The notes under the pieces: generated by a model | Told to the model about the DNA's origin: nothing | The model's database searches: none | The model's input: only the letters and a program-made list of their open reading frames with translations | Made by a program: the position numbers and the translations under genes | Origin: an uncultured Acidobacteriota bacterium | Lineage (GTDB): Bacteria > Acidobacteriota > Thermoanaerobaculia > Gp7-AA8 | Assembly: GCA_963741955.1 (NCBI GenBank) | Contig: CAVUKB010000010.1 | Coordinates: 96,001-160,000, forward strand | Direction of reading: 5' to 3' | Length of the DNA stretch: 64,000 nucleotides | In this document: piece by piece, positions 1 to 64,000 of the stretch | How positions within the stretch are numbered: the first letter of the stretch is position 1 | Layout: every line of letters begins with the position of its first letter

Positions 1-759
1 CGCGAGACGGCAGCCTTCCTCGAACGACGTCGACCATTGAAACGCCCAGAGCGCTGCTTCCAGCGAGTCGACCACGTATCCGGTGGAGCGGATCTCCTCC
101 CGGTTCTTGTTCTTGAAGGAGCCTGAGGCGACTCGTTGAATGGAAGAGGAGAGAGGGTCGGTCCAGCGAAACGTGGAGGGAGCGTACCGGTCGGAGAGGA
201 TCTCTTCTTTACTCGTGCCGCTCACCGCACCAATCAGGAGCGCCGCGAAGTAGCGGCAGGCGTCGATCGCTTCGGTCGCGGCGTGCGTCACCCGAGAGCT
301 CTCCGCCGCGTAATGGATGGCGAGCTCCGGGCGACGGGCATAGAACAGTGGGACCGGTGCGAGCCGCATCAGAGAGCCGTTGCCCGCATCGTTCGGACCG
401 GACGGCGCGTCGAACGGCTGCCGCGTCTTTTCGTATCTCTCCAGCGCCGTACGTACGGTGTTGCCGATGTCGAAGCATCGGCCGGTGCTGGAGCGATATC
501 CCTCCCGATACCACCGGACGTACCGGTCGAGCTGATCGACCGGATCGAATCCGCGGCATTCGGTCAGACTCTCGGCGAGACAGAGGGCCATCGAAGTATC
601 GTCGGTCCACTGGCCCGGGGAGAGATCGAACGGGCCGCCACCGACGATCTCGTTCACCGCATCGATGCTGTCGCGCGTCCGGGACTCCAGAGTCGTGCCG
701 AACGCGTCGCCCGCGGCCAGACCCAGAATCGCCCCCAGATACCGGCCGAGTCTTTCCAT
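1..759 (-). CDS. ADP-ribosylglycohydrolase family protein (DraG-like), 3' end outside window
   Basis: Absent from the ORF track. Manual translation from ATG at 759 gives MERLGRYLGAILGLAAGDAFGTTLE...GGGPFDLSPGQWTDDTSMALCLAESL, containing the GDAxG and TDDT motifs of the family. Confidence 0.9.
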   Translation of the reverse strand, partial: MERLGRYLGAILGLAAGDAFGTTLESRTRDSIDAVNEIVGGGPFDLSPGQWTDDTSMALCLAESLTECRGFDPVDQLDRYVRWYREGYRSSTGRCFDIGNTVRTALERYEKTRQPFDAPSGPNDAGNGSLMRLAPVPLFYARRPELAIHYAAESSRVTHAATEAIDACRYFAALLIGAVSGTSKEEILSDRYAPSTFRWTDPLSSSIQRVASGSFKNKNREEIRSTGYVVDSLEAALWAFQWSTSFEEGCRLA

Positions 760-1069
760 GGCGTCATCATATCGGGAGTTCCGGCCGGGAGCCTGCTCGT
801 GCCGGAAAGCGGACGGGCAGAGAGGCGGGAAACACCCTTCCCGACCCCTGCGAATAAAGTGAAACACCCTCCTGTTTTCGCGTTCACCGTTTCATCTCTG
901 TGTGCTGTCGCTCCCGTATCGAGTGCCCCGTGCTTCAGAGTGAAGCAGGACCCCAGGATGGATTGAACTGCCCGCCGCGTCGATACTGGCGCGTTTCGAG
1001 CAGCGGAAGAAGAAGTGCGATGAGGCCGGGTCGAACCGGGATAATGCAGCAACCGATACAGGAGAGTGA

Positions 1070-1537
1070 ATGGCTTCGAAAGTTTTTGTTGGGAATTTGA
1101 ATTTCAGCACCACGCGCGACGAGCTCGAGCGAATCTTCGGTGAGATCGGTCAGGTTACGGAGGTTTTCCTCCCGATGGACCGTGAAACCGGTCGTCCCCG
1201 CGGATTTGCCTTCGTGCAGTTCTCTTCGGACGAAGACGCGAAGAAGGCGATCGAGCAGCTCAACGGGCGTGAGGTCGGCGGCCGCGCGCTCCGAGTCAAC
1301 GCGGCGGAAGATCGCCCGCGGAGAAGCGGACCCTCTCCACGCCCCGGTGGATTCGGCGCGCGTCCCTTCGGCGGCGGCGGTGGCGGTGGTGGATTCGACC
1401 GCTCCCCGGATGAAGGATTCGGCGGCGGATTCGGTGGCGGATTCGGCGGCGGCGGCGGCGGCCGAGGTGGTGACGCTGGCGGCGGCCGTACCAAAGGAAG
1501 CCGTAGGAACATCCGGAAGAAGAAGCGCAGCCTCTGA
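1070..1537 (+). CDS. RRM-domain RNA-binding protein with Gly-rich tail
   Basis: RNP2 (VFVGNL) and RNP1 (RGFAFVQF) motifs, GGGF repeats, GGAG RBS upstream. Confidence 0.93.
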   Translation: MASKVFVGNLNFSTTRDELERIFGEIGQVTEVFLPMDRETGRPRGFAFVQFSSDEDAKKAIEQLNGREVGGRALRVNAAEDRPRRSGPSPRPGGFGARPFGGGGGGGGFDRSPDEGFGGGFGGGFGGGGGGRGGDAGGGRTKGSRRNIRKKKRSL

Positions 1538-1818
1538 TTCGCGCGCGCCTCCCCACGGCGTTCGCGCCGCGAGACCGGCACACCACGTTTCCTGCAGCAT
1601 CCGATTCTGGAGTGGATGTTCGCTGAACAGTAGCATCGGCTCCTCCGTCGTGAGGAGCCGATTGCGTTTTGTCCCGGAGACGGATTCGACGCTCTGCAAG
1701 CCGGGTGGATCTCAGACGCTCAGCGATATCTCCGCCGCAGATTCCCTCGAGATCTCCTCGACTCCCGTCGACTCTCGAGCACGAGGATGAGGCGACGACG
1801 GACAGATCGGTCCGCCCG

Positions 1819-3585
1819 TCATTCGGAGTCTCCGCTCTCTCCGCTCGAATCGGGCCTCGGTCGCGCTGCGGCGACGGGAGGAAGGTGCGGAGTGGGGTGA
1901 AGCCGGGGAGCGGGCTTTCCGACGCGCGTCTCCGCGGGAATCGCAGGTCGGGTTCCGTCGCGGTACGCGGTGTACGCAGGAGACATGATCTCGACCCCCG
2001 CTTCGCTGAACGCATCCTGAATCCGCGCGTGCAGCTCCGAATACGTCACGGCCATCCGTCCCGGCTGGTCGGTGTACGCGTTGATCTCGTAGTGGACGAA
2101 GAAATCGTCGAGCGCCGTCTGCAGCACGAACGGTTCGGGGCTCACCAGGATGTTCGGCGTCTGCTTCGCGGCCGCGATCAGGAGCTCGTGCACCCTGGGC
2201 CAGGGTGCGTCGTATCCGATCGTGACGCTGGTGTTCAGAATCAGTCCGCTCGCCTGCGCGGAGGCGGAGAAGTTCACGATGTGGCTGCTGAGTACCAGCG
2301 AGTTCGGGACGGTGATGTCGACGTTCTTGATGGTGCGGACTCTCGTCACGAGGAGAGACTTCGCGACCACGTCGCCCACGGTGTCCGCGATTCTCACCCG
2401 GTCGCCGAGGCGGAACGCACGGGTGTAGGTCAGGACCACCCCGGCTACGACGTTCGACACGGCGGATGTCGAGCCGAGTGAAAAGAGGACGCCGAGAAAG
2501 ATCGAGATTCCTTTGAAGGCGGGAGAGCTCGATCCAGGGAGATACGGGAACGCCACGACCACCGCGCCGGTCAGGATCAGAAAGCGGGCGATCTTGAAGG
2601 TCGGTTCGGCCCATTCCGGATCGAAGTCGGAGAAGACGATGGTTCCTTTCCCCATCTCACGGAAGATCACGTGCACGAGCTTGATCGAGTAGTACGTGAT
2701 GACCGCGATCACCAGAACGAAGAAGAGATTCGGGACGTAGTCGACCGCGGTCTGCCAGACGCTGCGGATCGGGAGGAGGAGATATCCGACGAGCACGCGG
2801 GTGTAGCCGCGGGTCCATGGATAGAGGCTCAGGAGAATCGCCGCCCACGCCCCGATCAGAACGACGATGCTCACCCCGCGGATCAGAGCGATCAGACCCA
2901 CCAGGAAATCGGTGAACCTCTCGGCGCTGAGGAGCTCGAGCCGCTGAATGCGGATGGAGCGGATTTTCGTTCCCCGCCACGATTCGATCTGCGCGATTCC
3001 GATCGGAGCGAGAAAGCGGATCAGTTTCAGCAGAAAGAAGAGAAGAAGAGAGATCAGCAGCGCCAGCAGGGTGTCGATCACCACGGCGCGCAGACCGTAT
3101 CTCGCTCGCACGTTCGCGACGCTGACTTCGATCCGCTCGGCCAGGCGATTCGCCAGCTCCTGCCGCGTCAGTTTCGTCCCTTCGACATCGGCATCGCTGA
3201 TCGTCATCACGATGCGGTTTCCCGCCACGATCTCGCTGGACGTCCCGTTCTCCACCACCTTGAACTTCGGGGCGCGGCCGAAGGGGCGCGTCGCGATGTC
3301 GCTGATGCGCTTTTCGATCGCGGCTGCGCGCTCGTCCGCCTCGAACGAGCCGCTCCGATGCGAGACGTTGAAGAGCACCTCTCCCTCCAGCTGCACCGGG
3401 AAAGGGCGGGGTGGAGCGACACGCATCTCCGGGGCGGTTCCGGTCACCGCCGGCTGGGTCGCCGTGGCAGGCGCCGGCTGCGACTCACCCGGCGCCGGCG
3501 TCGCGCCGAGCGGGAATGCGAACGCCAGCAGAAATGCCGTGGCCACGAGCGTCGTGGTTTTCCGAATGAGAGATGCCCGGCTCAT
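1819..3585 (-). CDS. Mechanosensitive ion channel, MscS family, with N-terminal periplasmic domain
   Basis: Signal peptide, TM helices, and the MscS core RAFRLGDRVRIADTVGDV...ITVPNS...VTIGYDAP. Confidence 0.9.
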   Translation of the reverse strand: MSRASLIRKTTTLVATAFLLAFAFPLGATPAPGESQPAPATATQPAVTGTAPEMRVAPPRPFPVQLEGEVLFNVSHRSGSFEADERAAAIEKRISDIATRPFGRAPKFKVVENGTSSEIVAGNRIVMTISDADVEGTKLTRQELANRLAERIEVSVANVRARYGLRAVVIDTLLALLISLLLFFLLKLIRFLAPIGIAQIESWRGTKIRSIRIQRLELLSAERFTDFLVGLIALIRGVSIVVLIGAWAAILLSLYPWTRGYTRVLVGYLLLPIRSVWQTAVDYVPNLFFVLVIAVITYYSIKLVHVIFREMGKGTIVFSDFDPEWAEPTFKIARFLILTGAVVVAFPYLPGSSSPAFKGISIFLGVLFSLGSTSAVSNVVAGVVLTYTRAFRLGDRVRIADTVGDVVAKSLLVTRVRTIKNVDITVPNSLVLSSHIVNFSASAQASGLILNTSVTIGYDAPWPRVHELLIAAAKQTPNILVSPEPFVLQTALDDFFVHYEINAYTDQPGRMAVTYSELHARIQDAFSEAGVEIMSPAYTAYRDGTRPAIPAETRVGKPAPRLHPTPHLPPVAAARPRPDSSGESGDSE

Positions 3586-3712
3586 CGTTTCGAGACGAGT
3601 TTAACCCGGTTTGTGCGGCGGGCGCTTCCACTGCAGACAGCCGAACCGGGCGGCGGTCTCACCATCGCGGGAACCCTGACGAGCTGGCAGAGATCGGTTA
3701 TCCTCTGCCCTC

Positions 3713-4459
3713 ATGACCGAACCTGCGGAAAATCCGTTGCCGCCCCACCCGACTCTCGACGGTTACTACGGCGAAGCTTCGCGACGTGAACGCTTCGTGC
3801 GCGACATCTTCGACGAGACCGCGGAGTGGTACGACTGGATCATCGGCTTTCTCTCGTTCGGGTCGGGAAACTGGTATCGGACGGAAGCGCTGCGTCGTGC
3901 CGGGTTCGGTCCCGGCAAGACGCTGCTCGACGTGGCGACGGGGACCGGGGTCGTCGCACGTGCCGCGGCGGGTATCAGCGACCAGCCGAAGAAGATCATC
4001 GGGCTCGATCCGAGCATCGGGATGCTGCGCGAGGCACGACGGAAGTCGGACTCGCATCTGGTGAAAGGTCGTGGCGAGACCCTTCCGTTCCCCGACGCCA
4101 GTTTCGATCTGATCACGATGGGGTTTGCGCTGCGGCACGTCGCCGATCTCCGAGCTCTCTTTGCGGAGTTTCGCCGCGTGCTGAAACCGGGCGGGAAGGT
4201 CCTGATCATGGAGATCACCGCGCCGCGCTCGCGCGTCGGTTCCGCATTCCTCGGGTTGTATCTCGGGCGGATCGTCCCATCGATCGCGAGAGTTCGAAGC
4301 GGGAGCGCGGCGGCCGGGAAGCTGATGCACTACTACTGGGACACGATCCGCTCGTGCGTCCCGCCGGAGACGATCGTCGAAGCGTTGCAGGCCGCGGGTT
4401 TCGCGAAGGTGGAGAGAAAGGTCGAGCTCCGGTTGTTCAGCGAGTACGTCGCGGAGTAG
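3713..4459 (+). CDS. Class I SAM-dependent methyltransferase (UbiE/MenG-like)
   Basis: LLDVATGTG SAM motif, LPFPDASFD, RVLKPGG. Confidence 0.85.
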   Translation: MTEPAENPLPPHPTLDGYYGEASRRERFVRDIFDETAEWYDWIIGFLSFGSGNWYRTEALRRAGFGPGKTLLDVATGTGVVARAAAGISDQPKKIIGLDPSIGMLREARRKSDSHLVKGRGETLPFPDASFDLITMGFALRHVADLRALFAEFRRVLKPGGKVLIMEITAPRSRVGSAFLGLYLGRIVPSIARVRSGSAAAGKLMHYYWDTIRSCVPPETIVEALQAAGFAKVERKVELRLFSEYVAE

Positions 4460-4664
4460 CGAAGGGCGGGCTCTTCGTATTCGATTTCGGCCCGACCAGG
4501 TCTGTGGCCCGGCGCAGAAACGGCCGAGGCGCTTCGTTCCTGCGGTCCGGCCAGCCGCTGCGGCACGTTTCTTTCAGCGTCCCGGGGGAGCCGGTCGCGG
4601 ACTGGACAGCATCCGTTCGCACGAATAGCATCATCCAAACTCGATTCGCAGGAGAGAGGCATCC

Positions 4665-5753
4665 GTGCACGAGAATCCACTGAAGCTCAAGAAGATCCAT
4701 CACATCGAATTCTGGGCGGGGAACGCCCGCCAATCGTCCTTTTATTACCGGAAGGCCTTCGGCTTCTCGCAGCTGGCGTACGGCGGTCTGGAGACCGGGA
4801 ACCGGGAGATGGCTTCCTACGTTCTCGGCCAGGGGAAGGCGCGATTCGTCGTCTCGACGCCGCTCCGTTCCGATCACCCGGCAAGTGAGCACATCCGGAA
4901 GCACGGAGACGGTGTGAGAGACATCGCTCTGCAGGTCGAGGACGCCGATTTCGCGTTCGAGGAAGCAGTCCGCCGCGGAGCAGTCGCGGTGACCGAACCG
5001 CGCGATCTCACCGATGACCACGGGACGGTCCGTCACGCTGCCATTCAGACGTACGGCGACACCATTCACTCGTTCATCTCGTACAAGGACTACGACGGTC
5101 CTTTTCTACCCGGCTACGGCGCCGCCGCGATCGAGGGCCACGACGTCGGCATCGTGACGATCGATCACATCGTGGGTAACGTCGAGCTCGGCAAGATGAA
5201 CGAGTGGGCGGAGTTCTACTCCAGGGTGATGGGTTTTTCGCGTTACATCACGTTCGACGACAAGGACATCTCCACCGAGTACAGTGCACTGATGAGCATC
5301 GTGATGTCCGACGACTCGAAGGTGGTGAAGTTTCCGATCAACGAGCCTGCTCCCGGGAAGAAGAAGAGTCAGATCGACGAGTACCTCGATGCGTACGGTG
5401 GGCCGGGCGTCCAACACATCGCTCTCCTCTGCCGCGACGTGATCGAGACGGTCAGCGCACTCGGCGAGAACGGCGTCGAATTCCTGCGCGTACCCGATGC
5501 CTATTACGAAGAGCTGCCCGAAAGGATCGGCGGAATCAGCGAGCCGCTCGACCGGATCCGGGCGCTCGGCGTTCTGGTCGACCGCGACGAAGAAGGATAT
5601 CTGCTCCAGATCTTCTCCCGGGCGGTCGAGGATCGTCCGACGGTTTTCTTCGAGATCATCCAGCGCAAGGGGAGTCGCGGGTTCGGTAAGGGCAACTTCA
5701 AGGCGCTCTTCCAGGCGATCGAGCTGGAGCAGGAGAAACGAGGGAATCTCTAG
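4665..5753 (+). CDS. hppD: 4-hydroxyphenylpyruvate dioxygenase
   Basis: [43 protein letters not shown]. Confidence 0.96.
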
Positions 5754-5935
5754 CCCGCATTTCTCACACCGTCTTGTCGTGAGGAGGCGCAGAGTGGCTT
5801 GGATGCAAGGCGCACCCCGCTTCGGCGACAAAGGCATAGTGGTGACTATGTCGAGGAGCCGAAGCCGGGCGCAACGCAGCAAACAGGCCGCTATCCGGCT
5901 CCGTAGCAGAGATGGTGTGAGAAAATGCGGGCCAG
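5750..5935. repeat. MITE/REP-like palindromic element with ~25 bp terminal inverted repeats
   Basis: ctagcccgcatttctcacaccgtct (5750-5774) is nearly the reverse complement of agatggtgtgagaaaatgcgggccag (5910-5935). Nested inner inverted repeats gcttcggc/gccgaagc and catagt/actatg. Confidence 0.7.
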
Positions 5936-6069
5936 GAGTCTGCGCGATGGAAACGAGGAGCAAAATCGTCGTCTGACGCCGCAGACCGGCCCGGATCGCG
6001 CTCCGCAGCAGAAGTCCCGTGAATCGTCCGGGCCGACTCTGCATCAGGAGCGGGAAGGAAAGTGGAGAC

Positions 6070-7359
6070 ATGACCCTGCAGTACCAGTCCGGCTTCGGGA
6101 ACGAGCTTTCGACCACTGCGGTCGACGGAGCACTCCCGCTGGATCAGAATTCACCCCAGCGGGCGCCGCTCGGCCTCTATGCGGAACAGCTGAGCGGCAC
6201 GCCGTTCACCGCCCCGCGCCACCTGAACCGTCGCTCGTGGCTCTACCGCATCCGCCCTTCGGCCGTGCACCCTCCCTATACCCCCGTTCCGGAGGGCGCC
6301 TTTCCGGCTCGTTTCGACGAGATCGACGCTCCGCCGAATCAGCTTCGGTGGGATCCGCTTCCGCTTCCGGATGGGCCGGCCGACTTCCTCGACGGCCTCT
6401 TCACCATCTGCGGGAACGGCGATCCGGCGATGACGAGCGGGAGCGCGGTTCACGTGTACGCGGCGAACCGCTCCATGCAGGACCGCTGTTTCTACGATGC
6501 CGACGGCGAGCTGCTGATCGTGCCGCAGCTCGGAGCGGTCCGTCTCTTCACCGAGCTCGGTATTCTGGAGATCGCACCGGGAGAGATCGCTCTCGTTCCT
6601 CGGGGGATCAAGTTCCGCGTCGAGCTGCTCGAGCAGGCCGCACGCGGCTACGTCTGCGAGAATTTCGGACAGCTCTTCCGCCTCCCGGATCTCGGACCGA
6701 TCGGCGCGAACGGCCTGGCCGATCCGCGTCACTTCCAGGCGCCGGTCGCGGCATTCGAGGACCGCGACGGACCGTTCGAGGTCGTGGCGAAGTTTCTCGG
6801 GAAGCTCTGGAGATCGGAGTACGATCACTCGCCTCTCGATGTCGTCTCGTGGCACGGGAGCTACGTTCCGTACAAGTACGATCTCGCGCGATTCAACGCG
6901 ATCAACACTGCTTCGTTCGACCATCCCGATCCGTCCATTTTCACGGTCCTCACGTCCCCCTCGGAGATCCCCGGCACCGCGAACGTCGACTTCGTGATCT
7001 TCCCCCCGCGGTGGCTCGTGGCGGAGCACACTTTCCGCCCTCCCTACTTCCATCGGAACTTCATGAACGAGTACATGGGGCTGGTTTTTGGCGAGTACGA
7101 CGCGAAGTCGGAGGGGTTCGTTCCGGGAGGGGCCAGTCTTCACAATTGCATGTCGGGTCACGGCCCCGATGCGGCCACATTCGACGCGGCTTCCACGGCG
7201 AAGCTGCAGCCGAGCCTCCTCAGTGGTACGCTTGCATTCATGTTCGAGTCGCGCTTCGTCTTTCGTCCGACGAAGTTCGCGATGGAAACGCCGCTCCTGC
7301 AGCGCGACTACTACCGCTGTTGGGAGGGGCTCGGGAAACACTTCGGAACGCGAGAATAG
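6070..7359 (+). CDS. hmgA: Homogentisate 1,2-dioxygenase
   Basis: [40 protein letters not shown] at 6070 is preferred over the track start at 6019. Confidence 0.96.
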
Positions 7360-7497
7360 AACCGCGACCGGCCGCGCAGACGGCCGCCAACCGGACGAAA
7401 TCGCGAATCAATTCGAACCGGACCGGCACCGGTCAACAGGATCGGTCATCCCGCCGCTCCCGCCTTCGGGCGGTGCGGAGGGTCGAAAGAAGAGCAG

Positions 7498-8388
7498 ATG
7501 AAACAGATACTGGATACGCTCATCGACCGCCTCATCGATTACGCGGGAATCTTCCCTCCGGCGAAGCTCCCGATGGACCAGGCGGTCCGCAACTACGCGA
7601 ACTACGCTCGCGGCGGGTGTGCTCCCGCCCTGGGACGATTCGTCGTTCCCGTCGCACGCCTGGGGGAGTTCGAGAGCGCAGCCCGCGGTCTGCACAAACC
7701 GGAGGAAGCGGCGTGGCCGATTGCGGTTCTCACCGGTCCGAAGCTCGATGACGACGTCTCGGCCATTGCGGAGTGGAACGTCCGATTCGCCGGCCGAGCG
7801 GTGATCGATACCATCGAAGCGAAGGTGACCGACGGACGCGAGATCGAGCTCATCGCGCGTCTGGTCTCTCCTGCACAGACCGCATACCTCGAAGTCCTGC
7901 TGCAGAACGATCTGGAGAAGACCATCGACGCACTCGCGAAGGCCGGCGTCCGCGCAAAGGTGCGTACGGGCGGTGTCACCGAAGAGGTGTTCCCTTCTGC
8001 CCTGCAGCTGGCCGAGTTCGTCACCCTCTGTGCGGCGAAGAACGTCCCCTTCAAAGCGACCGCGGGACTCCACCATCCGCTCCGCTGCACGAAGCCTCTG
8101 ACGTATGAACCGGGGAGCCGAAGCGCGACGATGCACGGGTTCGTGAACCTGTTCGTCGCGGCGGCACTGGCTCGGAAAGGAATGACCGTCGACGAAGCGG
8201 AGGCGCTTCTGGAGGAACGGGATCCTGGCGCCTTCCGGATCGAGGAGAGCTCGCTCTCGTGGCGTGACCACACCTTGCAGAACGATGAGCTCGCGGCCAG
8301 TCGAAACGAATTCGCGATCTCGTTCGGCTCCTGTTCTTTCGACGAGCCGATGAACGAGATTCGCCAGCTCTGGGACGGCGAGGCGTGA
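7498..8388 (+). CDS. Conserved protein of unknown function in the homogentisate cluster
   Basis: Co-oriented between hmgA and fahA. Enzyme-like motifs LIDYAGIFPPA, KVRTGG, PFKATAGLHHP, HGFVN, SFGSCSFDEP. Confidence 0.85.
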   Translation: MKQILDTLIDRLIDYAGIFPPAKLPMDQAVRNYANYARGGCAPALGRFVVPVARLGEFESAARGLHKPEEAAWPIAVLTGPKLDDDVSAIAEWNVRFAGRAVIDTIEAKVTDGREIELIARLVSPAQTAYLEVLLQNDLEKTIDALAKAGVRAKVRTGGVTEEVFPSALQLAEFVTLCAAKNVPFKATAGLHHPLRCTKPLTYEPGSRSATMHGFVNLFVAAALARKGMTVDEAEALLEERDPGAFRIEESSLSWRDHTLQNDELAASRNEFAISFGSCSFDEPMNEIRQLWDGEA

Positions 8389-8427
8389 GCTGACGGGAGC
8401 GATCGCCAAGGAGAAGAACAGGGAACG

Positions 8428-9726
8428 ATGACCGATGAAACTCATGACCTGGCCCTTCGGAGTTGGGTCGAGTCCGCCAACGATCCGGCCACCGATTTTC
8501 CGCTCCAGAATCTCCCTTTCGGGGTGTTCCGGCGTGAAGGCGAAGAGCCGCGCGTCGGCATGGCAATCGGCGACCGCATTCTCGACCTCGGCGCGTCCGT
8601 CGATGCGGGCCTGCTGAGAACATCCCTCGCTGCAGAGACGTTCGGTCAGCCTCGACTCAACGGGATCATGGCAGCAGGTCGGACCGTCGCACGCGAGCTC
8701 CGGGCCGCGGCCCGCAACATCCTGCTCGAAAGTTTCGATCGGAGAGCGGAGGTGGAGCGCTGTCTCGTGCCCCAGGCGGAGGCATCTCTGCTGCTGCCGG
8801 CGGTGATCGGTGACTACACCGATTTCTACGCCTCCATCCACCACGCCACCAATGTCGGGAGCATGTTTCGTCCCGACAATCCGCTGCTGCCGAATTACAA
8901 ATGGGTTCCGATCGGCTACCACGGACGTGCTTCGTCGATCGTGGTCAGCGGAACGCCGTTCCGACGTCCTGCAGGACAGCTGAAGGATCCAGAGGGAGCG
9001 CCGAGGTTCGAAGCCTGCCGGAGACTCGACTACGAGACCGAGGTCGGCCTCTTCGTCGCGGGGGGGAACGAGCTCGGAGTGCCGGTGCGGATCGGCGACG
9101 CAGAAGAGCACATCTTCGGACTCTGTCTGGTGAACGACTGGTCTGCGCGCGACATTCAGACGTGGGAGTACCAGCCGCTCGGACCATTTCTGGGCAAGAG
9201 CTTCACCACATCCATCTCTCCGTGGGTGGTGACGCTCGATGCCCTCGAGCCCTTCCGCGTGCCGGCGTTCGAGCGCTCCGCTGCAGACCCGGCCCCGCTG
9301 CCGTATCTCACCTCGGACCGGGATCGCCGCCTGGGCGGCATCGACCTGACGCTCGAGGTGTGGATCGAATCGCAGAAGATGCGCGACGCCGGGATCGCTC
9401 CACTCCGGCTCAGTCGAGGGTCCTTCCGCGACATGTACTGGACCGTCGCTCAGCTCCTCGCACACCACACCAGCAACGGCTGCAACCTGCAGCCGGGAGA
9501 TCTTCTCGCGAGCGGAACGGTTTCCGGAACGACGAAAGATTCGAGGGGAAGTCTGCTCGAGCTGGCGTGGAAGGGGACCGAGCCCATCGAGCTCCCGACG
9601 GGAGAACAGCGGCGCTTTCTGGAAGATGGAGACGAAGTGATCATGCGCGGCTGGTGCGAGCGCGAAGGCTTCCGCCGGATCGGATTCGGTGAATGCCGCG
9701 GTCGCGTGCTTCCCGCCGTCGGGTGA
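8428..9726 (+). CDS. fahA: Fumarylacetoacetase
   Basis: DFPLQNLPFG, GDYTDFY, YHGRASS, NDWSARDIQ, PLGPFLGKSF. Confidence 0.96.
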   Translation: MTDETHDLALRSWVESANDPATDFPLQNLPFGVFRREGEEPRVGMAIGDRILDLGASVDAGLLRTSLAAETFGQPRLNGIMAAGRTVARELRAAARNILLESFDRRAEVERCLVPQAEASLLLPAVIGDYTDFYASIHHATNVGSMFRPDNPLLPNYKWVPIGYHGRASSIVVSGTPFRRPAGQLKDPEGAPRFEACRRLDYETEVGLFVAGGNELGVPVRIGDAEEHIFGLCLVNDWSARDIQTWEYQPLGPFLGKSFTTSISPWVVTLDALEPFRVPAFERSAADPAPLPYLTSDRDRRLGGIDLTLEVWIESQKMRDAGIAPLRLSRGSFRDMYWTVAQLLAHHTSNGCNLQPGDLLASGTVSGTTKDSRGSLLELAWKGTEPIELPTGEQRRFLEDGDEVIMRGWCEREGFRRIGFGECRGRVLPAVG

Positions 9727-9766
9727 GGAACGCGCACGTTTCGCCAACTCGCGCTGTCCGGGATGA

Positions 9767-9798
9767 AAAAGGCTCGAGGGGAACCCCTCGAGCCTTTT
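9767..9798. terminator. Bidirectional intrinsic terminator
   Basis: aaaaggctcgagggg-aa-cccctcgagcctttt between convergent genes. Confidence 0.85.
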
Positions 9799-9801
9799 CG
9801 T

Positions 9802-10443
9802 TCACCTCAGCCGCTCTTCTCGTTCGTCTTCGATGCGTCTTTCGCGCGCACGCTCGCGGTCGATCTCGCGCTCGCTCAGGCCCGCGACCGGCCGCTCGAC
9901 GTCCGCCGGACGGCTGACCAGCCGGTCGAAGAGCTCGCGGTAATGAATCATCGACTGGCGAAGATCTTCGGTCGTGACCTGACCTTGCGCATGTGCCTCG
10001 ATCGCCCGATGAGCATCGCGATAATGCTCGACGAGCTCCGGTTCCTTGACCGAGAGATCCGAGGCGCGCTTTTCGAAGCTTCCGACCGGGTACCCGCGGA
10101 CGCTGAGGATCTCTCCGATCAGTTCGTCCGCCTGTGCCACTGCCGTGGTCGGGCGGTCGACGAATTCGCGCTCGATCCGCTCCCAGTCGCTCGAGAAGCG
10201 ACTGCGCTCTTCCGCTCTGAGAGGCCGGATTCGGAGTGAGCCTTCGCGGGCTTCACGCGCTGCGAGCTCACTTTCCGCACGGCTGCGGCTGCGAGTCGAT
10301 GAGACTGCGTGGTCGTACTCCGAACCGAAGCGTTCGCGCAGGTGCGAGCTGCGGCGGGACCGCGACGCGCCGACGAAAATGCCGACCACGATGAGTAATG
10401 CCACTGCTCCGAGTGCTACCCAGATCCAATACGGAGCCATCAT
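9802..10443 (-). CDS. Membrane-anchored hypothetical protein
   Basis: N-terminal TM helix followed by a charged helical domain. AAAGGAG RBS. Confidence 0.8.
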   Translation of the reverse strand: MMAPYWIWVALGAVALLIVVGIFVGASRSRRSSHLRERFGSEYDHAVSSTRSRSRAESELAAREAREGSLRIRPLRAEERSRFSSDWERIEREFVDRPTTAVAQADELIGEILSVRGYPVGSFEKRASDLSVKEPELVEHYRDAHRAIEAHAQGQVTTEDLRQSMIHYRELFDRLVSRPADVERPVAGLSEREIDRERARERRIEDEREERLR

Positions 10444-10551
10444 TTCGTTCTCCTTTCATGACCGCAGGACGCGGTCCGTGGGGTGGCGCGGCGACGGCCG
10501 CACCAGGCCGCCGCAGAAACGGCGACCCCCCTTCATGGAAGAAGAACAGGC

Positions 10552-10565
10552 GCAAGGTACGTGCC
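10552..10565 (-). promoter_or_regulatory. Putative sigma-54 promoter for the 9802-10443 gene
   Basis: Minus strand GGCACGtaccTTGC fits GG-N10-GC, about 110 bp upstream of the start codon. Confidence 0.5.
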
Positions 10566-10662
10566 CGGCGAGCCGCGAGCCCGGATTATTCACGGGATTT
10601 CGTCGCGAGGGTTTCCAGAGCGGTCGGACGAGCCTGAAGAGGCGAACAGCTCGGACGCCAGG

Positions 10663-10687
10663 CCCGATTTTTAAAGAAAAAATCGGG
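10663..10687. repeat. AT-rich inverted repeat (terminator or protein-binding site)
   Basis: cccgattttt...aaaaatcggg downstream of msrA. Confidence 0.45.
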
Positions 10688-10714
10688 AACCGAAGCGGGT
10701 TGAAGAGTTCCACT

Positions 10715-10752
10715 GCTCGTCGCTCGTCGCTCGTCGCTCGTCGCTCGTCGCT
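10715..10752. repeat. Heptamer tandem repeat (GCTCGTC)x5
   Basis: Five perfect copies plus a partial copy, directly after the msrA stop codon. Confidence 0.9.
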
Positions 10753-11248
10753 AATCCCTCACATAGTGGCACGTATACCCGTTCGGGTATTTCTGCAGGT
10801 AGTCCTGGTGGTACTCCTCGGCGGGCCAGAATGTCGTGGTCGGCACGATCTCCGTCACGACCGGGCGCCGCCATTTGCCGGACTGATCCACTTCGGACCG
10901 GACGCGCTCCGCCGTCTCCCGCTGAGCTTCGTCATGGTAGAAGATGATCGAGCGGTACTGCGTCCCGATGTCATTTCCCTGGCGGTTCGGGGTGGTCGGG
11001 TCGTGAAGACGGAAGAAGAAGCGGAGGATCTCCTCGTAGCTGATCCTGGACGGATCGAAGACGATCTCGACCGATTCGGCATGGCCGGTGCGGCCGCTCT
11101 TCACGTCCTCGTATCGCGGTTTCTCGAGCGTTCCGCCGGTGTAGCCGACGCTCGTCCGGACCACTCCACCGAGTTTTCGAATCAACTCCTCGACGCCCCA
11201 GAAGCAGCCTCCGGCGAGGGTCGCCGTCTCGAATCCGTTCTCAGGCAT
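10751..11248 (-). CDS. msrA: Peptide-methionine (S)-S-oxide reductase
   Basis: GGCFWG active site, GHAE, DIGTQYRS, AEEYHQDY. Confidence 0.95.
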   Translation of the reverse strand: MPENGFETATLAGGCFWGVEELIRKLGGVVRTSVGYTGGTLEKPRYEDVKSGRTGHAESVEIVFDPSRISYEEILRFFFRLHDPTTPNRQGNDIGTQYRSIIFYHDEAQRETAERVRSEVDQSGKWRRPVVTEIVPTTTFWPAEEYHQDYLQKYPNGYTCHYVRD

Positions 11249-11866
11249 TCACTTCGTCTCCTTCTGCGCGTTCTTCCGGAACAGCGGGAGAAACTCGCCG
11301 TAGCCTTCCGCCTGGAGCTTTTCGACCGGGATGAAGCGCAGCGCCGCGGAGTTCATGCAGTAGCGCATGCCGGTCGGCGCGGGTCCGTCGTTGAAGACAT
11401 GGCCGAGGTGTGAACCGGCGTGCTTCGAGCGAACCTCGGTGCGCACCATGAAGAACTGCCGATCGGTCTTCTCCACGATATTGTCCGGCACCAGAGGCCT
11501 GGTGAAGCTCGGCCAGCCCGTTCCCGACTCGAACTTGTCGAGGGAGCTGAAGAGCGGCTCACCGGAGACGACGTCGACGTAGATGCCGGCTTTGTGGTTG
11601 TCCCAGTACTGGTTGCGGAACGCGGGCTCGGTTCCTCCGTTCTGGGTGACGTCGTACTGAAGCGGCGTCAGCTCTTTCTTCAGCTCGGTTTCGGACGGTT
11701 TGGTGTACTGCGACATGGATGCTCCCTTCGTGCTGGCGGTGTGTACGGCGGCGCTCGACGGATGGGCGCTCTGCGGGCCGCGCTGCCGCGCGGCGGCGAC
11801 GAGCGCCAGAGACACGACAGCCAGGATGGCCACGATCGCCGTGGCCCACGTTCTGCTCTGATTCAC
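11249..11866 (-). CDS. msrB: Peptide-methionine (R)-S-oxide reductase with N-terminal signal/anchor
   Basis: [23 protein letters not shown] start with AGGAGG RBS; alternative ATG at 11716. Confidence 0.94.
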
Positions 11867-11887
11867 GGCCTCCTCCTATGTTTCCGA

Positions 11888-11920
11888 AACGGACTGGCGT
11901 CGCGGAAAGTTCCGCGACGC
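11888..11920 (-). promoter_or_regulatory. ECF (SigR/SigH-like) promoter of msrBA, overlapped by an 11-bp inverted repeat
   Basis: Minus strand GGAAC-N18-GTT. Perfect inverted repeat gcgtcgcggaa-ag-ttccgcgacgc at 11897-11920. Confidence 0.6.
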
Positions 11921-12051
11921 GTCCGCTACGATCCACGGGTTGGATGCTGTCGCAGGGGGACAGGTTTCGGGAGCATCGCTCGATTCGAGTATCCTTGACC
12001 GTCTCGCGTACCGGAACGTGGTAGGGAGGCGCATCAACCGGAGGAGGAAAG

Positions 12052-13920
12052 ATGCAGGCATTCCGTCGATTCGTCGTTTCGTTCGTGATCGTCCTGACCG
12101 CAGGTGCGGTGATGGCGGCGCAGACCGCGCCGATCGATCTCACCGTCGACATGAGCGACATCGGCCAGAAGATCACTCATACGCACATGGTCATCCCGGT
12201 GTCTCCCGGACCGCTCGATCTCTATTATCCGAAGTGGATCCCGGGTGAGCACGGACCGACGGGGCCGATCGTGCAGATGGCGGGACTTCACATCACCGCG
12301 GCCGGAAAAGAACTGGCGTGGAAGCGCGATCTCCTCGAGATGTACGAGATCCACACCGTGGTCCCCGCAGGCGTCGACTCGATCAACGTCGATTTCGATT
12401 TTCTCGCTCCCGCGGGCGGATCGTTCACCGCGGGCGCATCGTCCACGCCGAATCTGGCGATCCTGAGCTGGAACAGCGTGGTCCTCTATCCGGCCGGCCA
12501 CGCCTCGGACGAGATCCTCTTCCACCCTTCACTGATCCTTCCCAGGGGATGGGACTACGCAACCGGGATGGAGACGCGCTCGACGAGCGGTGGAACGATC
12601 CACTTCGAGCCGGTCTCCCTCACCACCCTCATCGACTCGCCGGTTCAGAGCGGGACGATGTTGCGGAAGATCGAGATTCCGGACGGCGCGATCCATCACG
12701 AGATCGACCTGGTTTCCGACAGCCGCTGGGCCGAAGAGACGCCGAAGGATTTCGCGCAGCAGTACGGCAGGTTGGTCGCCGAAGCGAAGGCGCTGTTCGG
12801 AGCGCAGCACTACCGGCATTACAACTGGCTGCTGACGCTCAGCCATCATGTTCAGCACTTCGGTCTCGAACATCACGAATCGAGCGATGACCGGGTCGAC
12901 GAGAATCTGCTGGAGAACGAATCGGGCCGGAACCGGATCGCCGGACTTCTCGCTCACGAGTACGTCCATTCGTGGAACGGTAAGTATCGCCCGCCGGCCG
13001 GACTCGCGGTCTCGAACTACGACAAGCCGATGACGGACGAGCTCCTGTGGGTCTATGAGGGATTGACTACGTATCTCGGCAATCTTCTTCCGGCGCGCGC
13101 CGGACTCTGGACTCAGGAGTATTACCGCGAATCAGTGGCCGAGATCGCATCGAGCCTGAGCACGGCAACGGGACGTCAGTGGCGACCTCTGGCCGATACC
13201 GCGGTGGAAGCGCAGATCCTCTACGAATCGCCGCGCTCGTGGGGAACGTACCGCCGCGGCGTCGACTTCTATGACGAAGGTCTCATGGTCTGGCTCGACG
13301 CAGACATGACCATCCGGCGCCTGACCAATGGCCGGAAGTCTCTGGACGACTACCTCCATCTCTTCTACGGCGGCGAGAGCGGACATCCGGCGTTGAAGCC
13401 GTACACGTTCGACGACGTGGTGAATGCGATGAATCAGGTTGTGCCGTACGACTGGAAGAACTTTTTCCTCACGCGGCTGCAGTCGAAGGAGCCGCTGGCG
13501 CCGATGGGGGGCATCACCGGCGGAGGGTGGAAGCTCGTCTACAACGAAGAGCCGAACGCAGCGATCAAGGCGCGCGAGCATGACGGGAACCGGGATCTGA
13601 CCACCTCGATCGGCCTGTACCTCGGGAAGGACGGCCGCATCAGCGACGTGATCCGTTCGAGCGCGGCGTGGAAGGCGGGACTCGCTCCGGGAATGGACGT
13701 GGTGGCGGTGAACGGCCGGAAGTACAAGCCCGAAGTGATCGAGCACGTCGTCCGGGATTCGAAGAGCAGCAGCGCGCCGGTCACGCTTCTGATCGACGAC
13801 GACGGAGTCTTCAGGACGTACACAGTCGACTATCACGGCGGCCTGAGGTATCCGCATCTGGTGCGGGAGGAAGGAAAACCCGACCTCCTCAGCAAGCTTC
13901 TCCAGCCGCTGGCGAAGTAG
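12052..13920 (+). CDS. M61 family metallo-aminopeptidase with PDZ domain, exported
   Basis: Signal peptide, PKWIPG, GLEH, HEYVHSWNGK zinc motif, LWVYEG, C-terminal PDZ-like AGLAPG..VAVNG. Confidence 0.9.
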   Translation: MQAFRRFVVSFVIVLTAGAVMAAQTAPIDLTVDMSDIGQKITHTHMVIPVSPGPLDLYYPKWIPGEHGPTGPIVQMAGLHITAAGKELAWKRDLLEMYEIHTVVPAGVDSINVDFDFLAPAGGSFTAGASSTPNLAILSWNSVVLYPAGHASDEILFHPSLILPRGWDYATGMETRSTSGGTIHFEPVSLTTLIDSPVQSGTMLRKIEIPDGAIHHEIDLVSDSRWAEETPKDFAQQYGRLVAEAKALFGAQHYRHYNWLLTLSHHVQHFGLEHHESSDDRVDENLLENESGRNRIAGLLAHEYVHSWNGKYRPPAGLAVSNYDKPMTDELLWVYEGLTTYLGNLLPARAGLWTQEYYRESVAEIASSLSTATGRQWRPLADTAVEAQILYESPRSWGTYRRGVDFYDEGLMVWLDADMTIRRLTNGRKSLDDYLHLFYGGESGHPALKPYTFDDVVNAMNQVVPYDWKNFFLTRLQSKEPLAPMGGITGGGWKLVYNEEPNAAIKAREHDGNRDLTTSIGLYLGKDGRISDVIRSSAAWKAGLAPGMDVVAVNGRKYKPEVIEHVVRDSKSSSAPVTLLIDDDGVFRTYTVDYHGGLRYPHLVREEGKPDLLSKLLQPLAK

Positions 13921-14092
13921 GCGACACGCCGGCTGCAAGAGTCTGCCCGGCAGAAACTGGGAGGCTCACGGGGTGCGATTCGAGTCGAGTTTGCGAGTGA
14001 GGGGACGGCTTCCGTCGTGCCGGGCCGCGGCCGAAGCCGCGGTGGCCGGTCGGTATCAGACAGAAGAAGTGCGGGAAGGCAGCCCAGGGGTT

Positions 14093-14126
14093 CGGGCTCG
14101 GATCACGCTGGCGTGACCCGAGCCCG
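14093..14126. terminator. GC-rich hairpin between convergent genes
   Basis: cgggctcggatcacgc-tg-gcgtgacccgagcccg (one mismatch), 8 nt after the 14135 stop. No clear U-tract. Confidence 0.45.
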
Positions 14127-14134
14127 TCGGATCA

Positions 14135-15484
14135 TCAGGAGCCGGAGGTTCCCGCGGTCGTCTTCAGATCTTCGAGCCTTTTCTTCAGCGCCGCGATCGT
14201 CCGCTTCGATCGTTGCTCCTCCGGGAGTGCTTCCGCTTCGGCGATCGCCGTTTCGAGCGCGGTACGTGCGCCAGCATCATCGCCGTTGCCGATCAGTGCC
14301 TCGATCTTCGTACGCCAGATGCCGAGGCGTCGAGGCCCGTAGGCGAGAGAGAGCGCACGGCCGGCAGCGGCGATTGCATCGTCATACTTCTTCATCTCGA
14401 GGTAAGTCAGGGCGAGACGCGCCGGCGGGTTGTAGTCGCCCGGGAAATCGCGCTGCGACTCTTCGAGCATCGGGATCGCTCGCTCTGGCTGACCGAGCTC
14501 GAAATACGCGCTGAGCCGGTGCGAGTCGAACACCGTGCGGGCCTCGGGGCTCTTTGCCGTCGCCGCTTCGTGATCCAGGAACGCGGACCACTCCTCGGTG
14601 AGCTCGTGCTTCCCTTCCTCGTCTCCGGCCGCCTCGCGTGCGGCGATCAGCTCCTGATAGAGCCCGGACCGGTCGTCCGCTTCGGGATGAAGCTGCTTGT
14701 CGGCCATTACCGCACGGGCGTCGATCTCGAGTTGCGCGCGCAGCTCGGAGCGGAAGTGATTCGAGTCGGGGAGGTTGATCGCACAATCGAGCCCCGTCGC
14801 GGCGACATTCAGCGCAGAGGATGAGTGGCGCAGACGGCGGAACGCATCACGTGCCGTCGTCGCACACTGGTCGTACTCGCCCGTCCCCTGCAGCGCGAAC
14901 AGAAGCGACTCGGTGACCCGTCCGCGCGGCCTCCACGCTGCCGGAGCGTCCTCGAGCAGCGCGGCATACGCCTTCGCGGCGCCGGCGTTGTCGCCGGATC
15001 CATAGAGGGTGTCGGCCACGGAGAGTTTCTTTGCGAGAAGATCCTGCTTCGGATTCACGGCGCGCAATCCGTCGTCGAGGATCTTCGCCAGCTGCGGCGC
15101 CGTCGCGCCTCCCAGCCAGCGGAGGACGACCTTTTCACTTCGCGGGTCGACCACGTAGAACGTCGGGTAGCCTTCGAGCGCGAACTTCTTCCTCAGCGCC
15201 GCGTTGGACTCTTTTTCACCATCGATCGCGAGCCAGACGAACCGTCCGGCATACCGCTCGAGAGACGCGTCGGTGAAGACGAACGCCTCCATGGAGCGGC
15301 ACGTGTGTCACCAGGGGGCCCAGGCTTCGACGAAGAGTGGAGCGTTCTTCGCCTTCGCCTGGGCCAGTGCCCGTGCGTAGTCATCGTGGATGAAAGGAAG
15401 CAAGTGGCTCTTCGTGGTCGCGCCGAGAGCGGCGGTCGAGAGAAGAGCGCCCACGATTCCCGCGAGGATCAGAGACCGTTTCAT
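14135..15484 (-). CDS. Exported thioredoxin-fold/TPR protein with in-frame UGA at the first Cys of CxxC (candidate selenoprotein)
   Basis: Track ORFs 15308-15535 and 14135-15292 are one frame: MKRSLILAGIVG...LFVEAWAPW-TGA-HTCRSMEAFVF...GYPTFYVV, then TPR-like helices. TGA at 15308-15310. Confidence 0.85.
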
Positions 15485-15631
15485 CGAATGAGGTCCTCCA
15501 GCCGTTGGATGCGGCATCCGATGATATCGGAACATCGAGCTCGAGAATTTCCGCGGCTGGTCAGGATGGCGAACTTCAACCCGGAGCGGGCTTGGTGGTG
15601 ATCGGGCGGTATCGGCAGGCCTCGTCGGATC

Positions 15632-16321
15632 CTAATTCGGGTAAGGATCACGAAAGGCGCGGACGGTGCGACCCCAGAAAAAGCTGAGAGCGCCGCCCAG
15701 GAGAAGGATTCCACCGCCGATGGTCGAGAGGGAGATCGCGATGGTCGGAGGGTTATCGAGAAATACCCCATACAGCACGCGGGCGGCTCCGACCAGGAGG
15801 GAAGCACCTGCGAGGACGATTGGAGCCGGATCAAAACGCCGCAGGATCAAAGTCGCGAACGTCTGCGCCGTCGCCAAGGCAGCTGCCAGAACCAGGTCGA
15901 CACCCGCCAACAGAAGCACCTCGCCACCGAAGTAATCGGGGCGGGCGATGATGCGTGATCCGGCAAAGAGGATACTCGTCGCCAAAACCGCCACGACGCA
16001 GGAACCTCCAAAGGACATCCCGACGATCGAGCCGATGTACTCCGCCGCAGAGACCGGGAGGACCGTGGCGCGGGGACGGTCATCGAGCCAGCCGTCGCGA
16101 TTGAGAGACGCTCGTGCCGAAATCGCGGCATAAACCGGAACCAGAACCAGAAATGCCGCTGCCAAAGCAAAGAAGCTTTCGAAGGATCGCGGAGAATACG
16201 GGGTGGGAAAGATGAAAATGCCGAGCAGAATCGTTCCTGTGAATCCGAACAGAAGTCTCTTCGTAAGGAGAAATGTTCGCAAGAGACAAGCAACGAGCGC
16301 GTGGACTCTGACTTCAAACAT
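15632..16321 (-). CDS. Multi-pass membrane protein, probable ABC-2-type permease
   Basis: About six hydrophobic segments. Overlaps the end of the ABC ATPase gene. Confidence 0.65.
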   Translation of the reverse strand: MFEVRVHALVACLLRTFLLTKRLLFGFTGTILLGIFIFPTPYSPRSFESFFALAAAFLVLVPVYAAISARASLNRDGWLDDRPRATVLPVSAAEYIGSIVGMSFGGSCVVAVLATSILFAGSRIIARPDYFGGEVLLLAGVDLVLAAALATAQTFATLILRRFDPAPIVLAGASLLVGAARVLYGVFLDNPPTIAISLSTIGGGILLLGGALSFFWGRTVRAFRDPYPN

Positions 16322-17045
16322 GATGAAGAACCTTGGCGGTCGATCCGGTTCGCACCATCGTGTATCGATCCGAATCAGCGGGCCACGTCGTCTGACCGGT
16401 GTCCTGCGTCGCGATGAGGATCAGCGATCGTGTCGATGCCTCGAGAGCGATCCGGGAGAGGGTTTCTGCGCGTGACGAATCGAGGAACGCGAGCGTCTCG
16501 TCCAGGACGACGACCTCGGAACCGGAAGAACATGCGATGACGTGCTCGATCATCCGCTGCTCGCCCGCCGAGCACGTACCAATTCTGCGTTGCCTCGTCA
16601 GCCCGAATCCGTCGATGCTGCTCTCGGCAAATTCAAGGTCGAACGCGGGATAAAGGAGTCTGGCTATTGCAAGAATGTCGCGCACCGTGAGCTCGTCCAG
16701 CCATGGGCGTTCCTGGGACACGTATGCGACTCGACGCCGCATCGCGTCCCGAGGCATTTCGATCGAATCGAGGTATACGTGACCGTCTGCAACTGGTCTC
16801 CGTCCGGTGAGTGCGTCGAGCAGGGTGGTCTTTCCACTTCCGTTCTCTCCGACCAGCAGAGAGATTCGGCCGAGTCGAACGAACATTTCGTCGGCGTAGA
16901 TGGAAAACCCGGTTCTATGGACGATCAGTCCACAAATGGACAAAGCGCCTCGCGGCTGAGTGTGATGGGCGGGGCCACAGCCCCTCCCAGGACTAGGATT
17001 ACGCACAAGCATACAGGCTGGCCGAGGCGACTTCGAAGCTGGCAA
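16314..17045 (-). CDS. ABC transporter ATP-binding protein (divergent; true start uncertain, probably downstream of 16999)
   Basis: Walker A GENGSGKTT, Q-loop YVSQ, degenerate signature CSAGEQ, Walker B VVVLDE. Confidence 0.8.
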   Translation of the reverse strand: MPASKSPRPACMLVRNPSPGRGCGPAHHTQPRGALSICGLIVHRTGFSIYADEMFVRLGRISLLVGENGSGKTTLLDALTGRRPVADGHVYLDSIEMPRDAMRRRVAYVSQERPWLDELTVRDILAIARLLYPAFDLEFAESSIDGFGLTRQRRIGTCSAGEQRMIEHVIACSSGSEVVVLDETLAFLDSSRAETLSRIALEASTRSLILIATQDTGQTTWPADSDRYTMVRTGSTAKVLHHV

Positions 17046-17574
17046 CTGCGACGAAAATACTGGCGCCGCCCGTTGCGGGCGTGAGCATGACCAGGCCGGC
17101 GAAAGAGAGCCCCCAGCCGGTCACAGCGAGCGCACAGCCCCAGCTCTCGGCATTGACCGTATCGGCCGAGGTTATCAGCGTATTGCCATCCACGAACTCA
17201 CGAAACGAGCGTGCAAGCGCAACCAGCGACGGATCGGGCGTGGTCGCACGTAGTTCATGTTCCGCAGCAATATGTTCATTCCGGTAACGCCCTTCGAGCC
17301 AAATTCGATCGGACGTTTCTCCTCGAAGGTTCAGTTCGAATGATTCTCCATCCTCTCTCACGAAAGTGATGGATCTTCCCACGCCGCGAAACAGCTGAAG
17401 AGTCTTGCCGGCGACAGTGATCGAACCAAGATATGAAGTCGCGACACCACGCGAACTCTGGCTGGTGATCTCGACTTGATCGGTGGGCACTGGTGTTGCC
17501 GCGATCGCCGGTAGAGCGAGGAGTATGGAGAGTGAGAGTGCGATTGTTCTGTACAACGAGAGGCCCCTTTCCAT
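16999..17574 (-). CDS. Exported protein with C-terminal Cys-bracketed hydrophobic peptide (bacteriocin-like precursor)
   Basis: Signal peptide ending LPAIA, soluble middle region, C-terminal SWGCALAVTGWG...TPATGGAS...LYACA. Confidence 0.7.
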   Translation of the reverse strand: MERGLSLYRTIALSLSILLALPAIAATPVPTDQVEITSQSSRGVATSYLGSITVAGKTLQLFRGVGRSITFVREDGESFELNLRGETSDRIWLEGRYRNEHIAAEHELRATTPDPSLVALARSFREFVDGNTLITSADTVNAESWGCALAVTGWGLSFAGLVMLTPATGGASIFVAVASFEVASASLYACA

Positions 17575-17593
17575 TTCGGTGATTTCGCGCGCG

Positions 17594-17623
17594 ATGCTAG
17601 TAGCTGCTCCCTGGACTTGTCAA
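17594..17623 (-). promoter_or_regulatory. Sigma-70 promoter of the three-gene islet
   Basis: Minus strand TTGACA-N18-TAGCAT, ~20 bp upstream of the start. Confidence 0.6.
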
Positions 17624-17715
17624 CCGAGCATTCTCGGCTCGCTTCGCCAGGCCGTTGCCCTCCTGTCGAGTCACGGGAGGTTCAATCGCTTGCCTCGATG
17701 ATTGCTCGAACTCCA

Positions 17716-18411
17716 TCAATGGCGCTGCGGTGACCCGACATACACGTCGACTCCGGGAGAATCGTGTGCGAGCTCGGGAGGAGCGTCGAGGCGAATGCCT
17801 GCCGCGCGGGTGACGGTCTCTTCGAGCCTGGTGATCGTGAGCGGCCGATAGCGGTAGGGGTGGTGCCGCACGTGCGCCGCGAAGATGTGTCCCCGATGAT
17901 GTGCGAAGAGAGCATAGCGTTCGAGAAGAAAGTGGTCGAGAGTGGTCGCCGAAGCAGTGGTGAGCTCTCCTTCTGCGAATGACGACATCCGGAACGAGGC
18001 TTCCGTCTCCCGTCGCCGCGACTCGTATTCGACCCGTCCGTCAGCCGTCTCCATCGACATCTGCGCGAAGAAGTAGGGGAGATGGTACGTCGCGCGTGCG
18101 GCGGCGACCGCGAGACGGCTCGCCGCGTCGAGACTGAAAAAGAAGACTCCGGAGAGATCCCGATGCCGGACGTACGTTCTCAGGTTCAGCTCGAGAAACG
18201 AGGCGACCAGCGGAAACGGGAGAAATGGCGGGACGAATCGCGGCCGCGAATCGCGGATCTCGAAAGGCACGAGAGTGATCCATGCGGCGCCGTCGAACGT
18301 CTCGATCTCGAGCATCGGCGGCACCAGCGGGCGGAGATCCTCCGGAGCGATCCGCCAGTGAAGAAACCCGAGCCGGCTCCACTTCTGACGCCCGATGAAG
18401 AATGTCGCCAT
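17716..18411 (-). CDS. YqjF/DUF2071 family protein
   Basis: QKWSRLGFLHW, FLELNLRTYV, GVFFFSLDA, FLLERY. Confidence 0.85.
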   Translation of the reverse strand: MATFFIGRQKWSRLGFLHWRIAPEDLRPLVPPMLEIETFDGAAWITLVPFEIRDSRPRFVPPFLPFPLVASFLELNLRTYVRHRDLSGVFFFSLDAASRLAVAAARATYHLPYFFAQMSMETADGRVEYESRRRETEASFRMSSFAEGELTTASATTLDHFLLERYALFAHHRGHIFAAHVRHHPYRYRPLTITRLEETVTRAAGIRLDAPPELAHDSPGVDVYVGSPQRH

Positions 18412-18457
18412 TCCGGTACGATACGCCAGATCAGAGAGCGGCCGTTCGGCCGCCTCG

Positions 18458-18595
18458 TCATTCGTCGAGATCGATCTCGTCGAGGATCTCTTCGAGCTCG
18501 AAGATCACATCCTCCCATCCGGTATATTCACCGGCCTCGGATTCGGGTGAGGCGACGCACGGCGAGTCGACGACGAACGGTGTTTCGCGTTCCAT
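18458..18595 (-). CDS. Small acidic protein (45 aa)
   Basis: Below the track cutoff. AAAGGAG RBS 5 nt before ATG. MERETPFVVDSPCVASPESEAGEYTGWEDVIFELEEILDEIDLDE. Confidence 0.6.
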   Translation of the reverse strand: MERETPFVVDSPCVASPESEAGEYTGWEDVIFELEEILDEIDLDE

Positions 18596-18760
18596 GAGCA
18601 CTCCTTTCGAGCGCCCTCTTCTTCCTGATCAGTGCCGTGCGGGCGAGAAGGCTCAATTGCCGTCGATCCAGCCGGTTAGCGGAGTTTCGCGCTGTCGCCG
18701 GTCGTCAAAAATCCTTGCGGAGATCTCCGCGTTGCCAGACTTTCTGCGTTCGCCGTCGAT

Positions 18761-19474
18761 TCAGACGCCGAAGAGCCGGATCGCTGCGCCGCAGAAGAAG
18801 ATCGTCGCCCCTGCTGCGGCGTGGCTCCAGCGATCGAGAGTCGCCGTGCTGATCCGCTCCACTCCGAGCTGCAGGAGAAGCACCGCAGCGATCATCGTGC
18901 CGATCGTCAGCGTGGAAAAGACGATCGTCACTGCGACCAGGAGATGCCGCTCCCCGCGGGCGGCCGGAAACATGAGGAGAGGAATCATCGGTTCGCACGG
19001 CCCGAGGAGGAAGATGGTGAAGAGGACCCACGACGAGGTGCCGATCTTTCCCTCCCGCGGGTGCGGATGGAGATGTTCCGACTGGTGCTGATGCTCGTGC
19101 AGGTGGACCTCGCCGTCGCCATGCCTGTGGACGTGCGTGTGCGTCCGGCCGCGCCGCGCTCTTCGCACACCCCAGACGAAGTAGACCAGCCCGAACGCGA
19201 TCAGACCCCATGAGGCGAGATCTCCGCGCAGCGTTTCGATCTCGCCGAGGCGCCCGATGCCGACACCGAGTGCGACGCCGATCAGTCCGAGCACGACCGA
19301 GCTGAGAACGTGACCCAACCCGCAGAAGAGCGTCACGGCGATCAGCCGCGATCGCGACCAGTGCCCCGCTCGAGACATCCCGACGAATGGAAGGTAGTGG
19401 TCGGGCCCGAGAGCCGAGTGTGCCACGGCGATTCCCGCCGCCGTGGTCAGAAGGATCGTATTCGCCGCATCCAT
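18761..19474 (-). CDS. His-rich nickel/cobalt transporter (UreH/NiCoT-like)
   Basis: HSALGPDH motif, His-rich loop HTHVHRHGDGEVHLHEHQH, about six TM helices. Divergent from the hydrogenase operon. Confidence 0.8.
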   Translation of the reverse strand: MDAANTILLTTAAGIAVAHSALGPDHYLPFVGMSRAGHWSRSRLIAVTLFCGLGHVLSSVVLGLIGVALGVGIGRLGEIETLRGDLASWGLIAFGLVYFVWGVRRARRGRTHTHVHRHGDGEVHLHEHQHQSEHLHPHPREGKIGTSSWVLFTIFLLGPCEPMIPLLMFPAARGERHLLVAVTIVFSTLTIGTMIAAVLLLQLGVERISTATLDRWSHAAAGATIFFCGAAIRLFGV

Positions 19475-19536
19475 CGAGAGATCCTCATCGCTTCGCTGAT
19501 GAATTTTTCCGCAGCAGTCGTCTGTCGCCGGAGAGG

Positions 19537-19615
19537 GGCCCGGAATTTTCCGGGCGGACTATTGAAAAAATTGCTTAACCAGATTAATAATGTCTCACAT
19601 TCACATTTGCAATAC
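19537..19615. promoter_or_regulatory. AT-rich divergent promoter region of the Ni transporter / hdr-mvh operon
   Basis: Sharp local AT enrichment (ttgaaaaaattgcttaaccagattaataatgtctcacattcacat) with short palindromes. Individual elements not resolved. Confidence 0.45.
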
Positions 19616-19668
19616 CGGTTCGTGCCTCCGGCATACCGCCGTGAGCCACTTCAGACAGGAGATGGGGC

Positions 19669-20223
19669 GTGGCCTCGAAGCTTCCGTCTTTCCCCGGTTC
19701 CAGGGATCTGGCGCACCTCGACAAGGTGGCGGCCGATGCGTGTTTCCAGTGCAACCGCTGCACGGCCGGATGCCCTCTTTTCGCCGCGATGGATCTCTCC
19801 CCCGCGCAGATGGTCCATCATCTCCTTCTCGGCGAGTGGGAGCCGGTGGTCGAGTCGGATGCGATCTGGGCCTGCGTCCATTGTGAAACGTGCACGGCGC
19901 GTTGCCCGCAGCAGGTCGACGTCTCCGGGCTCCTCCACGCGGCCCGCGTCGCGGCATGGCAGGCCGGAAGGCTTCCCCGCGACAAGACCATCGCCACGTA
20001 CTTCGCCTCTTTCGTGGAGAACCTCTACCTGTACGGTCGCTCGGCCGAGCTCCCGCTGACCCTGATCTGGAAGCTCAAGTCCGAGGACTATCTGCGGGAC
20101 ATGCTGCTCGGGATCCGGCTCCTTTCCCGAGGAAAGCTCGCTCTGTTCGGTCTGCCGAAGGGAGGCGCGACCTACCGCCGTCTCTACGATCGGGTGAAGC
20201 AGAAGGAGGCAGCCGGATCATGA
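19669..20223 (+). CDS. hdrC: Heterodisulfide reductase subunit C-like 2x[4Fe-4S] protein
   Basis: CFQCNRCTAGCP and CVHCETCTARCP. Confidence 0.88.
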   Translation: MASKLPSFPGSRDLAHLDKVAADACFQCNRCTAGCPLFAAMDLSPAQMVHHLLLGEWEPVVESDAIWACVHCETCTARCPQQVDVSGLLHAARVAAWQAGRLPRDKTIATYFASFVENLYLYGRSAELPLTLIWKLKSEDYLRDMLLGIRLLSRGKLALFGLPKGGATYRRLYDRVKQKEAAGS

Positions 20224-21098
20224 AACGCTACGCCTACTATCCCGGCTGCTCACTCGAGAAGATGACCAGCGAGTACGACGTTTCGTTCCGGAACGTCTGC
20301 GACGTTCTCGGCATCGAGCTGGAAGAGCCGCGCGACTGGTTCTGCTGCGGCGCGGGCATGGTCGGCAACGTCTCGCCGCTCCTCGGGCTCGCGGTCCCGT
20401 TGAAGAATCTCGTCCTGGCCCGCGAGACGGGACTGGGGGAGTTCGTTTCCCCCTGCTCGGCCTGTTACAACCAGTTCAAGCGCGCTCAGCACGAGATTTC
20501 TGAAGACCTGACCCTTCGCGCCGATCTCGAGGAGATCGTGGAGGCGCCCCTCGAGCATCAGCCCGAAGTTCTCCATCCCCTGGAGATGCTGCTGCGCGAG
20601 GTGAACGGCTCGAAGCCCCGAATCGAGCGATCCGCACCGGAGCTTCGTGTCGCCTGCTACTACGGATGTCTCCTCACCCGGCCGCCGAAGATCGTGACGT
20701 TCGACGATTGCGAGGATCCGCGGTCGATGGACCGGCTGCTGCAGCGGTTCGGCATCCAGACCATCGACTGGTCACAGAAGACGCGCTGCTGCGGCGCGTT
20801 CTACGCCATGGTGAATCCCGATCGCGTCCTCGAGCTCACCCGCGAGATTCTGCAGGGGGCTCTGGAGGCGGGGGCGAACGCCATCGCCGTCGCCTGCCCG
20901 GTCTGTCATCTGAATCTCGATTCGCGACAGCCGGAGGTGAACGACCGGTTCGGCACGACTTACGGCATCCCGGTTTTCTACTTTTCTCAGCTTCTCGGCT
21001 TCGCCCTCGGTGTCCCGACCGAAGGACTCGGCCTCTGGAGACATGTCGTCGATCCACAACCCCTCCTGAGCCCGAAAGCGGCCGTCGTCGCTGGTTGA
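20220..21098 (+). CDS. hdrB: Heterodisulfide reductase subunit B (CCG domains)
   Basis: ATGA overlap with hdrC. YYPGC, CCGAG, PCSAC, YYGC, CCGAF, ACPVCHLNLD. Confidence 0.92.
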   Translation: MKRYAYYPGCSLEKMTSEYDVSFRNVCDVLGIELEEPRDWFCCGAGMVGNVSPLLGLAVPLKNLVLARETGLGEFVSPCSACYNQFKRAQHEISEDLTLRADLEEIVEAPLEHQPEVLHPLEMLLREVNGSKPRIERSAPELRVACYYGCLLTRPPKIVTFDDCEDPRSMDRLLQRFGIQTIDWSQKTRCCGAFYAMVNPDRVLELTREILQGALEAGANAIAVACPVCHLNLDSRQPEVNDRFGTTYGIPVFYFSQLLGFALGVPTEGLGLWRHVVDPQPLLSPKAAVVAG

Positions 21099-21105
21099 GG
21101 CGCGT

Positions 21106-24100
21106 ATGAGTCAGACGAAGACAATCGGATCCGTTCTCGTGGTTGGAGGAGGCGTCGCAGGGATGCAGGCGGCTCTCGATCTGGCCGACTCGGGGTACAA
21201 GGTCTATCTGGCCGATCGCGAGAGCAGTATCGGCGGAACGATGGCGCAGCTCGACAAGACGTTCCCGTCGAACGACTGCGCGATGTGCATCCTCGCTCCG
21301 CGCCTGGTCTCGGCGGGACGTCACCTCAACATCGAGATTCTCCCGAGCACCGAGGTGCTGGGGGTGGAGGGAGAGGCGGGGAGATTCCGAGCGACGCTGC
21401 ACCGGCGCGGGATCTACATCGACGCATCGAAGTGCACCGGATGCGGCGAGTGCAGCCAGGTCTGCCCGGTCGATCTTCCGAACGAATTCAACTTCGGTCT
21501 CGGAACCCGCAAAGCGATCTCGCGCCGGTATCCGCAGGCGGTTCCGGCGAATTACACCATCACCAAACGTGAGCGGCCACCCTGCCAGACCGCGTGCGCC
21601 GCGGGAACGAACGTCCAGGGATACATCGCTCTCACTGCTCAGGGAAAATTCAAGGAAGCGCTCGACGTCGTACGCGAGCGGATGCCGTTCGCGTCGGTCT
21701 GCGGGCGCATCTGCCTTCACCGCTGCGAGAACGAATGCAACCGGAATCTGGTCGACGAGCCCGTCGCCATCATGCAGGTCAAGCGGTTTCTCGCCGACTG
21801 GGATTACGAGCAGGGGAATCCTCTTCCGCCTCCGGTTCCGAAGACCAGGACGGCGCGGATCGCGGTGATCGGCGGCGGACCTGCGGGGCTGGCGTGTGCG
21901 CACGACCTCGCGAAGGACGGATATCCGGTGACCCTGTTCGAATCGAGCGACGAGCTCGGCGGAATGCTCCGCTCGTGCATTCCGGAGTTCCGGCTTCCCG
22001 AAGCTCACCTCGAGCGCGACATCGAATTCCTTCTCTCGCCCGGCGTGGACGTGGTGCTGCGGAAATCCCTCGGGAGAGACTTCACCATCGAAGATCTCGA
22101 GAAGGAAGGATACCGAGCGGTCTTTCTCGCCACCGGGGCGTACAAGCCGAAGAAGCTTCCGATTCCCGGACACGATCTCGAGGGGATCAGCCTGAACATC
22201 GAGTTCCTCGAAGCGGTCCGCGCCGGTGAGCACGTCGATCCTGGCCGGCGGGTCCTGGTGATCGGCGGCGGTAACGTGGCGATCGACGTCGCACGTTCAG
22301 TACGACGACTCGGCGTCTCCAGCGTGACCATGGCCTGTCTCGAGAGCCGCGAGGCCATGCCCGCGCATTCGTGGGAAGTTCAGCAGGCGCTCGACGAAGG
22401 GATCGAGATTCTCAACGACGTCACCCTCAAGCGTTTCGTGGGCGAGAGAGGACACGTTCGTGGCGTCGAAGCGCGGCGTATCCGCGATCTGTCGTTCGAC
22501 GCGGAGGGGCGGATTCACCTCACCGAGGTTTCGGAGAGCGATTTCGCGATCGACGCGGACCGGATCATCGTGGCGATCGGGCAGACTCCTGAGCTGAGCT
22601 ATCTCGACTCGAGGAGCGGGGCGGTGCAGGTGAGCCGTCGCGGGCTGATCGAAGTCGATCCGGACACGCTCGCCACCAGACGTCCGGGAGTCTTCGCGGG
22701 TGGTGACGTGGTCGCCGAGCAGCCGGGGATCCGGATCTTCGCGGGTGGCGACGTGGTGACCGGAACGGCGTTCGTGGTCGACGCGGTCGCAGCCGGGCAT
22801 CGCGCCGCCGAGTCGATCGACCGCTACGTGGAAGGTCTTCCGTTCGCGGGGCCGAGACCGAAACCGAAGCCGTACAAGCTCACCCCCGAGGCCGTGGAAA
22901 AGAAGCTCCATGACGGCGAGATCCGGAAGAGCGTCCGGGCGATCGCGCCCGAAGCCGCTCCGGCAGCACGGGTCGCGAGCTTCGACGAGATTCAGGAAGG
23001 GTTCACCGAGGCGATGGCGGTCGCGGAAGCGAAACGCTGCCTTTCGTGCGGCCTCTGTTCGGAATGCCTCCAGTGCGTCGAGGTCTGTCAGGCGCATGCG
23101 ATCCGGCACGACTTTCCCCGCGACGAATACCGGACCATCGACGTCGGCGCGGTCATCCTCGCTCCGGGTCTCTCGGCGTTCGACCCGACCGAGAAGGGAG
23201 AGTACGGCTACAACCGCTATCCCAACGTCGTCACCAGCGTCGAATTCGAGCGCATCCTCAGCCCTTCCGGTCCTTTCGGCGGAAAGGTGCAACGTCCCTC
23301 GGATGGAAAGGCACCGAAGAAGATCGCATTCATCCAGTGCGTCGGATCACGCGAAGTCGGCCGCGACTACTGCTCGTCGGTCTGCTGCATGTACACCGCG
23401 AAACAGGCGGTGATCGCGAAGGAACATCAGCCGGGACTGGAGACCACGGTCTTTTACATCGATCTCCGTGCGGTGGCGAAGGGGTTCGAAGCGTACATCG
23501 ACCGGGCGAAGAGCGAAGGAGTGAGGTACGTCCGGTGCCGTCCGTCTGCGGTGACACACCTCCCGCAGAGTGGAGATCTGGTCGTCGAGTATGCAGACGA
23601 AGAAGGGCAGCATCGCGAGATGTTCGACATGGTCGTTCTCGCAGTCGCGCTCACTTCGTCGCCCGATCGGAGACAGCTCGCGCAGGCCGCGGGTATCCCG
23701 GTCAATGAGTATGGATTCGCGAGATCGATCGCCTTCGACCCGGAATCGACCAGCCGTTCCGGCGTCTTCGTCTGCGGGCCGTTCGTCGATCCGATGGACA
23801 TCCCGGAAACGGTGGCTGGCGCGAGCGCGGCGGCGGCGAAGGCGATGGCGCTCCTCGCCGACAGCCGGGGAACGCTGGTCCGGCCGAAGACCTATCCGCC
23901 GGAGAAGGATGTGACAGGGGAAGAGCCGCGCGCCGGTGTCTTCGTGTGCCACTGCGGGACGAACATCGCCGGCGTCGTCGACGTCGAAAAAGTGGTCGAC
24001 TATGCGAAGACTCTCCCGGGAGTGGTCCATGCGGAGCGTAACCTCTACACCTGTTCGGACGACACGCAGAAGCGGATCCGGGAAAAGATCGACGAGCTGA

Positions 24101-25608
24101 ATCTGAATCGGATCGTGGTCGCCTCCTGCACGCCGCGAACGCACGAAGCACTTTTCCGCGACACCATCCGCGAAGCGGGTCTGAACGAGTACTACTTCGA
24201 ATTGGCGAACATTCGCGACCAATGCTCCTGGGTCCACAAGAACCGGAAGGAGCAGGCGACGGAAAAGGCGAAGGATCTGGTGCGGATGGCTCTGGCCAAG
24301 GTGCGTCTCGACGAGCCGCTCCACAAGCGGCCTCTCGCCGTCACCCAGGCCGCGCTGGTCCTCGGCGGCGGAGTGAGCGGCCTCTCCGCCGCGCTCTCGC
24401 TCGCTGATCAGGGCTTTCAGGTTTTTCTGGTCGAGAAGGAACGGGACCTCGGCGGATATGCGAAAGAGCGTCGTTACCCGCTGACCGGCGAGGACACCCG
24501 GATGCGCCTGTGGGAGATGATGGCCCGGGCGCGCACGCATCCGAACATCCAGCTCATGCTGGGATCGACTCTCCAGAAGGTGGATGGCTCGCTCGGCAAC
24601 TTCAAGTCGACCATCGCTACGGATGGCTTCGAGCGCGAGATCGCACATGGCGTGGTGATCGTCGCGACCGGCGCAGAACGGTACGTGCCGAATCAGTACC
24701 TGTTCGGCGAAGATCCACGAGTGGTCCGCCTCTTCGAATTCGAAGAGATGATGGCCGACCACAAGGTCGACACCGATTCGGTGGTGTTCATCCAGTGTGT
24801 CGGTTCGCGGAACGAAGAGCATCCATGGTGCAGCCGCACCTGCTGCATGGAGTCGGTGAAGAACGCTCTGCGCGTGAAGCAGCAGAACCCCGGTGCCGAA
24901 GTCTCAGTGCTCTATCGCGACATCCGCACGTACGGGTACCGCGAGCTCTACTACCGGCAGGCGCGCGAGCGCGGAGTGCGATTCATTCGATTCGACGAAG
25001 CGCATCCGCCGCGGGTGGTCGCGGAGAACGGATCGCTTCGAGTGACGGTGCTGGATCAGATGACACGCCGTGAAGTGGACCTCGATGCGAAGGCGGTCGT
25101 TCTCGCGGCGGCGACGCTTCCGAATCGCGGTAACAAGGACATCGGTCAGATTCTGAAGGTCCCGCTGAGTGAGGACGGATTCTTTCTCGAGGCGCACCGG
25201 AAACTCCGCCCGGTCGATTTCGCGACGGACGGCATCTTTCTCTGCGGCGCCGCGCATTCGCCGGTGGGTTTGCGTGAGGCGGTCTCGCAGGCCGCCGCAA
25301 CCGCGTCGCGAGCGGCGACGATCCTCTCGAAGAGCGTGATCGACCTCGAGCCGACGATCTCTCAGGTGGTGAAAGAACGATGCGACGGTTGTGCGTACTG
25401 CGTCGATCCCTGCCCCTTCCACGCCATCACGCTGGTCGAGTACAGCGAGAACGGCGATACGAAGAAGCGCGTGGAAGTGGACGAAGCGGTCTGCAAGGGG
25501 TGTGGAACATGCGAGGCGACCTGTCCGAAGGGAGCGATCTTCGTGTGGCATTTCCGCCCCGAGCAATTGATGGCACAGGTCCACGCCGCACTCGATATCG
25601 CGGGGTGA
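21106..25608 (+). CDS. hdrA: Large HdrA-family flavoprotein (HdrL type: HdrA with GltD/NfnB-like NAD(P)H module plus second HdrA module)
   Basis: GGTMAQLDKTFPSNDCAMC; PCQTAC...CGRIC, IGGGPAG and GGGNVAID in the insert; two FIQCVGSR motifs; GVFVCHCGTNI; terminal ferredoxin motifs. Confidence 0.92.
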   Translation: MSQTKTIGSVLVVGGGVAGMQAALDLADSGYKVYLADRESSIGGTMAQLDKTFPSNDCAMCILAPRLVSAGRHLNIEILPSTEVLGVEGEAGRFRATLHRRGIYIDASKCTGCGECSQVCPVDLPNEFNFGLGTRKAISRRYPQAVPANYTITKRERPPCQTACAAGTNVQGYIALTAQGKFKEALDVVRERMPFASVCGRICLHRCENECNRNLVDEPVAIMQVKRFLADWDYEQGNPLPPPVPKTRTARIAVIGGGPAGLACAHDLAKDGYPVTLFESSDELGGMLRSCIPEFRLPEAHLERDIEFLLSPGVDVVLRKSLGRDFTIEDLEKEGYRAVFLATGAYKPKKLPIPGHDLEGISLNIEFLEAVRAGEHVDPGRRVLVIGGGNVAIDVARSVRRLGVSSVTMACLESREAMPAHSWEVQQALDEGIEILNDVTLKRFVGERGHVRGVEARRIRDLSFDAEGRIHLTEVSESDFAIDADRIIVAIGQTPELSYLDSRSGAVQVSRRGLIEVDPDTLATRRPGVFAGGDVVAEQPGIRIFAGGDVVTGTAFVVDAVAAGHRAAESIDRYVEGLPFAGPRPKPKPYKLTPEAVEKKLHDGEIRKSVRAIAPEAAPAARVASFDEIQEGFTEAMAVAEAKRCLSCGLCSECLQCVEVCQAHAIRHDFPRDEYRTIDVGAVILAPGLSAFDPTEKGEYGYNRYPNVVTSVEFERILSPSGPFGGKVQRPSDGKAPKKIAFIQCVGSREVGRDYCSSVCCMYTAKQAVIAKEHQPGLETTVFYIDLRAVAKGFEAYIDRAKSEGVRYVRCRPSAVTHLPQSGDLVVEYADEEGQHREMFDMVVLAVALTSSPDRRQLAQAAGIPVNEYGFARSIAFDPESTSRSGVFVCGPFVDPMDIPETVAGASAAAAKAMALLADSRGTLVRPKTYPPEKDVTGEEPRAGVFVCHCGTNIAGVVDVEKVVDYAKTLPGVVHAERNLYTCSDDTQKRIREKIDELNLNRIVVASCTPRTHEALFRDTIREAGLNEYYFELANIRDQCSWVHKNRKEQATEKAKDLVRMALAKVRLDEPLHKRPLAVTQAALVLGGGVSGLSAALSLADQGFQVFLVEKERDLGGYAKERRYPLTGEDTRMRLWEMMARARTHPNIQLMLGSTLQKVDGSLGNFKSTIATDGFEREIAHGVVIVATGAERYVPNQYLFGEDPRVVRLFEFEEMMADHKVDTDSVVFIQCVGSRNEEHPWCSRTCCMESVKNALRVKQQNPGAEVSVLYRDIRTYGYRELYYRQARERGVRFIRFDEAHPPRVVAENGSLRVTVLDQMTRREVDLDAKAVVLAAATLPNRGNKDIGQILKVPLSEDGFFLEAHRKLRPVDFATDGIFLCGAAHSPVGLREAVSQAAATASRAATILSKSVIDLEPTISQVVKERCDGCAYCVDPCPFHAITLVEYSENGDTKKRVEVDEAVCKGCGTCEATCPKGAIFVWHFRPEQLMAQVHAALDIAG

Positions 25609-25611
25609 GCG

Positions 25612-26076
25612 ATGAGTGAAATGGTGAACGAGATGACAGGCAGCGAACCGGCGAGTGCGTCGACAGTGGAGGCATTCGAGCCGTTGATCATCACCTTCTG
25701 CTGTTACTGGTGCGCCTACGCAGGTGCTGATCTTGCCGGCACGTCGCGGTTCCAGTATCCGCCCAACATCCGGATCATCCGCGTGCAGTGCAGCGGGATG
25801 GTGCACCCGAATCTGGTGATCGAAGCGCTGACCAAAGGCGCGGATGGAGTGCTGATGCTCGGATGTCATCCGGGCGACTGCCATTACCTCGAAGGTAACT
25901 TCCGAGCCCGTTCGCGGGCGGAGGCGATCGACCTGATGCTCGAAGACTTCGGTCTGGAGCCGGAGCGATTCCGCCTCGAATGGGTCTCGGCTTCGGAAGG
26001 GTCGCGATTCGCACAAGTGGTGACCGATATGGTCGAGCAGATCAGGCAGCTCGGCCCCAGTCCGTATCGCACATAG
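25612..26076 (+). CDS. mvhD: [2Fe-2S] hydrogenase delta subunit
   Basis: FCCYWCAYAGAD, RVQCSG, GCHPGDCHY, WVSASEG. Confidence 0.95.
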   Translation: MSEMVNEMTGSEPASASTVEAFEPLIITFCCYWCAYAGADLAGTSRFQYPPNIRIIRVQCSGMVHPNLVIEALTKGADGVLMLGCHPGDCHYLEGNFRARSRAEAIDLMLEDFGLEPERFRLEWVSASEGSRFAQVVTDMVEQIRQLGPSPYRT

Positions 26077-26127
26077 CGAGACGTCCCATGGAAACCAGTA
26101 GGGAAAGGCGAACGAAGGAGGTGCAGC

Positions 26128-27057
26128 ATGACGGCTAAGCTGGCCGAGGAATGGTTCGCCATCTGCGGCGGGTGCGAGGTGACGGTGCTCGACATCGGGG
26201 AGCCACTCATCGACGTGCTCAAGCAGGTGGAGATCGTCCACATGCCGGTCCTGATGGACCACAAGCTTTATGGTCAGACCGGGGAAAAGGAACGGATGGA
26301 GATTCCGGAAGCGGACATCGGGATCCTGACCGGAGGAATTCGCAACGAGGAGCACAAGAAGATCGCGCAGGAGATGCGTGCGAAGTCGAAGATCCTGATC
26401 GCACTCGGCTCCTGCGCGGCATTCGGCGGCATTCCGGCGCTCGCCAATGCGTCGACCACCGAAGAGTTGCTGGAGAAGGTCTATCGCGGGAGCGTCACCA
26501 CGGACACCAACGGGATTCCGCACGAAGAGATCCCGCCGCTGACGGACAGAGTCTACGCGGTGAGTGAAGTGGTCCCGGTCGATGCGGTCCTTCCGGGATG
26601 TCCGACGACCCCGGAGATGGTCGCATCGGCACTGATCGCGTTGCTGGAAGGGAAGCCGCTTCCGGCGCTCGCGTCGAAGAGCGTCTGCGACGAATGTCCG
26701 ACCAAGCGCGAGAAGAAGGCCGTCTCGACCCTGAAGCGCCGCTTCGAAGCGCCGGAGTTCGAGGCGGGGGCGCCGCTCTCGGACATGCGCTGCATGATGG
26801 AGCAGGGCTTCCTCTGTCTCGGCCCCGCCACCCGTGGAGGTTGCGGTGGAAGCGATGGAGTTCCTCGCTGCATCCGCGCGTACGTTCCTTGTGAAGGCTG
26901 CTTCGGACCACTCTCGGAGAAGGCCAATCCGATGGTCGACATGATGGGCGCGCTCTCCACCATCGGACTCGATCCGAAGCAGATTCCGGATCGCGCCGCG
27001 ACATTCAACCGATTTGCCGGAGCGGGACGACTCCGTCCGGCCCCGCGGAGGTCATGA
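26128..27057 (+). CDS. mvhG: Group 3c [NiFe]-hydrogenase small subunit
   Basis: CGGCEV, GSCAAFGGIP, PGCP, VCDEC, CLGPATRGGC, CEGCFGP. No Tat signal. Confidence 0.92.
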   Translation: MTAKLAEEWFAICGGCEVTVLDIGEPLIDVLKQVEIVHMPVLMDHKLYGQTGEKERMEIPEADIGILTGGIRNEEHKKIAQEMRAKSKILIALGSCAAFGGIPALANASTTEELLEKVYRGSVTTDTNGIPHEEIPPLTDRVYAVSEVVPVDAVLPGCPTTPEMVASALIALLEGKPLPALASKSVCDECPTKREKKAVSTLKRRFEAPEFEAGAPLSDMRCMMEQGFLCLGPATRGGCGGSDGVPRCIRAYVPCEGCFGPLSEKANPMVDMMGALSTIGLDPKQIPDRAATFNRFAGAGRLRPAPRRS

Positions 27058-28499
27058 TGGCCAGCACGATCGTCATTCAGCCAGTCACCCGTATCGAAGG
27101 ACACGCGAAGGTCACCATCCGGCTCGACGACGCGGGCGAAGTCGACACCGCCCGAGTCAACGTGATCGAGTTGCGTGGCTTCGAGAAGTTCTGTCTCGGC
27201 AAGCCGGTCGAGGACATGCCGAGAATCACGCCGCGCATCTGCGGCGTCTGTCCCTGGTCACATCATCTCGCTGCGGCGAAAGCGACCGACGCGGTGTTCG
27301 GCGTGGAGCCGCCTCCCGCCGGGAAGAAATTGCGTGAGCTCTGCAACAGCGTGGCGTTCATGGAGGAGCACATCCTCCACTTCTACTTCCTCGCCGGCGC
27401 CGATTTTCTCCTCGGTCCGGATGCGGACTACTCGGTGCGCAACGTGATCGGAATTCTGAATGCCGCACCGGAGATCGCGCAGCGGGTGGTGAAGGTGCGC
27501 CACATGTGCGCGAAGATGCTGGAGATCCTCGCCGGGAAACCGATCCATCCGCAGGCGGCCGTCCCGGGCGGATTCAGCAAGCCACTGGCGAAGGGAGAAC
27601 GGGACGAGCTCCGGAAGATGGCCGACGAGGCTCTCGAGCTCGCGAAATTCTCCATCGCATTCGCGAAAGAAAACATCTTCCCCAAGTACATCGAAACGGT
27701 GAAGACGCTCGGTGTCATCAACACCGGATTCATCGGCACGGTTCGCAAGGACGGCGCTCTCGACCTGTACGACGGGCAGCTACGTCTGATGAACAACGAA
27801 GGCGCTTACGAAGACTTCGAAGCGGAGCGGTACGGTGATTTCATCGCCGAGCACATCGAGCCGTGGAGCTACCTGAAGTTCCCCTATGCGAAGAAGTGGG
27901 GCGCTTTCTCCATGGACGCCGAGAATCCTGGCGGCATCTACCGGGCGAACACGCTCGCCCGAATCAACGTCTGTGACTTCATCGACACGCCACTCGCGCA
28001 GGCCGAGCTCGAAGAGTTCCGGGCGAAGTTCGGCCGGCCGGCTCAGTTCACTCTCCTCTATCACTGGGCCCGGCTGATCGAGCTTCTCTACAACGCGGAG
28101 AATGCGATCCGTCTGCTCGACGACCCGGAGATCACCAGTACCAATACGCGGGTGAAGGTCACCCCGCGTGCGGCGAGAGGAGTCGGTTCGGTCGAGGCGC
28201 CACGCGGAACGCTGATCCACGAGTACGAGACCGACGCGGACGGGATGATCACGAACATGAATCTCATCGTCGGTACGACGCACAACAACGCTCCGATCAA
28301 CATGTCCGTGACCCAGGCCGCGAAGAGCCTGATTCACGAAGGAAAGTACGACCAGGGGATTCTGAACACGGTGGAGATGTCGATCCGTGCTTACGACCCC
28401 TGCCTCTCCTGTGCGACGCACCGGCTCGACGGGAAGCTCTCCGTCAAGGTCGAGATCGTCGACTCGAAGGGGAAGAGCATCGAGACACTCGCGAACTGA
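27054..28499 (+). CDS. mvhA: Group 3c [NiFe]-hydrogenase large subunit
   Basis: TRIEGH, L1 RICGVC, EAPRG, L2 [12 protein letters not shown] followed by a cleavable C-terminal tail. Confidence 0.95.
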
Positions 28500-28505
28500 A
28501 GGCAT

Positions 28506-28530
28506 GACCCCGGGCGCGAAGCCCGGGGTC
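28506..28530 (+). other. Stem-loop after mvhA (mRNA stabiliser or partial terminator)
   Basis: gaccccgggc-gcgaa-gcccggggtc, perfect 10-bp stem without U-tract. Confidence 0.55.
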
Positions 28531-28614
28531 TGCCATCGCGACCGGATCGCCACGGTCGGGCGATCCGGTCACGACGGCACAGACATGATGACTTCTTTGC
28601 GTTTCGGGGGAGCG

Positions 28615-29136
28615 ATGGAGCTCGATCGAGAGATGGTCCCCGACTTCTGTTCGAAGCCGGTGGTGGTACTGGGATGCGGAAATCTCCTCTGGGGAGACGA
28701 CGGATTCGGGTGTGAGCTGATCGCCTGGGTCGAGCAGCACTGCGAGATTCCGGAGCACGTCTGCATCCTCGATGCGGGGACCGGCGTACGGAAGCTTCTC
28801 TTCACCATGTGTGTCAGTCCGATCCGTCCGAAGCGCCTGGTGATCGTCGACGCGATCGACGTGAACCGGACTCCGGGAGAGGTGTTCGAGATCGACCCGG
28901 CCTCGATTCCCGCAGCGAAGCTCGACGATTTTTCTCTCCATCAGATCCCGACGTCGAATCTCCTTCGCGAGCTTCAGGAGGAATGCGGAGTGGAAGTGCG
29001 GATCCTCGCCTGTCAGACCGGAGCTCTCCCCGACGAGATCTCCCCCGGTCTCTCGGCTTCCGTGGCTGCCGCCCTCGGTCCGGCCGCCGAGCTGCTCGTC
29101 GACGAATATTTCCTTCCTCTCGCCCCGGCATCGTGA
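28615..29136 (+). CDS. Hydrogenase maturation protease
   Basis: LGCGNLLWGDDGFG, DAGT, IVDAID, SLHQ. ATG at 28615 follows GGGGAG. Confidence 0.92.
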   Translation: MELDREMVPDFCSKPVVVLGCGNLLWGDDGFGCELIAWVEQHCEIPEHVCILDAGTGVRKLLFTMCVSPIRPKRLVIVDAIDVNRTPGEVFEIDPASIPAAKLDDFSLHQIPTSNLLRELQEECGVEVRILACQTGALPDEISPGLSASVAAALGPAAELLVDEYFLPLAPAS

Positions 29137-29144
29137 GGTGATCC

Positions 29145-32100
29145 ATGCAAGAGAGCCGCGTCATTCATGCAGCGCACCTTCTCGCCTCGGTTTTCGTCCT
29201 CCTCCTGCTCGTCGGAGCCAGAGGGTTTCTGGCGACGCAGCCTTTTGTTTCGGCAATTCTGCTTCTGTTGTTCGTCCCCGTTTACTACACCGCAGCACGG
29301 GTGCGGAGCTTCGGACGTTTTCTCTATCCCGCCGCATTTCTGCTCGTACTCGCCTGGGCTCTCGTACTTCACGGTGCCGGGGTGCCTCTCGCGCTGCAAC
29401 CGGTCGGCGCCATCCTTCCGATCATCGGCTTTTACTGGGCGGGTGAGACCGGCGTCCCTCGCCGGGTGGAGAATTCGGCGGCCGTTCTCGGACGAGTGAA
29501 CGACATCATCATCGCGGTCTTCTCGCTCTGGATCGTGGTGCGGTTTTCGTGGTTTCTGAAGGAAGCGCCATGGGGTGCGGGCGCCGCGCTCGCGGTCTAC
29601 TCGGTCTTCCTGTGGCTCCGCTTCACCGACAATCGCCGGATCGCCTGGTCCGCAGCATCGGTACTTCTCGCGAGCGGCGCGTTCTACTTCGTGGTTCTCT
29701 GGCAGCCGCGCATCGCCCTTCTGGTCACCAGCCTCGCGCTGGTCGGTCTGGTGGTGGGACTCGCGATCAGCGAACGGCTGGAGGCTGTCGAAACGATCGG
29801 ATTCTCCGCGCCGGTCGCGTTCTTCGGACTCACCGGGATGCTCGCGGACGTGCCGATGGTGGTGCCGTCGGCCTGGCTGGGCTTCGGACTGGCGTGGCTT
29901 CTCCTGTCGATCTGGCTGTACGAGCCCGAGCGGACGCCGCTGATGTCGGAGAACGAAGGTTCGGCGGGAGCCGTCTCGCCGCACCTGATCGCGGGGATTC
30001 TTTCGATCATCGTCCCGATCTTCGTCTTCGACGTCTGGCGTAATGACGTCCTGTTCGGGGCCTGGCTCGCTTCGCTGTTTCTCGGGACGCTCGTTGCGGG
30101 GCGGGTATTCGGAGAGAACGCGGTCAGTCTCATCGAGGTCCTCTTCGCGCGAGTGCTCGGAGTACTCTCGCGGGTTGCTGCGCCGGTCTTTTTCGTCTTC
30201 GTTCTCCTCCACGGCGTCACCGGAAGTTTCCGGCTGGCGATCATCGCGTTCTTCTTCGCCGCGATCTCTCTCTCCGCAGGCTGGCAGACGGAGCCGCGGG
30301 TATTCACGCGACGGAATGCCCGGGTGTGGGAGGGGGGAGCGCTGCTCGCTCTCGGATGGTTTCTCGCCGTGCATCGGCTGTCGAGCAGCTCGTGGATCGA
30401 GCTTCTGCTGGCGTCGGGTGCGCCGCTGGTCTTTCTGCTGCTCCTGGAATCCCGACTCAGTGAGCGCCGGGAGAGGGGCGTCTACGGCGAGTCGCTCGCC
30501 GATTCTGCGGTCGTCGCGTCCATCCTCGCGTCGGTGCTCGCAGTGGTCGCGTCCCCGGACGATCTGATTCGGGCCGGCGTGATCGGCGGAATCCTCCTCC
30601 TCGCGACCGCCGCTGCGTTCTACTTCAGAAGAGAGCCGTCGACCCTCTACTCGGTTCCCGTGGTACTCGGCTACTGGATGTACATGGTCGCTCGGGCGGC
30701 GGGTGGAACCGGGGAACTGCTCGGCGTCCCGTACCTCGTGGTCGGGCTTCTCTCCGCATGGGTCGGATACGGGCTGCTGGCGCGCGATCGGCGATGGCAC
30801 CGGGTACTGCAGTTCATGTGGTTCCTCTGCACCGCAGTGGCGCTGTTCCTCTTTGCACCGTTCAGCGCGATCGGCGCGTGGCTTGCGCCGCTGTGGGCCG
30901 TCTCGTTCGTCCTGGTCGCCCGGGGGCGGGCAGCTCGGCGCGACGCGGCCTTTGCCAACGGGCTCGAGATCGCGGGAGGAATTCTGGCTGCAGCCAGTCT
31001 CGCGGTGCTGATCTGGAGAAGGATCGATCTCGCAGCCGCGACCGCGCTCTGTATCTACGCGCTGACGTGGGGCCTGACCGGGATCCTGAAGCGCGTCTAC
31101 GCTTATCTCTATCCTGCCACTCTCGCTGCGGTGGCCGCTCTCTTCTTCGTCGCGCGTCCGACCACCGGGGAGGAGTATTACCTGACCTGGGTCTTCCCGC
31201 TCGGCGCTGCGTTCCTGGCCGTTGCGATGCGATACCGGCGAAGAGATCGGAAGCCGCTCGCGATTCCGTGGGAGATCTCGACGCTGATTGCCACAGTCGC
31301 CGGAGCGGCACTCTTTCTTCTCCTTCCGTTCGGCGAGGCGCTCGCGCTCGGCGTGCTGACCGGAGCGGCCTGGCTGGTGATCTTCGGAATGGTCACCCTG
31401 CGCGCAGAGGAGTATCTCGCTGCCGCAGGTCTGGCGGCCGCATTCGTGCTGTACGAGCTTCTCCCGCTCTTCCAGGGGGTCAGCTCGTCGAATCGCCTCG
31501 CGGTTTTCGCTCCCGTCGCAATCGTTCTCGCAGTCGCGGGGAGGCTGCTCCAGCAGCGAGGGCGGGAGATCAAGGGATGGGCGGCGTGGGGCGCCGCGAC
31601 GACGGTCGCAGTCCTCGCCTCCGTTTTCGCGGTCTGGCCGGGAGGGACGGCAGTGGTGGCTGCCCGGATCGTGCTGGTGATCGCCGCGCTTCTCTGGGCG
31701 CTCCTTCTCGCCTGGAGTCAGAAGGAAGGTTTCGTGTATCTCGCGACGCTGACCCTCGCGATTCTCACCTGGAGCTTCGTCGCGAGCTCGTCCGATCTCT
31801 TCGGAAGGCACCTCTTCGCGTTCTTCGTCGTCGGGGTCGCGCTGCTCGGGGCGATCTTTCTCGCCTCCGCACTGCGGACGCGCTTCAGATTCCGCGAGCC
31901 GACGCTCTACGCACCGTCGTGGCGCTGGAGCCACCGATTTCTCTATCTCGTCCCCGTCGCGATTCTCGGTGTGGCCGTCTTCGGGAGCTGGGGAGTGACC
32001 ACCAGTTCCAATCCCTATTTCTGCGGAAGCTGCCACGACATGGGGACCTACTTCGCCAACTGGAAGGACTCGCCCCACGCCCGTGCGGAAGTCAGCTGCG

Positions 32101-32762
32101 ATCGCTGCCACTACGAACCGGGAGTCGGTGGATTCGTCAGAGCGAAGATCCGCGGCACCTCGGAGCTCGTCACTACCCTCACCGGCACGCAGCGCCCGAA
32201 ACCGGTTGCGGAAGTCACGAATGACCGCTGCCTCGCGTGTCACCCGATGGCGAAGCTCGGGAAGACCATTCGGGTCGCGGACAGCTGGAACTTCAATCAT
32301 GTGCGGCACCTGGCCGCGCCGTTGACTCGAGGCCCCGCGAAGCTGCGATGCACCAGCTGCCACACCGACGTGGGAAGTGCGACTCATTTCGCGGTCGACA
32401 CGAACGCGTGTTTCACCTGTCACTTCGAGACCTCCGCATCCGCGCGACTCGCGGCCAGCGTCGGTTGCATCGGATGCCATGACCTTCCTGGATCGAAGAG
32501 CCGCTTCGATCACGTCGCCGCAGGCATCGAGAGAAACGACGACACGTGCGCGTCTTGTCACGATTCCGCATCGAGGGGAACCATGCTGGTCGAGATCCGC
32601 CAGTGCCGGCACTGCCATGAGGAAAGCGGACGCGATCTTCTGAACGCGGCCGACGTACACGCCATTCACGATCTTCACGTCACCGGAAAGGGAGTGGGAT
32701 GCGACTGGTGCCACGGGGTCATTCAGCACGAGAAAGTTGACACGAAACTCGCCATGAAGTAG
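29145..32762 (+). CDS. Very large polytopic membrane protein fused to a nine-heme NapC/NrfH-like c-type cytochrome
   Basis: About 940 aa of consecutive hydrophobic helices, then CGSCH, CDRCH, CLACH, CTSCH, CFTCH, CIGCH, CASCH, CRHCH, CDWCH. Confidence 0.88.
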   Translation: MQESRVIHAAHLLASVFVLLLLVGARGFLATQPFVSAILLLLFVPVYYTAARVRSFGRFLYPAAFLLVLAWALVLHGAGVPLALQPVGAILPIIGFYWAGETGVPRRVENSAAVLGRVNDIIIAVFSLWIVVRFSWFLKEAPWGAGAALAVYSVFLWLRFTDNRRIAWSAASVLLASGAFYFVVLWQPRIALLVTSLALVGLVVGLAISERLEAVETIGFSAPVAFFGLTGMLADVPMVVPSAWLGFGLAWLLLSIWLYEPERTPLMSENEGSAGAVSPHLIAGILSIIVPIFVFDVWRNDVLFGAWLASLFLGTLVAGRVFGENAVSLIEVLFARVLGVLSRVAAPVFFVFVLLHGVTGSFRLAIIAFFFAAISLSAGWQTEPRVFTRRNARVWEGGALLALGWFLAVHRLSSSSWIELLLASGAPLVFLLLLESRLSERRERGVYGESLADSAVVASILASVLAVVASPDDLIRAGVIGGILLLATAAAFYFRREPSTLYSVPVVLGYWMYMVARAAGGTGELLGVPYLVVGLLSAWVGYGLLARDRRWHRVLQFMWFLCTAVALFLFAPFSAIGAWLAPLWAVSFVLVARGRAARRDAAFANGLEIAGGILAAASLAVLIWRRIDLAAATALCIYALTWGLTGILKRVYAYLYPATLAAVAALFFVARPTTGEEYYLTWVFPLGAAFLAVAMRYRRRDRKPLAIPWEISTLIATVAGAALFLLLPFGEALALGVLTGAAWLVIFGMVTLRAEEYLAAAGLAAAFVLYELLPLFQGVSSSNRLAVFAPVAIVLAVAGRLLQQRGREIKGWAAWGAATTVAVLASVFAVWPGGTAVVAARIVLVIAALLWALLLAWSQKEGFVYLATLTLAILTWSFVASSSDLFGRHLFAFFVVGVALLGAIFLASALRTRFRFREPTLYAPSWRWSHRFLYLVPVAILGVAVFGSWGVTTSSNPYFCGSCHDMGTYFANWKDSPHARAEVSCDRCHYEPGVGGFVRAKIRGTSELVTTLTGTQRPKPVAEVTNDRCLACHPMAKLGKTIRVADSWNFNHVRHLAAPLTRGPAKLRCTSCHTDVGSATHFAVDTNACFTCHFETSASARLAASVGCIGCHDLPGSKSRFDHVAAGIERNDDTCASCHDSASRGTMLVEIRQCRHCHEESGRDLLNAADVHAIHDLHVTGKGVGCDWCHGVIQHEKVDTKLAMK

Positions 32763-32799
32763 TCAACTTGAGAAACTATTTCAAGGCGAAAGGGAACAT

Positions 32800-33420
32800 A
32801 TGGTGAAGACCTCCGCGAAAGGGTGGATTGGAGAGTTTCTCGGGAGCGCGCACATTTTTGCGTCGGCTGTCGAGGACGTGCTCGAGAGAAAGATTCTCGA
32901 TGAAGTGGCGGGCAAGCAGATCACCCACTCTCAGTTCCGTCTTCTCAAGATGGTCGAGCTCGCGGACACCCAGACCATCCGCGACGTGGCGATCTTTCTC
33001 GGGATCAGCAATGCGGCTGCGAGCAAGGCGGTGGACAAACTGGTGAAGAAGCACTTTCTGCTGCGGGAAGAAGCAGAGGTCGACCGGCGCGAGATCCGTC
33101 TCTCTCTCACCGACTCGAGCCGGAAGATCCTCGCCGATTACGACCGGGCACGAGACGAGAAGCTCGCGCGGATCTTCTCGGATTTTTCTTCCGACCAGTT
33201 GAAGGACGCTTCCATCCTTCTCGATCGTCTCTCCGCGGGTCTGGTGGACCACCACGACAATCCCGACGATCTCTGTCTCCAGTGCGGCATCTATTTCCGG
33301 CAGAGATGCGTCGTCCGTGAGCTCGCGAAGAGGGACTGTTTCTTCCACCAGAACCGCGCCGCGCGCCGCGGCAGGGTGGCCGATGTGGAGCCTTTGCCGA
33401 GTACGGTTGAATCGGAGTAG
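32800..33420 (+). CDS. MarR-family regulator with C-terminal four-Cys cluster
   Basis: wHTH (ITHSQF...AASKAVDKLV...DRRE.RLSLT) plus CLQCGIYFRQRC...DC. Confidence 0.85.
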   Translation: MVKTSAKGWIGEFLGSAHIFASAVEDVLERKILDEVAGKQITHSQFRLLKMVELADTQTIRDVAIFLGISNAAASKAVDKLVKKHFLLREEAEVDRREIRLSLTDSSRKILADYDRARDEKLARIFSDFSSDQLKDASILLDRLSAGLVDHHDNPDDLCLQCGIYFRQRCVVRELAKRDCFFHQNRAARRGRVADVEPLPSTVESE

Positions 33421-33483
33421 TACCGGATCGTCGACCGGGCGAGCGTGTCGCTCGATCGAACAGAAGAGAATCGGGAGAACATC

Positions 33484-33750
33484 ATGTGCCTCGCGGTACC
33501 GGGAAAGATTCTGACCAGGGAGATGAAGAACGGGTCGCTCACCGCGCGGGTGCGGTTCGGTGGGATCACCCGCGAGGCATACCTCGATTTCGTGCCGGAA
33601 GCCGGCGTGGGGGACTACGTGATGGTCCACGTCGGGTTCGCGATCAGCCGGGTCGACGAAGAAGAAGCGCAACGCACGTACCGGATTCTCGAGAGCATGG
33701 GTCTTCTGGAGGGTGAGCTCGGTCCCGGCGAAGAGACTGTCGAATCATGA
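33484..33750 (+). CDS. hypC: Hydrogenase chaperone HypC
   Basis: MCLAVPG N-terminus, GDYVMVHVGFAI. Confidence 0.96.
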   Translation: MCLAVPGKILTREMKNGSLTARVRFGGITREAYLDFVPEAGVGDYVMVHVGFAISRVDEEEAQRTYRILESMGLLEGELGPGEETVES

Positions 33751-33820
33751 CCCCTGCATCACGAATGCAGGCTCGTAACGAAGCAAAGATCGCCGGCAGG
33801 CGAAGACGATCGAGGCGGCC

Positions 33821-34918
33821 GTGAAATACATCGACGAATACCGCGACGAGAAGATCGCGCGATCGCTGGTCGAGCGCATCCGGCGCCGGGTGACTCGCCC
33901 GGAGGTACTGATGGAGATCTGCGGCGGGCAGACTCACACGCTGATGCGCTACGGCATCGACGAGATGCTGCCGCCCGAGATCGAGCTGGTCCACGGACCG
34001 GGGTGCCCGGTCTGTGTCACACCGCTGGAGACGCTCGACAAGGCGATCGAGATCGCCTCCCTTCCGGACGCCACGCTCGTCTCCTACGGGGACATGTTGC
34101 GTGTTCCCGGCTCCCGCTCGGATCTGTTCCGGATCAAAGCGGAAGGAGGCGACGTTCGAATCGTTTACTCGCCGGCGGAAGCGGTGAAGATCGCGCGTTC
34201 CAATCCGGAGCGGCGGGTGGTCTTCTTCGGCGTCGGCTTCGAGACCACTGCTCCCGCGAACGCGATGGCCGTCTACCTCGCGAAACGCGAAGGGCTGAGA
34301 AACTTCTCGATGCTGGTCTCGCACGTCCTCGTCCCGCCCGCGATCCGTCTCCTCCTCGAGTCGAAGTCGAACCGGGTGCAGGGCTTCATCGCTCCCGGTC
34401 ACGTCTGTACCGTGGTCGGCTATGCGGATTACGAAACGCTTGCGAGAGATTACCGGGTGCCGATGGTGATCGGAGGTTTCGAGCCGGTCGATCTTCTCGA
34501 GGCGATTGCCATGCTCGTCGATCAGCTCGAAGACGGACGTTACGAGGTCGAGAACCAGTACGTCCGCTCCGTCGGATACCGCGGCAATATCCCCGCCCAG
34601 CAGCTGATGGAAGAAGTCTTCGAAGTCTGCGACCGGAAGTGGCGGGGAATCGGATCGATCCCGATGAGTGGGTTCGCCATCCGGCCGGAGTACGCCGCCT
34701 ACGATGCGGAGAAGATCTTTCCGCTCGAGAGCATCACCGCCGAGGAGCCGCCGGAGTGCATCAGCGCACTGGTGCTGCAGGGGCTTCGCAAACCGATCCA
34801 CTGTCCCGTGTTCGCCACGCGATGCACGCCGGAGATGCCCATGGGAGCTCCGATGGTCTCTGCGGAGGGTGCCTGCGCCGCGTACTACCACTACCGCCGT
34901 CACGCCGCCGCCGGATGA
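33821..34918 (+). CDS. hypD: Hydrogenase maturation protein HypD
   Basis: [35 protein letters not shown]. Confidence 0.96.
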
Positions 34919-34926
34919 GGTGAGTC

Positions 34927-35985
34927 ATGTCCGATGCCGTATCGATTGAGAATTTTGCCTGTCCGGTTCCGATCGCCAGACGCGATCGCGTCCTTCTCGG
35001 CCACGGCAGCGGAGGCAAGCTGAGCGCCGAGCTCCTGTCGGAGCTTTTCCTCCCGACCTTTTCGAACGACGTGCTCGGGAGAATGGATGACCAGGCGATC
35101 GTCGATGTCGAAGGCGTTCGAATCGCGTTCACCACCGACAGCTTCGTGGTCAAGCCGCTCTTCTTTCCCGGAGGGGACATCGGCTCGCTCGCCGTGCACG
35201 GCACGATCAACGATCTTGCGATGGGAGGCGCGAAGCCTCTTTTCCTCAGCGTCGCCTACATCATCGAGGAAGGACTGGAGATGGAGGTCCTGCGCCGGCT
35301 GACGGAGTCGGTGCAGCGCGCGGCGGAGGCTGCGGGCGTGACCGTGGTGACGGGCGATACGAAGGTGGTGGAGAAGGGGAGTGGCGACGGGCTCTTCATC
35401 AACACGTCGGGGATCGGAGTGGTTCCGAAGGATCGCGATCTCTCTGCTTCGCACGCCCGTCCGGGGGACCGAGTGATCCTCAGCGGCTCGATCGGCGATC
35501 ACGGAATCGCGATCATGACCCGTCGCGAAGGTCTCGAGTTCGAGAGCGACATCGAGAGCGATTCGGCGGCGCTGCACGGTTTGACTGCCCGGATGCTGAA
35601 AGCATCGAGCAACATCCGCTGCATGCGCGATCCGACGCGCGGGGGCCTGTCGAGCACGTGCAACGAGATCGCCGCCTCCTCCGCAGTCGGGATCACCCTC
35701 GACGAGCGCACCATTCCGGTTCGGGAGGAAGTCCAGGGCGCGTGCGAGCTTCTCGGGCTCGACCCGCTGTACGTCGCGAACGAGGGGAAACTCGTGGCGA
35801 TCGTCGATCCTGCGGACGCGGATCGGGTGATCGAGGCGATGCGGTGCGACCCGCTGGGTCGCGAGGCGCGGATCATCGGGACGGTGACCGGCGACTCGCC
35901 CGGCCTGGTGATCATGCGCACCCGTTTCGGGACCAGCAGGATCGTGGACATGCTCGCCGGCGACCAGCTGCCGAGGATCTGCTGA
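34927..35985 (+). CDS. hypE: Carbamoyl dehydratase HypE
   Basis: HGSGG, TTDSFVV, RDPTRGG, ANEG, C-terminal PRIC. Confidence 0.96.
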   Translation: MSDAVSIENFACPVPIARRDRVLLGHGSGGKLSAELLSELFLPTFSNDVLGRMDDQAIVDVEGVRIAFTTDSFVVKPLFFPGGDIGSLAVHGTINDLAMGGAKPLFLSVAYIIEEGLEMEVLRRLTESVQRAAEAAGVTVVTGDTKVVEKGSGDGLFINTSGIGVVPKDRDLSASHARPGDRVILSGSIGDHGIAIMTRREGLEFESDIESDSAALHGLTARMLKASSNIRCMRDPTRGGLSSTCNEIAASSAVGITLDERTIPVREEVQGACELLGLDPLYVANEGKLVAIVDPADADRVIEAMRCDPLGREARIIGTVTGDSPGLVIMRTRFGTSRIVDMLAGDQLPRIC

Positions 35986-35993
35986 GGAGAACG

Positions 35994-36341
35994 ATGCACG
36001 AGCTGGGAATTGCTGCCGCTCTGCTCGACGCGATCCGCGTCGAAGTCGCGAAGCACCCGGGCGGACGCGCGTCCAGAGTCGGCATCCGGATCGGCGAGAT
36101 CAGCGGAGTCGATCCCGACGCTCTCGGTTTCAGTTTCGAATGCCTTCTCTCCGACTCCGGTCTCGCTCCTCTGCAGCTGGAAATCGAGACCTGTCCCCGA
36201 ATTCAGAAATGCAGCTCGTGCGGGCATCGCTTCGACGTGGTCGATCTCGATACCCGCTGTCCATCATGCGCTGAGCGATTGACCGAATGTGTCGGCGGGA
36301 CGGAGCTCGATCTCGCCTGGCTGGAGGTAGAACGACCATGA
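35994..36341 (+). CDS. hypA: Nickel metallochaperone HypA
   Basis: MHE N-terminus, CSSC...CPSC. RBS GAGGAG. Confidence 0.93.
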   Translation: MHELGIAAALLDAIRVEVAKHPGGRASRVGIRIGEISGVDPDALGFSFECLLSDSGLAPLQLEIETCPRIQKCSSCGHRFDVVDLDTRCPSCAERLTECVGGTELDLAWLEVERP

Positions 36342-37015
36342 CCCGAATCGCGATGGAAGGAAAGATTCTCAACGAGAACCAGCGCATCGCCGCGGAGCTT
36401 CGCGAGCGATATGAAGCGAACGGTCTGCTGACCCTCAATCTCATCAGCTCTCCCGGCGCCGGAAAGACGTCGCTGCTCGAGAAGACTCTGCAGCGATTCG
36501 ACCGCGCTCGACGCGTCGCCCTCCTGACCGGAGACATCCAGACGGATCTCGACGCCGGCCGGCTGGCCCGTTTCGGATTTCCGGTCCGGCAGATCACGAC
36601 CAGCGGCGCGTGCCATCTCGACGCGAAAATGGTCGAGCGGGCACTGGATGGATGGGATCTCGGCACACTCGAGCTTCTTCTGATCGAGAACGTCGGCAAT
36701 CTCGTCTGTCCCTCCAGCTTCGACCTCGGCGAAGAGTCGAAAATCGTGGTGTTCAGCGTCGCCGAGGGGGAGGAAAAGCCGCTCAAGTATCCGGGGACCT
36801 TCGCGCGGGCGGAACTGGTGATCATCAACAAGATCGACCTTCTGGGTCATGTGCCGTTCGACATCGAAAAGGCACGCGAGAATACCGAGCGAAGCAATCC
36901 CGGAGTCCGGGTGATCGAGCTCTCGTGCACCACCGGGGACGGGATCGCGGAATGGGAATCGTGGATCGAGGAGAAGCTCGGCGCGAAACGCGATCTCACT
37001 GCGGTGGTCCACTGA
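36338..37015 (+). CDS. hypB: Nickel incorporation GTPase HypB
   Basis: SSPGAGKT, CHLDA, ENVGNLVCP, KPLKYP, NKID. Confidence 0.95.
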   Translation: MTRIAMEGKILNENQRIAAELRERYEANGLLTLNLISSPGAGKTSLLEKTLQRFDRARRVALLTGDIQTDLDAGRLARFGFPVRQITTSGACHLDAKMVERALDGWDLGTLELLLIENVGNLVCPSSFDLGEESKIVVFSVAEGEEKPLKYPGTFARAELVIINKIDLLGHVPFDIEKARENTERSNPGVRVIELSCTTGDGIAEWESWIEEKLGAKRDLTAVVH

Positions 37016-37040
37016 AGGAACGAGATCGGTCGAGGATCCG

Positions 37041-39341
37041 ATGCCGGATCATTCCCATCTGATTGTCGAGCCCTCGATGAGAAAGTCGATCGAGGTCGGC
37101 GGGATCGTGCAGGGAGTCGGATTCCGTCCTTTCATCCACCGCCTGGCATCGTCGTGCGGCGTGAACGGCTCGGTCGGGAACACTGCACGTGGTGTGACCA
37201 TCGAGATCGAGGGGACGGGATCGGCGCTGCAGAGTTTTCTCGAGCGGCTCCCTGCGGAGCTGCCGCCGCTCGCGCGAATCACCAGATTCGCGGTGCGTGA
37301 TCTTCCGGCGACCGGAGAGACCGGATTCCAGATCGTCGCCAGCAGTCACGAAGCTTCGGCTTCGGTGCTCGTCTCGCCGGACATCGCGGTCTGTCCCGAT
37401 TGTCTCCGGGAAATGTTCGACCCGGCCGACCGCCGCTACCGCTACCCGCTCATCAACTGCACCAACTGCGGCCCGCGGTTCACCATCATCCGCCGGCTTC
37501 CGTACGACCGTCCGAACACCTCCATGGACCGGTTTCCGATGTGCGACGAATGCAGGCGCGAGTACGAGGATCCGACGGACCGACGGTTCCACGCGCAACC
37601 GAACGCGTGCTGGGAGTGTGGCCCGCGTCTAGACTGGTGGGATTCCGCAGGATCGCGAATCGAGTGCGATGACCCGATCGCTGCTGCTGCCGCAGCGCTC
37701 GCGCGAGGAGAGATCGTCGCGATCAAAGGGCTGGGAGGATTTCACCTTGCGGTCGACGCGACGAATCGCGAGGCAGTTCAGCGGTTGCGTGAACGGAAGG
37801 GACGGGTGGACAAACCGTTCGCGGTCATGGTACCGGCAATCGATGCCGCGAGAGCGCTCTGCGAGATCGGGTCAGGTGCCACCGAGCTCCTCTCGCCCCA
37901 GCGTCCGATCGTCCTGATGCCGTGGAAGCGGTCCACGGAGGTGGCTGAAGCGGTCGCTCCGCGAAGCGTCACCCTCGGATTGTTCCTTCCCTACACTCCG
38001 ATGCAGTTTCTTCTGTTTGCGGCGGGTGCTCCGCAGGCCCTGGTGATGACCAGCGCAAACGTGAGCGAAGAGCCGATCGCGATAGACAACCGGGACGCGG
38101 TCGCGCGGCTCGGGGGTATCGCGGATTCGTTTCTGGTGCACGATCGCGACATTCTGAGGCGGTGCGACGATACGGTGATGCGGCTGGCCGGAGGAAGTCC
38201 GCGGCAGGTGCGGCGCTCACGCGGATTCGTACCGGCGCCGATCGCCCTCCACTGCGAAGTCCCATCCGTGCTCGCCGTCGGTGCGGAGCTCAAGAACAGC
38301 GTCTGCATCACGCGGGGGAACGAAGCGATGCTCAGCCAGCACGTCGGAGACATCGAGAACCTCGAGGCGTTCCGGTTCTTCGAAGAAGTGATCGCCCACA
38401 TGAAGCAGGTGTTCGAGATCGACCCGGAGATCGTGGCGTGCGATCTTCATCCCGACTACTTTCCTTCCAGGTGGGCGCGATCGCTGGAGGGAAAGACCAT
38501 CGTCGAAGTGCAGCACCATCACGCTCACGTCGCGAGCTGCATGGCCGAGAACGGCCTCACCGGAAAGGTGATCGGAATCGCGCTCGATGGCACCGGCTAC
38601 GGAACGGACGGAACCATCTGGGGCGGCGAGATCCTGGTCGCAGACTACGCGTCCTTCGATCGTGTCGCGAGTTTCGAGGAGACGCCGATGCCCGGAGGCG
38701 AGGCGGCGATCCGTCAGCCATGGCGAATGGCGCTGGCTCACCTGGACCGGAGCTACGGCCGGGATCTGTTCAATCTGGAGATACCTTTCGTCCGGCAGCT
38801 CGACCGGGGCAAAGCCACGACTCTCCTCGGGATGATCTCGCAGCGATTCAACTCTCCCGTGACGACGAGCTGCGGCCGTCTGTTCGACGCGGTTGCAGCA
38901 CTCATCGGTGTCCGCGAGAGCGTCAACTACGAAGCACAGGCGGCCATCGAGCTGGAGGCGGTCGCGAGCGAGGAGTTTCACGGAAGCTATGCCGCGGACG
39001 TCCACGAGGGACGGGAGAGGCTGGTGATCGGCACAGCGCCGCTGATCGAGGCCATCGTCGGGGATCTGCGTCGGAACGTGCCCGCACCAGTCATCTCGAG
39101 CCGCTTTCACCGCGGCATCATCGAGGCTCTCGCACGCTGCTGCCGGATCATCGGTTCCAGAACGGGCCTCCGGCGGGTCTGCCTGAGCGGTGGAAGCTTT
39201 CAGAACCGGATTCTGCTCGAAGGGGTGATCGAGGAGCTGACCGGGGATCGGTTCGAGGTATTCACGCACGCCTCGGTTCCCACCGGCGATGGCGGCATCG
39301 CGCTGGGTCAGGCGATGGTGGCCGCCGCGCGGATGAAATGA
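37041..39341 (+). CDS. hypF: Carbamoyltransferase HypF
   Basis: GIVQGVGFRP, CTNCGPR zinc fingers, KGLGGFHL, QHHHAH, GDGGIALGQ. Confidence 0.96.
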   Translation: MPDHSHLIVEPSMRKSIEVGGIVQGVGFRPFIHRLASSCGVNGSVGNTARGVTIEIEGTGSALQSFLERLPAELPPLARITRFAVRDLPATGETGFQIVASSHEASASVLVSPDIAVCPDCLREMFDPADRRYRYPLINCTNCGPRFTIIRRLPYDRPNTSMDRFPMCDECRREYEDPTDRRFHAQPNACWECGPRLDWWDSAGSRIECDDPIAAAAAALARGEIVAIKGLGGFHLAVDATNREAVQRLRERKGRVDKPFAVMVPAIDAARALCEIGSGATELLSPQRPIVLMPWKRSTEVAEAVAPRSVTLGLFLPYTPMQFLLFAAGAPQALVMTSANVSEEPIAIDNRDAVARLGGIADSFLVHDRDILRRCDDTVMRLAGGSPRQVRRSRGFVPAPIALHCEVPSVLAVGAELKNSVCITRGNEAMLSQHVGDIENLEAFRFFEEVIAHMKQVFEIDPEIVACDLHPDYFPSRWARSLEGKTIVEVQHHHAHVASCMAENGLTGKVIGIALDGTGYGTDGTIWGGEILVADYASFDRVASFEETPMPGGEAAIRQPWRMALAHLDRSYGRDLFNLEIPFVRQLDRGKATTLLGMISQRFNSPVTTSCGRLFDAVAALIGVRESVNYEAQAAIELEAVASEEFHGSYAADVHEGRERLVIGTAPLIEAIVGDLRRNVPAPVISSRFHRGIIEALARCCRIIGSRTGLRRVCLSGGSFQNRILLEGVIEELTGDRFEVFTHASVPTGDGGIALGQAMVAAARMK

Positions 39342-39388
39342 GCGGGAAGATCCGGGCGGGGCGGCCCTCGCCCGGTCGACCCTCATCA

Positions 39389-39697
39389 CTACGGCTGCAC
39401 GTGAATGTTGTTGATCACTCCCTTGACCCCGCTGACGCTCCGCGCGGCGTCGACCATCTTGTTGATGTCCGACTGATTCGCGGCGTGGCCACCGAGAGTC
39501 ACGATCGCATGGTCGTCCACAGTCACTTCGATGGCGAACGTCTTCTCCGGAACGACTTCGGCGATCTTGGAACGAACGTCCGCTTCCATCGCTTTCGCGT
39601 CGACCTGAGACGGCAGGACGCGATTCATCGATCCGCAGCCGAATGCGAAGAGCATCAGGACCGCGGCCAGCATCGAAAACTTGCGATTCATATCCAT
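39389..39697 (-). CDS. BON-domain lipoprotein
   Basis: Lipobox AFGC; BON-like VTLGG...VSGVKGVINNI. Confidence 0.85.
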   Translation of the reverse strand: MDMNRKFSMLAAVLMLFAFGCGSMNRVLPSQVDAKAMEADVRSKIAEVVPEKTFAIEVTVDDHAIVTLGGHAANQSDINKMVDAARSVSGVKGVINNIHVQP

Positions 39698-39723
39698 TTC
39701 CTCCTAAACGGAGGAGCAGGAGC

Positions 39724-39738
39724 GCAAATCCGGTGCCA
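39724..39738 (-). promoter_or_regulatory. Putative sigma-54 promoter of the BON lipoprotein gene
   Basis: Minus strand TGGCACcggaTTTGC (GG-N10-GC), ~27 bp before the start. Confidence 0.6.
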
Positions 39739-39760
39739 GGGCTCCAGTACCCTCGCAACC

Positions 39761-39982
39761 TCAGCGGCGGGAGAAGTACGTCACGAGCGCCGCCACTCCG
39801 CCAACCGCGACCGCAGCCGTGATGACGCGGATGAGGCTGATCACCCACGCGATGCCGATCCCGAGTGCCGGCCACTGCACCCACCAGTCACCCGGCGAGG
39901 TCATCAGATTGATCGCGAACAGGAACGCGAGAATGACCGGTCCCATGACGAGGAATCGGACGGAGCGCATCAGCTTGAACAT
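39761..39982 (-). CDS. Small membrane protein (2TM-domain-like)
   Basis: AAAGGAG RBS. LFAINLMTSPGDWWVQWPALGIG. Confidence 0.7.
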   Translation of the reverse strand: MFKLMRSVRFLVMGPVILAFLFAINLMTSPGDWWVQWPALGIGIAWVISLIRVITAAVAVGGVAALVTYFSRR

Positions 39983-40151
39983 CGCTTCGATTCTCCTTTC
40001 TCGAGAGGATACGGGCCCCGGGGCGACTGGTTTCACCCCCGCGCGCGAATCGGTGAAGATCATCGGCTGAAGGTCACCGGTCACATTTTTCCGGCTCCCG
40101 GTACTTTGCCTTCGGATGGCGCGGATCGCCATCGCAGAAAGGAAGAAACCG

Positions 40152-41057
40152 ATGAATTCTCCCGTAAAGACATTCTCACTTCTCGTCGTCACCCTCTGCA
40201 TTGCGACGCTCGCCCTCGCCGCGGAGCCTGTTGCGTTTCGCGCCGAGGTGTCGGGCTCGGGACGCCCGATGATCCTCATCCCGGGGCTGGCGTGTCCGGG
40301 TTCCGTCTGGAGCTCGACCGTTTCCCACTTCGAGAATCGATATGAGATGCACGTGCTGACTCTGGGCGGATTCGCCGGACAACCTGCCGTCGGTGGGCCG
40401 TTCGTTTCCACGATGACCGATGCGATCGCCCGCTACATCCGCACTCACGAGCTCGACCATCCGGTGATCGTCGGCCACTCGATCGGAGGTCTGATCGCCT
40501 ATTCGGTCGCGTCGAAGTATCCCGATCTGGTCGGACCGGTGATCGCAGTGGACGGGGTTCCGTTCCTTCCCGCGCTGCAGAATCCCGCTGCCACGCCGGA
40601 GGCTGCCGCGCCGTTCGCCGACGGCATCCGGCAGACGTACGAGAACCTTTCCGCGGAAGAGTTCGCGAAGCGGAATCGGGCCGCGCTGAGCTCGATGATC
40701 ACCGATCCGGCGGAAGTCGACGCGGTGGCCGGCCCGAGCGCGAAATCGGATCGCGCCACGGTTGCCGAAGCGGTTTATGAAGCGATGACGACGGACTTGC
40801 GAGACGAGGTTGCGAAGATCAGGCAGCCGGTTCTTCTCATTGCGGCGGTCCCCGCGGACGTTCCGGAAGAGTTGCGCGAGCCGCTCGTCGCGGCGTACGG
40901 GGCGGAAATCGCGAATATCCCGGATCATCGCCTCGTTGTCGCGAAGACGAGACACTTCGTGATGCTGGACGCGCCGAAGTTCTTCTTCCGGACGGTCGAG
41001 TCGTTTCTCGATGGGCCGGCTGGTACGCCGGTGCGTGGAAGCGGTGACGGACGATGA
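40152..41057 (+). CDS. Exported alpha/beta hydrolase
   Basis: Signal peptide, LIPGL, GHSIGG nucleophile elbow, catalytic His in RHFVMLD. Confidence 0.88.
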   Translation: MNSPVKTFSLLVVTLCIATLALAAEPVAFRAEVSGSGRPMILIPGLACPGSVWSSTVSHFENRYEMHVLTLGGFAGQPAVGGPFVSTMTDAIARYIRTHELDHPVIVGHSIGGLIAYSVASKYPDLVGPVIAVDGVPFLPALQNPAATPEAAAPFADGIRQTYENLSAEEFAKRNRAALSSMITDPAEVDAVAGPSAKSDRATVAEAVYEAMTTDLRDEVAKIRQPVLLIAAVPADVPEELREPLVAAYGAEIANIPDHRLVVAKTRHFVMLDAPKFFFRTVESFLDGPAGTPVRGSGDGR

Positions 41058-42241
41058 GCACGACCTGGAATCAGATCGAGGCGGCTCTTCCCCGCGGATT
41101 CCAGCCGAACGCGCTCGATCAGGCGCTGGAGGAAGAGGTCCGCGCGGCTGCAAAGGGTGATTCGGACGCCTTCGGCCGGATCGTCTCCGCCTCGAGCCGT
41201 ATGGTCTGCAGCATCGCTCTCGCGATCGTCCGTGATCTCCACGCCAGCGAAGACGTGGCACAGGAAGTCTACGCGATGGCGTGGAGGGACGTCGGCAAGC
41301 TCCGGAACCCTCAGAGCTTCCTCCCCTGGCTTCGTCAGATGACCCGGAATCGTGCGCACTCGTATCTGCGGGATCAGGTGTCGCGACACGCGCCGCTCTC
41401 CGACGAAGCGGCGGAGGGACACCCGGATCCGCGCGCAGGTGCCGAGGTTCGCCTCATTCGCAAGGAGGAAATGCGCCTCCTCGACGAGGTGATCGACTCG
41501 CTTCCGGACGACGCTCGTGAAGTCGTGACCCTCTACTACCGCGAGGGGGAGTCGATCCGTCAGGTGGCCGCGCTGCTCGGGCTCCGCGAGGACGCCGTGC
41601 GTCAACGTCTCTCTCGCGCTCGGGCTCTCATCCGTGAGGAGGTTCTCCGGAAGAGCGGCCGCGTCCTGGCGAAGACGGCGACCGGTGCGGCATTCACGAC
41701 CGTGGTCCTCGCCGCGCTGACCACCACCGCGCCGGCTGCCACGGCGGCGACCGGGGCCGCGGCCGCGTCGGCGCTCAAGGGAGCGTCGCTTCTGGTGAAG
41801 TTTCTCGCGGCACTCGGTTCCGCCTCGCTCGGGATCGTCCTCGGAGTGGGAGCCGTTCTCTTCGACGTGAGGAAGGAATACGCGCACGCGATCGACGCGC
41901 GGGAGCGTCGTGCCGTCGTGCGATTCGGCTTACTGAGCTCCGGAACGATGGTTCTCGTCGTGATCGGATTCACGATGGCAGGTCTATGGAAAAGTCTGAC
42001 CCTTCTGATGCTGACCCAGAGCTTCTTCATCATCGTCATGGCGTGGCTCTACCGGGTGCGCCTTCCGGCCCTCCGTGCGCGTCGCCTCGCGGAAGAAGCG
42101 GCGGCCGATCCGGCCCGCGGCAGACGGGCCCGGCGCCGCGATGTTCTCTGCAGCGTGCTCGGATTCTGGGGTGGATTGATCGTCTCGACCGCGACCGTGG
42201 TCTGGGTGGCATTCTCGAGCGGGATGGCTCATCTCCCATGA
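41054..42241 (+). CDS. ECF sigma factor with C-terminal transmembrane extension
   Basis: Sigma2 (EDVAQE, FLPWL.RN), sigma4 (LPDDAREV..LYY...RLSRAR), then about four TM helices. Confidence 0.85.
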   Translation: MSTTWNQIEAALPRGFQPNALDQALEEEVRAAAKGDSDAFGRIVSASSRMVCSIALAIVRDLHASEDVAQEVYAMAWRDVGKLRNPQSFLPWLRQMTRNRAHSYLRDQVSRHAPLSDEAAEGHPDPRAGAEVRLIRKEEMRLLDEVIDSLPDDAREVVTLYYREGESIRQVAALLGLREDAVRQRLSRARALIREEVLRKSGRVLAKTATGAAFTTVVLAALTTTAPAATAATGAAAASALKGASLLVKFLAALGSASLGIVLGVGAVLFDVRKEYAHAIDARERRAVVRFGLLSSGTMVLVVIGFTMAGLWKSLTLLMLTQSFFIIVMAWLYRVRLPALRARRLAEEAAADPARGRRARRRDVLCSVLGFWGGLIVSTATVVWVAFSSGMAHLP

Positions 42242-42563
42242 GCGGGGTACAGCGAATCGGGCCGGTTGAAAGAGAAGCAAAGACCTGACCCTGATGGCCT
42301 TTGGGATTGCGGCAAGCACACAGGCGATCTAACACAACATGTCACGCTCATAACGCCGCAATAGAACGCGGTGTGGTTCTTCGCGGTGACCTCGATCTCG
42401 ACGCATCGCTGGCATGGAGCGATGTGCCGAGTCGAGGCGCGGCGGATCGCAATCGTACCGGACGATGCGGCGCCTCGGCAGCGCGGCGTTCGACCGGGGT
42501 CTGGCTGCGACCCCTTCCGGCTCGCCCGCCTTGCCTTTCGCGCGATGCGCTCTGAGGGTGTCC

Positions 42564-43478
42564 TCATTCCAGCCCGTGCGATGAAGCGGCGAGCTCGGGA
42601 GGCTTTCGCCGGGCGGCGCGCTGCATCAGCGCGACGCCTGCGAGCACCGTCACTCCTCCGACAATCGTTGAGGGAGGGACGGGCTCGTGGAGAAGAGCGA
42701 CCGCCGCGGCGAGCGTCACCAGCGGCTCGAGATAGAGGAACGCCGCCACCTGCGAGGCCTCGACCTTCTCCAGCGCGCCGTACCAGAAGAAGTAGCCCAG
42801 GCCCGAACAGGCGACGCCGAGAAAGAGAAGTGCTCCCCAGCCGCCGGGTGAGAGGTGGCCGATCTCGAGCCAGCCTCTCTTCGCCACGAAGAAGGGAGCG
42901 AGCATCAGCCAACCGAGGAGCATCGAGCCGGCGGTTGCCTCGAGCGCGCCGAGGCGCCGGAGAATCGAGCGTGATGCGACGGTGTAGACCGCCCAGTTGA
43001 TCGTGCTCGCCAGGATCAGGAAATCGCCGCGGGTGGAGGGAAGGGGAAGCGCGAGGACGCGCAGGTCTCCACGGGTGATTACCAGGAGGGCGCCCGCCAG
43101 TCCGAAAACCAGTCCCGCCGATTTCATCGCGCCGAACCGTTCATGGAGGAAGATCGCAGCGAGAATCGCCGACCAGATCGGGATCAGTCCGATCAGCCAT
43201 CCGGTCTTGACTGCCGTCGTCATGGTCAGAGCCCACGCCTGCATCATCTGATGGACGAAGACGCCGATGAAGCCCATCAGCGCGAGGTGCGCCCAGGTCG
43301 CCGGCGGCGGGATCAGTCGCTCGCGTCGCGCGAGAAGGATCCCGTGAAGCAGCGCGGTGCCGAGCGCGAAACGGATGAAGATCAGACTGACCGGCGAGAT
43401 CTCGCGCAGCACCGATTTGGTGGCGACGAACGAGATACCCCAGAAGACGATGGCGGCGAGTGCTGCGAGTCGCGGCAT
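42564..43478 (-). CDS. DMT/EamA family transporter
   Basis: Two EamA repeats (FWGISFV...RF; FLYLEP). Confidence 0.9.
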   Translation of the reverse strand: MPRLAALAAIVFWGISFVATKSVLREISPVSLIFIRFALGTALLHGILLARRERLIPPPATWAHLALMGFIGVFVHQMMQAWALTMTTAVKTGWLIGLIPIWSAILAAIFLHERFGAMKSAGLVFGLAGALLVITRGDLRVLALPLPSTRGDFLILASTINWAVYTVASRSILRRLGALEATAGSMLLGWLMLAPFFVAKRGWLEIGHLSPGGWGALLFLGVACSGLGYFFWYGALEKVEASQVAAFLYLEPLVTLAAAVALLHEPVPPSTIVGGVTVLAGVALMQRAARRKPPELAASSHGLE

Positions 43479-43629
43479 GGGATGTCCGGTCGAGCCGGAA
43501 TTCAGTTCTCAGGATGAAGAATTCGTATCGAGAAAGAAGCGCAATATTGCATCCTATTTTATGGGAATATTTTCAGGACGGCCACCCGTCGCCGACGGAG
43601 CCGTGGTCTCACTCTTCTCCATTCTCCTC

Positions 43630-44274
43630 TCACAGCCCGGCCTTCGGTGATGGCGCCAGTGCGACGTATACCAGGAGGACCATGAAATGGCAGAGGCTTC
43701 CTCCGATGACGAAGAGGTGCCACACGCCGTGGCTGTAGCGCACCTTCTTCGACATGGCGAAGAAGACGATTCCCACGGTGTAGACGATGCCGCCGGCCAC
43801 GAGCCAGGTGATCGCCGTTGGAGGAAGAGCTTTGGTGAGCGGACGGAATGCGAACACGATCAGCCATCCCATCAGGACGTAGAGAACCACGGAGAGCGCC
43901 CGGAGACGGTGCGGATATACCGAGTCCTTCACGATCCCGATAATGGCGAGTGTCCAGATTGCGCCGAACAGCCACCACCCCGTTTTTCCGCGGAGTGTCA
44001 CCAGAGTCAGCGGGGTGTAGGTACCGGCGATCAAGAGATAGATCGCGCAGTGGTCGAAGATGCGGAAGACCTGTTTGGCCCGGCCGCGGAACGAATGATA
44101 GAGAGCGGAGCTGAGGTAGGCGAGGGTCATCAGCGCGCCGTAGATCGCGAATGCAGTGACGGTCCAGGCGTCGCCCCGCAACGCCGCGGCGGTGACCGCG
44201 ACGCTCGTCCCGATGACCGCGAGCTCTGCCCCGACCACGTGGGTGATGCTGTTGAAACGCTCTCCTTCGTACAT
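43630..44274 (-). CDS. Hemolysin III/PAQR family membrane protein
   Basis: ERFNSITH, SALYH, DHCAIYLLIAGTYTP, HGVWHLFV. Confidence 0.9.
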   Translation of the reverse strand: MYEGERFNSITHVVGAELAVIGTSVAVTAAALRGDAWTVTAFAIYGALMTLAYLSSALYHSFRGRAKQVFRIFDHCAIYLLIAGTYTPLTLVTLRGKTGWWLFGAIWTLAIIGIVKDSVYPHRLRALSVVLYVLMGWLIVFAFRPLTKALPPTAITWLVAGGIVYTVGIVFFAMSKKVRYSHGVWHLFVIGGSLCHFMVLLVYVALAPSPKAGL

Positions 44275-44275
44275 C

Positions 44276-44776
44276 TCAGCTCTGAGGTCCGGACGGTTCG
44301 TCCGCGCTCGTCCCGTAGATCGCGGGAAGCGGCACATCCAGGATACGGAGGTAGACCGTCAGCTGTCCCCGATGATGGATGGAGTGATTCATCAGAACGT
44401 TGCGGATGAAGACGAGGTTCGGGAACGAGCGAACCTCCTGCTCGCCGCGGCGGAACGAGAAAGACGCCCGGGTCCATTCGTCGTCCTTCCCCTTCAGGAA
44501 TGCGCGAAGGTGGTCGAGATTCTCGCGAAACGCTTCGACCAGGTCGCCCGGGGGGACGGGCTGAGGTCTTGCGGCGGTGAGATCGAAGGAGCCCTCCTCG
44601 AGGAGGCGGCTGGCGCGCAGCGGGATATTCGCGAGATGCGTGCCGAGCTCGCCGAGAGTCATCGACTTCGCGTGTGGGCGCCACTCCCGCTTTTCGAGCG
44701 GGACGCGCTCGAGGACTCTCACCGTATTTGCTCCTTCGAATTCGAGCTCGCTCAGGATCGTCTCCAGGATTGCCAT
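44276..44776 (-). CDS. DinB family protein
   Basis: WRPHAKSMTLGELGTHL, NHSIHHRGQLTVYLR..PAIYG. This is the real 3' part of track ORF 44276-46165. Confidence 0.88.
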   Translation of the reverse strand: MAILETILSELEFEGANTVRVLERVPLEKREWRPHAKSMTLGELGTHLANIPLRASRLLEEGSFDLTAARPQPVPPGDLVEAFRENLDHLRAFLKGKDDEWTRASFSFRRGEQEVRSFPNLVFIRNVLMNHSIHHRGQLTVYLRILDVPLPAIYGTSADEPSGPQS

Positions 44777-44917
44777 TTCCATCTCCCCGTCGCCTTGCCG
44801 CGAGCATGATAGCCCGAATTCCGGTGATGGATTCCAGTGGGATACTCTCCTCGCCGGCGCACGCCCGGCCATAATTCGCGAGGCCTGAAGCGTCGCGCCT
44901 TTGATAGACTCGCCGGC

Positions 44918-45985
44918 ATGGACGAGAAGACGTCGTATCGAGAAGCAGGGGTCGACATCGATGCCCAGGACGAGGCGCTGCGTGAGGTCCGCCGGGTGAT
45001 CCGCGACACGTACAAAGAGAACGTGTTGTCGGAGCTCGGATCGTTCGGTGGTCTCTACCGCGCCGACTTCGGAACGGCGGAGAAACCGATCCTGGTCTCG
45101 TCCACGGATGGAGTCGGGACCAAGCTCGCAGTGGCGCATGCGATGAACGTGCACGACACGGTCGGTTACGATCTGGTCTGTCACTGCGTGAACGACATCC
45201 TGGTTCAGGGAGCCAAGCCGCTCTTCTTTCTCGACTACTTCGCGACGGGACGGCTCCGGCCGGCGGTCATGGTCGACGTGGTCCGCGGGATGGCCCGGGC
45301 CTGCCGTGAGAACGGCGCCGCGCTGATCGGCGGCGAGACGGCCGAGATGCCGGGCTTCTATCCGGAGGGGACGTACGACATCGCCGGGTTCATCGTCGGG
45401 GTGGTGGACGAGAAGAACCTCATCGACGGAAAAAAGGTGCGGCAGGGAGACGTGATCCTCGGGCTCCCTTCGGCAGGTCTTCACACCAACGGGTACTCTC
45501 TCGCGCGGCAGATTCTCATCGACCGGCTCGGACACGACTACCAGACGATCGTCCCGGAGATCGGCGGAAAAGTGGGCGAAGTCCTCCTGGCGCCGCACCT
45601 GTCGTATCTCTCGCCGCTCCTGCCGCTGGTGGAGGAACAGACCATCCACGCGCTCGCGCACATCACCGGAGGGGGACTCACCGACAACGTCCCGCGCGTG
45701 TTGCCGGACGACTGCAATGCGCGGATCAAAGCCGGCTCGTGGGACGTCCCTCCGCTGTTCCGCTATCTCTTCGAGAAGGGGAACGTCGAGATCGAAGAGA
45801 TGTTCCGGGTGTTCAACATGGGGATCGGAATGGTGATGATCCTGGATCCGGAGAAAGTTTCCGGGGTGATCCGGCGCCTCGACAGCCTGAGGCAGAAGTA
45901 CTACTTCATCGGGAACGTGGTGAAGGGGAACGGCGTGGTGGAGTACGACTTTCCACCGGCCGGTTTCGCCAGTTGGATCCAGTAG
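44918..45985 (+). CDS. purM: Phosphoribosylformylglycinamidine cyclo-ligase
   Basis: YREAGVD, TDGVGTK, GGETAEMP, HTNGYS, HITGGG, FNMGIG. Confidence 0.97.
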   Translation: MDEKTSYREAGVDIDAQDEALREVRRVIRDTYKENVLSELGSFGGLYRADFGTAEKPILVSSTDGVGTKLAVAHAMNVHDTVGYDLVCHCVNDILVQGAKPLFFLDYFATGRLRPAVMVDVVRGMARACRENGAALIGGETAEMPGFYPEGTYDIAGFIVGVVDEKNLIDGKKVRQGDVILGLPSAGLHTNGYSLARQILIDRLGHDYQTIVPEIGGKVGEVLLAPHLSYLSPLLPLVEEQTIHALAHITGGGLTDNVPRVLPDDCNARIKAGSWDVPPLFRYLFEKGNVEIEEMFRVFNMGIGMVMILDPEKVSGVIRRLDSLRQKYYFIGNVVKGNGVVEYDFPPAGFASWIQ

Positions 45986-45988
45986 GCC

Positions 45989-46591
45989 ATGAAACGTCTC
46001 GCAGTTCTCCTCTCCGGCCGCGGCTCGAACTTTCTCGCCATTCAGAAGGCGATTGCCGAACGCCGCATCGACGCCGAGATCGCAGCCGTGATCTCCAACG
46101 TTCATGAGGCACCGGGATTGGTGAAGGCACGCGAGCTCGGTTTGCCCTCGTGGGAGGTCGATCATCGCAGCTATGCGTCACGGGAGGACCACGAGAACGC
46201 GGTGCTTGCGATCCTCCACCGCGAGAACGTCGATCTGATCGCTCTCGCCGGTTACATGCGTCTGCTCAGCGAGAAGTTCGTTCGCGAGTTCCGGAACCGG
46301 ATTCTGAATATCCATCCCTCCCTCCTTCCGTCTTTTCCGGGGACGAATGCACAGAAACAGGCGTTCGAGTATGGAGTGAAGATCTCCGGCTGTACGGTTC
46401 ACTTCGTCGATGAGACTCTGGATGGAGGACCAATCCTCGTTCAGCGCGCAGTCCCGCTGCTCGACGTTGACACCACCGAGACGGCCGCGGCGAGGATTCT
46501 CGCGGAGGAGCACGAGGCGTACGTGGAAGCTCTGGCGAAGATCTGCAGCCGGGAGTTCCGGATCGAAGGACGCCGGGTCACCTTCCGGTGA
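45989..46591 (+). CDS. purN: Phosphoribosylglycinamide formyltransferase
   Basis: SGRGSN, LAGYMR, NIHPSLLP, GCTVHFV. Confidence 0.97.
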   Translation: MKRLAVLLSGRGSNFLAIQKAIAERRIDAEIAAVISNVHEAPGLVKARELGLPSWEVDHRSYASREDHENAVLAILHRENVDLIALAGYMRLLSEKFVREFRNRILNIHPSLLPSFPGTNAQKQAFEYGVKISGCTVHFVDETLDGGPILVQRAVPLLDVDTTETAAARILAEEHEAYVEALAKICSREFRIEGRRVTFR

Positions 46592-46630
46592 GAGCTGGTT
46601 TCTGTCGTGAAGAGGAGTGCTGACGGATCG

Positions 46631-48277
46631 TCAGGCATTCTTTCCGATCACCAGGACCGTCAGATCGTCCGCGACCGGGCGCTCACCGATGAAACGCATC
46701 ACCGCCAGTTCGATCTGCTCGACGATCTCCTCCGCCCGCTCGCCATGCAGGGCCGACAGGACTTCTGCGAATCGGGAATCGCCGAACTCGGCGCCGGAGG
46801 CATCGTCCGCCTCGCTCACTCCGTCCGTGAACAGAACCAGCGCGTCACCCTTCTCCAGGGTCAGTTCTGCAGTCTGATAGCCGGGATCGGGAAACATTCC
46901 CAGAAGAAGGTGTGCGTCGGAAACGATCCGGGGTTCGCCGGCGTGGAGCCAGTAAGGCGGCGTATGGCCGGCATTGGTGTATTCGACCCGACCACTTTCC
47001 GGATGGAGCCGGCCGGCAAATAGAGTGATGAACCTCGCCTGAGGCATATTCTCCCGAAGCGCGGAGTTCAGGCGGGCCACCAGTTCGCCTGGCGCGGGAT
47101 CCGACCCGGCGAAGATGCGGAAGGAAGCCTGAAGACAGGCCATCAGGAGCGCGGCCGTGACTCCCTTCCCGCTCACGTCGGCGATCACGAAGTAGATCGA
47201 GCCGTCGGGACGCACGATGAAGTCGTAGTAATCGCCACTGACGGTGCGGCACGGCCGGTTGACACCTTCGAAGCTGTACCCGTCGATCGCTGGAGGAGTC
47301 TCGGGGAGAAGCCTCTTCTGAATGATGTACGCGGTCTTGAGCTCCTCGTCGAGAATCCTCTTCTGAATCGCCGCCTCACGGAGCCGGGTGTTCTCCACTT
47401 TCACTGCCGCGATCCGGGCGATCTGCCCGAGAAGACGGACGTCGTCCTCGGAGAGACTCTTCTGGGTGAAGAGGTAGTCGACGTACAGCACTCCCATCAC
47501 GGAGTCGCCCGCGAGGAGGGGAGCGCAGATCACCGAGTGAATCCCCTGCATGATGATCGAATGCGCGCGGCTGAGCTTCTCGTCGACCGACACATCGACG
47601 AACGCGAGCGCCTTCTTCTCTTCCACCACCTCGGCGAGGAGAGTCTTGCTGATCGCCAGATCGCTGGTGTCGTCGGGATCCTTCCGGCGGACTTCGACAT
47701 TGCTGAACGATCTCCCGTCGTCGGCCAGAATACCGATCGCCGCACGGGACGGGTGGAGGTGTTCCATCATCCGATCGAGGATGAAACCGAACAGCTGGTC
47801 GAGCGGCTGCTCTTCGATCAGTTCCATCGCCATCGAGTTGAGGATGCGGAAACGCCCCAGGTCGATGTCGACTTCCTGTTCGGCGGTGATGTCGGAGAAG
47901 GGAATGGCGATGGTCGGCCGGGTTCGGGACTCCGGAATGGCCAGGAAGCGATCCGTGGTCTGGTCGAACAGAAAGAGGATCTCGGTATCCCCGAGCCGTA
48001 CTCGATCACCCGAGCGGAGGCGGGAGAGTCCTTCGATCCGCGTCCCGTTGACGAACGTTCCGTTCGCGCTTCCGCAGTCGCGCAGAACCCAGGAGCCTTC
48101 TTCGTGCAGAAACTCCGCGTGGCGCCGCGAGAGATAGCGGTCGCGGATGGGGACGGTGCAGTCGGGCGAGCGGCCGACGGTGGCCAGAGCCTCCATCAGG
48201 ACGTACTTCGTCGGAGGGAGCATCGGCGAGAAAACAGTAATCTCGGCGCGATGCCTCGGCAGAAGCTCTTCCATCAT
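46631..48277 (-). CDS. FHA-GAF-PP2C (SpoIIE/RsbU-like) protein phosphatase
   Basis: FHA (GR..SRRH..SANGT), GAF, GDYYD, ADVSGKG, NAGH, FTDG, DDLT. Confidence 0.9.
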   Translation of the reverse strand: MMEELLPRHRAEITVFSPMLPPTKYVLMEALATVGRSPDCTVPIRDRYLSRRHAEFLHEEGSWVLRDCGSANGTFVNGTRIEGLSRLRSGDRVRLGDTEILFLFDQTTDRFLAIPESRTRPTIAIPFSDITAEQEVDIDLGRFRILNSMAMELIEEQPLDQLFGFILDRMMEHLHPSRAAIGILADDGRSFSNVEVRRKDPDDTSDLAISKTLLAEVVEEKKALAFVDVSVDEKLSRAHSIIMQGIHSVICAPLLAGDSVMGVLYVDYLFTQKSLSEDDVRLLGQIARIAAVKVENTRLREAAIQKRILDEELKTAYIIQKRLLPETPPAIDGYSFEGVNRPCRTVSGDYYDFIVRPDGSIYFVIADVSGKGVTAALLMACLQASFRIFAGSDPAPGELVARLNSALRENMPQARFITLFAGRLHPESGRVEYTNAGHTPPYWLHAGEPRIVSDAHLLLGMFPDPGYQTAELTLEKGDALVLFTDGVSEADDASGAEFGDSRFAEVLSALHGERAEEIVEQIELAVMRFIGERPVADDLTVLVIGKNA

Positions 48278-48420
48278 CGTCGGAATGTGTCCCAGCTCGT
48301 TGTTTCATGACAGACTACACCAGGAGGCCGCGCGGCAGAAGCAGACGTCGCGAGGACGTGGATCTGGGGTCGTCCCGCCATCGGGACGGGGAGCATCACC
48401 ATCAGGAGCGGCGGAGAAAG

Positions 48421-49143
48421 ATGTCGAACGACGAAGAGGTCGACCAGGGCCGCGATAAGGGTCCCGACGGAGGGACGGACGACTCGTCGCTGCCGGCTGA
48501 CGAGGGCGAATACTTCCTCGACATCGAGTCCCACTTCGCTGAACGCCGCGGCACGCCGTTCATCTTTTCGGCCAAAGATTGGGCCCTGATGAAGAGCTGG
48601 AAAGCGGAGGGCGTTCCGGTCGCCATCGTTCTCGAAGCAATCGATCACTGTTTCGAGAAGCGACGCGAAGGGGGGCGGCGGCGGACCGTCTCCAGTCTTT
48701 CGTACTGCCGCCATGCGGTGCACGAGCTGTGGGATCAGAGAAAAGAGCTCTACGTAGGTGATTCGCCCTCGATTCCGGAAGAGGATCCCTCCATTCCGCT
48801 CGGGCGACTCGCGGAGCGGGTGGCCGAGCGCGCTGGCGCATTCGAAGAAGGTCCGATCCGCGATCATCTGAATAGAGCTGCGGACGAGATCCGGACCCTC
48901 GCGAAAGGGAAGAGCGTTCCACAGATCGAGGAGGCTCTGCTTCGGATCGAGGACGAGCTGATCACGCGAATCGGTGCCCAGCTTCCGCCGGATCTCCTCT
49001 CCCGGATCGATGCTCAGATCGAGTCCGATCTCGCGCGCTACTCATCGATCGATCCGGTGGTTCTGCAGCGGACCCGTGCGGCGAACTTCAAGCGGCTCGT
49101 TCGACGGGAGCTCGAGCTCCCTACGCTATCGATTTTCGGCTGA
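48421..49143 (+). CDS. Conserved hypothetical protein (possibly DnaD-like helical domain)
   Basis: YFLDIESHF..RRG...SAKDWAL..W...GVP..VLEAID...SLSYC. Start uncertain. Confidence 0.65.
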   Translation: MSNDEEVDQGRDKGPDGGTDDSSLPADEGEYFLDIESHFAERRGTPFIFSAKDWALMKSWKAEGVPVAIVLEAIDHCFEKRREGGRRRTVSSLSYCRHAVHELWDQRKELYVGDSPSIPEEDPSIPLGRLAERVAERAGAFEEGPIRDHLNRAADEIRTLAKGKSVPQIEEALLRIEDELITRIGAQLPPDLLSRIDAQIESDLARYSSIDPVVLQRTRAANFKRLVRRELELPTLSIFG

Positions 49144-50496
49144 AGGCCTGCCGGCGCCGATCGCATCGAGCACGCGTGCCGCTTCGGTTCCGCTCAAGGG
49201 CGCATCGGGATTGGCCGGGAGCGCTCGGAGCTGGATACCGCAGCCCTCGAGAACCCGTTCGGCGCGCTGCAGCTCATCCGGATCTCCGAGCCCCTCCTGA
49301 GCGCAGCGAGGAGCGCCTCCGAGAAGCATGGCGCGGGAGGAGATCCGGAGAAAATTGGCTGCCGTGACGGTCTGCTCCGGATATGCGCGGCGGGTCACGG
49401 GATCCACCCGGAAGATGCCGAGTGCCAACGCCCGAACGAACTCTTCGCGTCCTCCTTCTTCCGGAATGTCGATGGCGATCGGCGGCTCCGGAAGATTCCT
49501 CGCGAAGCGGACCGCGGAGACCTTCCAGTAGAGGAGGGTCGCGAGCTGTTCCCGCGTCAGCGCCTGGCTGTCGAGCGCTTCGTGGTACTGCGGCGGGAGG
49601 TTGGCTTCCATCCATCGAGCCTTCACCCGGCTGAGCTTTTGCGAGTAGTTGCGGTCGGGGTACCGGCGCTGGAGACGCTCGAGTCGCGCAATGGCGTCCT
49701 GGTATCGGCCTTGTCCGGCGGCGATGTCGGCCAGCGCCTCCTGGACCTCGGGCCGGTCCGTGTATCCCTGATTGAACAGCGGCTCGATCTCCTTTCGCGC
49801 CCGCTCGAAATCCTGCAGCACGATCAGTTGCTGTACCAGGAGCAGCCGGGCCGCACTCGATTCCTTTTCGACGTCGAGGGCTTGCTGGAGAAGCTTCACA
49901 GCCTCTCGCGGCTGCGTCTGCTGGTTCGCGGCAGTGACGAGCTGTTCGAAGTAATCCTTGCGAATTTCGCCGAAGCGATTCCGGATCGACGGAGGGGAGT
50001 CAGGAGAGGCGATCGACGCGTAGGTCTGCCACGCGGACGCGAGGTCGCCTCGCGCGAACGCGAGCTCGGCCCGGTACGCTGTGGCGGCGGTGTACCCCTG
50101 GACCCCGGCATCGGCGCGGTCGATGAGAGCCTGTGCGGGATCGAGATTACCGCGGACGATTGCTATCGCTGCCTCGGCGAGAAGAGCGGGTCCATATCCG
50201 GGCACACGCTTTTCGATTCTCTGGAGATCCTGCTCCGCGGCATCGAGCTGCCCCGAAGTGAACTCACTCCAGGCCTGATCGAAGCGCCGGCTCTCTCCGG
50301 TGTCGAGAACGGCTCCGGGATATCCGAGGCGCGGGTCCGGAAACCGCGCGATCGTCTCGGCCGTCTTTGGCGAGATCCTGACGGGAGGAGGGGGCGCCGT
50401 TGCACATGCGGTGACGAGCAGCGTCACGAGCGCGACAGCAAAACTGGTGCGAACGACACCGGTGCGTCGCGAGTCGGTCCGGATCAAGTGTCCCAT
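49126..50496 (-). CDS. TPR-repeat lipoprotein
   Basis: Lipobox VTAC, TPR-like helices, SLH-like C-terminal segment. Confidence 0.75.
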   Translation of the reverse strand: MGHLIRTDSRRTGVVRTSFAVALVTLLVTACATAPPPPVRISPKTAETIARFPDPRLGYPGAVLDTGESRRFDQAWSEFTSGQLDAAEQDLQRIEKRVPGYGPALLAEAAIAIVRGNLDPAQALIDRADAGVQGYTAATAYRAELAFARGDLASAWQTYASIASPDSPPSIRNRFGEIRKDYFEQLVTAANQQTQPREAVKLLQQALDVEKESSAARLLLVQQLIVLQDFERARKEIEPLFNQGYTDRPEVQEALADIAAGQGRYQDAIARLERLQRRYPDRNYSQKLSRVKARWMEANLPPQYHEALDSQALTREQLATLLYWKVSAVRFARNLPEPPIAIDIPEEGGREEFVRALALGIFRVDPVTRRAYPEQTVTAANFLRISSRAMLLGGAPRCAQEGLGDPDELQRAERVLEGCGIQLRALPANPDAPLSGTEAARVLDAIGAGRPSAENR

Positions 50497-50583
50497 CGAG
50501 CGAGATTCCTCCTGAGATCGGGATCAGCGGCGAGAAGTGGTGATGCACGCTCTGCGCCGCCGTCGCACCGTCTGCCGGTGACA

Positions 50584-51495
50584 CTATGGCGACCGGCGGG
50601 TCAAAAATTCCAGGATCGTCTCGACCGCTCTATCCACCCCGTCAGTCACGTCGATCCAGCGGACTCCCGGCTCCGAGCGAAACCAGGTCATCTGTCGCTT
50701 CGCGTAAGCGCGGGTCCGCCGCTTCGTTTCTTCGACCGCTTCGCCGATGGAGATCTCTCCGCGAAGGTGCCGTACGGCTTCCCGGTAGCCGATCGTCCCG
50801 AACGGGCGTACGTCCTCCGGATATCTTTCGAGGAGCCTGCGTGTCTCTTCGACCAGGCCGGCTGCGTACATCGCGTCGACCCGGGCATCGAGCCGTTGTA
50901 CGAGCAAGGGTCGCGGAAGTGAGAGAACGAATTTCAACGAGGGGATCACTTCTGCCCCTGCGACGGGAGGAGTCCACGAAGAGATCGGCCTGCCGGCGGT
51001 GATCCAGACTTCGAGTGCGCGCTCGACACGATGCCGGTCGTGTGGAGAGATTCGCGACGCCGAGAGAGGATCGACCCGCGAGAGCCAGCGGTGAAGCCGC
51101 TGTGCTCCTCGGTGCCGCGTCTGCAGCTTTCGGAGACGTGACCTGACCCCCTCGTTGCGTGGCGGCATCTCGGGAAGGCCGCTGAGGAGAGCGCGAAGAT
51201 AGAAGCCGGTGCCACCGACCAGAATCGGACGCCGGCCTCGGGATAGGATGTCCGCACAGACGGTCCGGGCGACGTGTGCGTAATCGGCGGCGCTGAACGT
51301 CTCGTCGGCATCGACGAGGTCGAAGAGGTGGTGCGGAACAGTCAGACGTGTCGCTGTGTCCGGCTTCGCACTGCCGATGTCGAAACCGCGATAGAGCTGG
51401 ACCGAATCGTAGTTGACGATCTCGCCCTCGACTCGGGCGCCGAGGCGAATCCCCGTTTCCGATTTTCCCACTCCGGTCGGGCCGGCGAGGACCAC
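50584..51495 (-). CDS. miaA: tRNA dimethylallyltransferase
   Basis: GPTGVGKS, DSVQLY, DIGSAKP, VGGTGFY, YAKRQMTWF. Start uncertain. Confidence 0.95.
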   Translation of the reverse strand: MVLAGPTGVGKSETGIRLGARVEGEIVNYDSVQLYRGFDIGSAKPDTATRLTVPHHLFDLVDADETFSAADYAHVARTVCADILSRGRRPILVGGTGFYLRALLSGLPEMPPRNEGVRSRLRKLQTRHRGAQRLHRWLSRVDPLSASRISPHDRHRVERALEVWITAGRPISSWTPPVAGAEVIPSLKFVLSLPRPLLVQRLDARVDAMYAAGLVEETRRLLERYPEDVRPFGTIGYREAVRHLRGEISIGEAVEETKRRTRAYAKRQMTWFRSEPGVRWIDVTDGVDRAVETILEFLTRRSP

Positions 51496-51511
51496 CAGAG
51501 ATTTTTCGGAG

Positions 51512-51844
51512 TCAGCGGTCTCGTCCGGGTCTGATGTCGTGGTTCCGATCGTGCTCCTCCTCGAGGATGCTCCGCAGGTGAGTGCGGCAGTACATCTCCC
51601 CCCGTCGAATCGGACGCCGGCAGACCACGCAACGGCTTCGCGTTCCCGGCTTGAAGATGCGGTCGATCACCTGCAGGATGAGTCCGAGGACGACCAGTGC
51701 GACGCCGAACAGACCAGCCCAGGTGAGCATACTCACAGGGAGGAACTCGAGCAGAGGCGCATTGCTGGTCAGGTCGCGGACGAGAAAAAGCACCGCGACG
51801 ATCAGCGTCACCCACAGACCGGCCCACAGAAGCAGCGTCGACAT
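51512..51844 (-). CDS. Small membrane protein with C-terminal CxxC...CxxH zinc-finger-like motif
   Basis: Two TM helices, then CVVCRRPI...YCRTH. Confidence 0.65.
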   Translation of the reverse strand: MSTLLLWAGLWVTLIVAVLFLVRDLTSNAPLLEFLPVSMLTWAGLFGVALVVLGLILQVIDRIFKPGTRSRCVVCRRPIRRGEMYCRTHLRSILEEEHDRNHDIRPGRDR

Positions 51845-51863
51845 TCGCTCTTGTGAACCGATC

Positions 51864-54164
51864 TTATGGCTCGGTGAGACGGGTGTCAATTTCCCGGCTG
51901 ACGAAGAGAGCGTTCACCCGAACCGCGATGCGGATGGTGCCGCCCGTGTCGGTGCGGAACAGCCGGATCTCACTCGCCGCGAGCCTCTTCGTCACCTCCC
52001 GGTGCGGATGGCCGAAGAGATTGTTCCTGCCACAGGAAATGACCGCGATCGCAGGATGAACGCGACGGAGCATCGCCGTTCCGGTGGAGCTCCGGCTTCC
52101 GTGGTGAGCGATCTTCAGGACGTCGGCCGAGAAGTCGATGGGCCGTCGGAGGAGGTCGTCTTCCGCTTCATGTTCAATGTCTCCGCTGAGGAGGAAATGC
52201 CGCCGTCCGGTGCCGACGCGAAAGACGATCGACGAGTTGTTCTCGAACGCTCGTTTGAACCGTCTGTCTGCGCTGTGGGCCTCGAACCAGAATTCGCCGA
52301 CCGGGAATCGGTCGCCATCGTGGACCGCGCGAACCGGTACGGCGCGACTGGCGGCTGCATCCGTGAGGGCGTGACCACAGGGGAACGAGACGTGTCGTGG
52401 CGAGATGAGGATCTCTCCGACATCGAGATCGCGGATCACTGCAGGGAGCCCTCCACAATGGTCCGGATGCGGATGCGAGAGAGCGACCACGTCGAGATGC
52501 CGGACTCCGCGATCCAGCAGAAGCGGGAGGAGTCGCCGCTCCCCGAATTCATCGTCCCCGGGATGACCTCCTCCGTCGACGAGAATCGCGTGGCGACCGG
52601 AGCGGAGGAGAATCGCGTCGCCCTGACCGACGTCGAGAAACTCGATCTGCGCCGCGTCCACGCTGCCGCGTGCGTGAGAGAGGAGAAGAGTCGCGACAAG
52701 CGGGATCAGGAGGGGGAGCGGTACGAGGGCTCCGGCTTTTCGGCGGGTGGCGAGAAGCGCGACGAGAAGAAATGCGATCACGATCAGAAAGGCCGGAGGT
52801 GCCAGAGCGACCTGGTGGAGCCTCAGCGTCGTCGACACGAATTCGTTTCCGACAGTCGCACAGTGATCGAGTAACCCGATCAGATCGAGCGAGCTTCGTG
52901 CGAGCGGTGCGTAGGCGAAGGATCCTGCGGCCGCGGCTGCGGAGAGGAGCATCATCGCCATCAGAACCGGTCCGAGCAGGATGGTGAAGAGAGCACTCCC
53001 GATCACGAACTGGTGGAAGTAAAAGAGAGTGAGAGGGGTGGTGCTGAGCTCCGCCCCTGCGCCGTAGAGCAGTGCGGAAGTCAGCCGCCGTCGCGGCTCG
53101 AGCCATTGATGGAGCGCTCCGCCGACGAGAATCAGCCCTCCCGTCGCGCCGTAGGTGAGCGCAAAGCCTGCGTCCGTGAGCTCTCCTGGAACCGCGATGA
53201 GACGGATCAGAGCCGAGACGAACAGCAGGTTGCGCGTCGAGGTGGGGCGCCGAAGGAGACGGGAGAGCGCATACAAGCCGAGCATCCACGCCGAGCGAGC
53301 AACGGATGGTTCATTTCCTGCGAACGACGGTGCGAGGAGAGCGATGCACAACAACACGAAGTCGGCCGATCGCCGTGCTCCCGCGAAACGCAGCAGGATC
53401 GTCAGCAGTGCCGCGGCCACTGCGATGTGCATCCCGGAGAAGACGAGAAGGTGGTACGTTCCTCCGCGCCTGTAGCTCCGTTTCGTCTGAAGAGAGAGAG
53501 CGTCTTTCCGTCCCAGGAGGAGCGCCTTCGCGAGCGCGACCGATTCCCGCCGTCGCGCCGAGTCGGCAAAGCGGTCGAGTCGTCTTCCGATGGCGCGGTT
53601 CCAGGCGGTGGGACTCCACGCCGGAATGGTTTCCTCCAGGTGGACCAGCCGCGGCGACTTCACGTGGAGTGTGATCCGCCCGTCGGGGCTCGTCCGCATC
53701 AGTGCCTCGGCGACTACGCGCCGGTGCGTGACGATGTCGGGCGGAACGCCCGAGAGATAGAGAAAGAGGGGCTCCCGAATGAGCCGCGACTCCCGCCCCT
53801 GGCGGATCTCGACGTCACTCAACTCGATGCGGTGCTCGCCGAAGCGCCCCTCGACCCAGTCGTGCTCGATGGTGCCGCGCGCCTGGACGAAGCGGGCCGA
53901 AACGAGCGAGGCGACGAATCGTCTCTCGGCGCGGTGCAGGATCGCTTCGTGATGACCGACGAAGACGCCCGCCACGAACAATGCGACCAGCAGAGAGAGC
54001 GCACAGCGGCGTCTCCGGGCGAGCGCACCGCTGAGAAGAGGAAGGACGACGAGGGCCCCCAGCATCCACGGATACAAGTCGACCGTTTCGCCGGCCACGA
54101 GACCGGCGACATAGATGAAAAGTGCTGCTGCTGCAGGAGTCTCGGCAGTCGTATCACGCGACAC
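51864..54164 (-). CDS. comEC: DNA uptake competence protein ComEC/Rec2
   Basis: [33 protein letters not shown]. Confidence 0.92.
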
Positions 54165-55347
54165 GCACGAAGGAGGAAAGCGTCTCGATGTGGTGGGTGT
54201 TCGGGAAGAGGTCGACCAGCTCGAGCGAGGAGAGGGACCATCCGGCGCGTCTCAGCCGGGACGCGTCGCGGGCCAAGGTTACCGGATCACACGAAAGATA
54301 ACAAATCGTTCCCCCGTTCATCCCGCCGAGTGCGCTGGTCACCGACTGGTGCAGACCGGCGCGTGGCGGGTCGACCATCACGAAGTCGAAATCGAGCCGA
54401 GTCCGCCGGACGAACTGTTCCACGGTCGTCGAGACCACCTTCGCGTTCCGGCAGCCGTGGAGATTGATCTCGGCCCATCGGTTCGATTCCGCAGAGGCTT
54501 CGACTGCGATCACGCTGTCGAACAGTGTTGCGAGCGGGACCGCGAAGAAGCCGGCTCCGGCGTACAGGTCGGCCGCGCTGCGGCGAGAAGAGATCGCGCC
54601 AGCGAGGTCCATCACCAGCCGGATCAGAGTTCCGAGAAGATGACGATTCACCTGAAAGAACGACGCGGTCGAGATGCGGTAGCTGAACGGATCGACGTGG
54701 ACTTCGACCGGTTCTCCCGTCGACCGGGCCGACGGGTCGACGACCACCAGCTCGTTTCCCGAGTCGAAGACCTCCAGAGTTCCTCCGGCAGTCGACGCAC
54801 CGAAGCGCGAAAGTTCATCGAGATGCCGCAACACGGATGGACTGACGATCTCGCACTCCGCCGGCAGCGGCACGATGCGGTGCGACTCTGCTGCGTAGAA
54901 GCCGATCGCCGGATCGCCATCTCCCGCTGCGTGTATGCGGCTCCGGATGCGGTAGTTCAGCGGAGAAGGATGGATTCTCACCGGAGGGATCTCCGCATCG
55001 GAAAACTTCGCCACGCGCCGGAGCGAGTCGAGGAGGATGCTGCGCTTCGCCCGGAGCTGGGCGTCGAGCCGCAGCTCGGTCCAGTCGCAGCCGCCGCATT
55101 CGGACGCGACCGGACATGGATTGGTGCGCCGCTCGGGTCCCGCGAATCTCAGCTCGCGAAGAACGCCCCTCCCGAATCCGCGCCTGACTTCGGTGACTTC
55201 GACCAGTGCAGTGTCGCCGGGATAGAGTCCTGGGACGAACAACGGGAACCCGTCGATCCGGGCGAGCGCGTCGCCGCCGGCGACGAGCTGTTCCGGATGG
55301 ATTTCGACCAGATCTCCGGGATGTGTGGGTGGAATTCTCTCGGGCAT
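54154..55347 (-). CDS. 23S rRNA (uracil-C5)-methyltransferase RlmD/TrmA family
   Basis: TRAM region, CP...[38 protein letters not shown]. Confidence 0.9.
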
Positions 55348-55428
55348 CGGTGCGTCCCTCCGATTCTGTCGATTTTTACCGAATTTTCGATACGCAACCC
55401 CCGGAGGCGTGATAAAAACCCAGCGGCT

Positions 55429-56601
55429 ATGAAAGTACATGAATATCAGGCAAAAGACATTCTCAAAAGATACGGCGTTCCCACGCCTCGTGGGACGGTC
55501 GTAGAAAACCCGATGGCGGCGCGCGAGGCTGCGAAGGAGCTCGGCGGCCGAGTCGTCGTCAAAGCACAGATCCACGCAGGAGGCCGAGGCAAAGGCGGCG
55601 GCGTGAAACTCGCGAACGACGCGGATGAAGCGGCCGAGCTGACGAAGAAAATGCTCGGCATGACTCTGGTGACCCACCAGACCGGCCCGGAGGGGCGGGT
55701 GGTCCGCAAGGTCCTGATCGAAGAAGCGTTGAACATCGACCGCGAGTTGTATCTCGGCATCACTCTGGATCGACGGATCGGAAAGCCGGTGGTGATGGCC
55801 TCCGCTCAGGGCGGCATGGAGATCGAAGAAGTCGCCGCACGCGATCCGAAGGCGATCTATCGTGAGCCGGTGGATGGAGTTCTCGGAATCCAGCCTTTCC
55901 AGGCGAAGAAGATCGCTCTGGCACTCGGACTGGAAGGCGACGCGTACAAGAAGTGCGTGAGCTTCGTCCAGAAGTTGATGAAGGCGTACATCGAGATGGA
56001 CGCCTCTCTCGCGGAGATCAATCCCCTTCTGGTTACGAAGGAAGGGAACGTCGTCGCGCTCGACTGCAAGATGAACTTCGACGACAACGCGATGTTCCGC
56101 CACAAGGATGTGGCCGAGATGCGCGATCTTTACGAAGAAGATCCGCTGGAAGTCGAGGCTTCGAAGTTCGGGCTCAACTACATCAAGCTCGACGGAAACG
56201 TCGGTTGCATGGTCAATGGTGCGGGCCTCGCCATGGCGACCATGGACATCATCAAGCTCGCTGGCGGAGAACCGGCGAACTTTCTCGACGTCGGCGGCGG
56301 AGCCAATGCCGAGCAGGTGAAGAACGCCTTCCAGATCATTCTGAGTGATCAGAATGTGAAGGCGATCCTGATCAACATCTTCGGCGGAATCATGCGGTGC
56401 GACCGCATCGCCGAAGGAGTGGTCGAAGCCTCGAAAGAAGTCGGGCTCCCGGTGCCGGTCGTCGTCCGTCTCGAAGGGACGAACGTCGACCTCGGTAAGG
56501 AGATCCTGGCGAAATCGGGCCTGAATCTGATCAGCGCCGACGGGATGGAAGATGCTGCCCGCAAGGTGGTCGACGCCGCGGGTGGCGCCGCCAAGGCCTG
56601 A
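55429..56601 (+). CDS. sucC: Succinyl-CoA ligase beta subunit
   Basis: [32 protein letters not shown]. Confidence 0.97.
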
Positions 56602-56623
56602 GAACGACCGACTGGAGACGTGA

Positions 56624-57520
56624 ATGGCAATCTGGGCTGACAAGACGACGCGGGTGGTCGTACAGGGGATCACCGGCAAGGAAGGTACGTTTCACGCGAT
56701 CCAATGCCGCGACTACGGAACGAACATCGTGGGCGGTGTCACCCCCGGAAAAGGGGGAACGACACATGAGGGATTCGCCGTCTTCAATACGGTGGAAGAT
56801 GCGAAGAACCAGACCGGCGCGAACTGCGCTCTGATTTTCGTGCCTCCACCGTTCGCCGGAGATGCGGTGATGGAAGCCACCGAAGCGGGGATGGATCTGA
56901 TCGTCTGCGTGACGGAGGGGATTCCGGTCAACGACATGATCCGGGCGCATGATTTTCTGGCGAAGGCGAATGCCGCACGACCGGAGGGGAAAGAGATCCG
57001 GCTGATCGGTCCGAACTGTCCGGGAATCATCACTCCCGACCAGGCGAAGATCGGGATCATGCCGGGACACATCCACAAGGCGGGGCCGATCGGGATCGTT
57101 TCCCGCTCCGGAACGCTGACCTACGAAGCGGTCGGTCAGCTCAGCCGCCGCGACATCGGTCAGTCGACGGCGGTCGGAATCGGCGGGGACCCTCTTCCAG
57201 GGACGAACTTCATCGACTGCCTCCGTGCCTTCCAGGCGGATCCGGAGACGGAAGCGATCGTGATGATCGGCGAGATCGGAGGGTCGGCCGAAGAAGACGC
57301 CGCAGCCTTCGTGAAGGCGAACGTGACGAAACCGGTGGTCGCGTTCATCGCGGGACAGACCGCGCCTCCGGGCCGGCGGATGGGACATGCCGGCGCGATC
57401 ATCAGCGGAGGAAAGGGAACCGCGAAGGAGAAGATGGAAGCGCTCAGCGCGGCCGGCATTCACGTGGTGAAGTCTCCTGCGGATCTCGGTTCGAAGATCG
57501 TCGAAGTCTGGAAGAAGTAG
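56624..57520 (+). CDS. sucD: Succinyl-CoA ligase alpha subunit
   Basis: [26 protein letters not shown]. Confidence 0.97.
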
Positions 57521-57660
57521 GCCTTCGGTCGCGATCGACCGGCGCAGCTTTCCAGGTCATCGCGGAATCCGACGACTGCGTGATCGCCCCCGCCATTCGA
57601 TGATTTCAGAGTTGTTCGAATGGCGGGCGGCGGCGCGGGACGATACGAGGAAAGTGGAGT

Positions 57661-58338
57661 ATGGCAACGCCGCTCACGGTTCCGGGAACGCCGTCCCGTG
57701 GATGGCTCGTGCTGATCGGGGGAGGAGAATTCTCGTTCGGCGAGACCGAGGAGATCGACCGGTTTCTGCTCGGAAAGCTGCCTCCGGACCGGCGGCGCAT
57801 TGCGTTCCTCCCGACTGCGTCCGGCTCGACCGAGTACGCGCGTCACTTCGCCGCGTACGTCCACGGTCTCGACCCCGAGGTGGAGGTTCTGAACGTCCCG
57901 GTGTACCGCGGTCGAGATGCCCGCCGGGGCAGAAATCTGGAATGGATCTCCGAAGCCGGGATGGTGTACGCGGGCGGTGGAATCGTCAACCGGTTCCTCT
58001 TCACCATCCGGGAATCACCCGCGGAGGAAGCGATGCGCGCAGTGCTCGACGGAGGAGGCATCGTCGCCGCCATCGGCGCGGCCGCATCCGCGTTCGGCGC
58101 CGTCTGTCGCGACATGGAAGGCCGCGAGCCCTGGCTGGAGGGGCTGGACTGGATTTCGGACAGCGTCATAGAGACCTCGTTCGAACCGGCTGACGACACC
58201 GGACTGCGACGGCTGGTATCCCTCCCACGAATCCAGATGGGGTTCGGCATCCCGGCAGGGATGGCTCTGGCGATCGCTCCGGACCGGAGCGGCGAGATCG
58301 TGGGTAGCGGTTCGCTGGCCGTGGTCCGCAAACCCTGA
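57661..58338 (+). CDS. Cyanophycinase/peptidase S51-like fold, catalytic residues apparently lost
   Basis: LVLIGGGE, FLPTAS, YAGGG. AIGAAA occupies the position of GxSAGA. Confidence 0.7.
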   Translation: MATPLTVPGTPSRGWLVLIGGGEFSFGETEEIDRFLLGKLPPDRRRIAFLPTASGSTEYARHFAAYVHGLDPEVEVLNVPVYRGRDARRGRNLEWISEAGMVYAGGGIVNRFLFTIRESPAEEAMRAVLDGGGIVAAIGAAASAFGAVCRDMEGREPWLEGLDWISDSVIETSFEPADDTGLRRLVSLPRIQMGFGIPAGMALAIAPDRSGEIVGSGSLAVVRKP

Positions 58339-58453
58339 ACTCCGCATCTTTCCCGGAGCGTGGTGCCACCGACTTCACCGCCCCGCGTCGAAAATCGCGG
58401 AGCGTGATCGTCCGAATCCAGGGGCGTCAAGGTGCTACGATGAGTGCTTCACC

Positions 58454-60658
58454 ATGATGTCCAGGCCGTTTTCGAGACAGACGGCAGCTGCGGCTGCTGA
58501 AGCGCAGCTCGACTCCCGGCGACGAGTGGTCATAGTCGATCTCGTCCAGGGCGTGATCGGGCTCGGCGCGCTGCTCGTCGTCACGATCCTTCGATTCCCA
58601 GAGGCGCGGAAACTTCTCGCCGAGCTCGGATCCGACGCATGGATTCTGATCCTGATCTTTTTTCTCTTTGCTTCCGTGTTGCAGATGCTGAAGTTCGAGC
58701 TGACGAATCTGGTGTTCGTCTCCCTGAGTCTCACCGCCTACATCGCGATGTATCCCATCCTGGGAATGACTCTCTCCGCGTGGATCGCGGTCGCTGCCGC
58801 GATGATCACCCGCTTTCTCGGAATCAAGCAGATCGGACCGGTGAAGATCGACGTGAGCGATCCGTTGATCGAGTACCTCAACGTTTTCCGGCTTTTCGCG
58901 ACATATGGGATCCCGGTGATGATCGGGGCATGGCTGTACGAATTTCTCGGCGGGAGCGTCCCGGTCGGTGAGATCTCCCTTGCCGAGATCTCACGCCTGA
59001 CGGTCTGCTCACTGGTGGTGATTGCAGCAAACAGTTTTCTGATGGATCGCGTGATGGCTGCGTGGGGATATACCGCCGACCGCCGGGTCACTCTGATCGC
59101 GACCGACAGCTCCATTTATCTCCTCACGCTCCCGTACGCGATCACCATGACCCTTGCTTATCGGGGAATGGGTTGGGGGGCGGTGCTCGCGCTGGCATTC
59201 ACCGGAATCGTGGCGAATCTGGTGGCCCGAAATCTCGCCGCGACGAGAACAGAGTCGCGGGTGCAACTCCAGCGTCTCGCGTCACTGTCGAATATCGGGA
59301 AGACCATTTCGCTCCGCTTTACGACCGAGGAGCTCCTGACCACCATCTACACCGAGTGCCGGAAAGTCGTGGATGTGTCGCTCTTCAGCATCGCGCTCTT
59401 CGACGAACAGACGAACGAGCTTTGCTTCGAGCTGGACATCCGGGATGACACGGTCCTGCCGAAAGATCGGATTTCGATGGGAGAGGGGCTGAACTCGTGG
59501 GTGATCACGAACCACCGGCCGCTGCTTCTCGGAAGCGTGAAGGAGGAGCGGCAGCTGGGGCTGCAGTCGCTCGAAGACGGCAAACCGACCGAATCGTGGC
59601 TCGGAGTACCGATGATCGCGCGAGACCGTGCGATCGGGGTCATCTCGATCCAGAGCTATCGCAAGCATGCGTTCAACCACGACGACGTTCTGCTGCTCAC
59701 TTCGATCGCCAATCAGGCCGCGGTCGCGCTCGAGAATGCGAACCTGTACAAAGATCTGGAAGGATTGACCTACGCTCTCGAGCAGAGGGTCCTCGACCGG
59801 ACCAACGAACTGCGCGAAGCGAACCTGAGGCTTCTCGCGGCCGATCGCTCGAAGAGCCAGTTCCTGGCGAACATGAGCCATGAGCTGAGGACTCCTCTGA
59901 ACTCCGTGATCGGTTTTTCGAGCGTGCTGCTCGACAACACCGAGCCGGTCCTCCCGTCGAGGTTGTACAAGTTTCTGGAGAACATCCGGACCGCTGGAAA
60001 TCACCTGCTCGAGCTGATCAACGACATCCTCGACCTGTCGAAGATCGAAGCGGGCAAGATGGAATTGCGCCCCGAATGGTTCGAGATCCGCGACACGGTC
60101 GCCTCGGTCGAACGGGTGATGCGTGGTCTAGCCGCCGAAGCGGGCGTCTCGCTCAAGACGACCGTGGAGACGACGGTTCCGCTGGTCCGGCTCGACGAAG
60201 GACGAGTGAAGCAGATCCTCTTCAATCTCCTCTCGAACGCGGTGAAATTCTCGCCTGGAGGTGGCCCCGTCGAGCTGGAAGTGGCACGCGTCGATGCCGA
60301 CGCATCGCCGCTCGAGATGTCCTCGATCCGGATGGTCGTCCGCGACCACGGCATCGGGATCGACGCCGAACACCTGGCCAGGATCTTCGACGAGTTCTAT
60401 CAGACCGACGAAGGGCGGAAGACCCGGAAGGGGGGGACCGGTCTCGGTCTCTCGCTGACGCGGAGTTTCGTCGAGCTCCATCACGGAGAGATCGAAGTTC
60501 AGTCGCAACTCGGCAAAGGGTCGACGTTCCGGATGGTGCTCCCGGTCGATTACTACGAAGCGGCGGCGGCTCGCGGTTCCATTCCGTCTCGATCGAGCTC
60601 CTCGCCGCGTTCTGCGGTCGGCGACGTCGCGCTCGGAGAGATGCCGGTCCGTCACTGA
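58454..60658 (+). CDS. Membrane GAF-domain sensor histidine kinase
   Basis: N-terminal TM bundle, GAF, H-box MSHELRTPLN, NLLSNAVKF, DHGIG, GTGLGL. Confidence 0.92.
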   Translation: MMSRPFSRQTAAAAAEAQLDSRRRVVIVDLVQGVIGLGALLVVTILRFPEARKLLAELGSDAWILILIFFLFASVLQMLKFELTNLVFVSLSLTAYIAMYPILGMTLSAWIAVAAAMITRFLGIKQIGPVKIDVSDPLIEYLNVFRLFATYGIPVMIGAWLYEFLGGSVPVGEISLAEISRLTVCSLVVIAANSFLMDRVMAAWGYTADRRVTLIATDSSIYLLTLPYAITMTLAYRGMGWGAVLALAFTGIVANLVARNLAATRTESRVQLQRLASLSNIGKTISLRFTTEELLTTIYTECRKVVDVSLFSIALFDEQTNELCFELDIRDDTVLPKDRISMGEGLNSWVITNHRPLLLGSVKEERQLGLQSLEDGKPTESWLGVPMIARDRAIGVISIQSYRKHAFNHDDVLLLTSIANQAAVALENANLYKDLEGLTYALEQRVLDRTNELREANLRLLAADRSKSQFLANMSHELRTPLNSVIGFSSVLLDNTEPVLPSRLYKFLENIRTAGNHLLELINDILDLSKIEAGKMELRPEWFEIRDTVASVERVMRGLAAEAGVSLKTTVETTVPLVRLDEGRVKQILFNLLSNAVKFSPGGGPVELEVARVDADASPLEMSSIRMVVRDHGIGIDAEHLARIFDEFYQTDEGRKTRKGGTGLGLSLTRSFVELHHGEIEVQSQLGKGSTFRMVLPVDYYEAAAARGSIPSRSSSSPRSAVGDVALGEMPVRH

Positions 60659-60751
60659 GATCACCCGGCCATACGGATTGATTCGATTTCTGTATAATCC
60701 GCGCCCGCGGTGCCGTGCGGCGGCCGTGAACACTCCATGAAGGATGGTCCC

Positions 60752-61168
60752 ATGTCAGAAAGAACGTTCACCATCGTGAAGCCCGACTCGGTCGAGAAGG
60801 GAAATTTCGGAAGAATCATGGCTAGGCTCGAAGCCGAGGGTTTCAAGGTGATCGGCATCAAGAGGCTGCACCTCAGCCGTCAGCAGGCGGAAGCCTTCTA
60901 CGGCGTACATCGCGAGCGACCCTTCTTCGCGGATCTCGTGCGATACATGACGTCAGGTCCGGTGTTCGTCGCTGCGCTGGAGCGCGCAGATGCGGTTCCG
61001 CATCTGCGAAAGGTGATGGGAGCGACTGATCCGTCCAAAGCCGATCCCGGCACCATCCGGAAAGAGATGGGCGAGTCGATCGAGCGGAATGCGATTCACG
61101 GTTCGGATTCGCCCGAGAACGCCGCGATCGAGATCGGCTTCTTCTTCTCCACGGCGGAGCTGCTGTAA
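60752..61168 (+). CDS. ndk: Nucleoside-diphosphate kinase
   Basis: ERTFTIVKPD, GTIR, NAIHGSDS. Confidence 0.97.
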   Translation: MSERTFTIVKPDSVEKGNFGRIMARLEAEGFKVIGIKRLHLSRQQAEAFYGVHRERPFFADLVRYMTSGPVFVAALERADAVPHLRKVMGATDPSKADPGTIRKEMGESIERNAIHGSDSPENAAIEIGFFFSTAELL

Positions 61169-61230
61169 TCCGAGCTTTTTGAGCTTGCGGGGTTCGCGCT
61201 CCGCGCCGGTGGCATTACACTCACTGCAGG

Positions 61231-61422
61231 ATGGACGAACGGCGAGCCCTGACGCTGCGAACGCTTCTCGATCTCGCCGAGGGCTCGTCGCCGACTTCCT
61301 GCTGGGATGATCGTCGAGCCGTGGAGCTGCTGCGGAGCCAGTCGGCGCCGGAGGAGTTGCGGTCGATCGGAGCTGTAGAAGAGATCATCCGATTGATCTG
61401 GCCGGAGGAAGATGGGCGCTGA
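61231..61422 (+). CDS. Small hypothetical protein
   Basis: Fills the gap after ndk and overlaps the next start codon. Confidence 0.45.
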   Translation: MDERRALTLRTLLDLAEGSSPTSCWDDRRAVELLRSQSAPEELRSIGAVEEIIRLIWPEEDGR

Positions 61423-61843
61423 GTTTTCGATCCGGGTGGAGGCACACTTCGAAGCTGCGCATTTTCTGCGGAGCTATCACGGCGTGCCCGAGCCCCTGCA
61501 CGGTCATTCGTACCGGGTGGAAGCCGAGCTGGCGGCGGTGGAGGGAGGAATCGACGCGGAGTCCATCGCGGTCGACTTCATCTCAGCGGAGCGTCATCTG
61601 CAGGAGATCGCGCGGCGTCTCGACTACACCTGCATCAACGACGTGGCCCCCTTCACCGGGCTGAATCCATCCGCAGAGAACATCGCCGCGTGGTTTCATC
61701 GCGAGCTCACGGCTGCAGTCGTCGCGGAGCACGCGGAAGTCCGTGCGGTTGTCTTGTGGGAGGGGCCGTTTCACTCCGTCACGTACCGGCCCGGATCCGC
61801 ACGAGGGACGTCGAGGGAACGAGGAGCGGACGAACGGTCATAA
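61412..61843 (+). CDS. 6-pyruvoyl-tetrahydropterin synthase/QueD family protein (ExxHGH variant)
   Basis: FEAAH, EPLHGHSY, PSAENIA, LWE. Confidence 0.85.
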   Translation: MGAEFSIRVEAHFEAAHFLRSYHGVPEPLHGHSYRVEAELAAVEGGIDAESIAVDFISAERHLQEIARRLDYTCINDVAPFTGLNPSAENIAAWFHRELTAAVVAEHAEVRAVVLWEGPFHSVTYRPGSARGTSRERGADERS

Positions 61844-62323
61844 TTCGGGCTGCGGCTCCTGCAGTCTCGACGTGGTGAGAATGAAGTCGCAGCTCGAGGT
61901 CGCGATCAGCTTCTCGTCCGCATCGTGCATCTCGACGTATCCCACGCAGACCTTCGCACCCTTTTTGATGATGTGAGCGCTGGCGGTAATGCGGCTGCGG
62001 GCGCGTCGCAGGAAATGAATGCCGAGATTCGATGTCGCGAACCCCATCCGCCCATCGAAATTCGTCGACAGTGCGCAGGCCACGGCGGTGTCGGCGAGCA
62101 TCGAGAGCACTCCTCCGTGAATCGCGCCGCCCCCGTTGTCGAATCGCGGGAGGAACGAGATCGCCATCCGGCAGAAGTCGAGATCGAGATCGAGGATCTC
62201 GAAATCGAGGAAGGCGTAGATGGGATGGTCGCGAAACCGGTTGCGAAGACGCTCCGCCAGATCACGAGCCACTAATCCCTTCTGCTCCCGGGCGCGGTGG
62301 CTGGTCAGTTTTCGCTTTTCCAT
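61838..62323 (-). CDS. PaaI family thioesterase
   Basis: NGGGAIHGG..LAD hotdog-fold motif. Confidence 0.88.
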   Translation of the reverse strand: MEKRKLTSHRAREQKGLVARDLAERLRNRFRDHPIYAFLDFEILDLDLDFCRMAISFLPRFDNGGGAIHGGVLSMLADTAVACALSTNFDGRMGFATSNLGIHFLRRARSRITASAHIIKKGAKVCVGYVEMHDADEKLIATSSCDFILTTSRLQEPQPEL

Positions 62324-62412
62324 GGCTTCTCCTTTTCTTCAGCTCCTCGGCTTTGCCGGACCGGGTGCACGATTCTCTTCTTCTCTGCCCCGAACGGGTG
62401 AAAAATACGGGT

Positions 62413-63171
62413 GTGGAAACCGCGCTCGTGATCGGCACCATCGCCTCGGGGTTTCTTCTCGCGACGATCGTGATTGGTGTGGCGTCCTTCTGGCGCCGCC
62501 GATTCGATCGTGGAGAAGGAGCGCCACCTCCGAAGGAGCAGAGCCGCCTGGCCGGGTCCATCTTATTTCAGATCGTCAGGGCAGGAGGGGCGGACAGCGC
62601 CGAGTCGGCGAAGCTGATTCGCGAGGGGACGCTTCACGATCCCGACGGCGGTGAGCGCGCGGACGTCCGTTTGTGGGCGGAGCTTTACCGGGAAATGGTG
62701 AGCGTCGAAGCGCGCAGCGGACTGCTCGACGACGCGGTGCGGCTCGCGGTCGTTCAGAACTCGACCATCCCCGTGGAGCAGTACGACAAGCTGCTCGACC
62801 TCTCGTTCGGTCTCGGATTTCAGACCGACGCGCTTGCCCGTCTCCGGGCGCGATACCGGTTCAGCTACCTGGATCACGCCCACTCCCGTCCGCGGCATGC
62901 TGGAGGGCGGGGGCGTCCGGAGCGGTCATCCGGCAAGCGAAAAGGGGGAGAGTCGTCGGCGCTCGCGACGTTCGGAATTCGCCCGCCGTTCAGCCGTAAA
63001 TCACTGATTTCGCAGTATCGTTCGCTCGCCGCGCAATGCCATCCGGACAAGGTGCACGCGGGGTCTCTCGAGGAGCAGGAGAGCTCGACTCGGAGATTCA
63101 TCGAGATCACGGAAGCGTACGAGATCCTGCTGCCGCTCTGCGAGGAGATTGAAACCGGCGACGAGGCGTGA
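62413..63171 (+). CDS. Membrane-anchored J-domain protein (DjlA-like)
   Basis: N-terminal TM helix; C-terminal YR..A..CHPDK...F.EITEAYE. GTG start approximate. Confidence 0.8.
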   Translation: METALVIGTIASGFLLATIVIGVASFWRRRFDRGEGAPPPKEQSRLAGSILFQIVRAGGADSAESAKLIREGTLHDPDGGERADVRLWAELYREMVSVEARSGLLDDAVRLAVVQNSTIPVEQYDKLLDLSFGLGFQTDALARLRARYRFSYLDHAHSRPRHAGGRGRPERSSGKRKGGESSALATFGIRPPFSRKSLISQYRSLAAQCHPDKVHAGSLEEQESSTRRFIEITEAYEILLPLCEEIETGDEA

Positions 63172-63265
63172 TACTCTTCTGCCGTTGTTGGAATTTCGGA
63201 TGTTTTCAGTTTGTTAACCGCATTCTTCCCGAACGAATCTCCACCCACAGACGTATACTTTGAGG

Positions 63266-63293
63266 TGTAACCTTCTGGTGGACACCGTCGTCT
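63266..63293 (+). promoter_or_regulatory. Putative ECF-type promoter upstream of the sigma factor gene
   Basis: TGTAACC-N16-CGTCT fits the AAC/CGT ECF consensus. Confidence 0.55.
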
Positions 63294-63509
63294 CTATCTC
63301 AGGACACCGGGGCGGCGGAGGATTCGTTCTGACGAAGTGGGCGACTTCAGTTTGTCCGGAAGCCAAACACCACGGAATGAAGAACTTCTGATCGAATTGT
63401 CCGCGCTCGGCAGGGCGCGGAAAACGTCACGTATCAAAGCGGCCACGCGGCACGACTTATGAAGCAAATCTTGGCTGGGGCGGCATACAGGCCGCACCGG
63501 GGAGAGACG

Positions 63510-64000
63510 ATGAAGAGTGCAGAAGCATACGAGCACGAGCAGGGTTGGAACTTCGAAAAAGCGGCGATGCCGTACGTCGACTCCCTGTACAACACGGCCT
63601 ACCGGATGACTCGCAATGCCGAGGACGCCGAAGATCTGGTCCAGGAGACCTATCTGAAGGCGTACAAGTACTACGACAAGTTCGAAGAAGGTACGAATTT
63701 CAAGGCGTGGCTCTTCAAGATCATGAAGAACACGTTCATCAACAACTACCGGAAGAAGAAACTCACTCCGCACAAGATCGACTTCTCGGAGATCGAAGAG
63801 TCGTACGAGCGCGTGATCCAGAAGAGCGCGCCGGATCTGATCAAAGATCCGGAGAGCGAGATCTTCCAGGACATGATGGATGAGGACGTGAAGCGTGCGG
63901 TCGATTCGCTGCCGCACGACTACAAGATGGTCGTGCTTCTCGCCGACATCGAAGGGTTCTCGTACAAAGAGATTGCCGAAATTCTCGACTGCCCGGTCGG
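63510..64000 (+). CDS. ECF sigma factor (SigR/SigH-like), 3' end outside window
   Basis: Absent from the track. MKSAEAYEHEQGWNFEKAAMPYVDSLYNTAYRMTRNAEDAEDLVQETYLKAY...GTNFKAWLFKI...LADIEGFSYKEIAEIL. Confidence 0.92.
   Translation, partial: MKSAEAYEHEQGWNFEKAAMPYVDSLYNTAYRMTRNAEDAEDLVQETYLKAYKYYDKFEEGTNFKAWLFKIMKNTFINNYRKKKLTPHKIDFSEIEESYERVIQKSAPDLIKDPESEIFQDMMDEDVKRAVDSLPHDYKMVVLLADIEGFSYKEIAEILDCPV

Follow-up and report, generated by a model that had tools for sequence, protein, structure and literature searches.

Results

One frame interrupted by an in-frame TGA

The locus at positions 14135–15484 (minus strand) of the window, that is, of the whole stretch of 64,000 nucleotides that was analyzed, raises the question of whether two open reading frames form a single selenoprotein gene and, if so, which RNA signal has its UGA read as selenocysteine (Sec). 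The original prediction held that the two frames are one, interrupted by a TGA at the cysteine of a thioredoxin motif, and translation gave the same result: the minus-strand frame from 15484 to 14135 is 449 codons long and is interrupted by one stop only. This stop, the predicted Sec codon, is a TGA at codon 59 (15308–15310, minus strand) in the context FVEAWAPW*HTCRSM, and it occupies the first position of the thioredoxin CxxC motif (WAPW-U-HTC). Gene calling with table 11 yielded only a downstream ORF of 385 amino acids, starting at Met65 (15292). Among the 120 database protein matches, 24 begin at a Met six codons past the site, as a split TGA gene would, and the remaining 96 are full-length and carry CHxC. 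Taking all lines of evidence together, it is quite probable that the locus is one intact gene of 449 amino acids, that its UGA is read as selenocysteine (Sec59), that the product is an exported UxxC oxidoreductase with a thioredoxin domain and TPR-like repeats (Trx-TPR), and that, of two hairpins behind the UGA, the distal one (H2) recruits SelB and the proximal one (H1) brings H2 near.

Codon 59 was compared in 76 distinct orthologous genes (77 rows, 76 after removal of one duplicate: 30 best loci from relatives and 46 from a scan of a genome collection). The homologues with Cys or TGA that had been suggested as a check were both found: 33 genes, the one studied here included, carry TGA, 43 carry TGC or TGT, and none carries TAA or TAG, a 33:43 ratio that should not be read as a population frequency, the patterns of the genome-collection scan favouring Cys. 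One of the TGA rows (L034), as well as one SelD locus, comes from the unpublished genome G042, without which the 33 become 32. Cys62 is present in all 76 genes. Since the column is either TGA or Cys and never TAA or TAG, codon 59 is very likely selenocysteine. A tree of 70 rows, built by a quick method with the hairpin codons kept and with one duplicate and six short rows omitted, requires nine Sec/Cys changes.

A nonsense pseudogene or a sequencing error would account for the stop itself and for nothing more. The identical TGA in 32 further genes, at 42–53% protein identity and in an otherwise open frame free of TAA and TAG, argues against both, and so do the contigs of one public DNA run, in which the letters of codon 59 are the same; the chance that either applies is practically negligible. 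The confirmation of the TGA in raw reads, as originally proposed, was thus obtained in part: the contigs of this run agree, but they are contigs and not reads, and the run is possibly the window's own source sample. A sigma-70-like promoter was sought for the Trx-TPR gene and none was found, and the search of public sequencing runs listed no RNA run for the sequence.

Selenocysteine machinery and other selenoprotein genes

The Sec machinery, whose presence had been named as a further check, was found complete. The genome (99.1% complete) gave one match over the cut-off for each of selA, selB and selD, the last with a TGA of its own in UACK, together with a tRNA-Sec(UCA) at 69.5 bits; a second RF01852 match over the cut-off is a tRNA-Ser. 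The tRNA-Sec (L015, G000:C5:1340597-1340694) has a 7-bp acceptor stem, with an A-A juxtaposition in place of the eighth pair. In each of the 33 other genomes where a TGA-bearing match turned up, selA was matched as well (in one only partially; in G012 and G013 the TGA position was unread), and the six of the 76 genomes that lack selA all carry the Cys form. The co-occurrence of selA and TGA discriminates weakly, because 37 of the 43 Cys-form genomes also have selA.

Systems with tRNA-ReC are associated with an extra selC*-type tRNA and with an extra selB or cysS. A single selB, a single cysS and a single true tRNA-Sec were seen in this 99% complete genome, as searched with no dedicated tRNA-ReC model, and TGG is absent from column 59 in the 76 genes. 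Decoding of the UGA as Cys via SelC*/tRNA-ReC, or as Trp by leaky read-through, is therefore very improbable, even though every orthologue without TGA has Cys at this column and UGA decoding as Cys with a SECIS is described for tRNA-ReC systems in the available part of PMC13582414. The original fallback that the UGA is read as Cys is accordingly left without the second selB, cysS or selC-like gene. By contrast, a probably exported Trx-TPR selenoprotein split by gene callers, as first proposed, agrees with the Sec machinery, with the TGA/Cys exchange and with the protein matches starting downstream. Judged from these sequence comparisons, selenocysteine is very likely inserted at UGA codon 59.

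A genome-wide read-through scan returned 445 candidates, mostly ordinary stops, from which eight besides the Trx-TPR gene were chosen by motif and by eye. The genome has at least nine selenoprotein genes, the list being incomplete. The read-through candidate C4:242036 was not supported as a selenoprotein gene. Seven of the other TGA genes belong to known selenoprotein kinds, namely SelD, a protein disulfide oxidoreductase, a BCP-type peroxiredoxin, a PrdB/GrdB-like protein, two rhodaneses and an ArsC/Spx-like protein (L133–L138 and L010; G000 C5:561704, C5:578319, C5:101589, C5:527280, C1:496292, C7:147896 and C7:622998). They carry ordinary proximal SECIS, with 5-nt G-loops at 16–28 nt from the UGA, and three of these loops (GGUCC, GGUUC and GGUCG) are nearly identical to the loop of H2. 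The SelD genes of relatives retain the proximal hairpin.

A distal hairpin as the candidate SECIS

The bSECIS model comprises a loop of 3–9 nt with a G in its first two positions, a stem of 4–16 bp, an MFE of −7.5 or lower and a spacing of 16–37 nt (PMC13188914, in the part available). Two hairpins follow the UGA of the Trx-TPR gene. The first, H1 (15251–15303, minus strand; +5 to +57 after the UGA), has its arms at 15302–15294 and 15259–15251, just where the original prediction had placed them, and it folds well, at −30.6 to −31.2 kcal/mol with z −3.4 to −4.9 and none of 200 shuffles matching, although over a longer stretch of 121 nt z is only −1.7. Its apical loop, UUCACC, lacks the canonical G, as had already been cautioned, and fails the G rule of the model. 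The second hairpin, H2 (15232–15250, minus strand; +58 to +76), has seven base pairs and a GGUUC loop at 15243–15239, 64 nt after the UGA. With an energy of −10.6 kcal/mol, H2 agrees with the loop, stem and energy rules, and the sole rule that it fails is the spacing of 16–37 nt.

The conservation of H2 differs sharply between TGA and Cys genes. All seven pairs are formed in 33/33 TGA genes, and two of them are formed in only 14/43 and 17/43 Cys genes. The synonymous positions +60 and +72 are fixed in 33/33 TGA genes, compared with 0.56 and 0.64 in Cys genes, and the G of the loop at +66, which is the third base of its codon, is found in 33/33 against 23/43. At the pair that closes the loop, 23 genes have G-C and 6 have A-U, and stem covariation is nearly nil, with one change from A-U to G-U. 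The H2 motif was found once in the genome. The exact motif occurs in 2/37 Cys rows, one of them from a genus in which the two remaining members carry TGA; its occurrence in 33/33 TGA genes holds by construction, because the motif was defined on these genes, and the weight of the test rests on the Cys counts, on a loose G-loop rule and on the peroxiredoxin sets described below. By the loose rule a distal hairpin is present in 33/33 TGA genes and 12/43 Cys genes, against 3.8% of random sites, and a proximal one, at 14–37 nt, in 0/76 genes. On the 70-row tree, H2 goes with TGA in 7.7 out of 9 independent pairs, with no pair showing the opposite (sign test, p about 0.008).

These observations bear on the original proposal that the long hairpin adjoining the UGA is the SECIS, which was not upheld: the G-bearing hairpin that fits the consensus is the next one downstream. 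If Sec were inserted through H1, either by its G-less loop or by an alternative fold whose GUUC loop lies 23 nt past the UGA, the SECIS would sit at the usual distance, and H1 is indeed more stable in TGA genes (mean energy −27.5 vs. −15.9 kcal/mol in Cys genes), its stability tracking TGA in 7.3 of 9 independent pairs of the same tree. The alternative local hairpin is possible in this gene at −6.4 kcal/mol, and some bacterial SECIS deviate from the model (PMC13188914, in the part available). However, the apical stem of H1 is fixed by the invariant codons of Val69 and Asp72 and forms equally in Cys genes, and its loop, which has no G, is variable. For the alternative fold a G at +24 is needed, which only 7/33 TGA genes have, and the pair probability of this fold in the ensemble is 0.0. 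A SECIS in H1 also leaves the invariance of H2 unaccounted for. Both forms were rejected on the loop without G, the +24 G in 7/33 genes and the ensemble probability of 0.0, and this alternative is considered improbable. H2, on its conservation and on the match of its loop to the other SECIS of the genome, is with high probability the SelB-binding SECIS, with domain 4 of SelB as its predicted binder.

Three Cys-form genes retain H2: L025 (G046), L076 and L099. H1 is also kept in L025 and L076, and in L099 the H2 stem is kept and the loop G is lost. By sequence these three look like recent Sec-to-Cys reversions. In another locus, L041 (G015:C30:1825-4410), a tandem pair of diverged Trx-TPR copies was observed, each with a TGA and H2.

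The same layout in a peroxiredoxin gene

A second gene of the genome, encoding a Sec-peroxiredoxin of the AhpC/TSA family with a TxxU motif (TPV-U) (L132:734-1228, equal to G000:C10:264233-264727; minus strand), has an in-frame TGA and two hairpins in the same arrangement: a long proximal hairpin is followed immediately by a 7-bp hairpin whose GGUCC loop lies 59 nt after the UGA. The orthologues were collected in two sets (30 + 20 genome loci, and 80 metagenome loci with 6 duplicates dropped) that may overlap and include kin, so that the genes counted are non-independent. By one fixed rule, the distal loop was present in 38/39 TGA genes and 2/11 Cys genes from genomes, and in 60/62 and 0/12, respectively, from metagenomes. 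The same rule found a proximal loop in 1/39 and 2/62 TGA genes. In the metagenome genes the stem pair +55:+69 covaries, being G-C in 42, A-U in 18 and G-U in 2, and a C-G/G-C swap was seen in L146 and L160. A Val codon dictates the G of the distal loop. The loop of the proximal hairpin starts with GA and lies at 27 nt, and, to go by its sequence, this hairpin might itself be bound by SelB.

Two further observations were made on these gene families. In the genome studied, the first hairpin ends in E-R-Y codons in both the Trx-TPR and the peroxiredoxin gene. In one relative, 2.2 kb separate a Sec-peroxiredoxin gene from a Trx-TPR gene of the same strand (G025:C153:13166-17208).

A distal SECIS is thus likely in the Trx-TPR gene and likely to recur in a second family. 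That the two represent a second general class of bacterial SECIS, formed by a G-loop hairpin about 60 nt from the UGA and an abutting spacer hairpin and found in two or more unrelated families of the thioredoxin fold, appears somewhat more probable than the contrary. If this is true, the distal class arose in at least two unrelated families, and the 16–37 nt rule hides selenoprotein genes from SECIS-based predictors.

How H1 could bring H2 within reach of SelB

The 9–11 nt after the codon are held single-stranded on the ribosome, and looping was computed with the first 9–11 nt forced single-stranded to mimic this. In the proposed mechanism, the ribosome at the UGA would melt only the base of H1, and the rest would stay folded, looping out about 40 nt; the path from the UGA to the base of H2 would shrink from 57 nt to about 15–19 nt, and SelB-GTP-Sec-tRNA would bind the GGUUC loop of H2. 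The SECIS would lie in the stretch that encodes the following strand (A-G-R/Q-F-V-W-L), likely owing to a coding constraint, as the helix behind the active site gives no room for a G-loop hairpin in the usual place.

With 9–11 nt masked, the median path from the UGA to the base of H2 was 15–19 nt in TGA genes and 30–32 nt in Cys genes, and the mean probability of looping out was 0.91–1.0 and 0.5–0.6, respectively. In this folding model, the shortened path together with the 7-bp stem places the H2 loop within the normal range; a structural model requires about 13 nt between codon and loop (PMC4605307, in the part available). When 13 nt were masked, or 11 nt with more downstream RNA, the H1 of the gene itself partly refolded and the path came to 29–31 nt, and a single truncated fold with long context gave the middle pairs of H1 a probability of 0.02 and H2 still 0.98. 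As looping weakens with 13 nt masked or, in this gene, with longer downstream RNA, the role of H1 as a distance-shortening spacer is put forward, on the modelled folds, as rather likely and no more firmly than that.

Alternatively, H2 might be the SECIS while H1 makes the ribosome pause or shields the UGA from RF2, SelB reaching H2 by flexible looping. The lower stem of H1 begins 5–7 nt after the UGA, at a point where the ribosome has to open it, the predicted persistence of H1 varies with the masked length, and the WHD2–WHD3 hinge of SelB is said to adapt to differences in length (PMC4605307, in the part available). Against this stand the difference in looping-out probability between TGA and Cys genes with 9–11 nt masked, and the fact that the distal hairpin abuts the 3' end of the proximal one in both the Trx-TPR and the peroxiredoxin families. 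This pause or shield role is held to be unlikely, and the spacer role of H1 is preferred.

Predicted protein and gene neighbourhood

The signal peptide and TPR-like repeats that had been noticed at the outset were both recovered. The N-terminus has a basic start and a hydrophobic stretch (mean hydropathy 2.6 over residues 6–14) and looks signal-like; a Sec-pathway signal peptide is predicted from sequence and hydropathy at residues about 1–21 (15422–15484, minus strand), with its cleavage site placed by eye. A hydropathy scan found a hydrophobic N-terminal window in 92/97 full-length sequences. The thioredoxin-fold domain, delimited by Pfam, alignment and fold, spans residues about 31–143 (15056–15394, minus strand) and contains U59-H-T-C62 and the invariant Pro107. 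Over the cut-offs, Pfam gave Thioredoxin_7, Thioredoxin and Thioredoxin_2 at residues 33–136 (the cut-offs of PF00085, PF13098 and PF13899 being passed) and TPR_19 and TPR_14 near residues 323–377, the TPR matches as a whole lying near 323–381. The TPR-like domain of helical repeats, delimited in the same way and by Foldseek, covers residues about 149–446 (14147–15040, minus strand) with 16 predicted helices, and has invariant motifs near 270–273, 320, 348–356 and 382–385.

AlphaFold2, run with an alignment of 91 rows, predicted a thioredoxin fold followed by 16 helices (pLDDT 94, pTM 0.89). Alignment and predicted structure thus have the features of a thioredoxin: the fold, (U/C)xxC at a helix start and the invariant P107. 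Foldseek with the predicted model matched TPR superhelices and, weakly, YbbN (TM 0.21). The PDB sequence search gave matches to the thioredoxin domain only, the best being 2kuc, and in the ESM Atlas the clusters nearest to a Cys homologue were unnamed thioredoxin/TPR families with no function.

In thioredoxin chemistry the first residue of CxxC acts as the nucleophile, so Sec59 and Cys62 would swap disulfides after export. Sec59 would be the nucleophile and Cys62 the resolving thiol, and disulfides would be exchanged with envelope proteins bound by the TPR groove. The clustering of invariant TPR residues suggests, from the alignment, a specific bound partner. Export and an oxidoreductase role are probable for the predicted protein.

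When the 76 loci were clustered by their neighbours (antisense shadow frames excluded), no conserved neighbour hinting at the substrate was found; the largest cluster held 15/76 loci, with a crude ORF filter that admitted spurious frames. Upstream of the Trx-TPR gene in the window there is an ABC-type gene. Just downstream, at 10751–11866 (minus) and 12052–13920 (plus), msrA, an msrB extended at its N-terminus by a hydrophobic stretch, and a convergent M61 peptidase were observed. Further along, at 21106–26076, a 1500-aa Fe-S flavoprotein is followed by a 154-aa protein, both without an in-frame TGA; we take these two to resemble HdrA-like proteins and MvhD. The HdrA-like and MvhD families are frequently selenoproteins.

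Comparison with known systems

The literature search returned no distal or two-hairpin bacterial SECIS and no Trx-TPR selenoprotein, the primary spacing papers and the supplements lying outside it. The available parts of PMC12013277, PMC13582414, PMC7026636, PMC4605307, PMC8129009 and bioRxiv 2022.07.06.499078 describe no distal two-hairpin bacterial SECIS, and atypical SECIS are acknowledged in several of them. In a 2026 inventory of 119 families, UxxC thioredoxins (PF00085) and the thiol:disulfide interchange protein (PF13098) are listed in Table 1, which holds no TPR fusion, and 'TPR' appears 0 times in its main text (PMC13188914, in the part available). The Trx-TPR protein shares with these two entries the thioredoxin fold, Sec as the first residue of CxxC and Cys homologues, and differs from them by a signal peptide and a TPR-like domain of 300 residues, the PF13098 entry being compared by its description.

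None of the 13 NCBIfam families matched by the protein reached its cut-off. Trx7/PDZ (NF041199) and TsoB (NF045694) are selenoprotein families too, in which a related thioredoxin domain is joined to a domain of another kind, but they score 19.7 and 30.5 bits against cut-offs of 300 and 805, and their listed motifs are CxxU and UxxxxU, with no TPR. CnoX/YbbN (PDB 3QOU) also combines an N-terminal thioredoxin domain with a C-terminal TPR domain (PMC8129009, in the part available), some Trx-TPR homologues bear the YbbN COG name, and the Foldseek E-value is 3e-5. Nevertheless, the TM-score on the query is 0.21, the lengths are about 285 and 449 residues, and CnoX is cytoplasmic and acts with GroEL/DnaK, whereas for the Trx-TPR protein a signal peptide and Sec are predicted. 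Membership in CnoX/YbbN was rejected on the TM-score and on the hydrophobic N-terminus in 92/97 sequences. By these comparisons the protein is very likely a selenoprotein, of a new architecture within a well-known kind; taken alone, it is one more thioredoxin-type selenoprotein, of an uncatalogued architecture that databases truncate, and the greater surprise lies in the RNA signal.

An in-frame SECIS normally restricts the residues just after Sec in recombinant selenoproteins. If the distal layout is true, it lets the SECIS move out of the active-site codons in selenoprotein engineering, and it matters for the prediction of genes, the design of recombinant selenoproteins and the distance that SelB can cover on the ribosome. 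A subset of bacterial selenoprotein genes has no SECIS that fits the model (PMC13188914, in the part available), and for such genes the layout described here in two families, with the SECIS placed distally after a spacer hairpin, offers a concrete and testable account. Compared with the canonical bSECIS of the E. coli fdhF type, H2 has the same kind of 5-nt loop with G at positions 1–2, a 7-bp stem and an energy below −7.5 kcal/mol, and it fits N1-G-[G/U]-N-N2 with N1–N2 pairing; it differs in that its loop lies 64 nt from the UGA, with a separate long hairpin in between.

Follow-up and report, generated by a model that had tools for sequence, protein, structure and literature searches.

In an uncultured soil bacterium of the Acidobacteriota (Gp7-AA8 lineage), a hydrogenase-heterodisulfide reductase (Mvh-Hdr) operon encodes a 1205-residue cytochrome whose predicted 35-helix membrane domain defines an undescribed family. 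In sister genomes this cytochrome is lost and a QmoC-like subunit replaces hdrCB; the swap suggests that the partner long sought for bacterial Mvh-Hdr is the membrane quinone pool. The MvhADG-HdrABC complex of methanogens is a group 3c [NiFe]-hydrogenase complex (PDB 5ODC). Bacterial HdrABC proteins are widespread, and their high-potential substrate outside the sulfate reducers is an open question. Bacterial Mvh-Hdr and HdrL-type proteins are already known; the novelty here is the cytochrome.

Coordinates refer to the window, that is, the whole stretch of 64,000 nt that was analysed on contig CAVUKB010000010.1 (GCA_963741955.1). An earlier note on this DNA described a complete hdr-mvh operon, and all 15 of its 15 genes lie co-oriented at 19669-39341 on the forward strand, in the order hdrC-hdrB-hdrL-mvhDGA-protease-cytochrome-marR-hypCDEABF, with intergenic gaps of -4 to 115 bp. 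The hdrC product (19669..20223) carries two [4Fe-4S] motifs, and that of hdrB (20220..21098) has two CCG domains in which the ten non-cubane cluster cysteines expected of a disulfide reductase are all retained. HdrB scores 158 bits against the methanogen HdrB model and 147 bits against the SdhE model, both below cut-off. MvhD (25612..26076) matches Pfam FlpD, and the top NCBIfam match of MvhG (26128..27057) is VhuG. MvhA (27054..28499), the sole [NiFe] large subunit found in the genome, has both CxxC motifs (at 61 and 445) and a 25-residue cleavable C-terminal tail, and a hydrogenase maturation protease gene adjoins it (28615..29136, start codon uncertain). It reaches 450 bits against the VhuA model, below the cut-off of 800, and 142-172 bits against the FrhA and sulfhydrogenase models; as in group 3c hydrogenases, mvhA is encoded alongside mvhD, mvhG and hdr genes. 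Beyond the cytochrome and marR (32800..33420), profile matches identify hypC (33484..33750), hypD (33821..34918), hypE (34927..35985), hypB (36338..37015) and hypF (37041..39341), with whose last base the operon ends; hypA (35994..36341) lies between hypE and hypB.

The 1500-residue product of hdrL (21106..25608) is a fused HdrA pair with a GltD/NfnB-like insert. Its N-terminal half contains the FAD domain, a Cys197 equivalent and an inserted ferredoxin that is split by the 500-aa NfnB/GltD-like module, in which CLES stands where YRR is otherwise found; its C-terminal half has both the N- and the C-terminal mobile-arm domains. Like the methanogen complex, the system has six subunit types, equivalents of HdrA Glu356 and Lys409, the [NiFe] motifs and the ten HdrB cysteines. 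It departs from that complex in having an HdrA that is an asymmetric fusion of two halves carrying an NfnB-like insert, HdrB loops unlike the archaeal ones, a membrane multihaem protein encoded in the operon, and a bacterial host that possesses oxidases. The earlier note's NAD(P)H module in HdrA is present but is not new, since HdrA fused to such a GltD/NfnB-like module and followed by mvhD is the described HdrL or HdrA-NfnB type (PMC2702500, PMC9012536). The same fusion, with an NADH site and a following mvhD, is found in HdrL of Desulfobacterium autotrophicum and HdrABC/HdrL of Syntrophobacter fumaroxidans; those hosts, unlike the present one, are sulfate reducers in which the protein is proposed to serve DsrC, the Syntrophobacter cluster is without MvhA, and the parts of these sources consulted mention no membrane cytochrome for these systems (PMC2702500, PMC5947623). 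The complementarity between Cys197 and the N-terminal domain within the fused pair resembles that of ANME HdrA3/4 fusions, and the 500-aa NfnB-like insert in the inserted ferredoxin resembles ANME HdrA9-11, but here both features occur in one chain, the halves are in reverse order and CoM/CoB is not the expected substrate (PMC9012536).

The cytochrome gene (29145-32762, forward strand) encodes nine CxxCH motifs and about 35 predicted membrane helices. The membrane nonahaem cytochrome of the earlier note is confirmed, with the correction that so many predicted helices go far beyond a cytochrome anchor. Residues 1-930 (29145..31934) form a predicted helical-hairpin solenoid of about 34 helices, and the remainder (31935..32762) comprises the last helix and a nine-haem domain predicted to lie outside the membrane. 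For the membrane domain we obtained no family match. No Foldseek match at E<=0.001 was obtained with the whole model or with residues 1-400, which retrieved generic helical repeats only; the best structural match was a designed helical repeat (Z 12-13, rmsd 10-21), and an Atlas search with the cytochrome returned nothing at 0.9. A predicted complex of HdrB (1-285) with cytochrome residues 1-705 scored 0.00, which says nothing for or against an interaction. At one related locus (L029), a 634-aa gene preceding a split cytochrome was considered as a radical SAM enzyme and rejected; it is the N-terminal part of the membrane domain.

The profile of the haem domain aligns to the quinol dehydrogenase NrfH (PDB 2J7A) with E 1.5e-11 over haems 1-3 only, a relationship missed, unlike in the profile search, when the single sequence was searched against solved structures. 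Pfam PF03264 (NapC/NirT/NrfH) matches above its cut-off, and the domain shares with NrfH, NapC and CymA the anchor helix, a CxxCHxM first haem, and a conserved lysine and acidic residue. In the profile alignment, NrfH Met49, Lys82 and Asp89 correspond to M966, K1001 and E1007, of which the first two are invariant in 52 rows and the third is Glu or Gln among homologues. Unlike in those enzymes, the alignable part covers just the first three haems, with six further haems after it and about 34 additional helices before it; TIGR03153 gives 42 bits (cut-off 134), and the definition of a small tetrahaem one-helix protein does not describe the cytochrome. From these residues we infer that menaquinol may be oxidised at the NrfH-type site.

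Linkage of the cytochrome to hdr-mvh, suggested in the earlier note, recurs in other genomes. In each of the 18 acidobacterial relatives that are informative, the gene comes after that of the protease. All 11 hdrB-bearing locus clusters retain it, even the seven from which the marR-hyp block is partly or wholly missing. Distant homologues (~20-28% identical) accompany hdrCB in three other phyla: in records of Planctomycetota and Cloacimonadota they immediately precede hdrCB, and in Anaerolineae a homologue belongs to a cluster of hdrCB, Rieske and cytochrome b genes that also holds menA- and menG-like genes. Two deltaproteobacterial-type loci (L033 and L133) have the cytochrome and lack hdrB in the locus. 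Distant carriers numbered 0 among 400 other Acidobacteriota, 1 new among 140 kin of G075 and 0 among 130 kin of G072.

The regulator, the hyp set and the putative nickel permease, which the earlier note counted among the additions to the hydrogenase operon, vary among relatives. The MarR does have the Cys tail described (C-x2-C-x7-C-x9-C, with four Cys in 14 of 14 aligned sequences). A sigma-70-type promoter, TTGAAA-18-AATAAT (19562..19591, forward strand), is the sole one called in 20 kb, where shuffles give 2.1, and by itself is not significant. Within its spacer lies the palindrome RTTAAY-N3-RTTAAY (19574..19588), a candidate MarR operator, which has two matches genome-wide at up to one mismatch and is found 5' of hdrC in 7/7 hdrCB loci with marR and in 0/4 without. 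No FNR box was found 5' of hdrC in this genome, and a terminator scan gave 16 candidates against 10.5 +/- 3.4 by chance, which is no excess over chance. The divergent gene (18761..19474, reverse strand) encodes a His-rich permease for probable nickel uptake; the role given to it earlier is plausible because its Atlas neighbours, by features and structure, are DsbD_2/NicO/UreH-type permeases, although it has no Pfam match, and it adjoins hdrC only here and in G024.

The strongest indication of the electron acceptor comes from ten sister genomes in which MvhA is 82-84% identical and an intact cytochrome occurs nowhere in the genome. In nine of the ten, a gene for a QmoC-like dihaem membrane subunit replaces hdrCB. 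The four membrane histidines of these proteins are invariant, and full-length members score 169-181 bits (cut-off 300). The old hdrCB-type promoter and a decayed 5' hdrC precede qmoC in four of seven such loci, and cytochrome stubs with differing deletion ends remain in four of nine QmoC-type loci, so that the HdrCB/cytochrome form came first and QmoC later. The position of the cytochrome gene is four genes away from the cassette that was swapped, and the QmoC-type MvhA sequences do not form a single clade; eight of the ten genomes are close kin, and all ten are metagenome bins. Because the swap also exchanged HdrL (CLES to YRR) and MvhD, the cytochrome could depend on either of these. Quinols are electron donors to the haems b of QmoC (PMC3333476), and exchange between QmoC and HdrBC is known (PMC8477390). 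HdrCB plus cytochrome and QmoC would so be alternative solutions on a near-identical MvhGA, and menaquinone is most likely the end point of the high-potential branch. As in QmoABC of sulfate reducers, an HdrA-type flavoprotein would be tied to the quinone pool (PMC3333476); unlike there, the locus shows no AprAB context, its partners are an entire hydrogenase plus an NAD(P) module, and the HdrBC form has its own membrane cytochrome. The Gp7-AA8 genome itself has no QmoC-like gene and does not fit the QmoABC definition.

The facultative lifestyle proposed in the earlier note agrees with aa3-type oxidase genes in the genome, and the O2-dependent dioxygenases it listed are present in the window (HPPD, 4665-5753; homogentisate dioxygenase, 6019-7359). 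The genome check it called for revealed menaquinone synthesis, represented by two futalosine-pathway genes, but neither DsrA nor DsrC. No MenK-type gene above cut-off was found in the genome, and methylmenaquinone is therefore not invoked. By calculation, NAD+ reduction remains exergonic at H2 pressures as low as 1e-6 bar if menaquinone serves as the second acceptor; the direct reaction is not exergonic at that pressure.

In our best model, to which we give an even chance, electrons from H2 are split between NAD+ (or ferredoxin) and menaquinone, and those of the quinol are taken outward by the cytochrome. MvhAG would oxidise H2 on the cytoplasmic side and, by analogy with the methanogen structures, MvhD and the C-terminal half of HdrL would hand electrons to the FAD of the N-terminal half, where flavin-based bifurcation is presumed. 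Low-potential electrons would pass through the inserted ferredoxin and the fused NfnB-like module to a pyridine nucleotide, probably NAD+, and perhaps also to ferredoxin. High-potential electrons would pass from HdrC to HdrB and, judging from the QmoC swap, to menaquinone instead of a CoM/CoB- or DsrC-type disulfide. As membrane partner of this branch, the cytochrome would re-oxidise quinol on the outer face at its NrfH-type site, and its nine haems would pass the electrons to periplasmic acceptors, so that a redox loop with proton release would result; a scaffold or conduit tying HdrCB to the quinone site is the probable role of the 35-helix domain. Somewhat less than evenly probable is the broader proposal that the 35-helix/multihaem family is a dedicated membrane module through which HdrBC becomes either a reductase of menaquinone or an exit for electrons across the membrane. 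To our knowledge, quinone reduction by HdrB has been shown in no case, and if HdrB on its own reduced the quinone pool, the cell could strictly speaking do without a dedicated quinol oxidase; both points count against the model. So do the ten HdrB cluster ligands, retained as in a disulfide reductase, the two loci with the cytochrome and no hdrB, the exchange of HdrL and MvhD in the swap, and the prediction of the haem domain on the face opposite HdrB: with no invariant His or Cys in the membrane domain, a transmembrane wire is not evident. A precedent is SdhE, an HdrB homologue for which roles in anchoring type E succinate dehydrogenase and in holding its quinone site have been proposed, but it belongs to a different complex, quinone reduction by its CCG protein is a proposal only, and quinones left the cluster EPR signal unchanged (PMC2754724). 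Bifurcation coupled to quinone is an established property of the Etf-type FixABCX (PMC5861303); for HdrA-type proteins (Qmo), the sources consulted only propose it.

The main rival is a thiol shuttle, in which HdrB reduces a disulfide or persulfide (of a small molecule or a carrier protein) and the resulting thiol is re-oxidised or exported by the membrane domain, with electrons passing to quinone or haems in an HdrDE-like manner; QmoC would short-circuit the same route. It fits the swap equally well, draws on the ten retained HdrB ligands and accounts for the very large membrane domain and its loss together with HdrB. We nevertheless consider it unlikely. DsrA, DsrC, TusA and DsrE were not found in the genome, which is 99.1% complete, so that it does not match HdrABC systems with a DsrC disulfide as substrate; DsrC occurs in one of 11 acidobacterial cytochrome carriers; no gene for a carrier travels with the locus among relatives; and the membrane domain lacks a conserved Cys or any other catalytic group. 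Of the H2 hub proposed in the earlier note, the link to the quinone pool is the best supported part, and the thiol/disulfide substrate is weakened by the missing known carriers and by the replacement of this branch with a quinone-type subunit.

It is more doubtful that the operon works mainly to produce H2 from NADH and reduced ferredoxin in fermentation, and that drift has removed a cytochrome that is a co-regulated but functionally separate anaerobic quinol oxidase. A cell with a sole [NiFe]-hydrogenase and no Rnf found in its genome would benefit from a fermentative sink, and QmoC-type loci show further decay, such as truncated marR and lost hyp genes. However, hdrCB-type loci lose marR-hyp equally often and yet always keep the cytochrome, the hdrCB link recurs in other phyla with other input modules, and the reversed menaquinone-coupled reaction is endergonic at every H2 pressure computed for NAD. 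Least probable is a transmembrane wire, in which HdrB docks on the 35-helix domain and haem b or a captive quinone feeds the nine c-haems and an outside acceptor, bypassing the free quinone pool: His11 and His32 are present in 37 of 42 long homologues (20%-identical ones included), distant members often have further His at three positions, 12-17 haems occur in some members and 19 ORFs of the genome have at least three haem motifs, but position 32 is Gln here, His889 is confined to the acidobacterial group, and fold searches gave no likeness to cytochrome b folds.

On one and the same hydrogenase, evolution has put a QmoC-like quinone subunit in place of HdrCB and its cytochrome with a quinol site, and the scars show which form came first. 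The locus makes one answer to the substrate question testable, in two expressible forms, HdrCB and the simpler QmoC. If the broader proposal on the 35-helix/multihaem family is true, this would be an HdrA-type bifurcating complex with quinone as its high-potential acceptor; it would give facultative soil bacteria NADH from trace H2 while they respire outside acceptors, and would explain the role of many bacterial HdrBC proteins that occur without CoM, CoB or DsrC.

The earlier note had read a single hdr-mvh-cytochrome-marR-hyp run, and all 15 co-oriented genes are in place at 19669-39341 (+): hdrC, hdrB, hdrA, mvhD, mvhG, mvhA, a protease gene, the cytochrome gene, marR and hypCDEABF, separated by -4 to 115 bp and with a G+C content close to that of the remainder of the window. 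The hdrA product, HdrL (21106-25608, +), has 1500 aa, and the cytochrome (29145-32762, +) is a membrane protein of 1205 aa with nine CxxCH motifs. The host genome (5.44 Mb, rated 99.1% complete; window on contig C10) encodes one [NiFe] large subunit. The checks proposed with the claim returned two futalosine-pathway genes of menaquinone synthesis and three cytochrome c assembly matches in that genome; DsrA and DsrC were looked for there and not found, nor were TusA, DsrE and Rnf. Haem-copper oxidases matched three times, the third in an 852-codon frame which may be a nitric oxide reductase, and 19 ORFs carry at least three haem motifs.

A G+C-rich hairpin without a U-tract lies between mvhA and the protease gene (28504-28528) and may lower the level of the downstream genes, and a small BON-domain gene (39389-39697, -) stands right after hypF. 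Elsewhere, the window holds a tyrosine degradation cluster (4665-9726: HPPD, homogentisate dioxygenase, an unknown 296-aa gene and fumarylacetoacetase), followed by msrA and msrB (10751-11866), and an ABC ATPase, a permease-like gene and a secreted protein with a hydrophobic Cys-bearing tail (15632-17574), possibly a peptide export unit.

The only promoter-like site called (19562-19591) overlaps a palindrome (19574-19588) whose consensus matches twice in the genome at up to 1 mismatch. This consensus, derived from these same sequences, is present upstream of hdrC in 7/7 hdrCB loci with marR, five of them close kin, and in 0/4 without; one QmoC locus lacking marR still carries it. The palindrome is thus no more firmly placed than as a lead, a candidate MarR operator. 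Since a related element precedes marR, this gene may head a second, autoregulated unit. The four tail cysteines are conserved throughout the MarR proteins aligned (14/14), and the regulator would be a metal or Fe-S sensor.

A full-length cytochrome was found in one of 60 relatives searched (G024, same family). Of 37 loci with close homologues, 34 fell into 25 groups when clustered at a nucleotide identity of 97%, three short fragments being left out. The protease gene lies directly 5' of the cytochrome gene in all 18 groups with upstream DNA, and hdrB and hdrL are present in all 11 that reach far enough, which supports the proposed link between cytochrome and hdr-mvh. The marR gene follows the cytochrome gene in 13/25 groups and the marR-hyp block is partly or wholly missing in 7/11 hdrB groups; the regulator and hyp genes, which the claim had included, are therefore not a fixed part. 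The module is rare, with 0/400 in other Acidobacteriota sampled.

In an Anaerolineae locus (L263) the order is mvhD-mvhG-mvhA-protease-cytochrome (cytochrome 27.5% identical), and more distant forms lie directly 5' of hdrC in six Planctomycetota-type loci and one Cloacimonadota locus (L030). Four of the six (L032, L127, L128 and L264) extend to hdrB and then hdrA, three of these on to NuoF-like and mvhD genes. These four clusters (L032:6950-20612 for the first) comprise an 11-12-haem cytochrome, hdrC, hdrB, split hdrA with NuoF- and NuoG-like genes, mvhD and Flx/Asr-like genes; the stretch covered has no gene for a hydrogenase large subunit. In L029:2-9214 and L126:4765-13056, menA-like and menG-like genes, a split cytochrome, Rieske, hdrC, hdrB, cytochrome b6-like, subunit IV and cytochrome c genes form one run, by gene content HdrCB within a Rieske/cytochrome b cluster with its own putative quinone-tailoring genes. 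A HemN-like gene upstream in two Planctomycetota-type loci has 3/5 and 4/5 menaquinone-methyltransferase motifs, a weak hint because, according to the motif-source paper, one clade member is a haem chaperone. Against hdrCB linkage, L033 and L133 have a split cytochrome with Rieske and cytochrome b and no hdrB in the locus; both (L033:5588-20600) also hold three multihaem proteins, a molybdo-enzyme and, 5', a CrtO-like flavoprotein.

The cytochrome represents one undescribed protein family. Near-length homologues number 28 including itself (24 at 39-45% identity, three at 28-29%), and a profile of residues 1-930, the membrane domain, picked out 112 clusters when run on 1.84 billion representatives. 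Some members are single chains of 1200-1440 aa and the others are divided near residue 600; haem domains that are complete bear 8 to 17 haem motifs, of which the third is CX4CH in most homologues and CxxCH here. Many N-parts start with a conserved soluble stretch of ~80 residues (P0045, P0084, P0087, P0095, P0105, P0109), which the acidobacterial form lacks. AlphaFold (pLDDT 74 for residues 1-1200, 92 for 1-400) predicts helices that group into 35 membrane spans, and comparison with solved structures gave generic helical repeats and no other match. Lys/Arg counts in alternate loops (45 vs 14; 35-47 vs 9-15 in 23 homologues) would place the N-terminus inside and the haems outside. The haem-domain profile aligns with NrfH (2J7A, E 1.5e-11), with M966 on Met49, K1001 on Lys82 and E1007 on Asp89, an acidic residue of the quinol site. 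Neither M966 nor K1001 varies across 52 rows, and bioRxiv 10.1101/2022.01.10.475773 gives the roles of the NrfH Met and Lys.

Aligned to PDB 5ODC, HdrL consists of two HdrA halves. The FAD domain, the Cys197 equivalent and an inserted ferredoxin lie in the N-half (residues 10-155 and 651-848), the ferredoxin being interrupted by a 500-aa module whose nearest chains are NfnA/NfnB-type; the C-half (939-1494) contributes the N-terminal domain and C-terminal ferredoxin but lacks Cys197. At the nucleotide site, YRR, a mark of NADP(H) use, stands in the five solved relatives shown, and CLES in this HdrL and 11 others of its type, which are predicted to prefer NAD(H). In methanogens the FAD of one HdrA is supplied by a mobile arm of its partner, made up of the partner's N- and C-terminal domains together with MvhD, and low-potential electrons leave through the inserted ferredoxin (PMC12350162). 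As the halves are complementary, the fusion would on this scheme retain exactly one full bifurcation path, with the pyridine-nucleotide module on its low-potential exit. The NAD(P)H module claimed for HdrA is thus present as an NfnB-like insert, but the architecture is not new: HdrL, the same protein type, was named in Desulfobacterium (PMC2702500), and ANME are known to have both fused HdrA pairs and NfnB inserts (PMC9012536).

MvhA searches of the genomes surrounding two carriers (251 and 401 genomes) yielded 10 and 8 close matches, among them ten distinct genomes not known to carry the cytochrome (MvhA 82-84% identical). One 385-aa gene replaces hdrC and hdrB in nine of the ten, the tenth contig beginning inside hdrL; it matches QmoC over its full length, under cut-off, and has four invariant membrane His. 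HdrL in all ten belongs to a different clade (~50% identical, YRR). Whole-genome searches of the ten found no intact cytochrome membrane domain and one short fragment in one genome, while a control genome scored; HdrB occurs elsewhere in three (38-46% identity). In 4/7 QmoC-type loci with upstream DNA, an hdrCB-type promoter and a decayed 5' hdrC precede qmoC (77-86% DNA identity). The cytochrome gene start is kept in 4/9, as ~70-90 codons fused to the hypE end (one), ~10 codons (two) or ~5 (one), and since the deletion ends differ, the cytochrome was lost more than once after the hdrCB to qmoC swap. HdrL sequences separate cleanly by type, unlike those of MvhA and MvhG, where both starred clades include QmoC-type rows; their tree has four type changes, partly on unresolved forks, and a single QmoC-type clade is rejected (AU p 7e-58, in a test run after the tree had been inspected). 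Only in the Bryobacteraceae-like group can the direction be read; L249 and L250 bear no scars.

Nine of the loci (L236, L237, L238, L239, L240, L241, L243, L249 and L250) share a compact qmoC-hdrL(YRR)-mvhDGA operon with no apr genes in the locus. Two further loci, with MvhA at 78% and 62%, are arranged differently and lack a cytochrome. In L233:4383-11142 (G348; MvhGA 73-78% identical) the same hydrogenase has a third kind of input module, a 1083-aa HdrA with a NuoG-like N-terminus, and the upstream genes are presumably of the kind that accompanies [FeFe] clusters of the sensory or bifurcating type.

QmoC is known to pass electrons to and from quinones (PMC3333476). Its interchange with HdrBC is known in Qmo (PMC8477390); in the sister loci it is accompanied by cytochrome loss. 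Because the exchange makes the cytochrome dispensable and hdrCB loci always keep it, HdrCB plus cytochrome does, on the simplest reading, the job of QmoC and would connect the high-potential branch, in which electrons would pass via HdrC/HdrB, to menaquinone. HdrB would hand electrons to quinone at the inner face, a role proposed for SdhE, one of its homologues (PMC2754724), with the cytochrome's quinol site on the outer face; we give inner-face reduction about an even chance. That a thiol instead shuttles electrons from HdrB to the outer site is rather unlikely. DsrC and DsrA exceed cut-off in 2/16 cytochrome-family genomes (1/11 Acidobacteriota, 1/5 others, completeness not given). An independent cytochrome beside an H2-evolving complex is improbable, and a membrane domain with its own carriers between HdrB and the outer site slightly more so. 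His11 and His32 are kept in 37/42 long homologues, but position 32 is Gln here.

Returning to quinone coupling through HdrCB and the cytochrome, the inputs to its energetics include an H2 potential of -414 mV. With this value, -70 for menaquinone and -320 for NAD (PMC5861303), computed NAD+ reduction by H2 alone turns endergonic near 1e-4 bar H2, and coupled to menaquinone it is -16 kJ at 1e-6 bar. The quinone link of the proposed H2 hub has comparative support in the QmoC swap, and we infer the remaining route of electron transfer. In the portions of the literature our search covered, the architecture, the cytochrome family, its hdrCB link and the qmoC-hdrL-mvhDGA operon were not described; reviews of HdrA diversity could list such clusters. 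The complex is of a known kind; what is added is the cytochrome family and comparative evidence, unusually direct, for its quinone wiring. The qmoC-hdrL(YRR)-mvhDGA operon, a candidate H2:NADP+/menaquinone bifurcating complex, would be an easier test system than the operon of the window.

Follow-up and report, generated by a model that had tools for sequence, protein, structure and literature searches.

A predicted many-helix membrane repeat domain fused to a nine-heme NrfH-type cytochrome in a hydrogenase–heterodisulfide reductase operon of an uncultured Acidobacteriota bacterium

INTRODUCTION

To our knowledge, the identity of the HdrBC acceptor in bacteria that have neither CoM-CoB nor DsrC is an unanswered question. 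The DNA analysed here (the window, 64,000 nucleotides from an uncultured Acidobacteriota bacterium) carries an operon of the order hdrC-hdrB-hdrL-mvhDGA-protease-X-marR-hyp. Gene X makes one answer testable: the acceptor could be the quinone pool, reached via a dedicated module encoded in the same operon. Its product likely connects a hydrogenase-heterodisulfide reductase complex that is normally soluble with the quinone pool of the membrane and with the periplasm. Sequence establishes the fusion, the nine heme motifs, the operon, the repeats and the NrfH-equivalent residues, whereas the topology, solenoid fold and NrfH fold are model predictions. The features are collected in Table 1.

Table 1. 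Features of gene X and of its operon (positions in the window)
Feature	Position	Strand	Basis or remark
Whole gene X, 1,205 aa: membrane repeat domain and NrfH-type nine-heme cytochrome	29145..32762	+	single ORF
N-part of membrane domain, aa 1-600, predicted helices 1-22	29145..30944	+	separate gene of ~550-640 aa in split lineages
C-part of membrane domain, aa 601-913, predicted helices 23-34	30945..31883	+	homologous to N-part
Arg-rich cytoplasmic linker, aa 914-928	31884..31928	+	low model confidence
NapC/NrfH-type anchor helix (helix 35), aa 929-953	31929..32003	+	PF03264 match, NrfH alignment, AlphaFold2 model
NrfH-like four-heme module, aa 931-1084	31935..32396	+	VIA comparison with 2j7a_C: Z 8.3, rmsd 3.5, 129 aligned
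Heme 1 motif CxxCHxM, aa 960-966	32022..32042	+	M966 aligns with NrfH Met49
Predicted quinol-site residues K1001, E1007	32145..32165	+	align with NrfH Lys82, Asp89
Five more CxxCH motifs (hemes 5-9), aa 1089-1190	32409..32714	+	motif scan, conservation
hdrC-like gene	19669..20223	+	
hdrB-like gene	20220..21098	+	two CCG domains, cysteines retained
hdrL-type gene, 1,500 aa	21106..25608	+	HdrA with inserted glutamate-synthase-small-subunit-like NAD(P)H domain
mvhD	25612-26076	+	
mvhG	26128-27057	+	
mvhA	27054-28499	+	
mvhDGA block	25612..28499	+	mvhD to mvhA
Hydrogenase maturation protease	28660..29136	+	start approximate
MarR-family regulator	32800..33420	+	
hypC, hypD, hypE, hypA, hypB, hypF	33445..39341	+	

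RESULTS

Gene X encodes a genuine fusion

Gene X begins with an ATG located 8 nt 3′ of the protease gene. The opposite strand carries a 1,238-aa ORF over it; neither hydrophobic segments nor heme motifs occur in the span translated, and we read this ORF as a shadow frame. An earlier note, made from the letters of this DNA, had proposed an unusual fusion and called for a search for full-length fused homologues; the proposal was to fall if the two halves were separate genes everywhere else, through a lost stop or an assembly error. Such homologues were found in 22 other independent clusters, near full length (at least 89% coverage, 39-45% identity), and distant fused forms are present in Planctomycetota and Anaerolineae. 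A public contig spans positions 28548-33500 with one substitution and zero gaps relative to the window; as it possibly comes from the same sample, it is not independent support.

Cytochrome relatives with a single helix do exist (loci L017-L036) and certain homologues are split, as might be expected if the assembly were at fault. However, in split lineages the break occurs around aa 600, within the membrane domain, and the C-part remains joined to the cytochrome; in the five split loci seen the membrane-cytochrome junction was never the split point, and these two parts are not separate genes elsewhere. A lost stop is excluded by the gap-free contig together with the existence of fused homologues, which already refute an assembly error, and the probability left to either is negligible. 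At the sequence level, gene X is thus confirmed as one real fused protein, conserved in scattered bacteria.

The membrane domain is predicted to be a 34-helix repeat solenoid

A hydropathy scan counted 28 segments when run on the single sequence; averaging over the family raised this to 33. The AlphaFold2 model (pLDDT 83, pTM 0.68) has 35 long helices, 34 arranged in hairpins plus the NapC-type anchor helix. The model bears out the many helices announced in the earlier note, whose count of roughly 30 was slightly low, 34 preceding the anchor in the model. Repeats of ~100 aa make up the membrane part (repeat scores 14-49, versus 10-19 for reversed controls), and its two halves are homologous to each other with 97% probability. 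Conservation is highest at Pro, Gly, aromatic and loop Arg positions of the repeat.

For aa 1-936, no Pfam family matched at E 0.01 and the sole NCBIfam match, PTS IIABC (aa 680-768, E 5.5e-4), was under cut-off; a match to a known unrelated family, which would have spoken against the proposal, was thus not obtained. The best-matching folds were TPR and designed helical repeats. With the whole model, Foldseek returned nothing at E 0.001, the weak rows all being helical solenoids, and a wide fold search, for which the model is above the advised size, gave no transporter, antiporter-like or NrfD-like fold among the matches listed. No match of at least 0.9 was found in the ESM Atlas. TPR-like alpha-solenoids resemble the modelled stack of helical hairpins: one match, a designed circular repeat, reached Z 13.9 (rmsd 19.1, 394 aligned) and a second Z 12.5 (rmsd 3.1, 117 aligned), values common among helical repeats. 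Such repeats are soluble, whereas the gene X helices are hydrophobic and obey the positive-inside rule, and the TPR sequence motif gave a single match (E 0.09). DUF2339 (PF10101) and SCO7613 C-terminal domain proteins are also large uncharacterised many-helix membrane proteins. These leads were weak (Atlas 0.80-0.81; one homologue at E 3e-6, under cut-off), and their profiles did not match the gene X protein or, at E 0.1, 18 and 13 aligned membrane segments. The domain is, as modelled, an undescribed repeat domain with 34 predicted crossings, for which no family or solved relative was found.

The loops contain 49 Arg/Lys inside and 14 outside (family positive-inside p = 1.3e-6). With an odd number of helices and an N-in orientation, this places the cytochrome hemes on the predicted periplasmic side, in agreement with the expectation of the earlier note that they lie outside the cytoplasm.

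The cytochrome carries a predicted NrfH-type quinol site

All nine CxxCH motifs noticed earlier were located, starting at aa 960, 985, 1029, 1069, 1089, 1108, 1135, 1154 and 1186, the first being CGSCHDM. The NapC/NrfH-style start was also borne out: PF03264 (NapC/NirT) matches aa 937-1016 above its curated cut-off (31.2 versus 24.1 bits), and the top Foldseek match of the cytochrome is 2j7a_C (prob 1.00, E 5e-3, TM 0.52 by target), NrfH of Desulfovibrio vulgaris. NrfH Met49 and Lys82 are given as quinol-site features in two sources (10.1101/2022.01.10.475773; PMC2762525). In the family alignment M966 is kept in 51 of 52 rows and K1001 in 50 of 53, with Arg in the other 3; the latter corresponds to NrfH Lys82 and CymA Lys91. 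Position 1007 is E or Q in 46 of 53 rows and non-acidic in over half of the rows. The Met following CxxCH is no proof of Met ligation, as work on ImoA indicates. Eight extra conserved His are enough for eight bis-His hemes and one open heme.

Compared with D. vulgaris NrfH, the protein shares the anchor helix, four-heme fold, CxxCHxM and Lys82/Asp89 equivalents, but has five more hemes and 34 further membrane helices. It also departs from NrfH proper (~160 aa, one helix, four hemes, nrfA partner) by its size, its nine hemes and the lack of an NrfA-like gene in the operon; TIGR03153 scores 41.8 bits, far under its cut-off of 134.2. Judging from these residues and from the model, the nine-heme domain is likely to oxidise menaquinol at the predicted NrfH-type site.

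Partners across phyla are quinone-linked rather than hydrogenases as such

The Mvh-Hdr gene set (mvhD, mvhG, mvhA with hdrA, hdrB, hdrC) is complete and of group 3c type by gene content. The best NCBIfam matches of the neighbours are VhuA/G/D and HdrA/B/C, under their archaeal cut-offs; against the HdrB and SdhE models the operon HdrB reaches 159 and 147 bits, in each case under cut-off. A study of Desulfobacterium autotrophicum describes this set of genes and an HdrL of the same domain composition (PMC2702500). MvhADG-HdrABC/HdrL are described as soluble, whereas the present operon adds a membrane cytochrome and its genome (99.1% completeness) has no DsrC match. The genome also contains futalosine menaquinone and cytochrome c assembly genes.

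Gene X is rare: none of 400 other sampled Acidobacteriota encodes the protein, whereas 93 of them have an MvhA-like gene without it. An essential role in hydrogenase maturation is ruled out by Mvh of the same clade lacking gene X. The operon link itself is conserved: the order hdrCB-hdrL-mvhDGA-protease-X is retained in L002-L011 wherever the contig shows it, and from mvhD onward in L083, an Anaerolineae genome. In Planctomycetota and Cloacimonadota, hdrCB lies immediately 3′ of the homologue. Among 22 other loci with a membrane-linked form, hdrB is present in 10 (Acidobacteriota, Chloroflexota, Planctomycetota, Cloacimonadota) and the contig ends first in 8 more. None is seen in the remaining 4 (L016, L089, L093, L094, the last two near-identical and L089 without upstream DNA), which means that HdrBC need not accompany the protein. 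Between phyla, HdrB proteins are only 32-42% alike. The closest MvhA relative without gene X (78%) likewise has no hdrBC beside it.

Distant members adjoin HdrBC or Rieske/cytochrome b in loci without mvhA. Of ten such loci, eight have a quinone-biosynthesis-type neighbour and four a Rieske/cytochrome b set. Across phyla the gene keeps company with HdrBC, Rieske/cytochrome b and quinone-biosynthesis-type genes rather than with the hydrogenase itself; these loci, and the Mvh operons devoid of gene X, tie it more closely to Hdr and quinone chemistry than to hydrogenase. The membrane domain is found in five or more lineages, next to quinone-reactive complexes and quinone-modifying genes.

A profile search started from the distant fused forms matched nothing beyond its own first row. 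Metagenome scans gave no match with the P0032 query and at least three loci with Chloroflexota N-halves. In four sets of relatives of distant carriers, gene X was found in 0/80, 1 clear/120, 1/120 and 0/100. The first of the two sets of 120 held an additional weak match (G810), by context an unrelated membrane gene. No title or abstract describing the protein was found in the literature searched (subscription journals and bioRxiv supplements being outside coverage), and the available part of the peat-MHC preprint mentions neither NapC nor Hdr.

DISCUSSION

A proposed quinone outlet for the Mvh-Hdr complex

The explanation we favour, at somewhat short of an even chance, is that a wire oxidising menaquinol sits on a membrane scaffold free of cofactors and gives the Mvh-Hdr complex a quinone outlet; binding and direction are putative. 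The solenoid would keep partners that react with quinone, in this operon the Mvh-HdrL-HdrCB complex, close to the NrfH-type site. Cytoplasmic MvhAGD would oxidise H2, and HdrL would divide the electrons between its own NAD(P) domain and HdrC-HdrB. HdrB might then use them to reduce menaquinone on the cytoplasmic side, by analogy with SdhE, the HdrB-like subunit annotated by its NCBIfam name as the anchor of methylmenaquinol:fumarate reductase. Heme 1 would re-oxidise this quinol on the outer side, and electrons would run along hemes 2-9 to periplasmic acceptors. The net result would be a proton-translocating redox loop whose big membrane domain has no redox centre. Co-folding of HdrB with membrane aa 270-955, run without controls, scored 0.00 and is counted neither for nor against this reading.

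The membrane domain is likely, on the model, a cofactor-free solenoid scaffold, and among the roles offered for it a putative anchor or scaffold fits the fold best. Its size could also suggest an H+ or Na+ pump powered by quinone chemistry at heme 1, and the close clade conserves charges in predicted helices (R336, R343, D/E453, E608, E710, E771, R841), position 453 being acidic in 53 of 58 rows. Most of these charges are lost in distant members, however, the top-conserved positions are those of the repeat, the fold is modelled as a helical repeat, and between a third and two thirds of the domain can be encoded separately; we regard a pump as improbable. Conduction through the domain, a role that the earlier note had envisaged, is more improbable still, whether by b hemes or by a thiol relay. 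H11 (40/55 rows), H32 (33/53) and H889 (37/53) are partially conserved, but no membrane His exceeds 73% conservation and the family alignment has no conserved heme-b His pair of the kind that marks cytochrome b subunits of the HdrE, QmoC and CbcL type, and no conserved Cys. H889 becomes Asp in 8 rows, position 32 is Gln in the gene X protein, and H11 and H889 lie toward opposite membrane faces. With no invariant His, we reject a heme-b wire; we likewise reject a thiol relay, the one Cys column exceeding 30% (866) having Leu in this protein.

Two other readings keep the quinol site and change its context. A menaquinol dehydrogenase might be merely co-regulated with the Hdr-Mvh operon and trade electrons with the bulk quinone pool, its solenoid binding another partner (Rieske/cytochrome b complex, quinone-synthesis enzymes, lipid) or shaping a quinone-rich patch. 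Partners do vary by lineage, with Rieske/cytochrome b and a Mo enzyme in L016 and L089 and a diheme cytochrome in L093 and L094; many Mvh-type operons lack gene X; and outside the Mvh clade prenyltransferase, methyltransferase or MenK-like genes are the commonest neighbours (8/10). The retained gene order and the hdrCB abutting the gene in Planctomycetota and Cloacimonadota argue against this reading, which we consider unlikely but worth keeping in mind; even then, the architecture would be one not described before, carried by bacteria of soil, peat and sediment. Electrons might otherwise flow in reverse, from periplasmic donors through the heme wire and heme 1 to (methyl)menaquinone, HdrBC-HdrL pulling quinol electrons into the cytoplasm for NAD(P)+ reduction or, by confurcation, H2. 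Planctomycetota loci encode a MenK-like radical SAM protein (4/6 and 5/6 signature motifs exact), suggesting a low-potential quinone, along with hdrCB, an HdrA/NuoE fusion, NuoF-like and NuoG-like genes and mvhD; the Mo enzyme and multiheme proteins of L016 and L089 would also suit this direction. Yet with plain menaquinone it is uphill, and the MenK motif is absent from the genome studied, where MenK matches reach only 26-28%; reverse flow thus appears rather unlikely, below co-regulation.

A broader proposal, of a new class of respiratory membrane protein, is doubtful: a 34-helix intrabilayer alpha-solenoid would organise a supercomplex, with cytoplasmic electron-bifurcating Hdr modules or Rieske/cytochrome b complexes docked alongside a quinol site of NrfH type and a periplasmic wire of 9 to 12 hemes, and menaquinone would be the missing high-potential acceptor of bacterial HdrBC where DsrC is lacking. 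If this proposal is true, a soluble bifurcating hydrogenase would become an energy-conserving redox loop.

Relation to known systems

HdrDE, QmoABC and the SdhE-anchored methylmenaquinol:fumarate reductase tie Hdr-type subunits to membrane quinone carriers, HdrE and QmoC holding b hemes within a small membrane domain; none is known to us to carry an NrfH wire in the periplasm or a domain built of repeats. Geobacter ImcH and CbcL are inner-membrane multiheme quinol oxidases that combine a multiheme c domain with several membrane helices (~3 and ~6, those of CbcL forming a cytochrome b) and deliver quinol electrons to the periplasm. The gene X protein likewise joins a multiheme c domain to membrane helices, but has 35 of them and no b-heme ligands; its predicted 34-crossing repeat solenoid is a structural surprise.

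A membrane domain fused to a nine-heme cytochrome

The fused protein is hydrophobic over its N-terminal 950 aa and carries nine CxxCH motifs between aa 960 and 1190, the first being CGSCHDM. Pfam recognises nothing outside the C-terminal region, where NapC/NirT passes its cut-off over aa 937-1016 and c7/c3-type repeats also match. A public contig, from a sample possibly identical to this one, spans the gene gap-free, differing by a single substitution. Together with the single frame, these data uphold the giant membrane domain fused to a nine-heme cytochrome that an earlier note had described, and an artefact is barely conceivable.

Coordinates of the features discussed (positions without a locus label refer to the window)
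Feature	Position	Remarks
Fused gene	29145-32762 (+)	single open frame, 1,205 aa
Antisense frame over the fused gene	29013-32729 (-)	1,238 aa; read as a high-GC shadow frame
HdrL gene	21106-25608	two HdrA-like FAD modules, GltD-like NAD(P)H domain; about 70% conserved in carriers
MarR gene	32800-33420	most Acidobacteriota loci (L004-L011), but not L003, have it 3′ of the fused gene
Divergent membrane gene	18761-19474 (-)	237 aa, His motifs
ORFs presumably of a tyrosine-catabolism cluster	4665-9726	resemble hydroxyphenylpyruvate dioxygenase, homogentisate dioxygenase, fumarylacetoacetase
MenK-like radical SAM gene, Planctomycetota	L015:5515-6834; L088:6414-7952 (-)	directly upstream of the fused gene
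hdrC and hdrB, Anaerolineae-type	L012:5330-9211; L092:9932-13053	between the Rieske and cytochrome b genes of a split Rieske/cytochrome b set
Mvh operon without fused gene	L095:499-7634 (-)	same clade
NapC-type protein, Armatimonadetes record	L039:9974-12160	728 aa, 32 heme-like motifs by loose pattern
Frame change in a homologue	L009:13473-13586	near its end; takes heme 9 out of frame
Adjoining multiheme ORFs, own genome, outside the window	G000:C9:80065-83913	11 hemes/5 helices and 6 hemes/3 helices

The homologue search returned 28 proteins: the fused protein itself, 24 at 39-45% identity and three distant fused forms (1,340-1,360 aa, aligned over 1,066 columns). Full-length fused homologues, which the note had proposed to look for, do exist: 22 of the 24 cover at least 89% of the protein, 19 of these with all nine hemes and three with altered tails. 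Judged from sequence, the fusion is conserved. The frame change in L009 reflects either sequencing error or decay.

Named carriers are Acidobacteriota; one of 36 same-family genomes also carries the gene. Upstream gene order is identical in L002-L011 wherever the contig shows it. An Anaerolineae genome (L083) has a fused copy after mvhD-mvhG-mvhA-protease; its protein falls in one clade with those of Acidobacteriota (support 96/99) in a cytochrome-region tree of 47 rows whose deeper forks are open. When 400 Acidobacteriota genomes were scanned with a profile built from the C-terminal membrane part, five candidates being scored in each, no further carrier turned up; the profile likewise gave none in 250 Anaerolineae-class genomes. 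An MvhA-like gene occurs in 93 of 400 genomes from a similar kind of Acidobacteriota sample. The closest of the 93 (L095, 78%) encodes a 1,083-aa NuoG-like/HdrA fusion with no adjoining hdrBC, and a 79-aa membrane ORF occupies the expected place of the giant gene; the fused protein is therefore not needed for Mvh as such.

Using the membrane part alone as query gave 37 representatives, including all-membrane proteins of about 550-630 aa matching aa 1-600 and proteins of about 600-780 aa with 9-13 helices plus the cytochrome. Both pieces are adjoining genes in five loci (L012, L016, L092, L093, L094). The break lies at about aa 600, within the membrane domain; the membrane and cytochrome parts, which the note thought might prove to be separate genes elsewhere, are not parted at their junction. 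P0039, an 879-aa match without hemes, ends abruptly, and its close relative in L083 is fused.

The cytochrome domain resembles NrfH

The top structural match of a second model (aa 884-1200, pLDDT 74.2) is NrfH (aa 931-1084 against residues 14-148 of PDB 2j7a: Z 8.3, rmsd 3.5, 129 residues). In a sequence alignment (E 0.048), M966, H978, K1001 and E1007 pair with NrfH Met49, His61, Lys82 and Asp89, the last presumably with a role in NrfH. Such a Met need not ligate heme (10.1101/2022.01.10.475773, in excerpt); excerpts of that source and of PMC2762525 describe Met49 ligation and the role of the Lys. Eight further His are conserved, which would fit eight bis-His hemes plus one open heme. The C-terminal module behaves as NapC/NirT-type in those tests that sequence and models allow, in line with the quinol-dehydrogenase-like assignment made previously; we liken the protein in its working to NrfH/CymA, while it is not NrfH proper.

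The cytochrome domain is modular, since single-helix NapC-type relatives with about 18 heme motifs exist (L017-L036; Planctomycetota, Myxococcota and others). Several of these genes lie near 9-heme six-helix proteins.

The membrane domain matches no family found

An AlphaFold2 model (aa 1-1197, 69 sequences; pLDDT 82.8, pTM 0.68) predicts 34 helices in hairpins, a low-confidence Arg-rich linker and an anchor helix. Arg/Lys residues number 49 in the loops that follow even-numbered helices and 14 in the loops that follow odd-numbered ones (family p = 1.3e-6), which places the N-terminus inside and the cytochrome outside. In 24 of 28 pairs, segments of about 100 aa score higher against one another (14-49) than the reversed controls do (10-19), and the domain's halves match at four registers with 95-97% probability. 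Foldseek gave no match at E 0.001; the hits of a wide fold search were TPR proteins as well as designed helical repeats (top hit Z 13.9, rmsd 19.1, 394 residues, a score of a size common for helical repeats). Aligned membrane segments gave no convincing family in Pfam or NCBIfam, DUF2339 and SCO7613 being weak leads only. The domain, in which the note had recognised no catalytic motif, belongs to no family found and is undescribed; among the titles and abstract openings of the literature searched, its scope excluding subscription journals and bioRxiv supplements, none described the fused protein.

Operon and neighbours

The operon reads, all on the (+) strand, hdrC-hdrB-hdrL-mvhD-mvhG-mvhA-protease-fused gene-marR-hypCDEABF, with the protease 8 nt before and marR 37 nt after the fused gene. 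HdrB retains its CCG cysteines. The 1,500-aa HdrA has a glutamate-synthase-small-subunit-like insert, a make-up called HdrL (PMC2702500, in excerpt). The own genome (99.1% complete) has no NiFe hydrogenase match besides the operon's, no DsrC match, two futalosine-pathway menaquinone genes and three cytochrome c assembly matches. The divergent membrane gene, which G024 also has upstream of its operon (56%), has no NCBIfam match; we take it to resemble a nickel transporter.

In the 22 other membrane-linked loci (L001-L016, L083, L088, L089, L092-L094), hdrB is present in 10, the contig ends before its usual place in 8 and none is seen in 4, counts that are descriptive because kin are not independent. 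A HemN-like radical SAM gene precedes the fused gene in Planctomycetota (L014, L015, L088). The two complete ones hold 4/6 and 5/6 of the menaquinone-methyltransferase motifs tabulated in PMC10320005, although excerpts of that paper also show a protein of this radical SAM type acting as a heme chaperone. Downstream in L015 lie hdrC, hdrB, an HdrA/NuoE fusion, NuoF- and NuoG-like genes and mvhD; with the MenK-like gene, this Hdr-Nuo-like-MvhD cluster suggests methylmenaquinone use. Anaerolineae-type loci have, ahead of the fused or split gene, genes that are MenA-like and MenG-like (below cut-off). The order after the gene is Rieske-hdrC-hdrB-cytochrome b in L012 and L092. In L016 and L089 it is Rieske-cytochrome b-multihemes-Mo enzyme. 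The neighbours' common theme is quinone chemistry.

Possible role

We tentatively favour, at somewhat under even chances, a redox loop. The heme domain would oxidise menaquinol at the outer face and hand electrons to periplasmic acceptors, a probably cofactor-free solenoid would place the partners, and, on the inner side, HdrCB would pass electrons from H2 on to menaquinone; the basis for electron transfer from HdrB to quinone is its likeness to SdhE, which it matches at 147 bits, below cut-off. Rather less probable is a merely co-regulated quinol dehydrogenase whose solenoid serves another partner, and reverse electron flow is unlikely.

An ion-pumping membrane domain seems less likely still: some charged residues in helices are conserved within the close clade, mostly not in distant members. 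The suggestion that electrons cross the membrane part is not supported, no His or Cys being invariant there, and a heme-b or thiol wire is highly improbable. For the favoured loop, the own genome's 21 frames with at least three heme motifs are possible acceptors for the heme wire. The adjoining ORF pair outside the window recalls, we presume, CbcL and ImcH.
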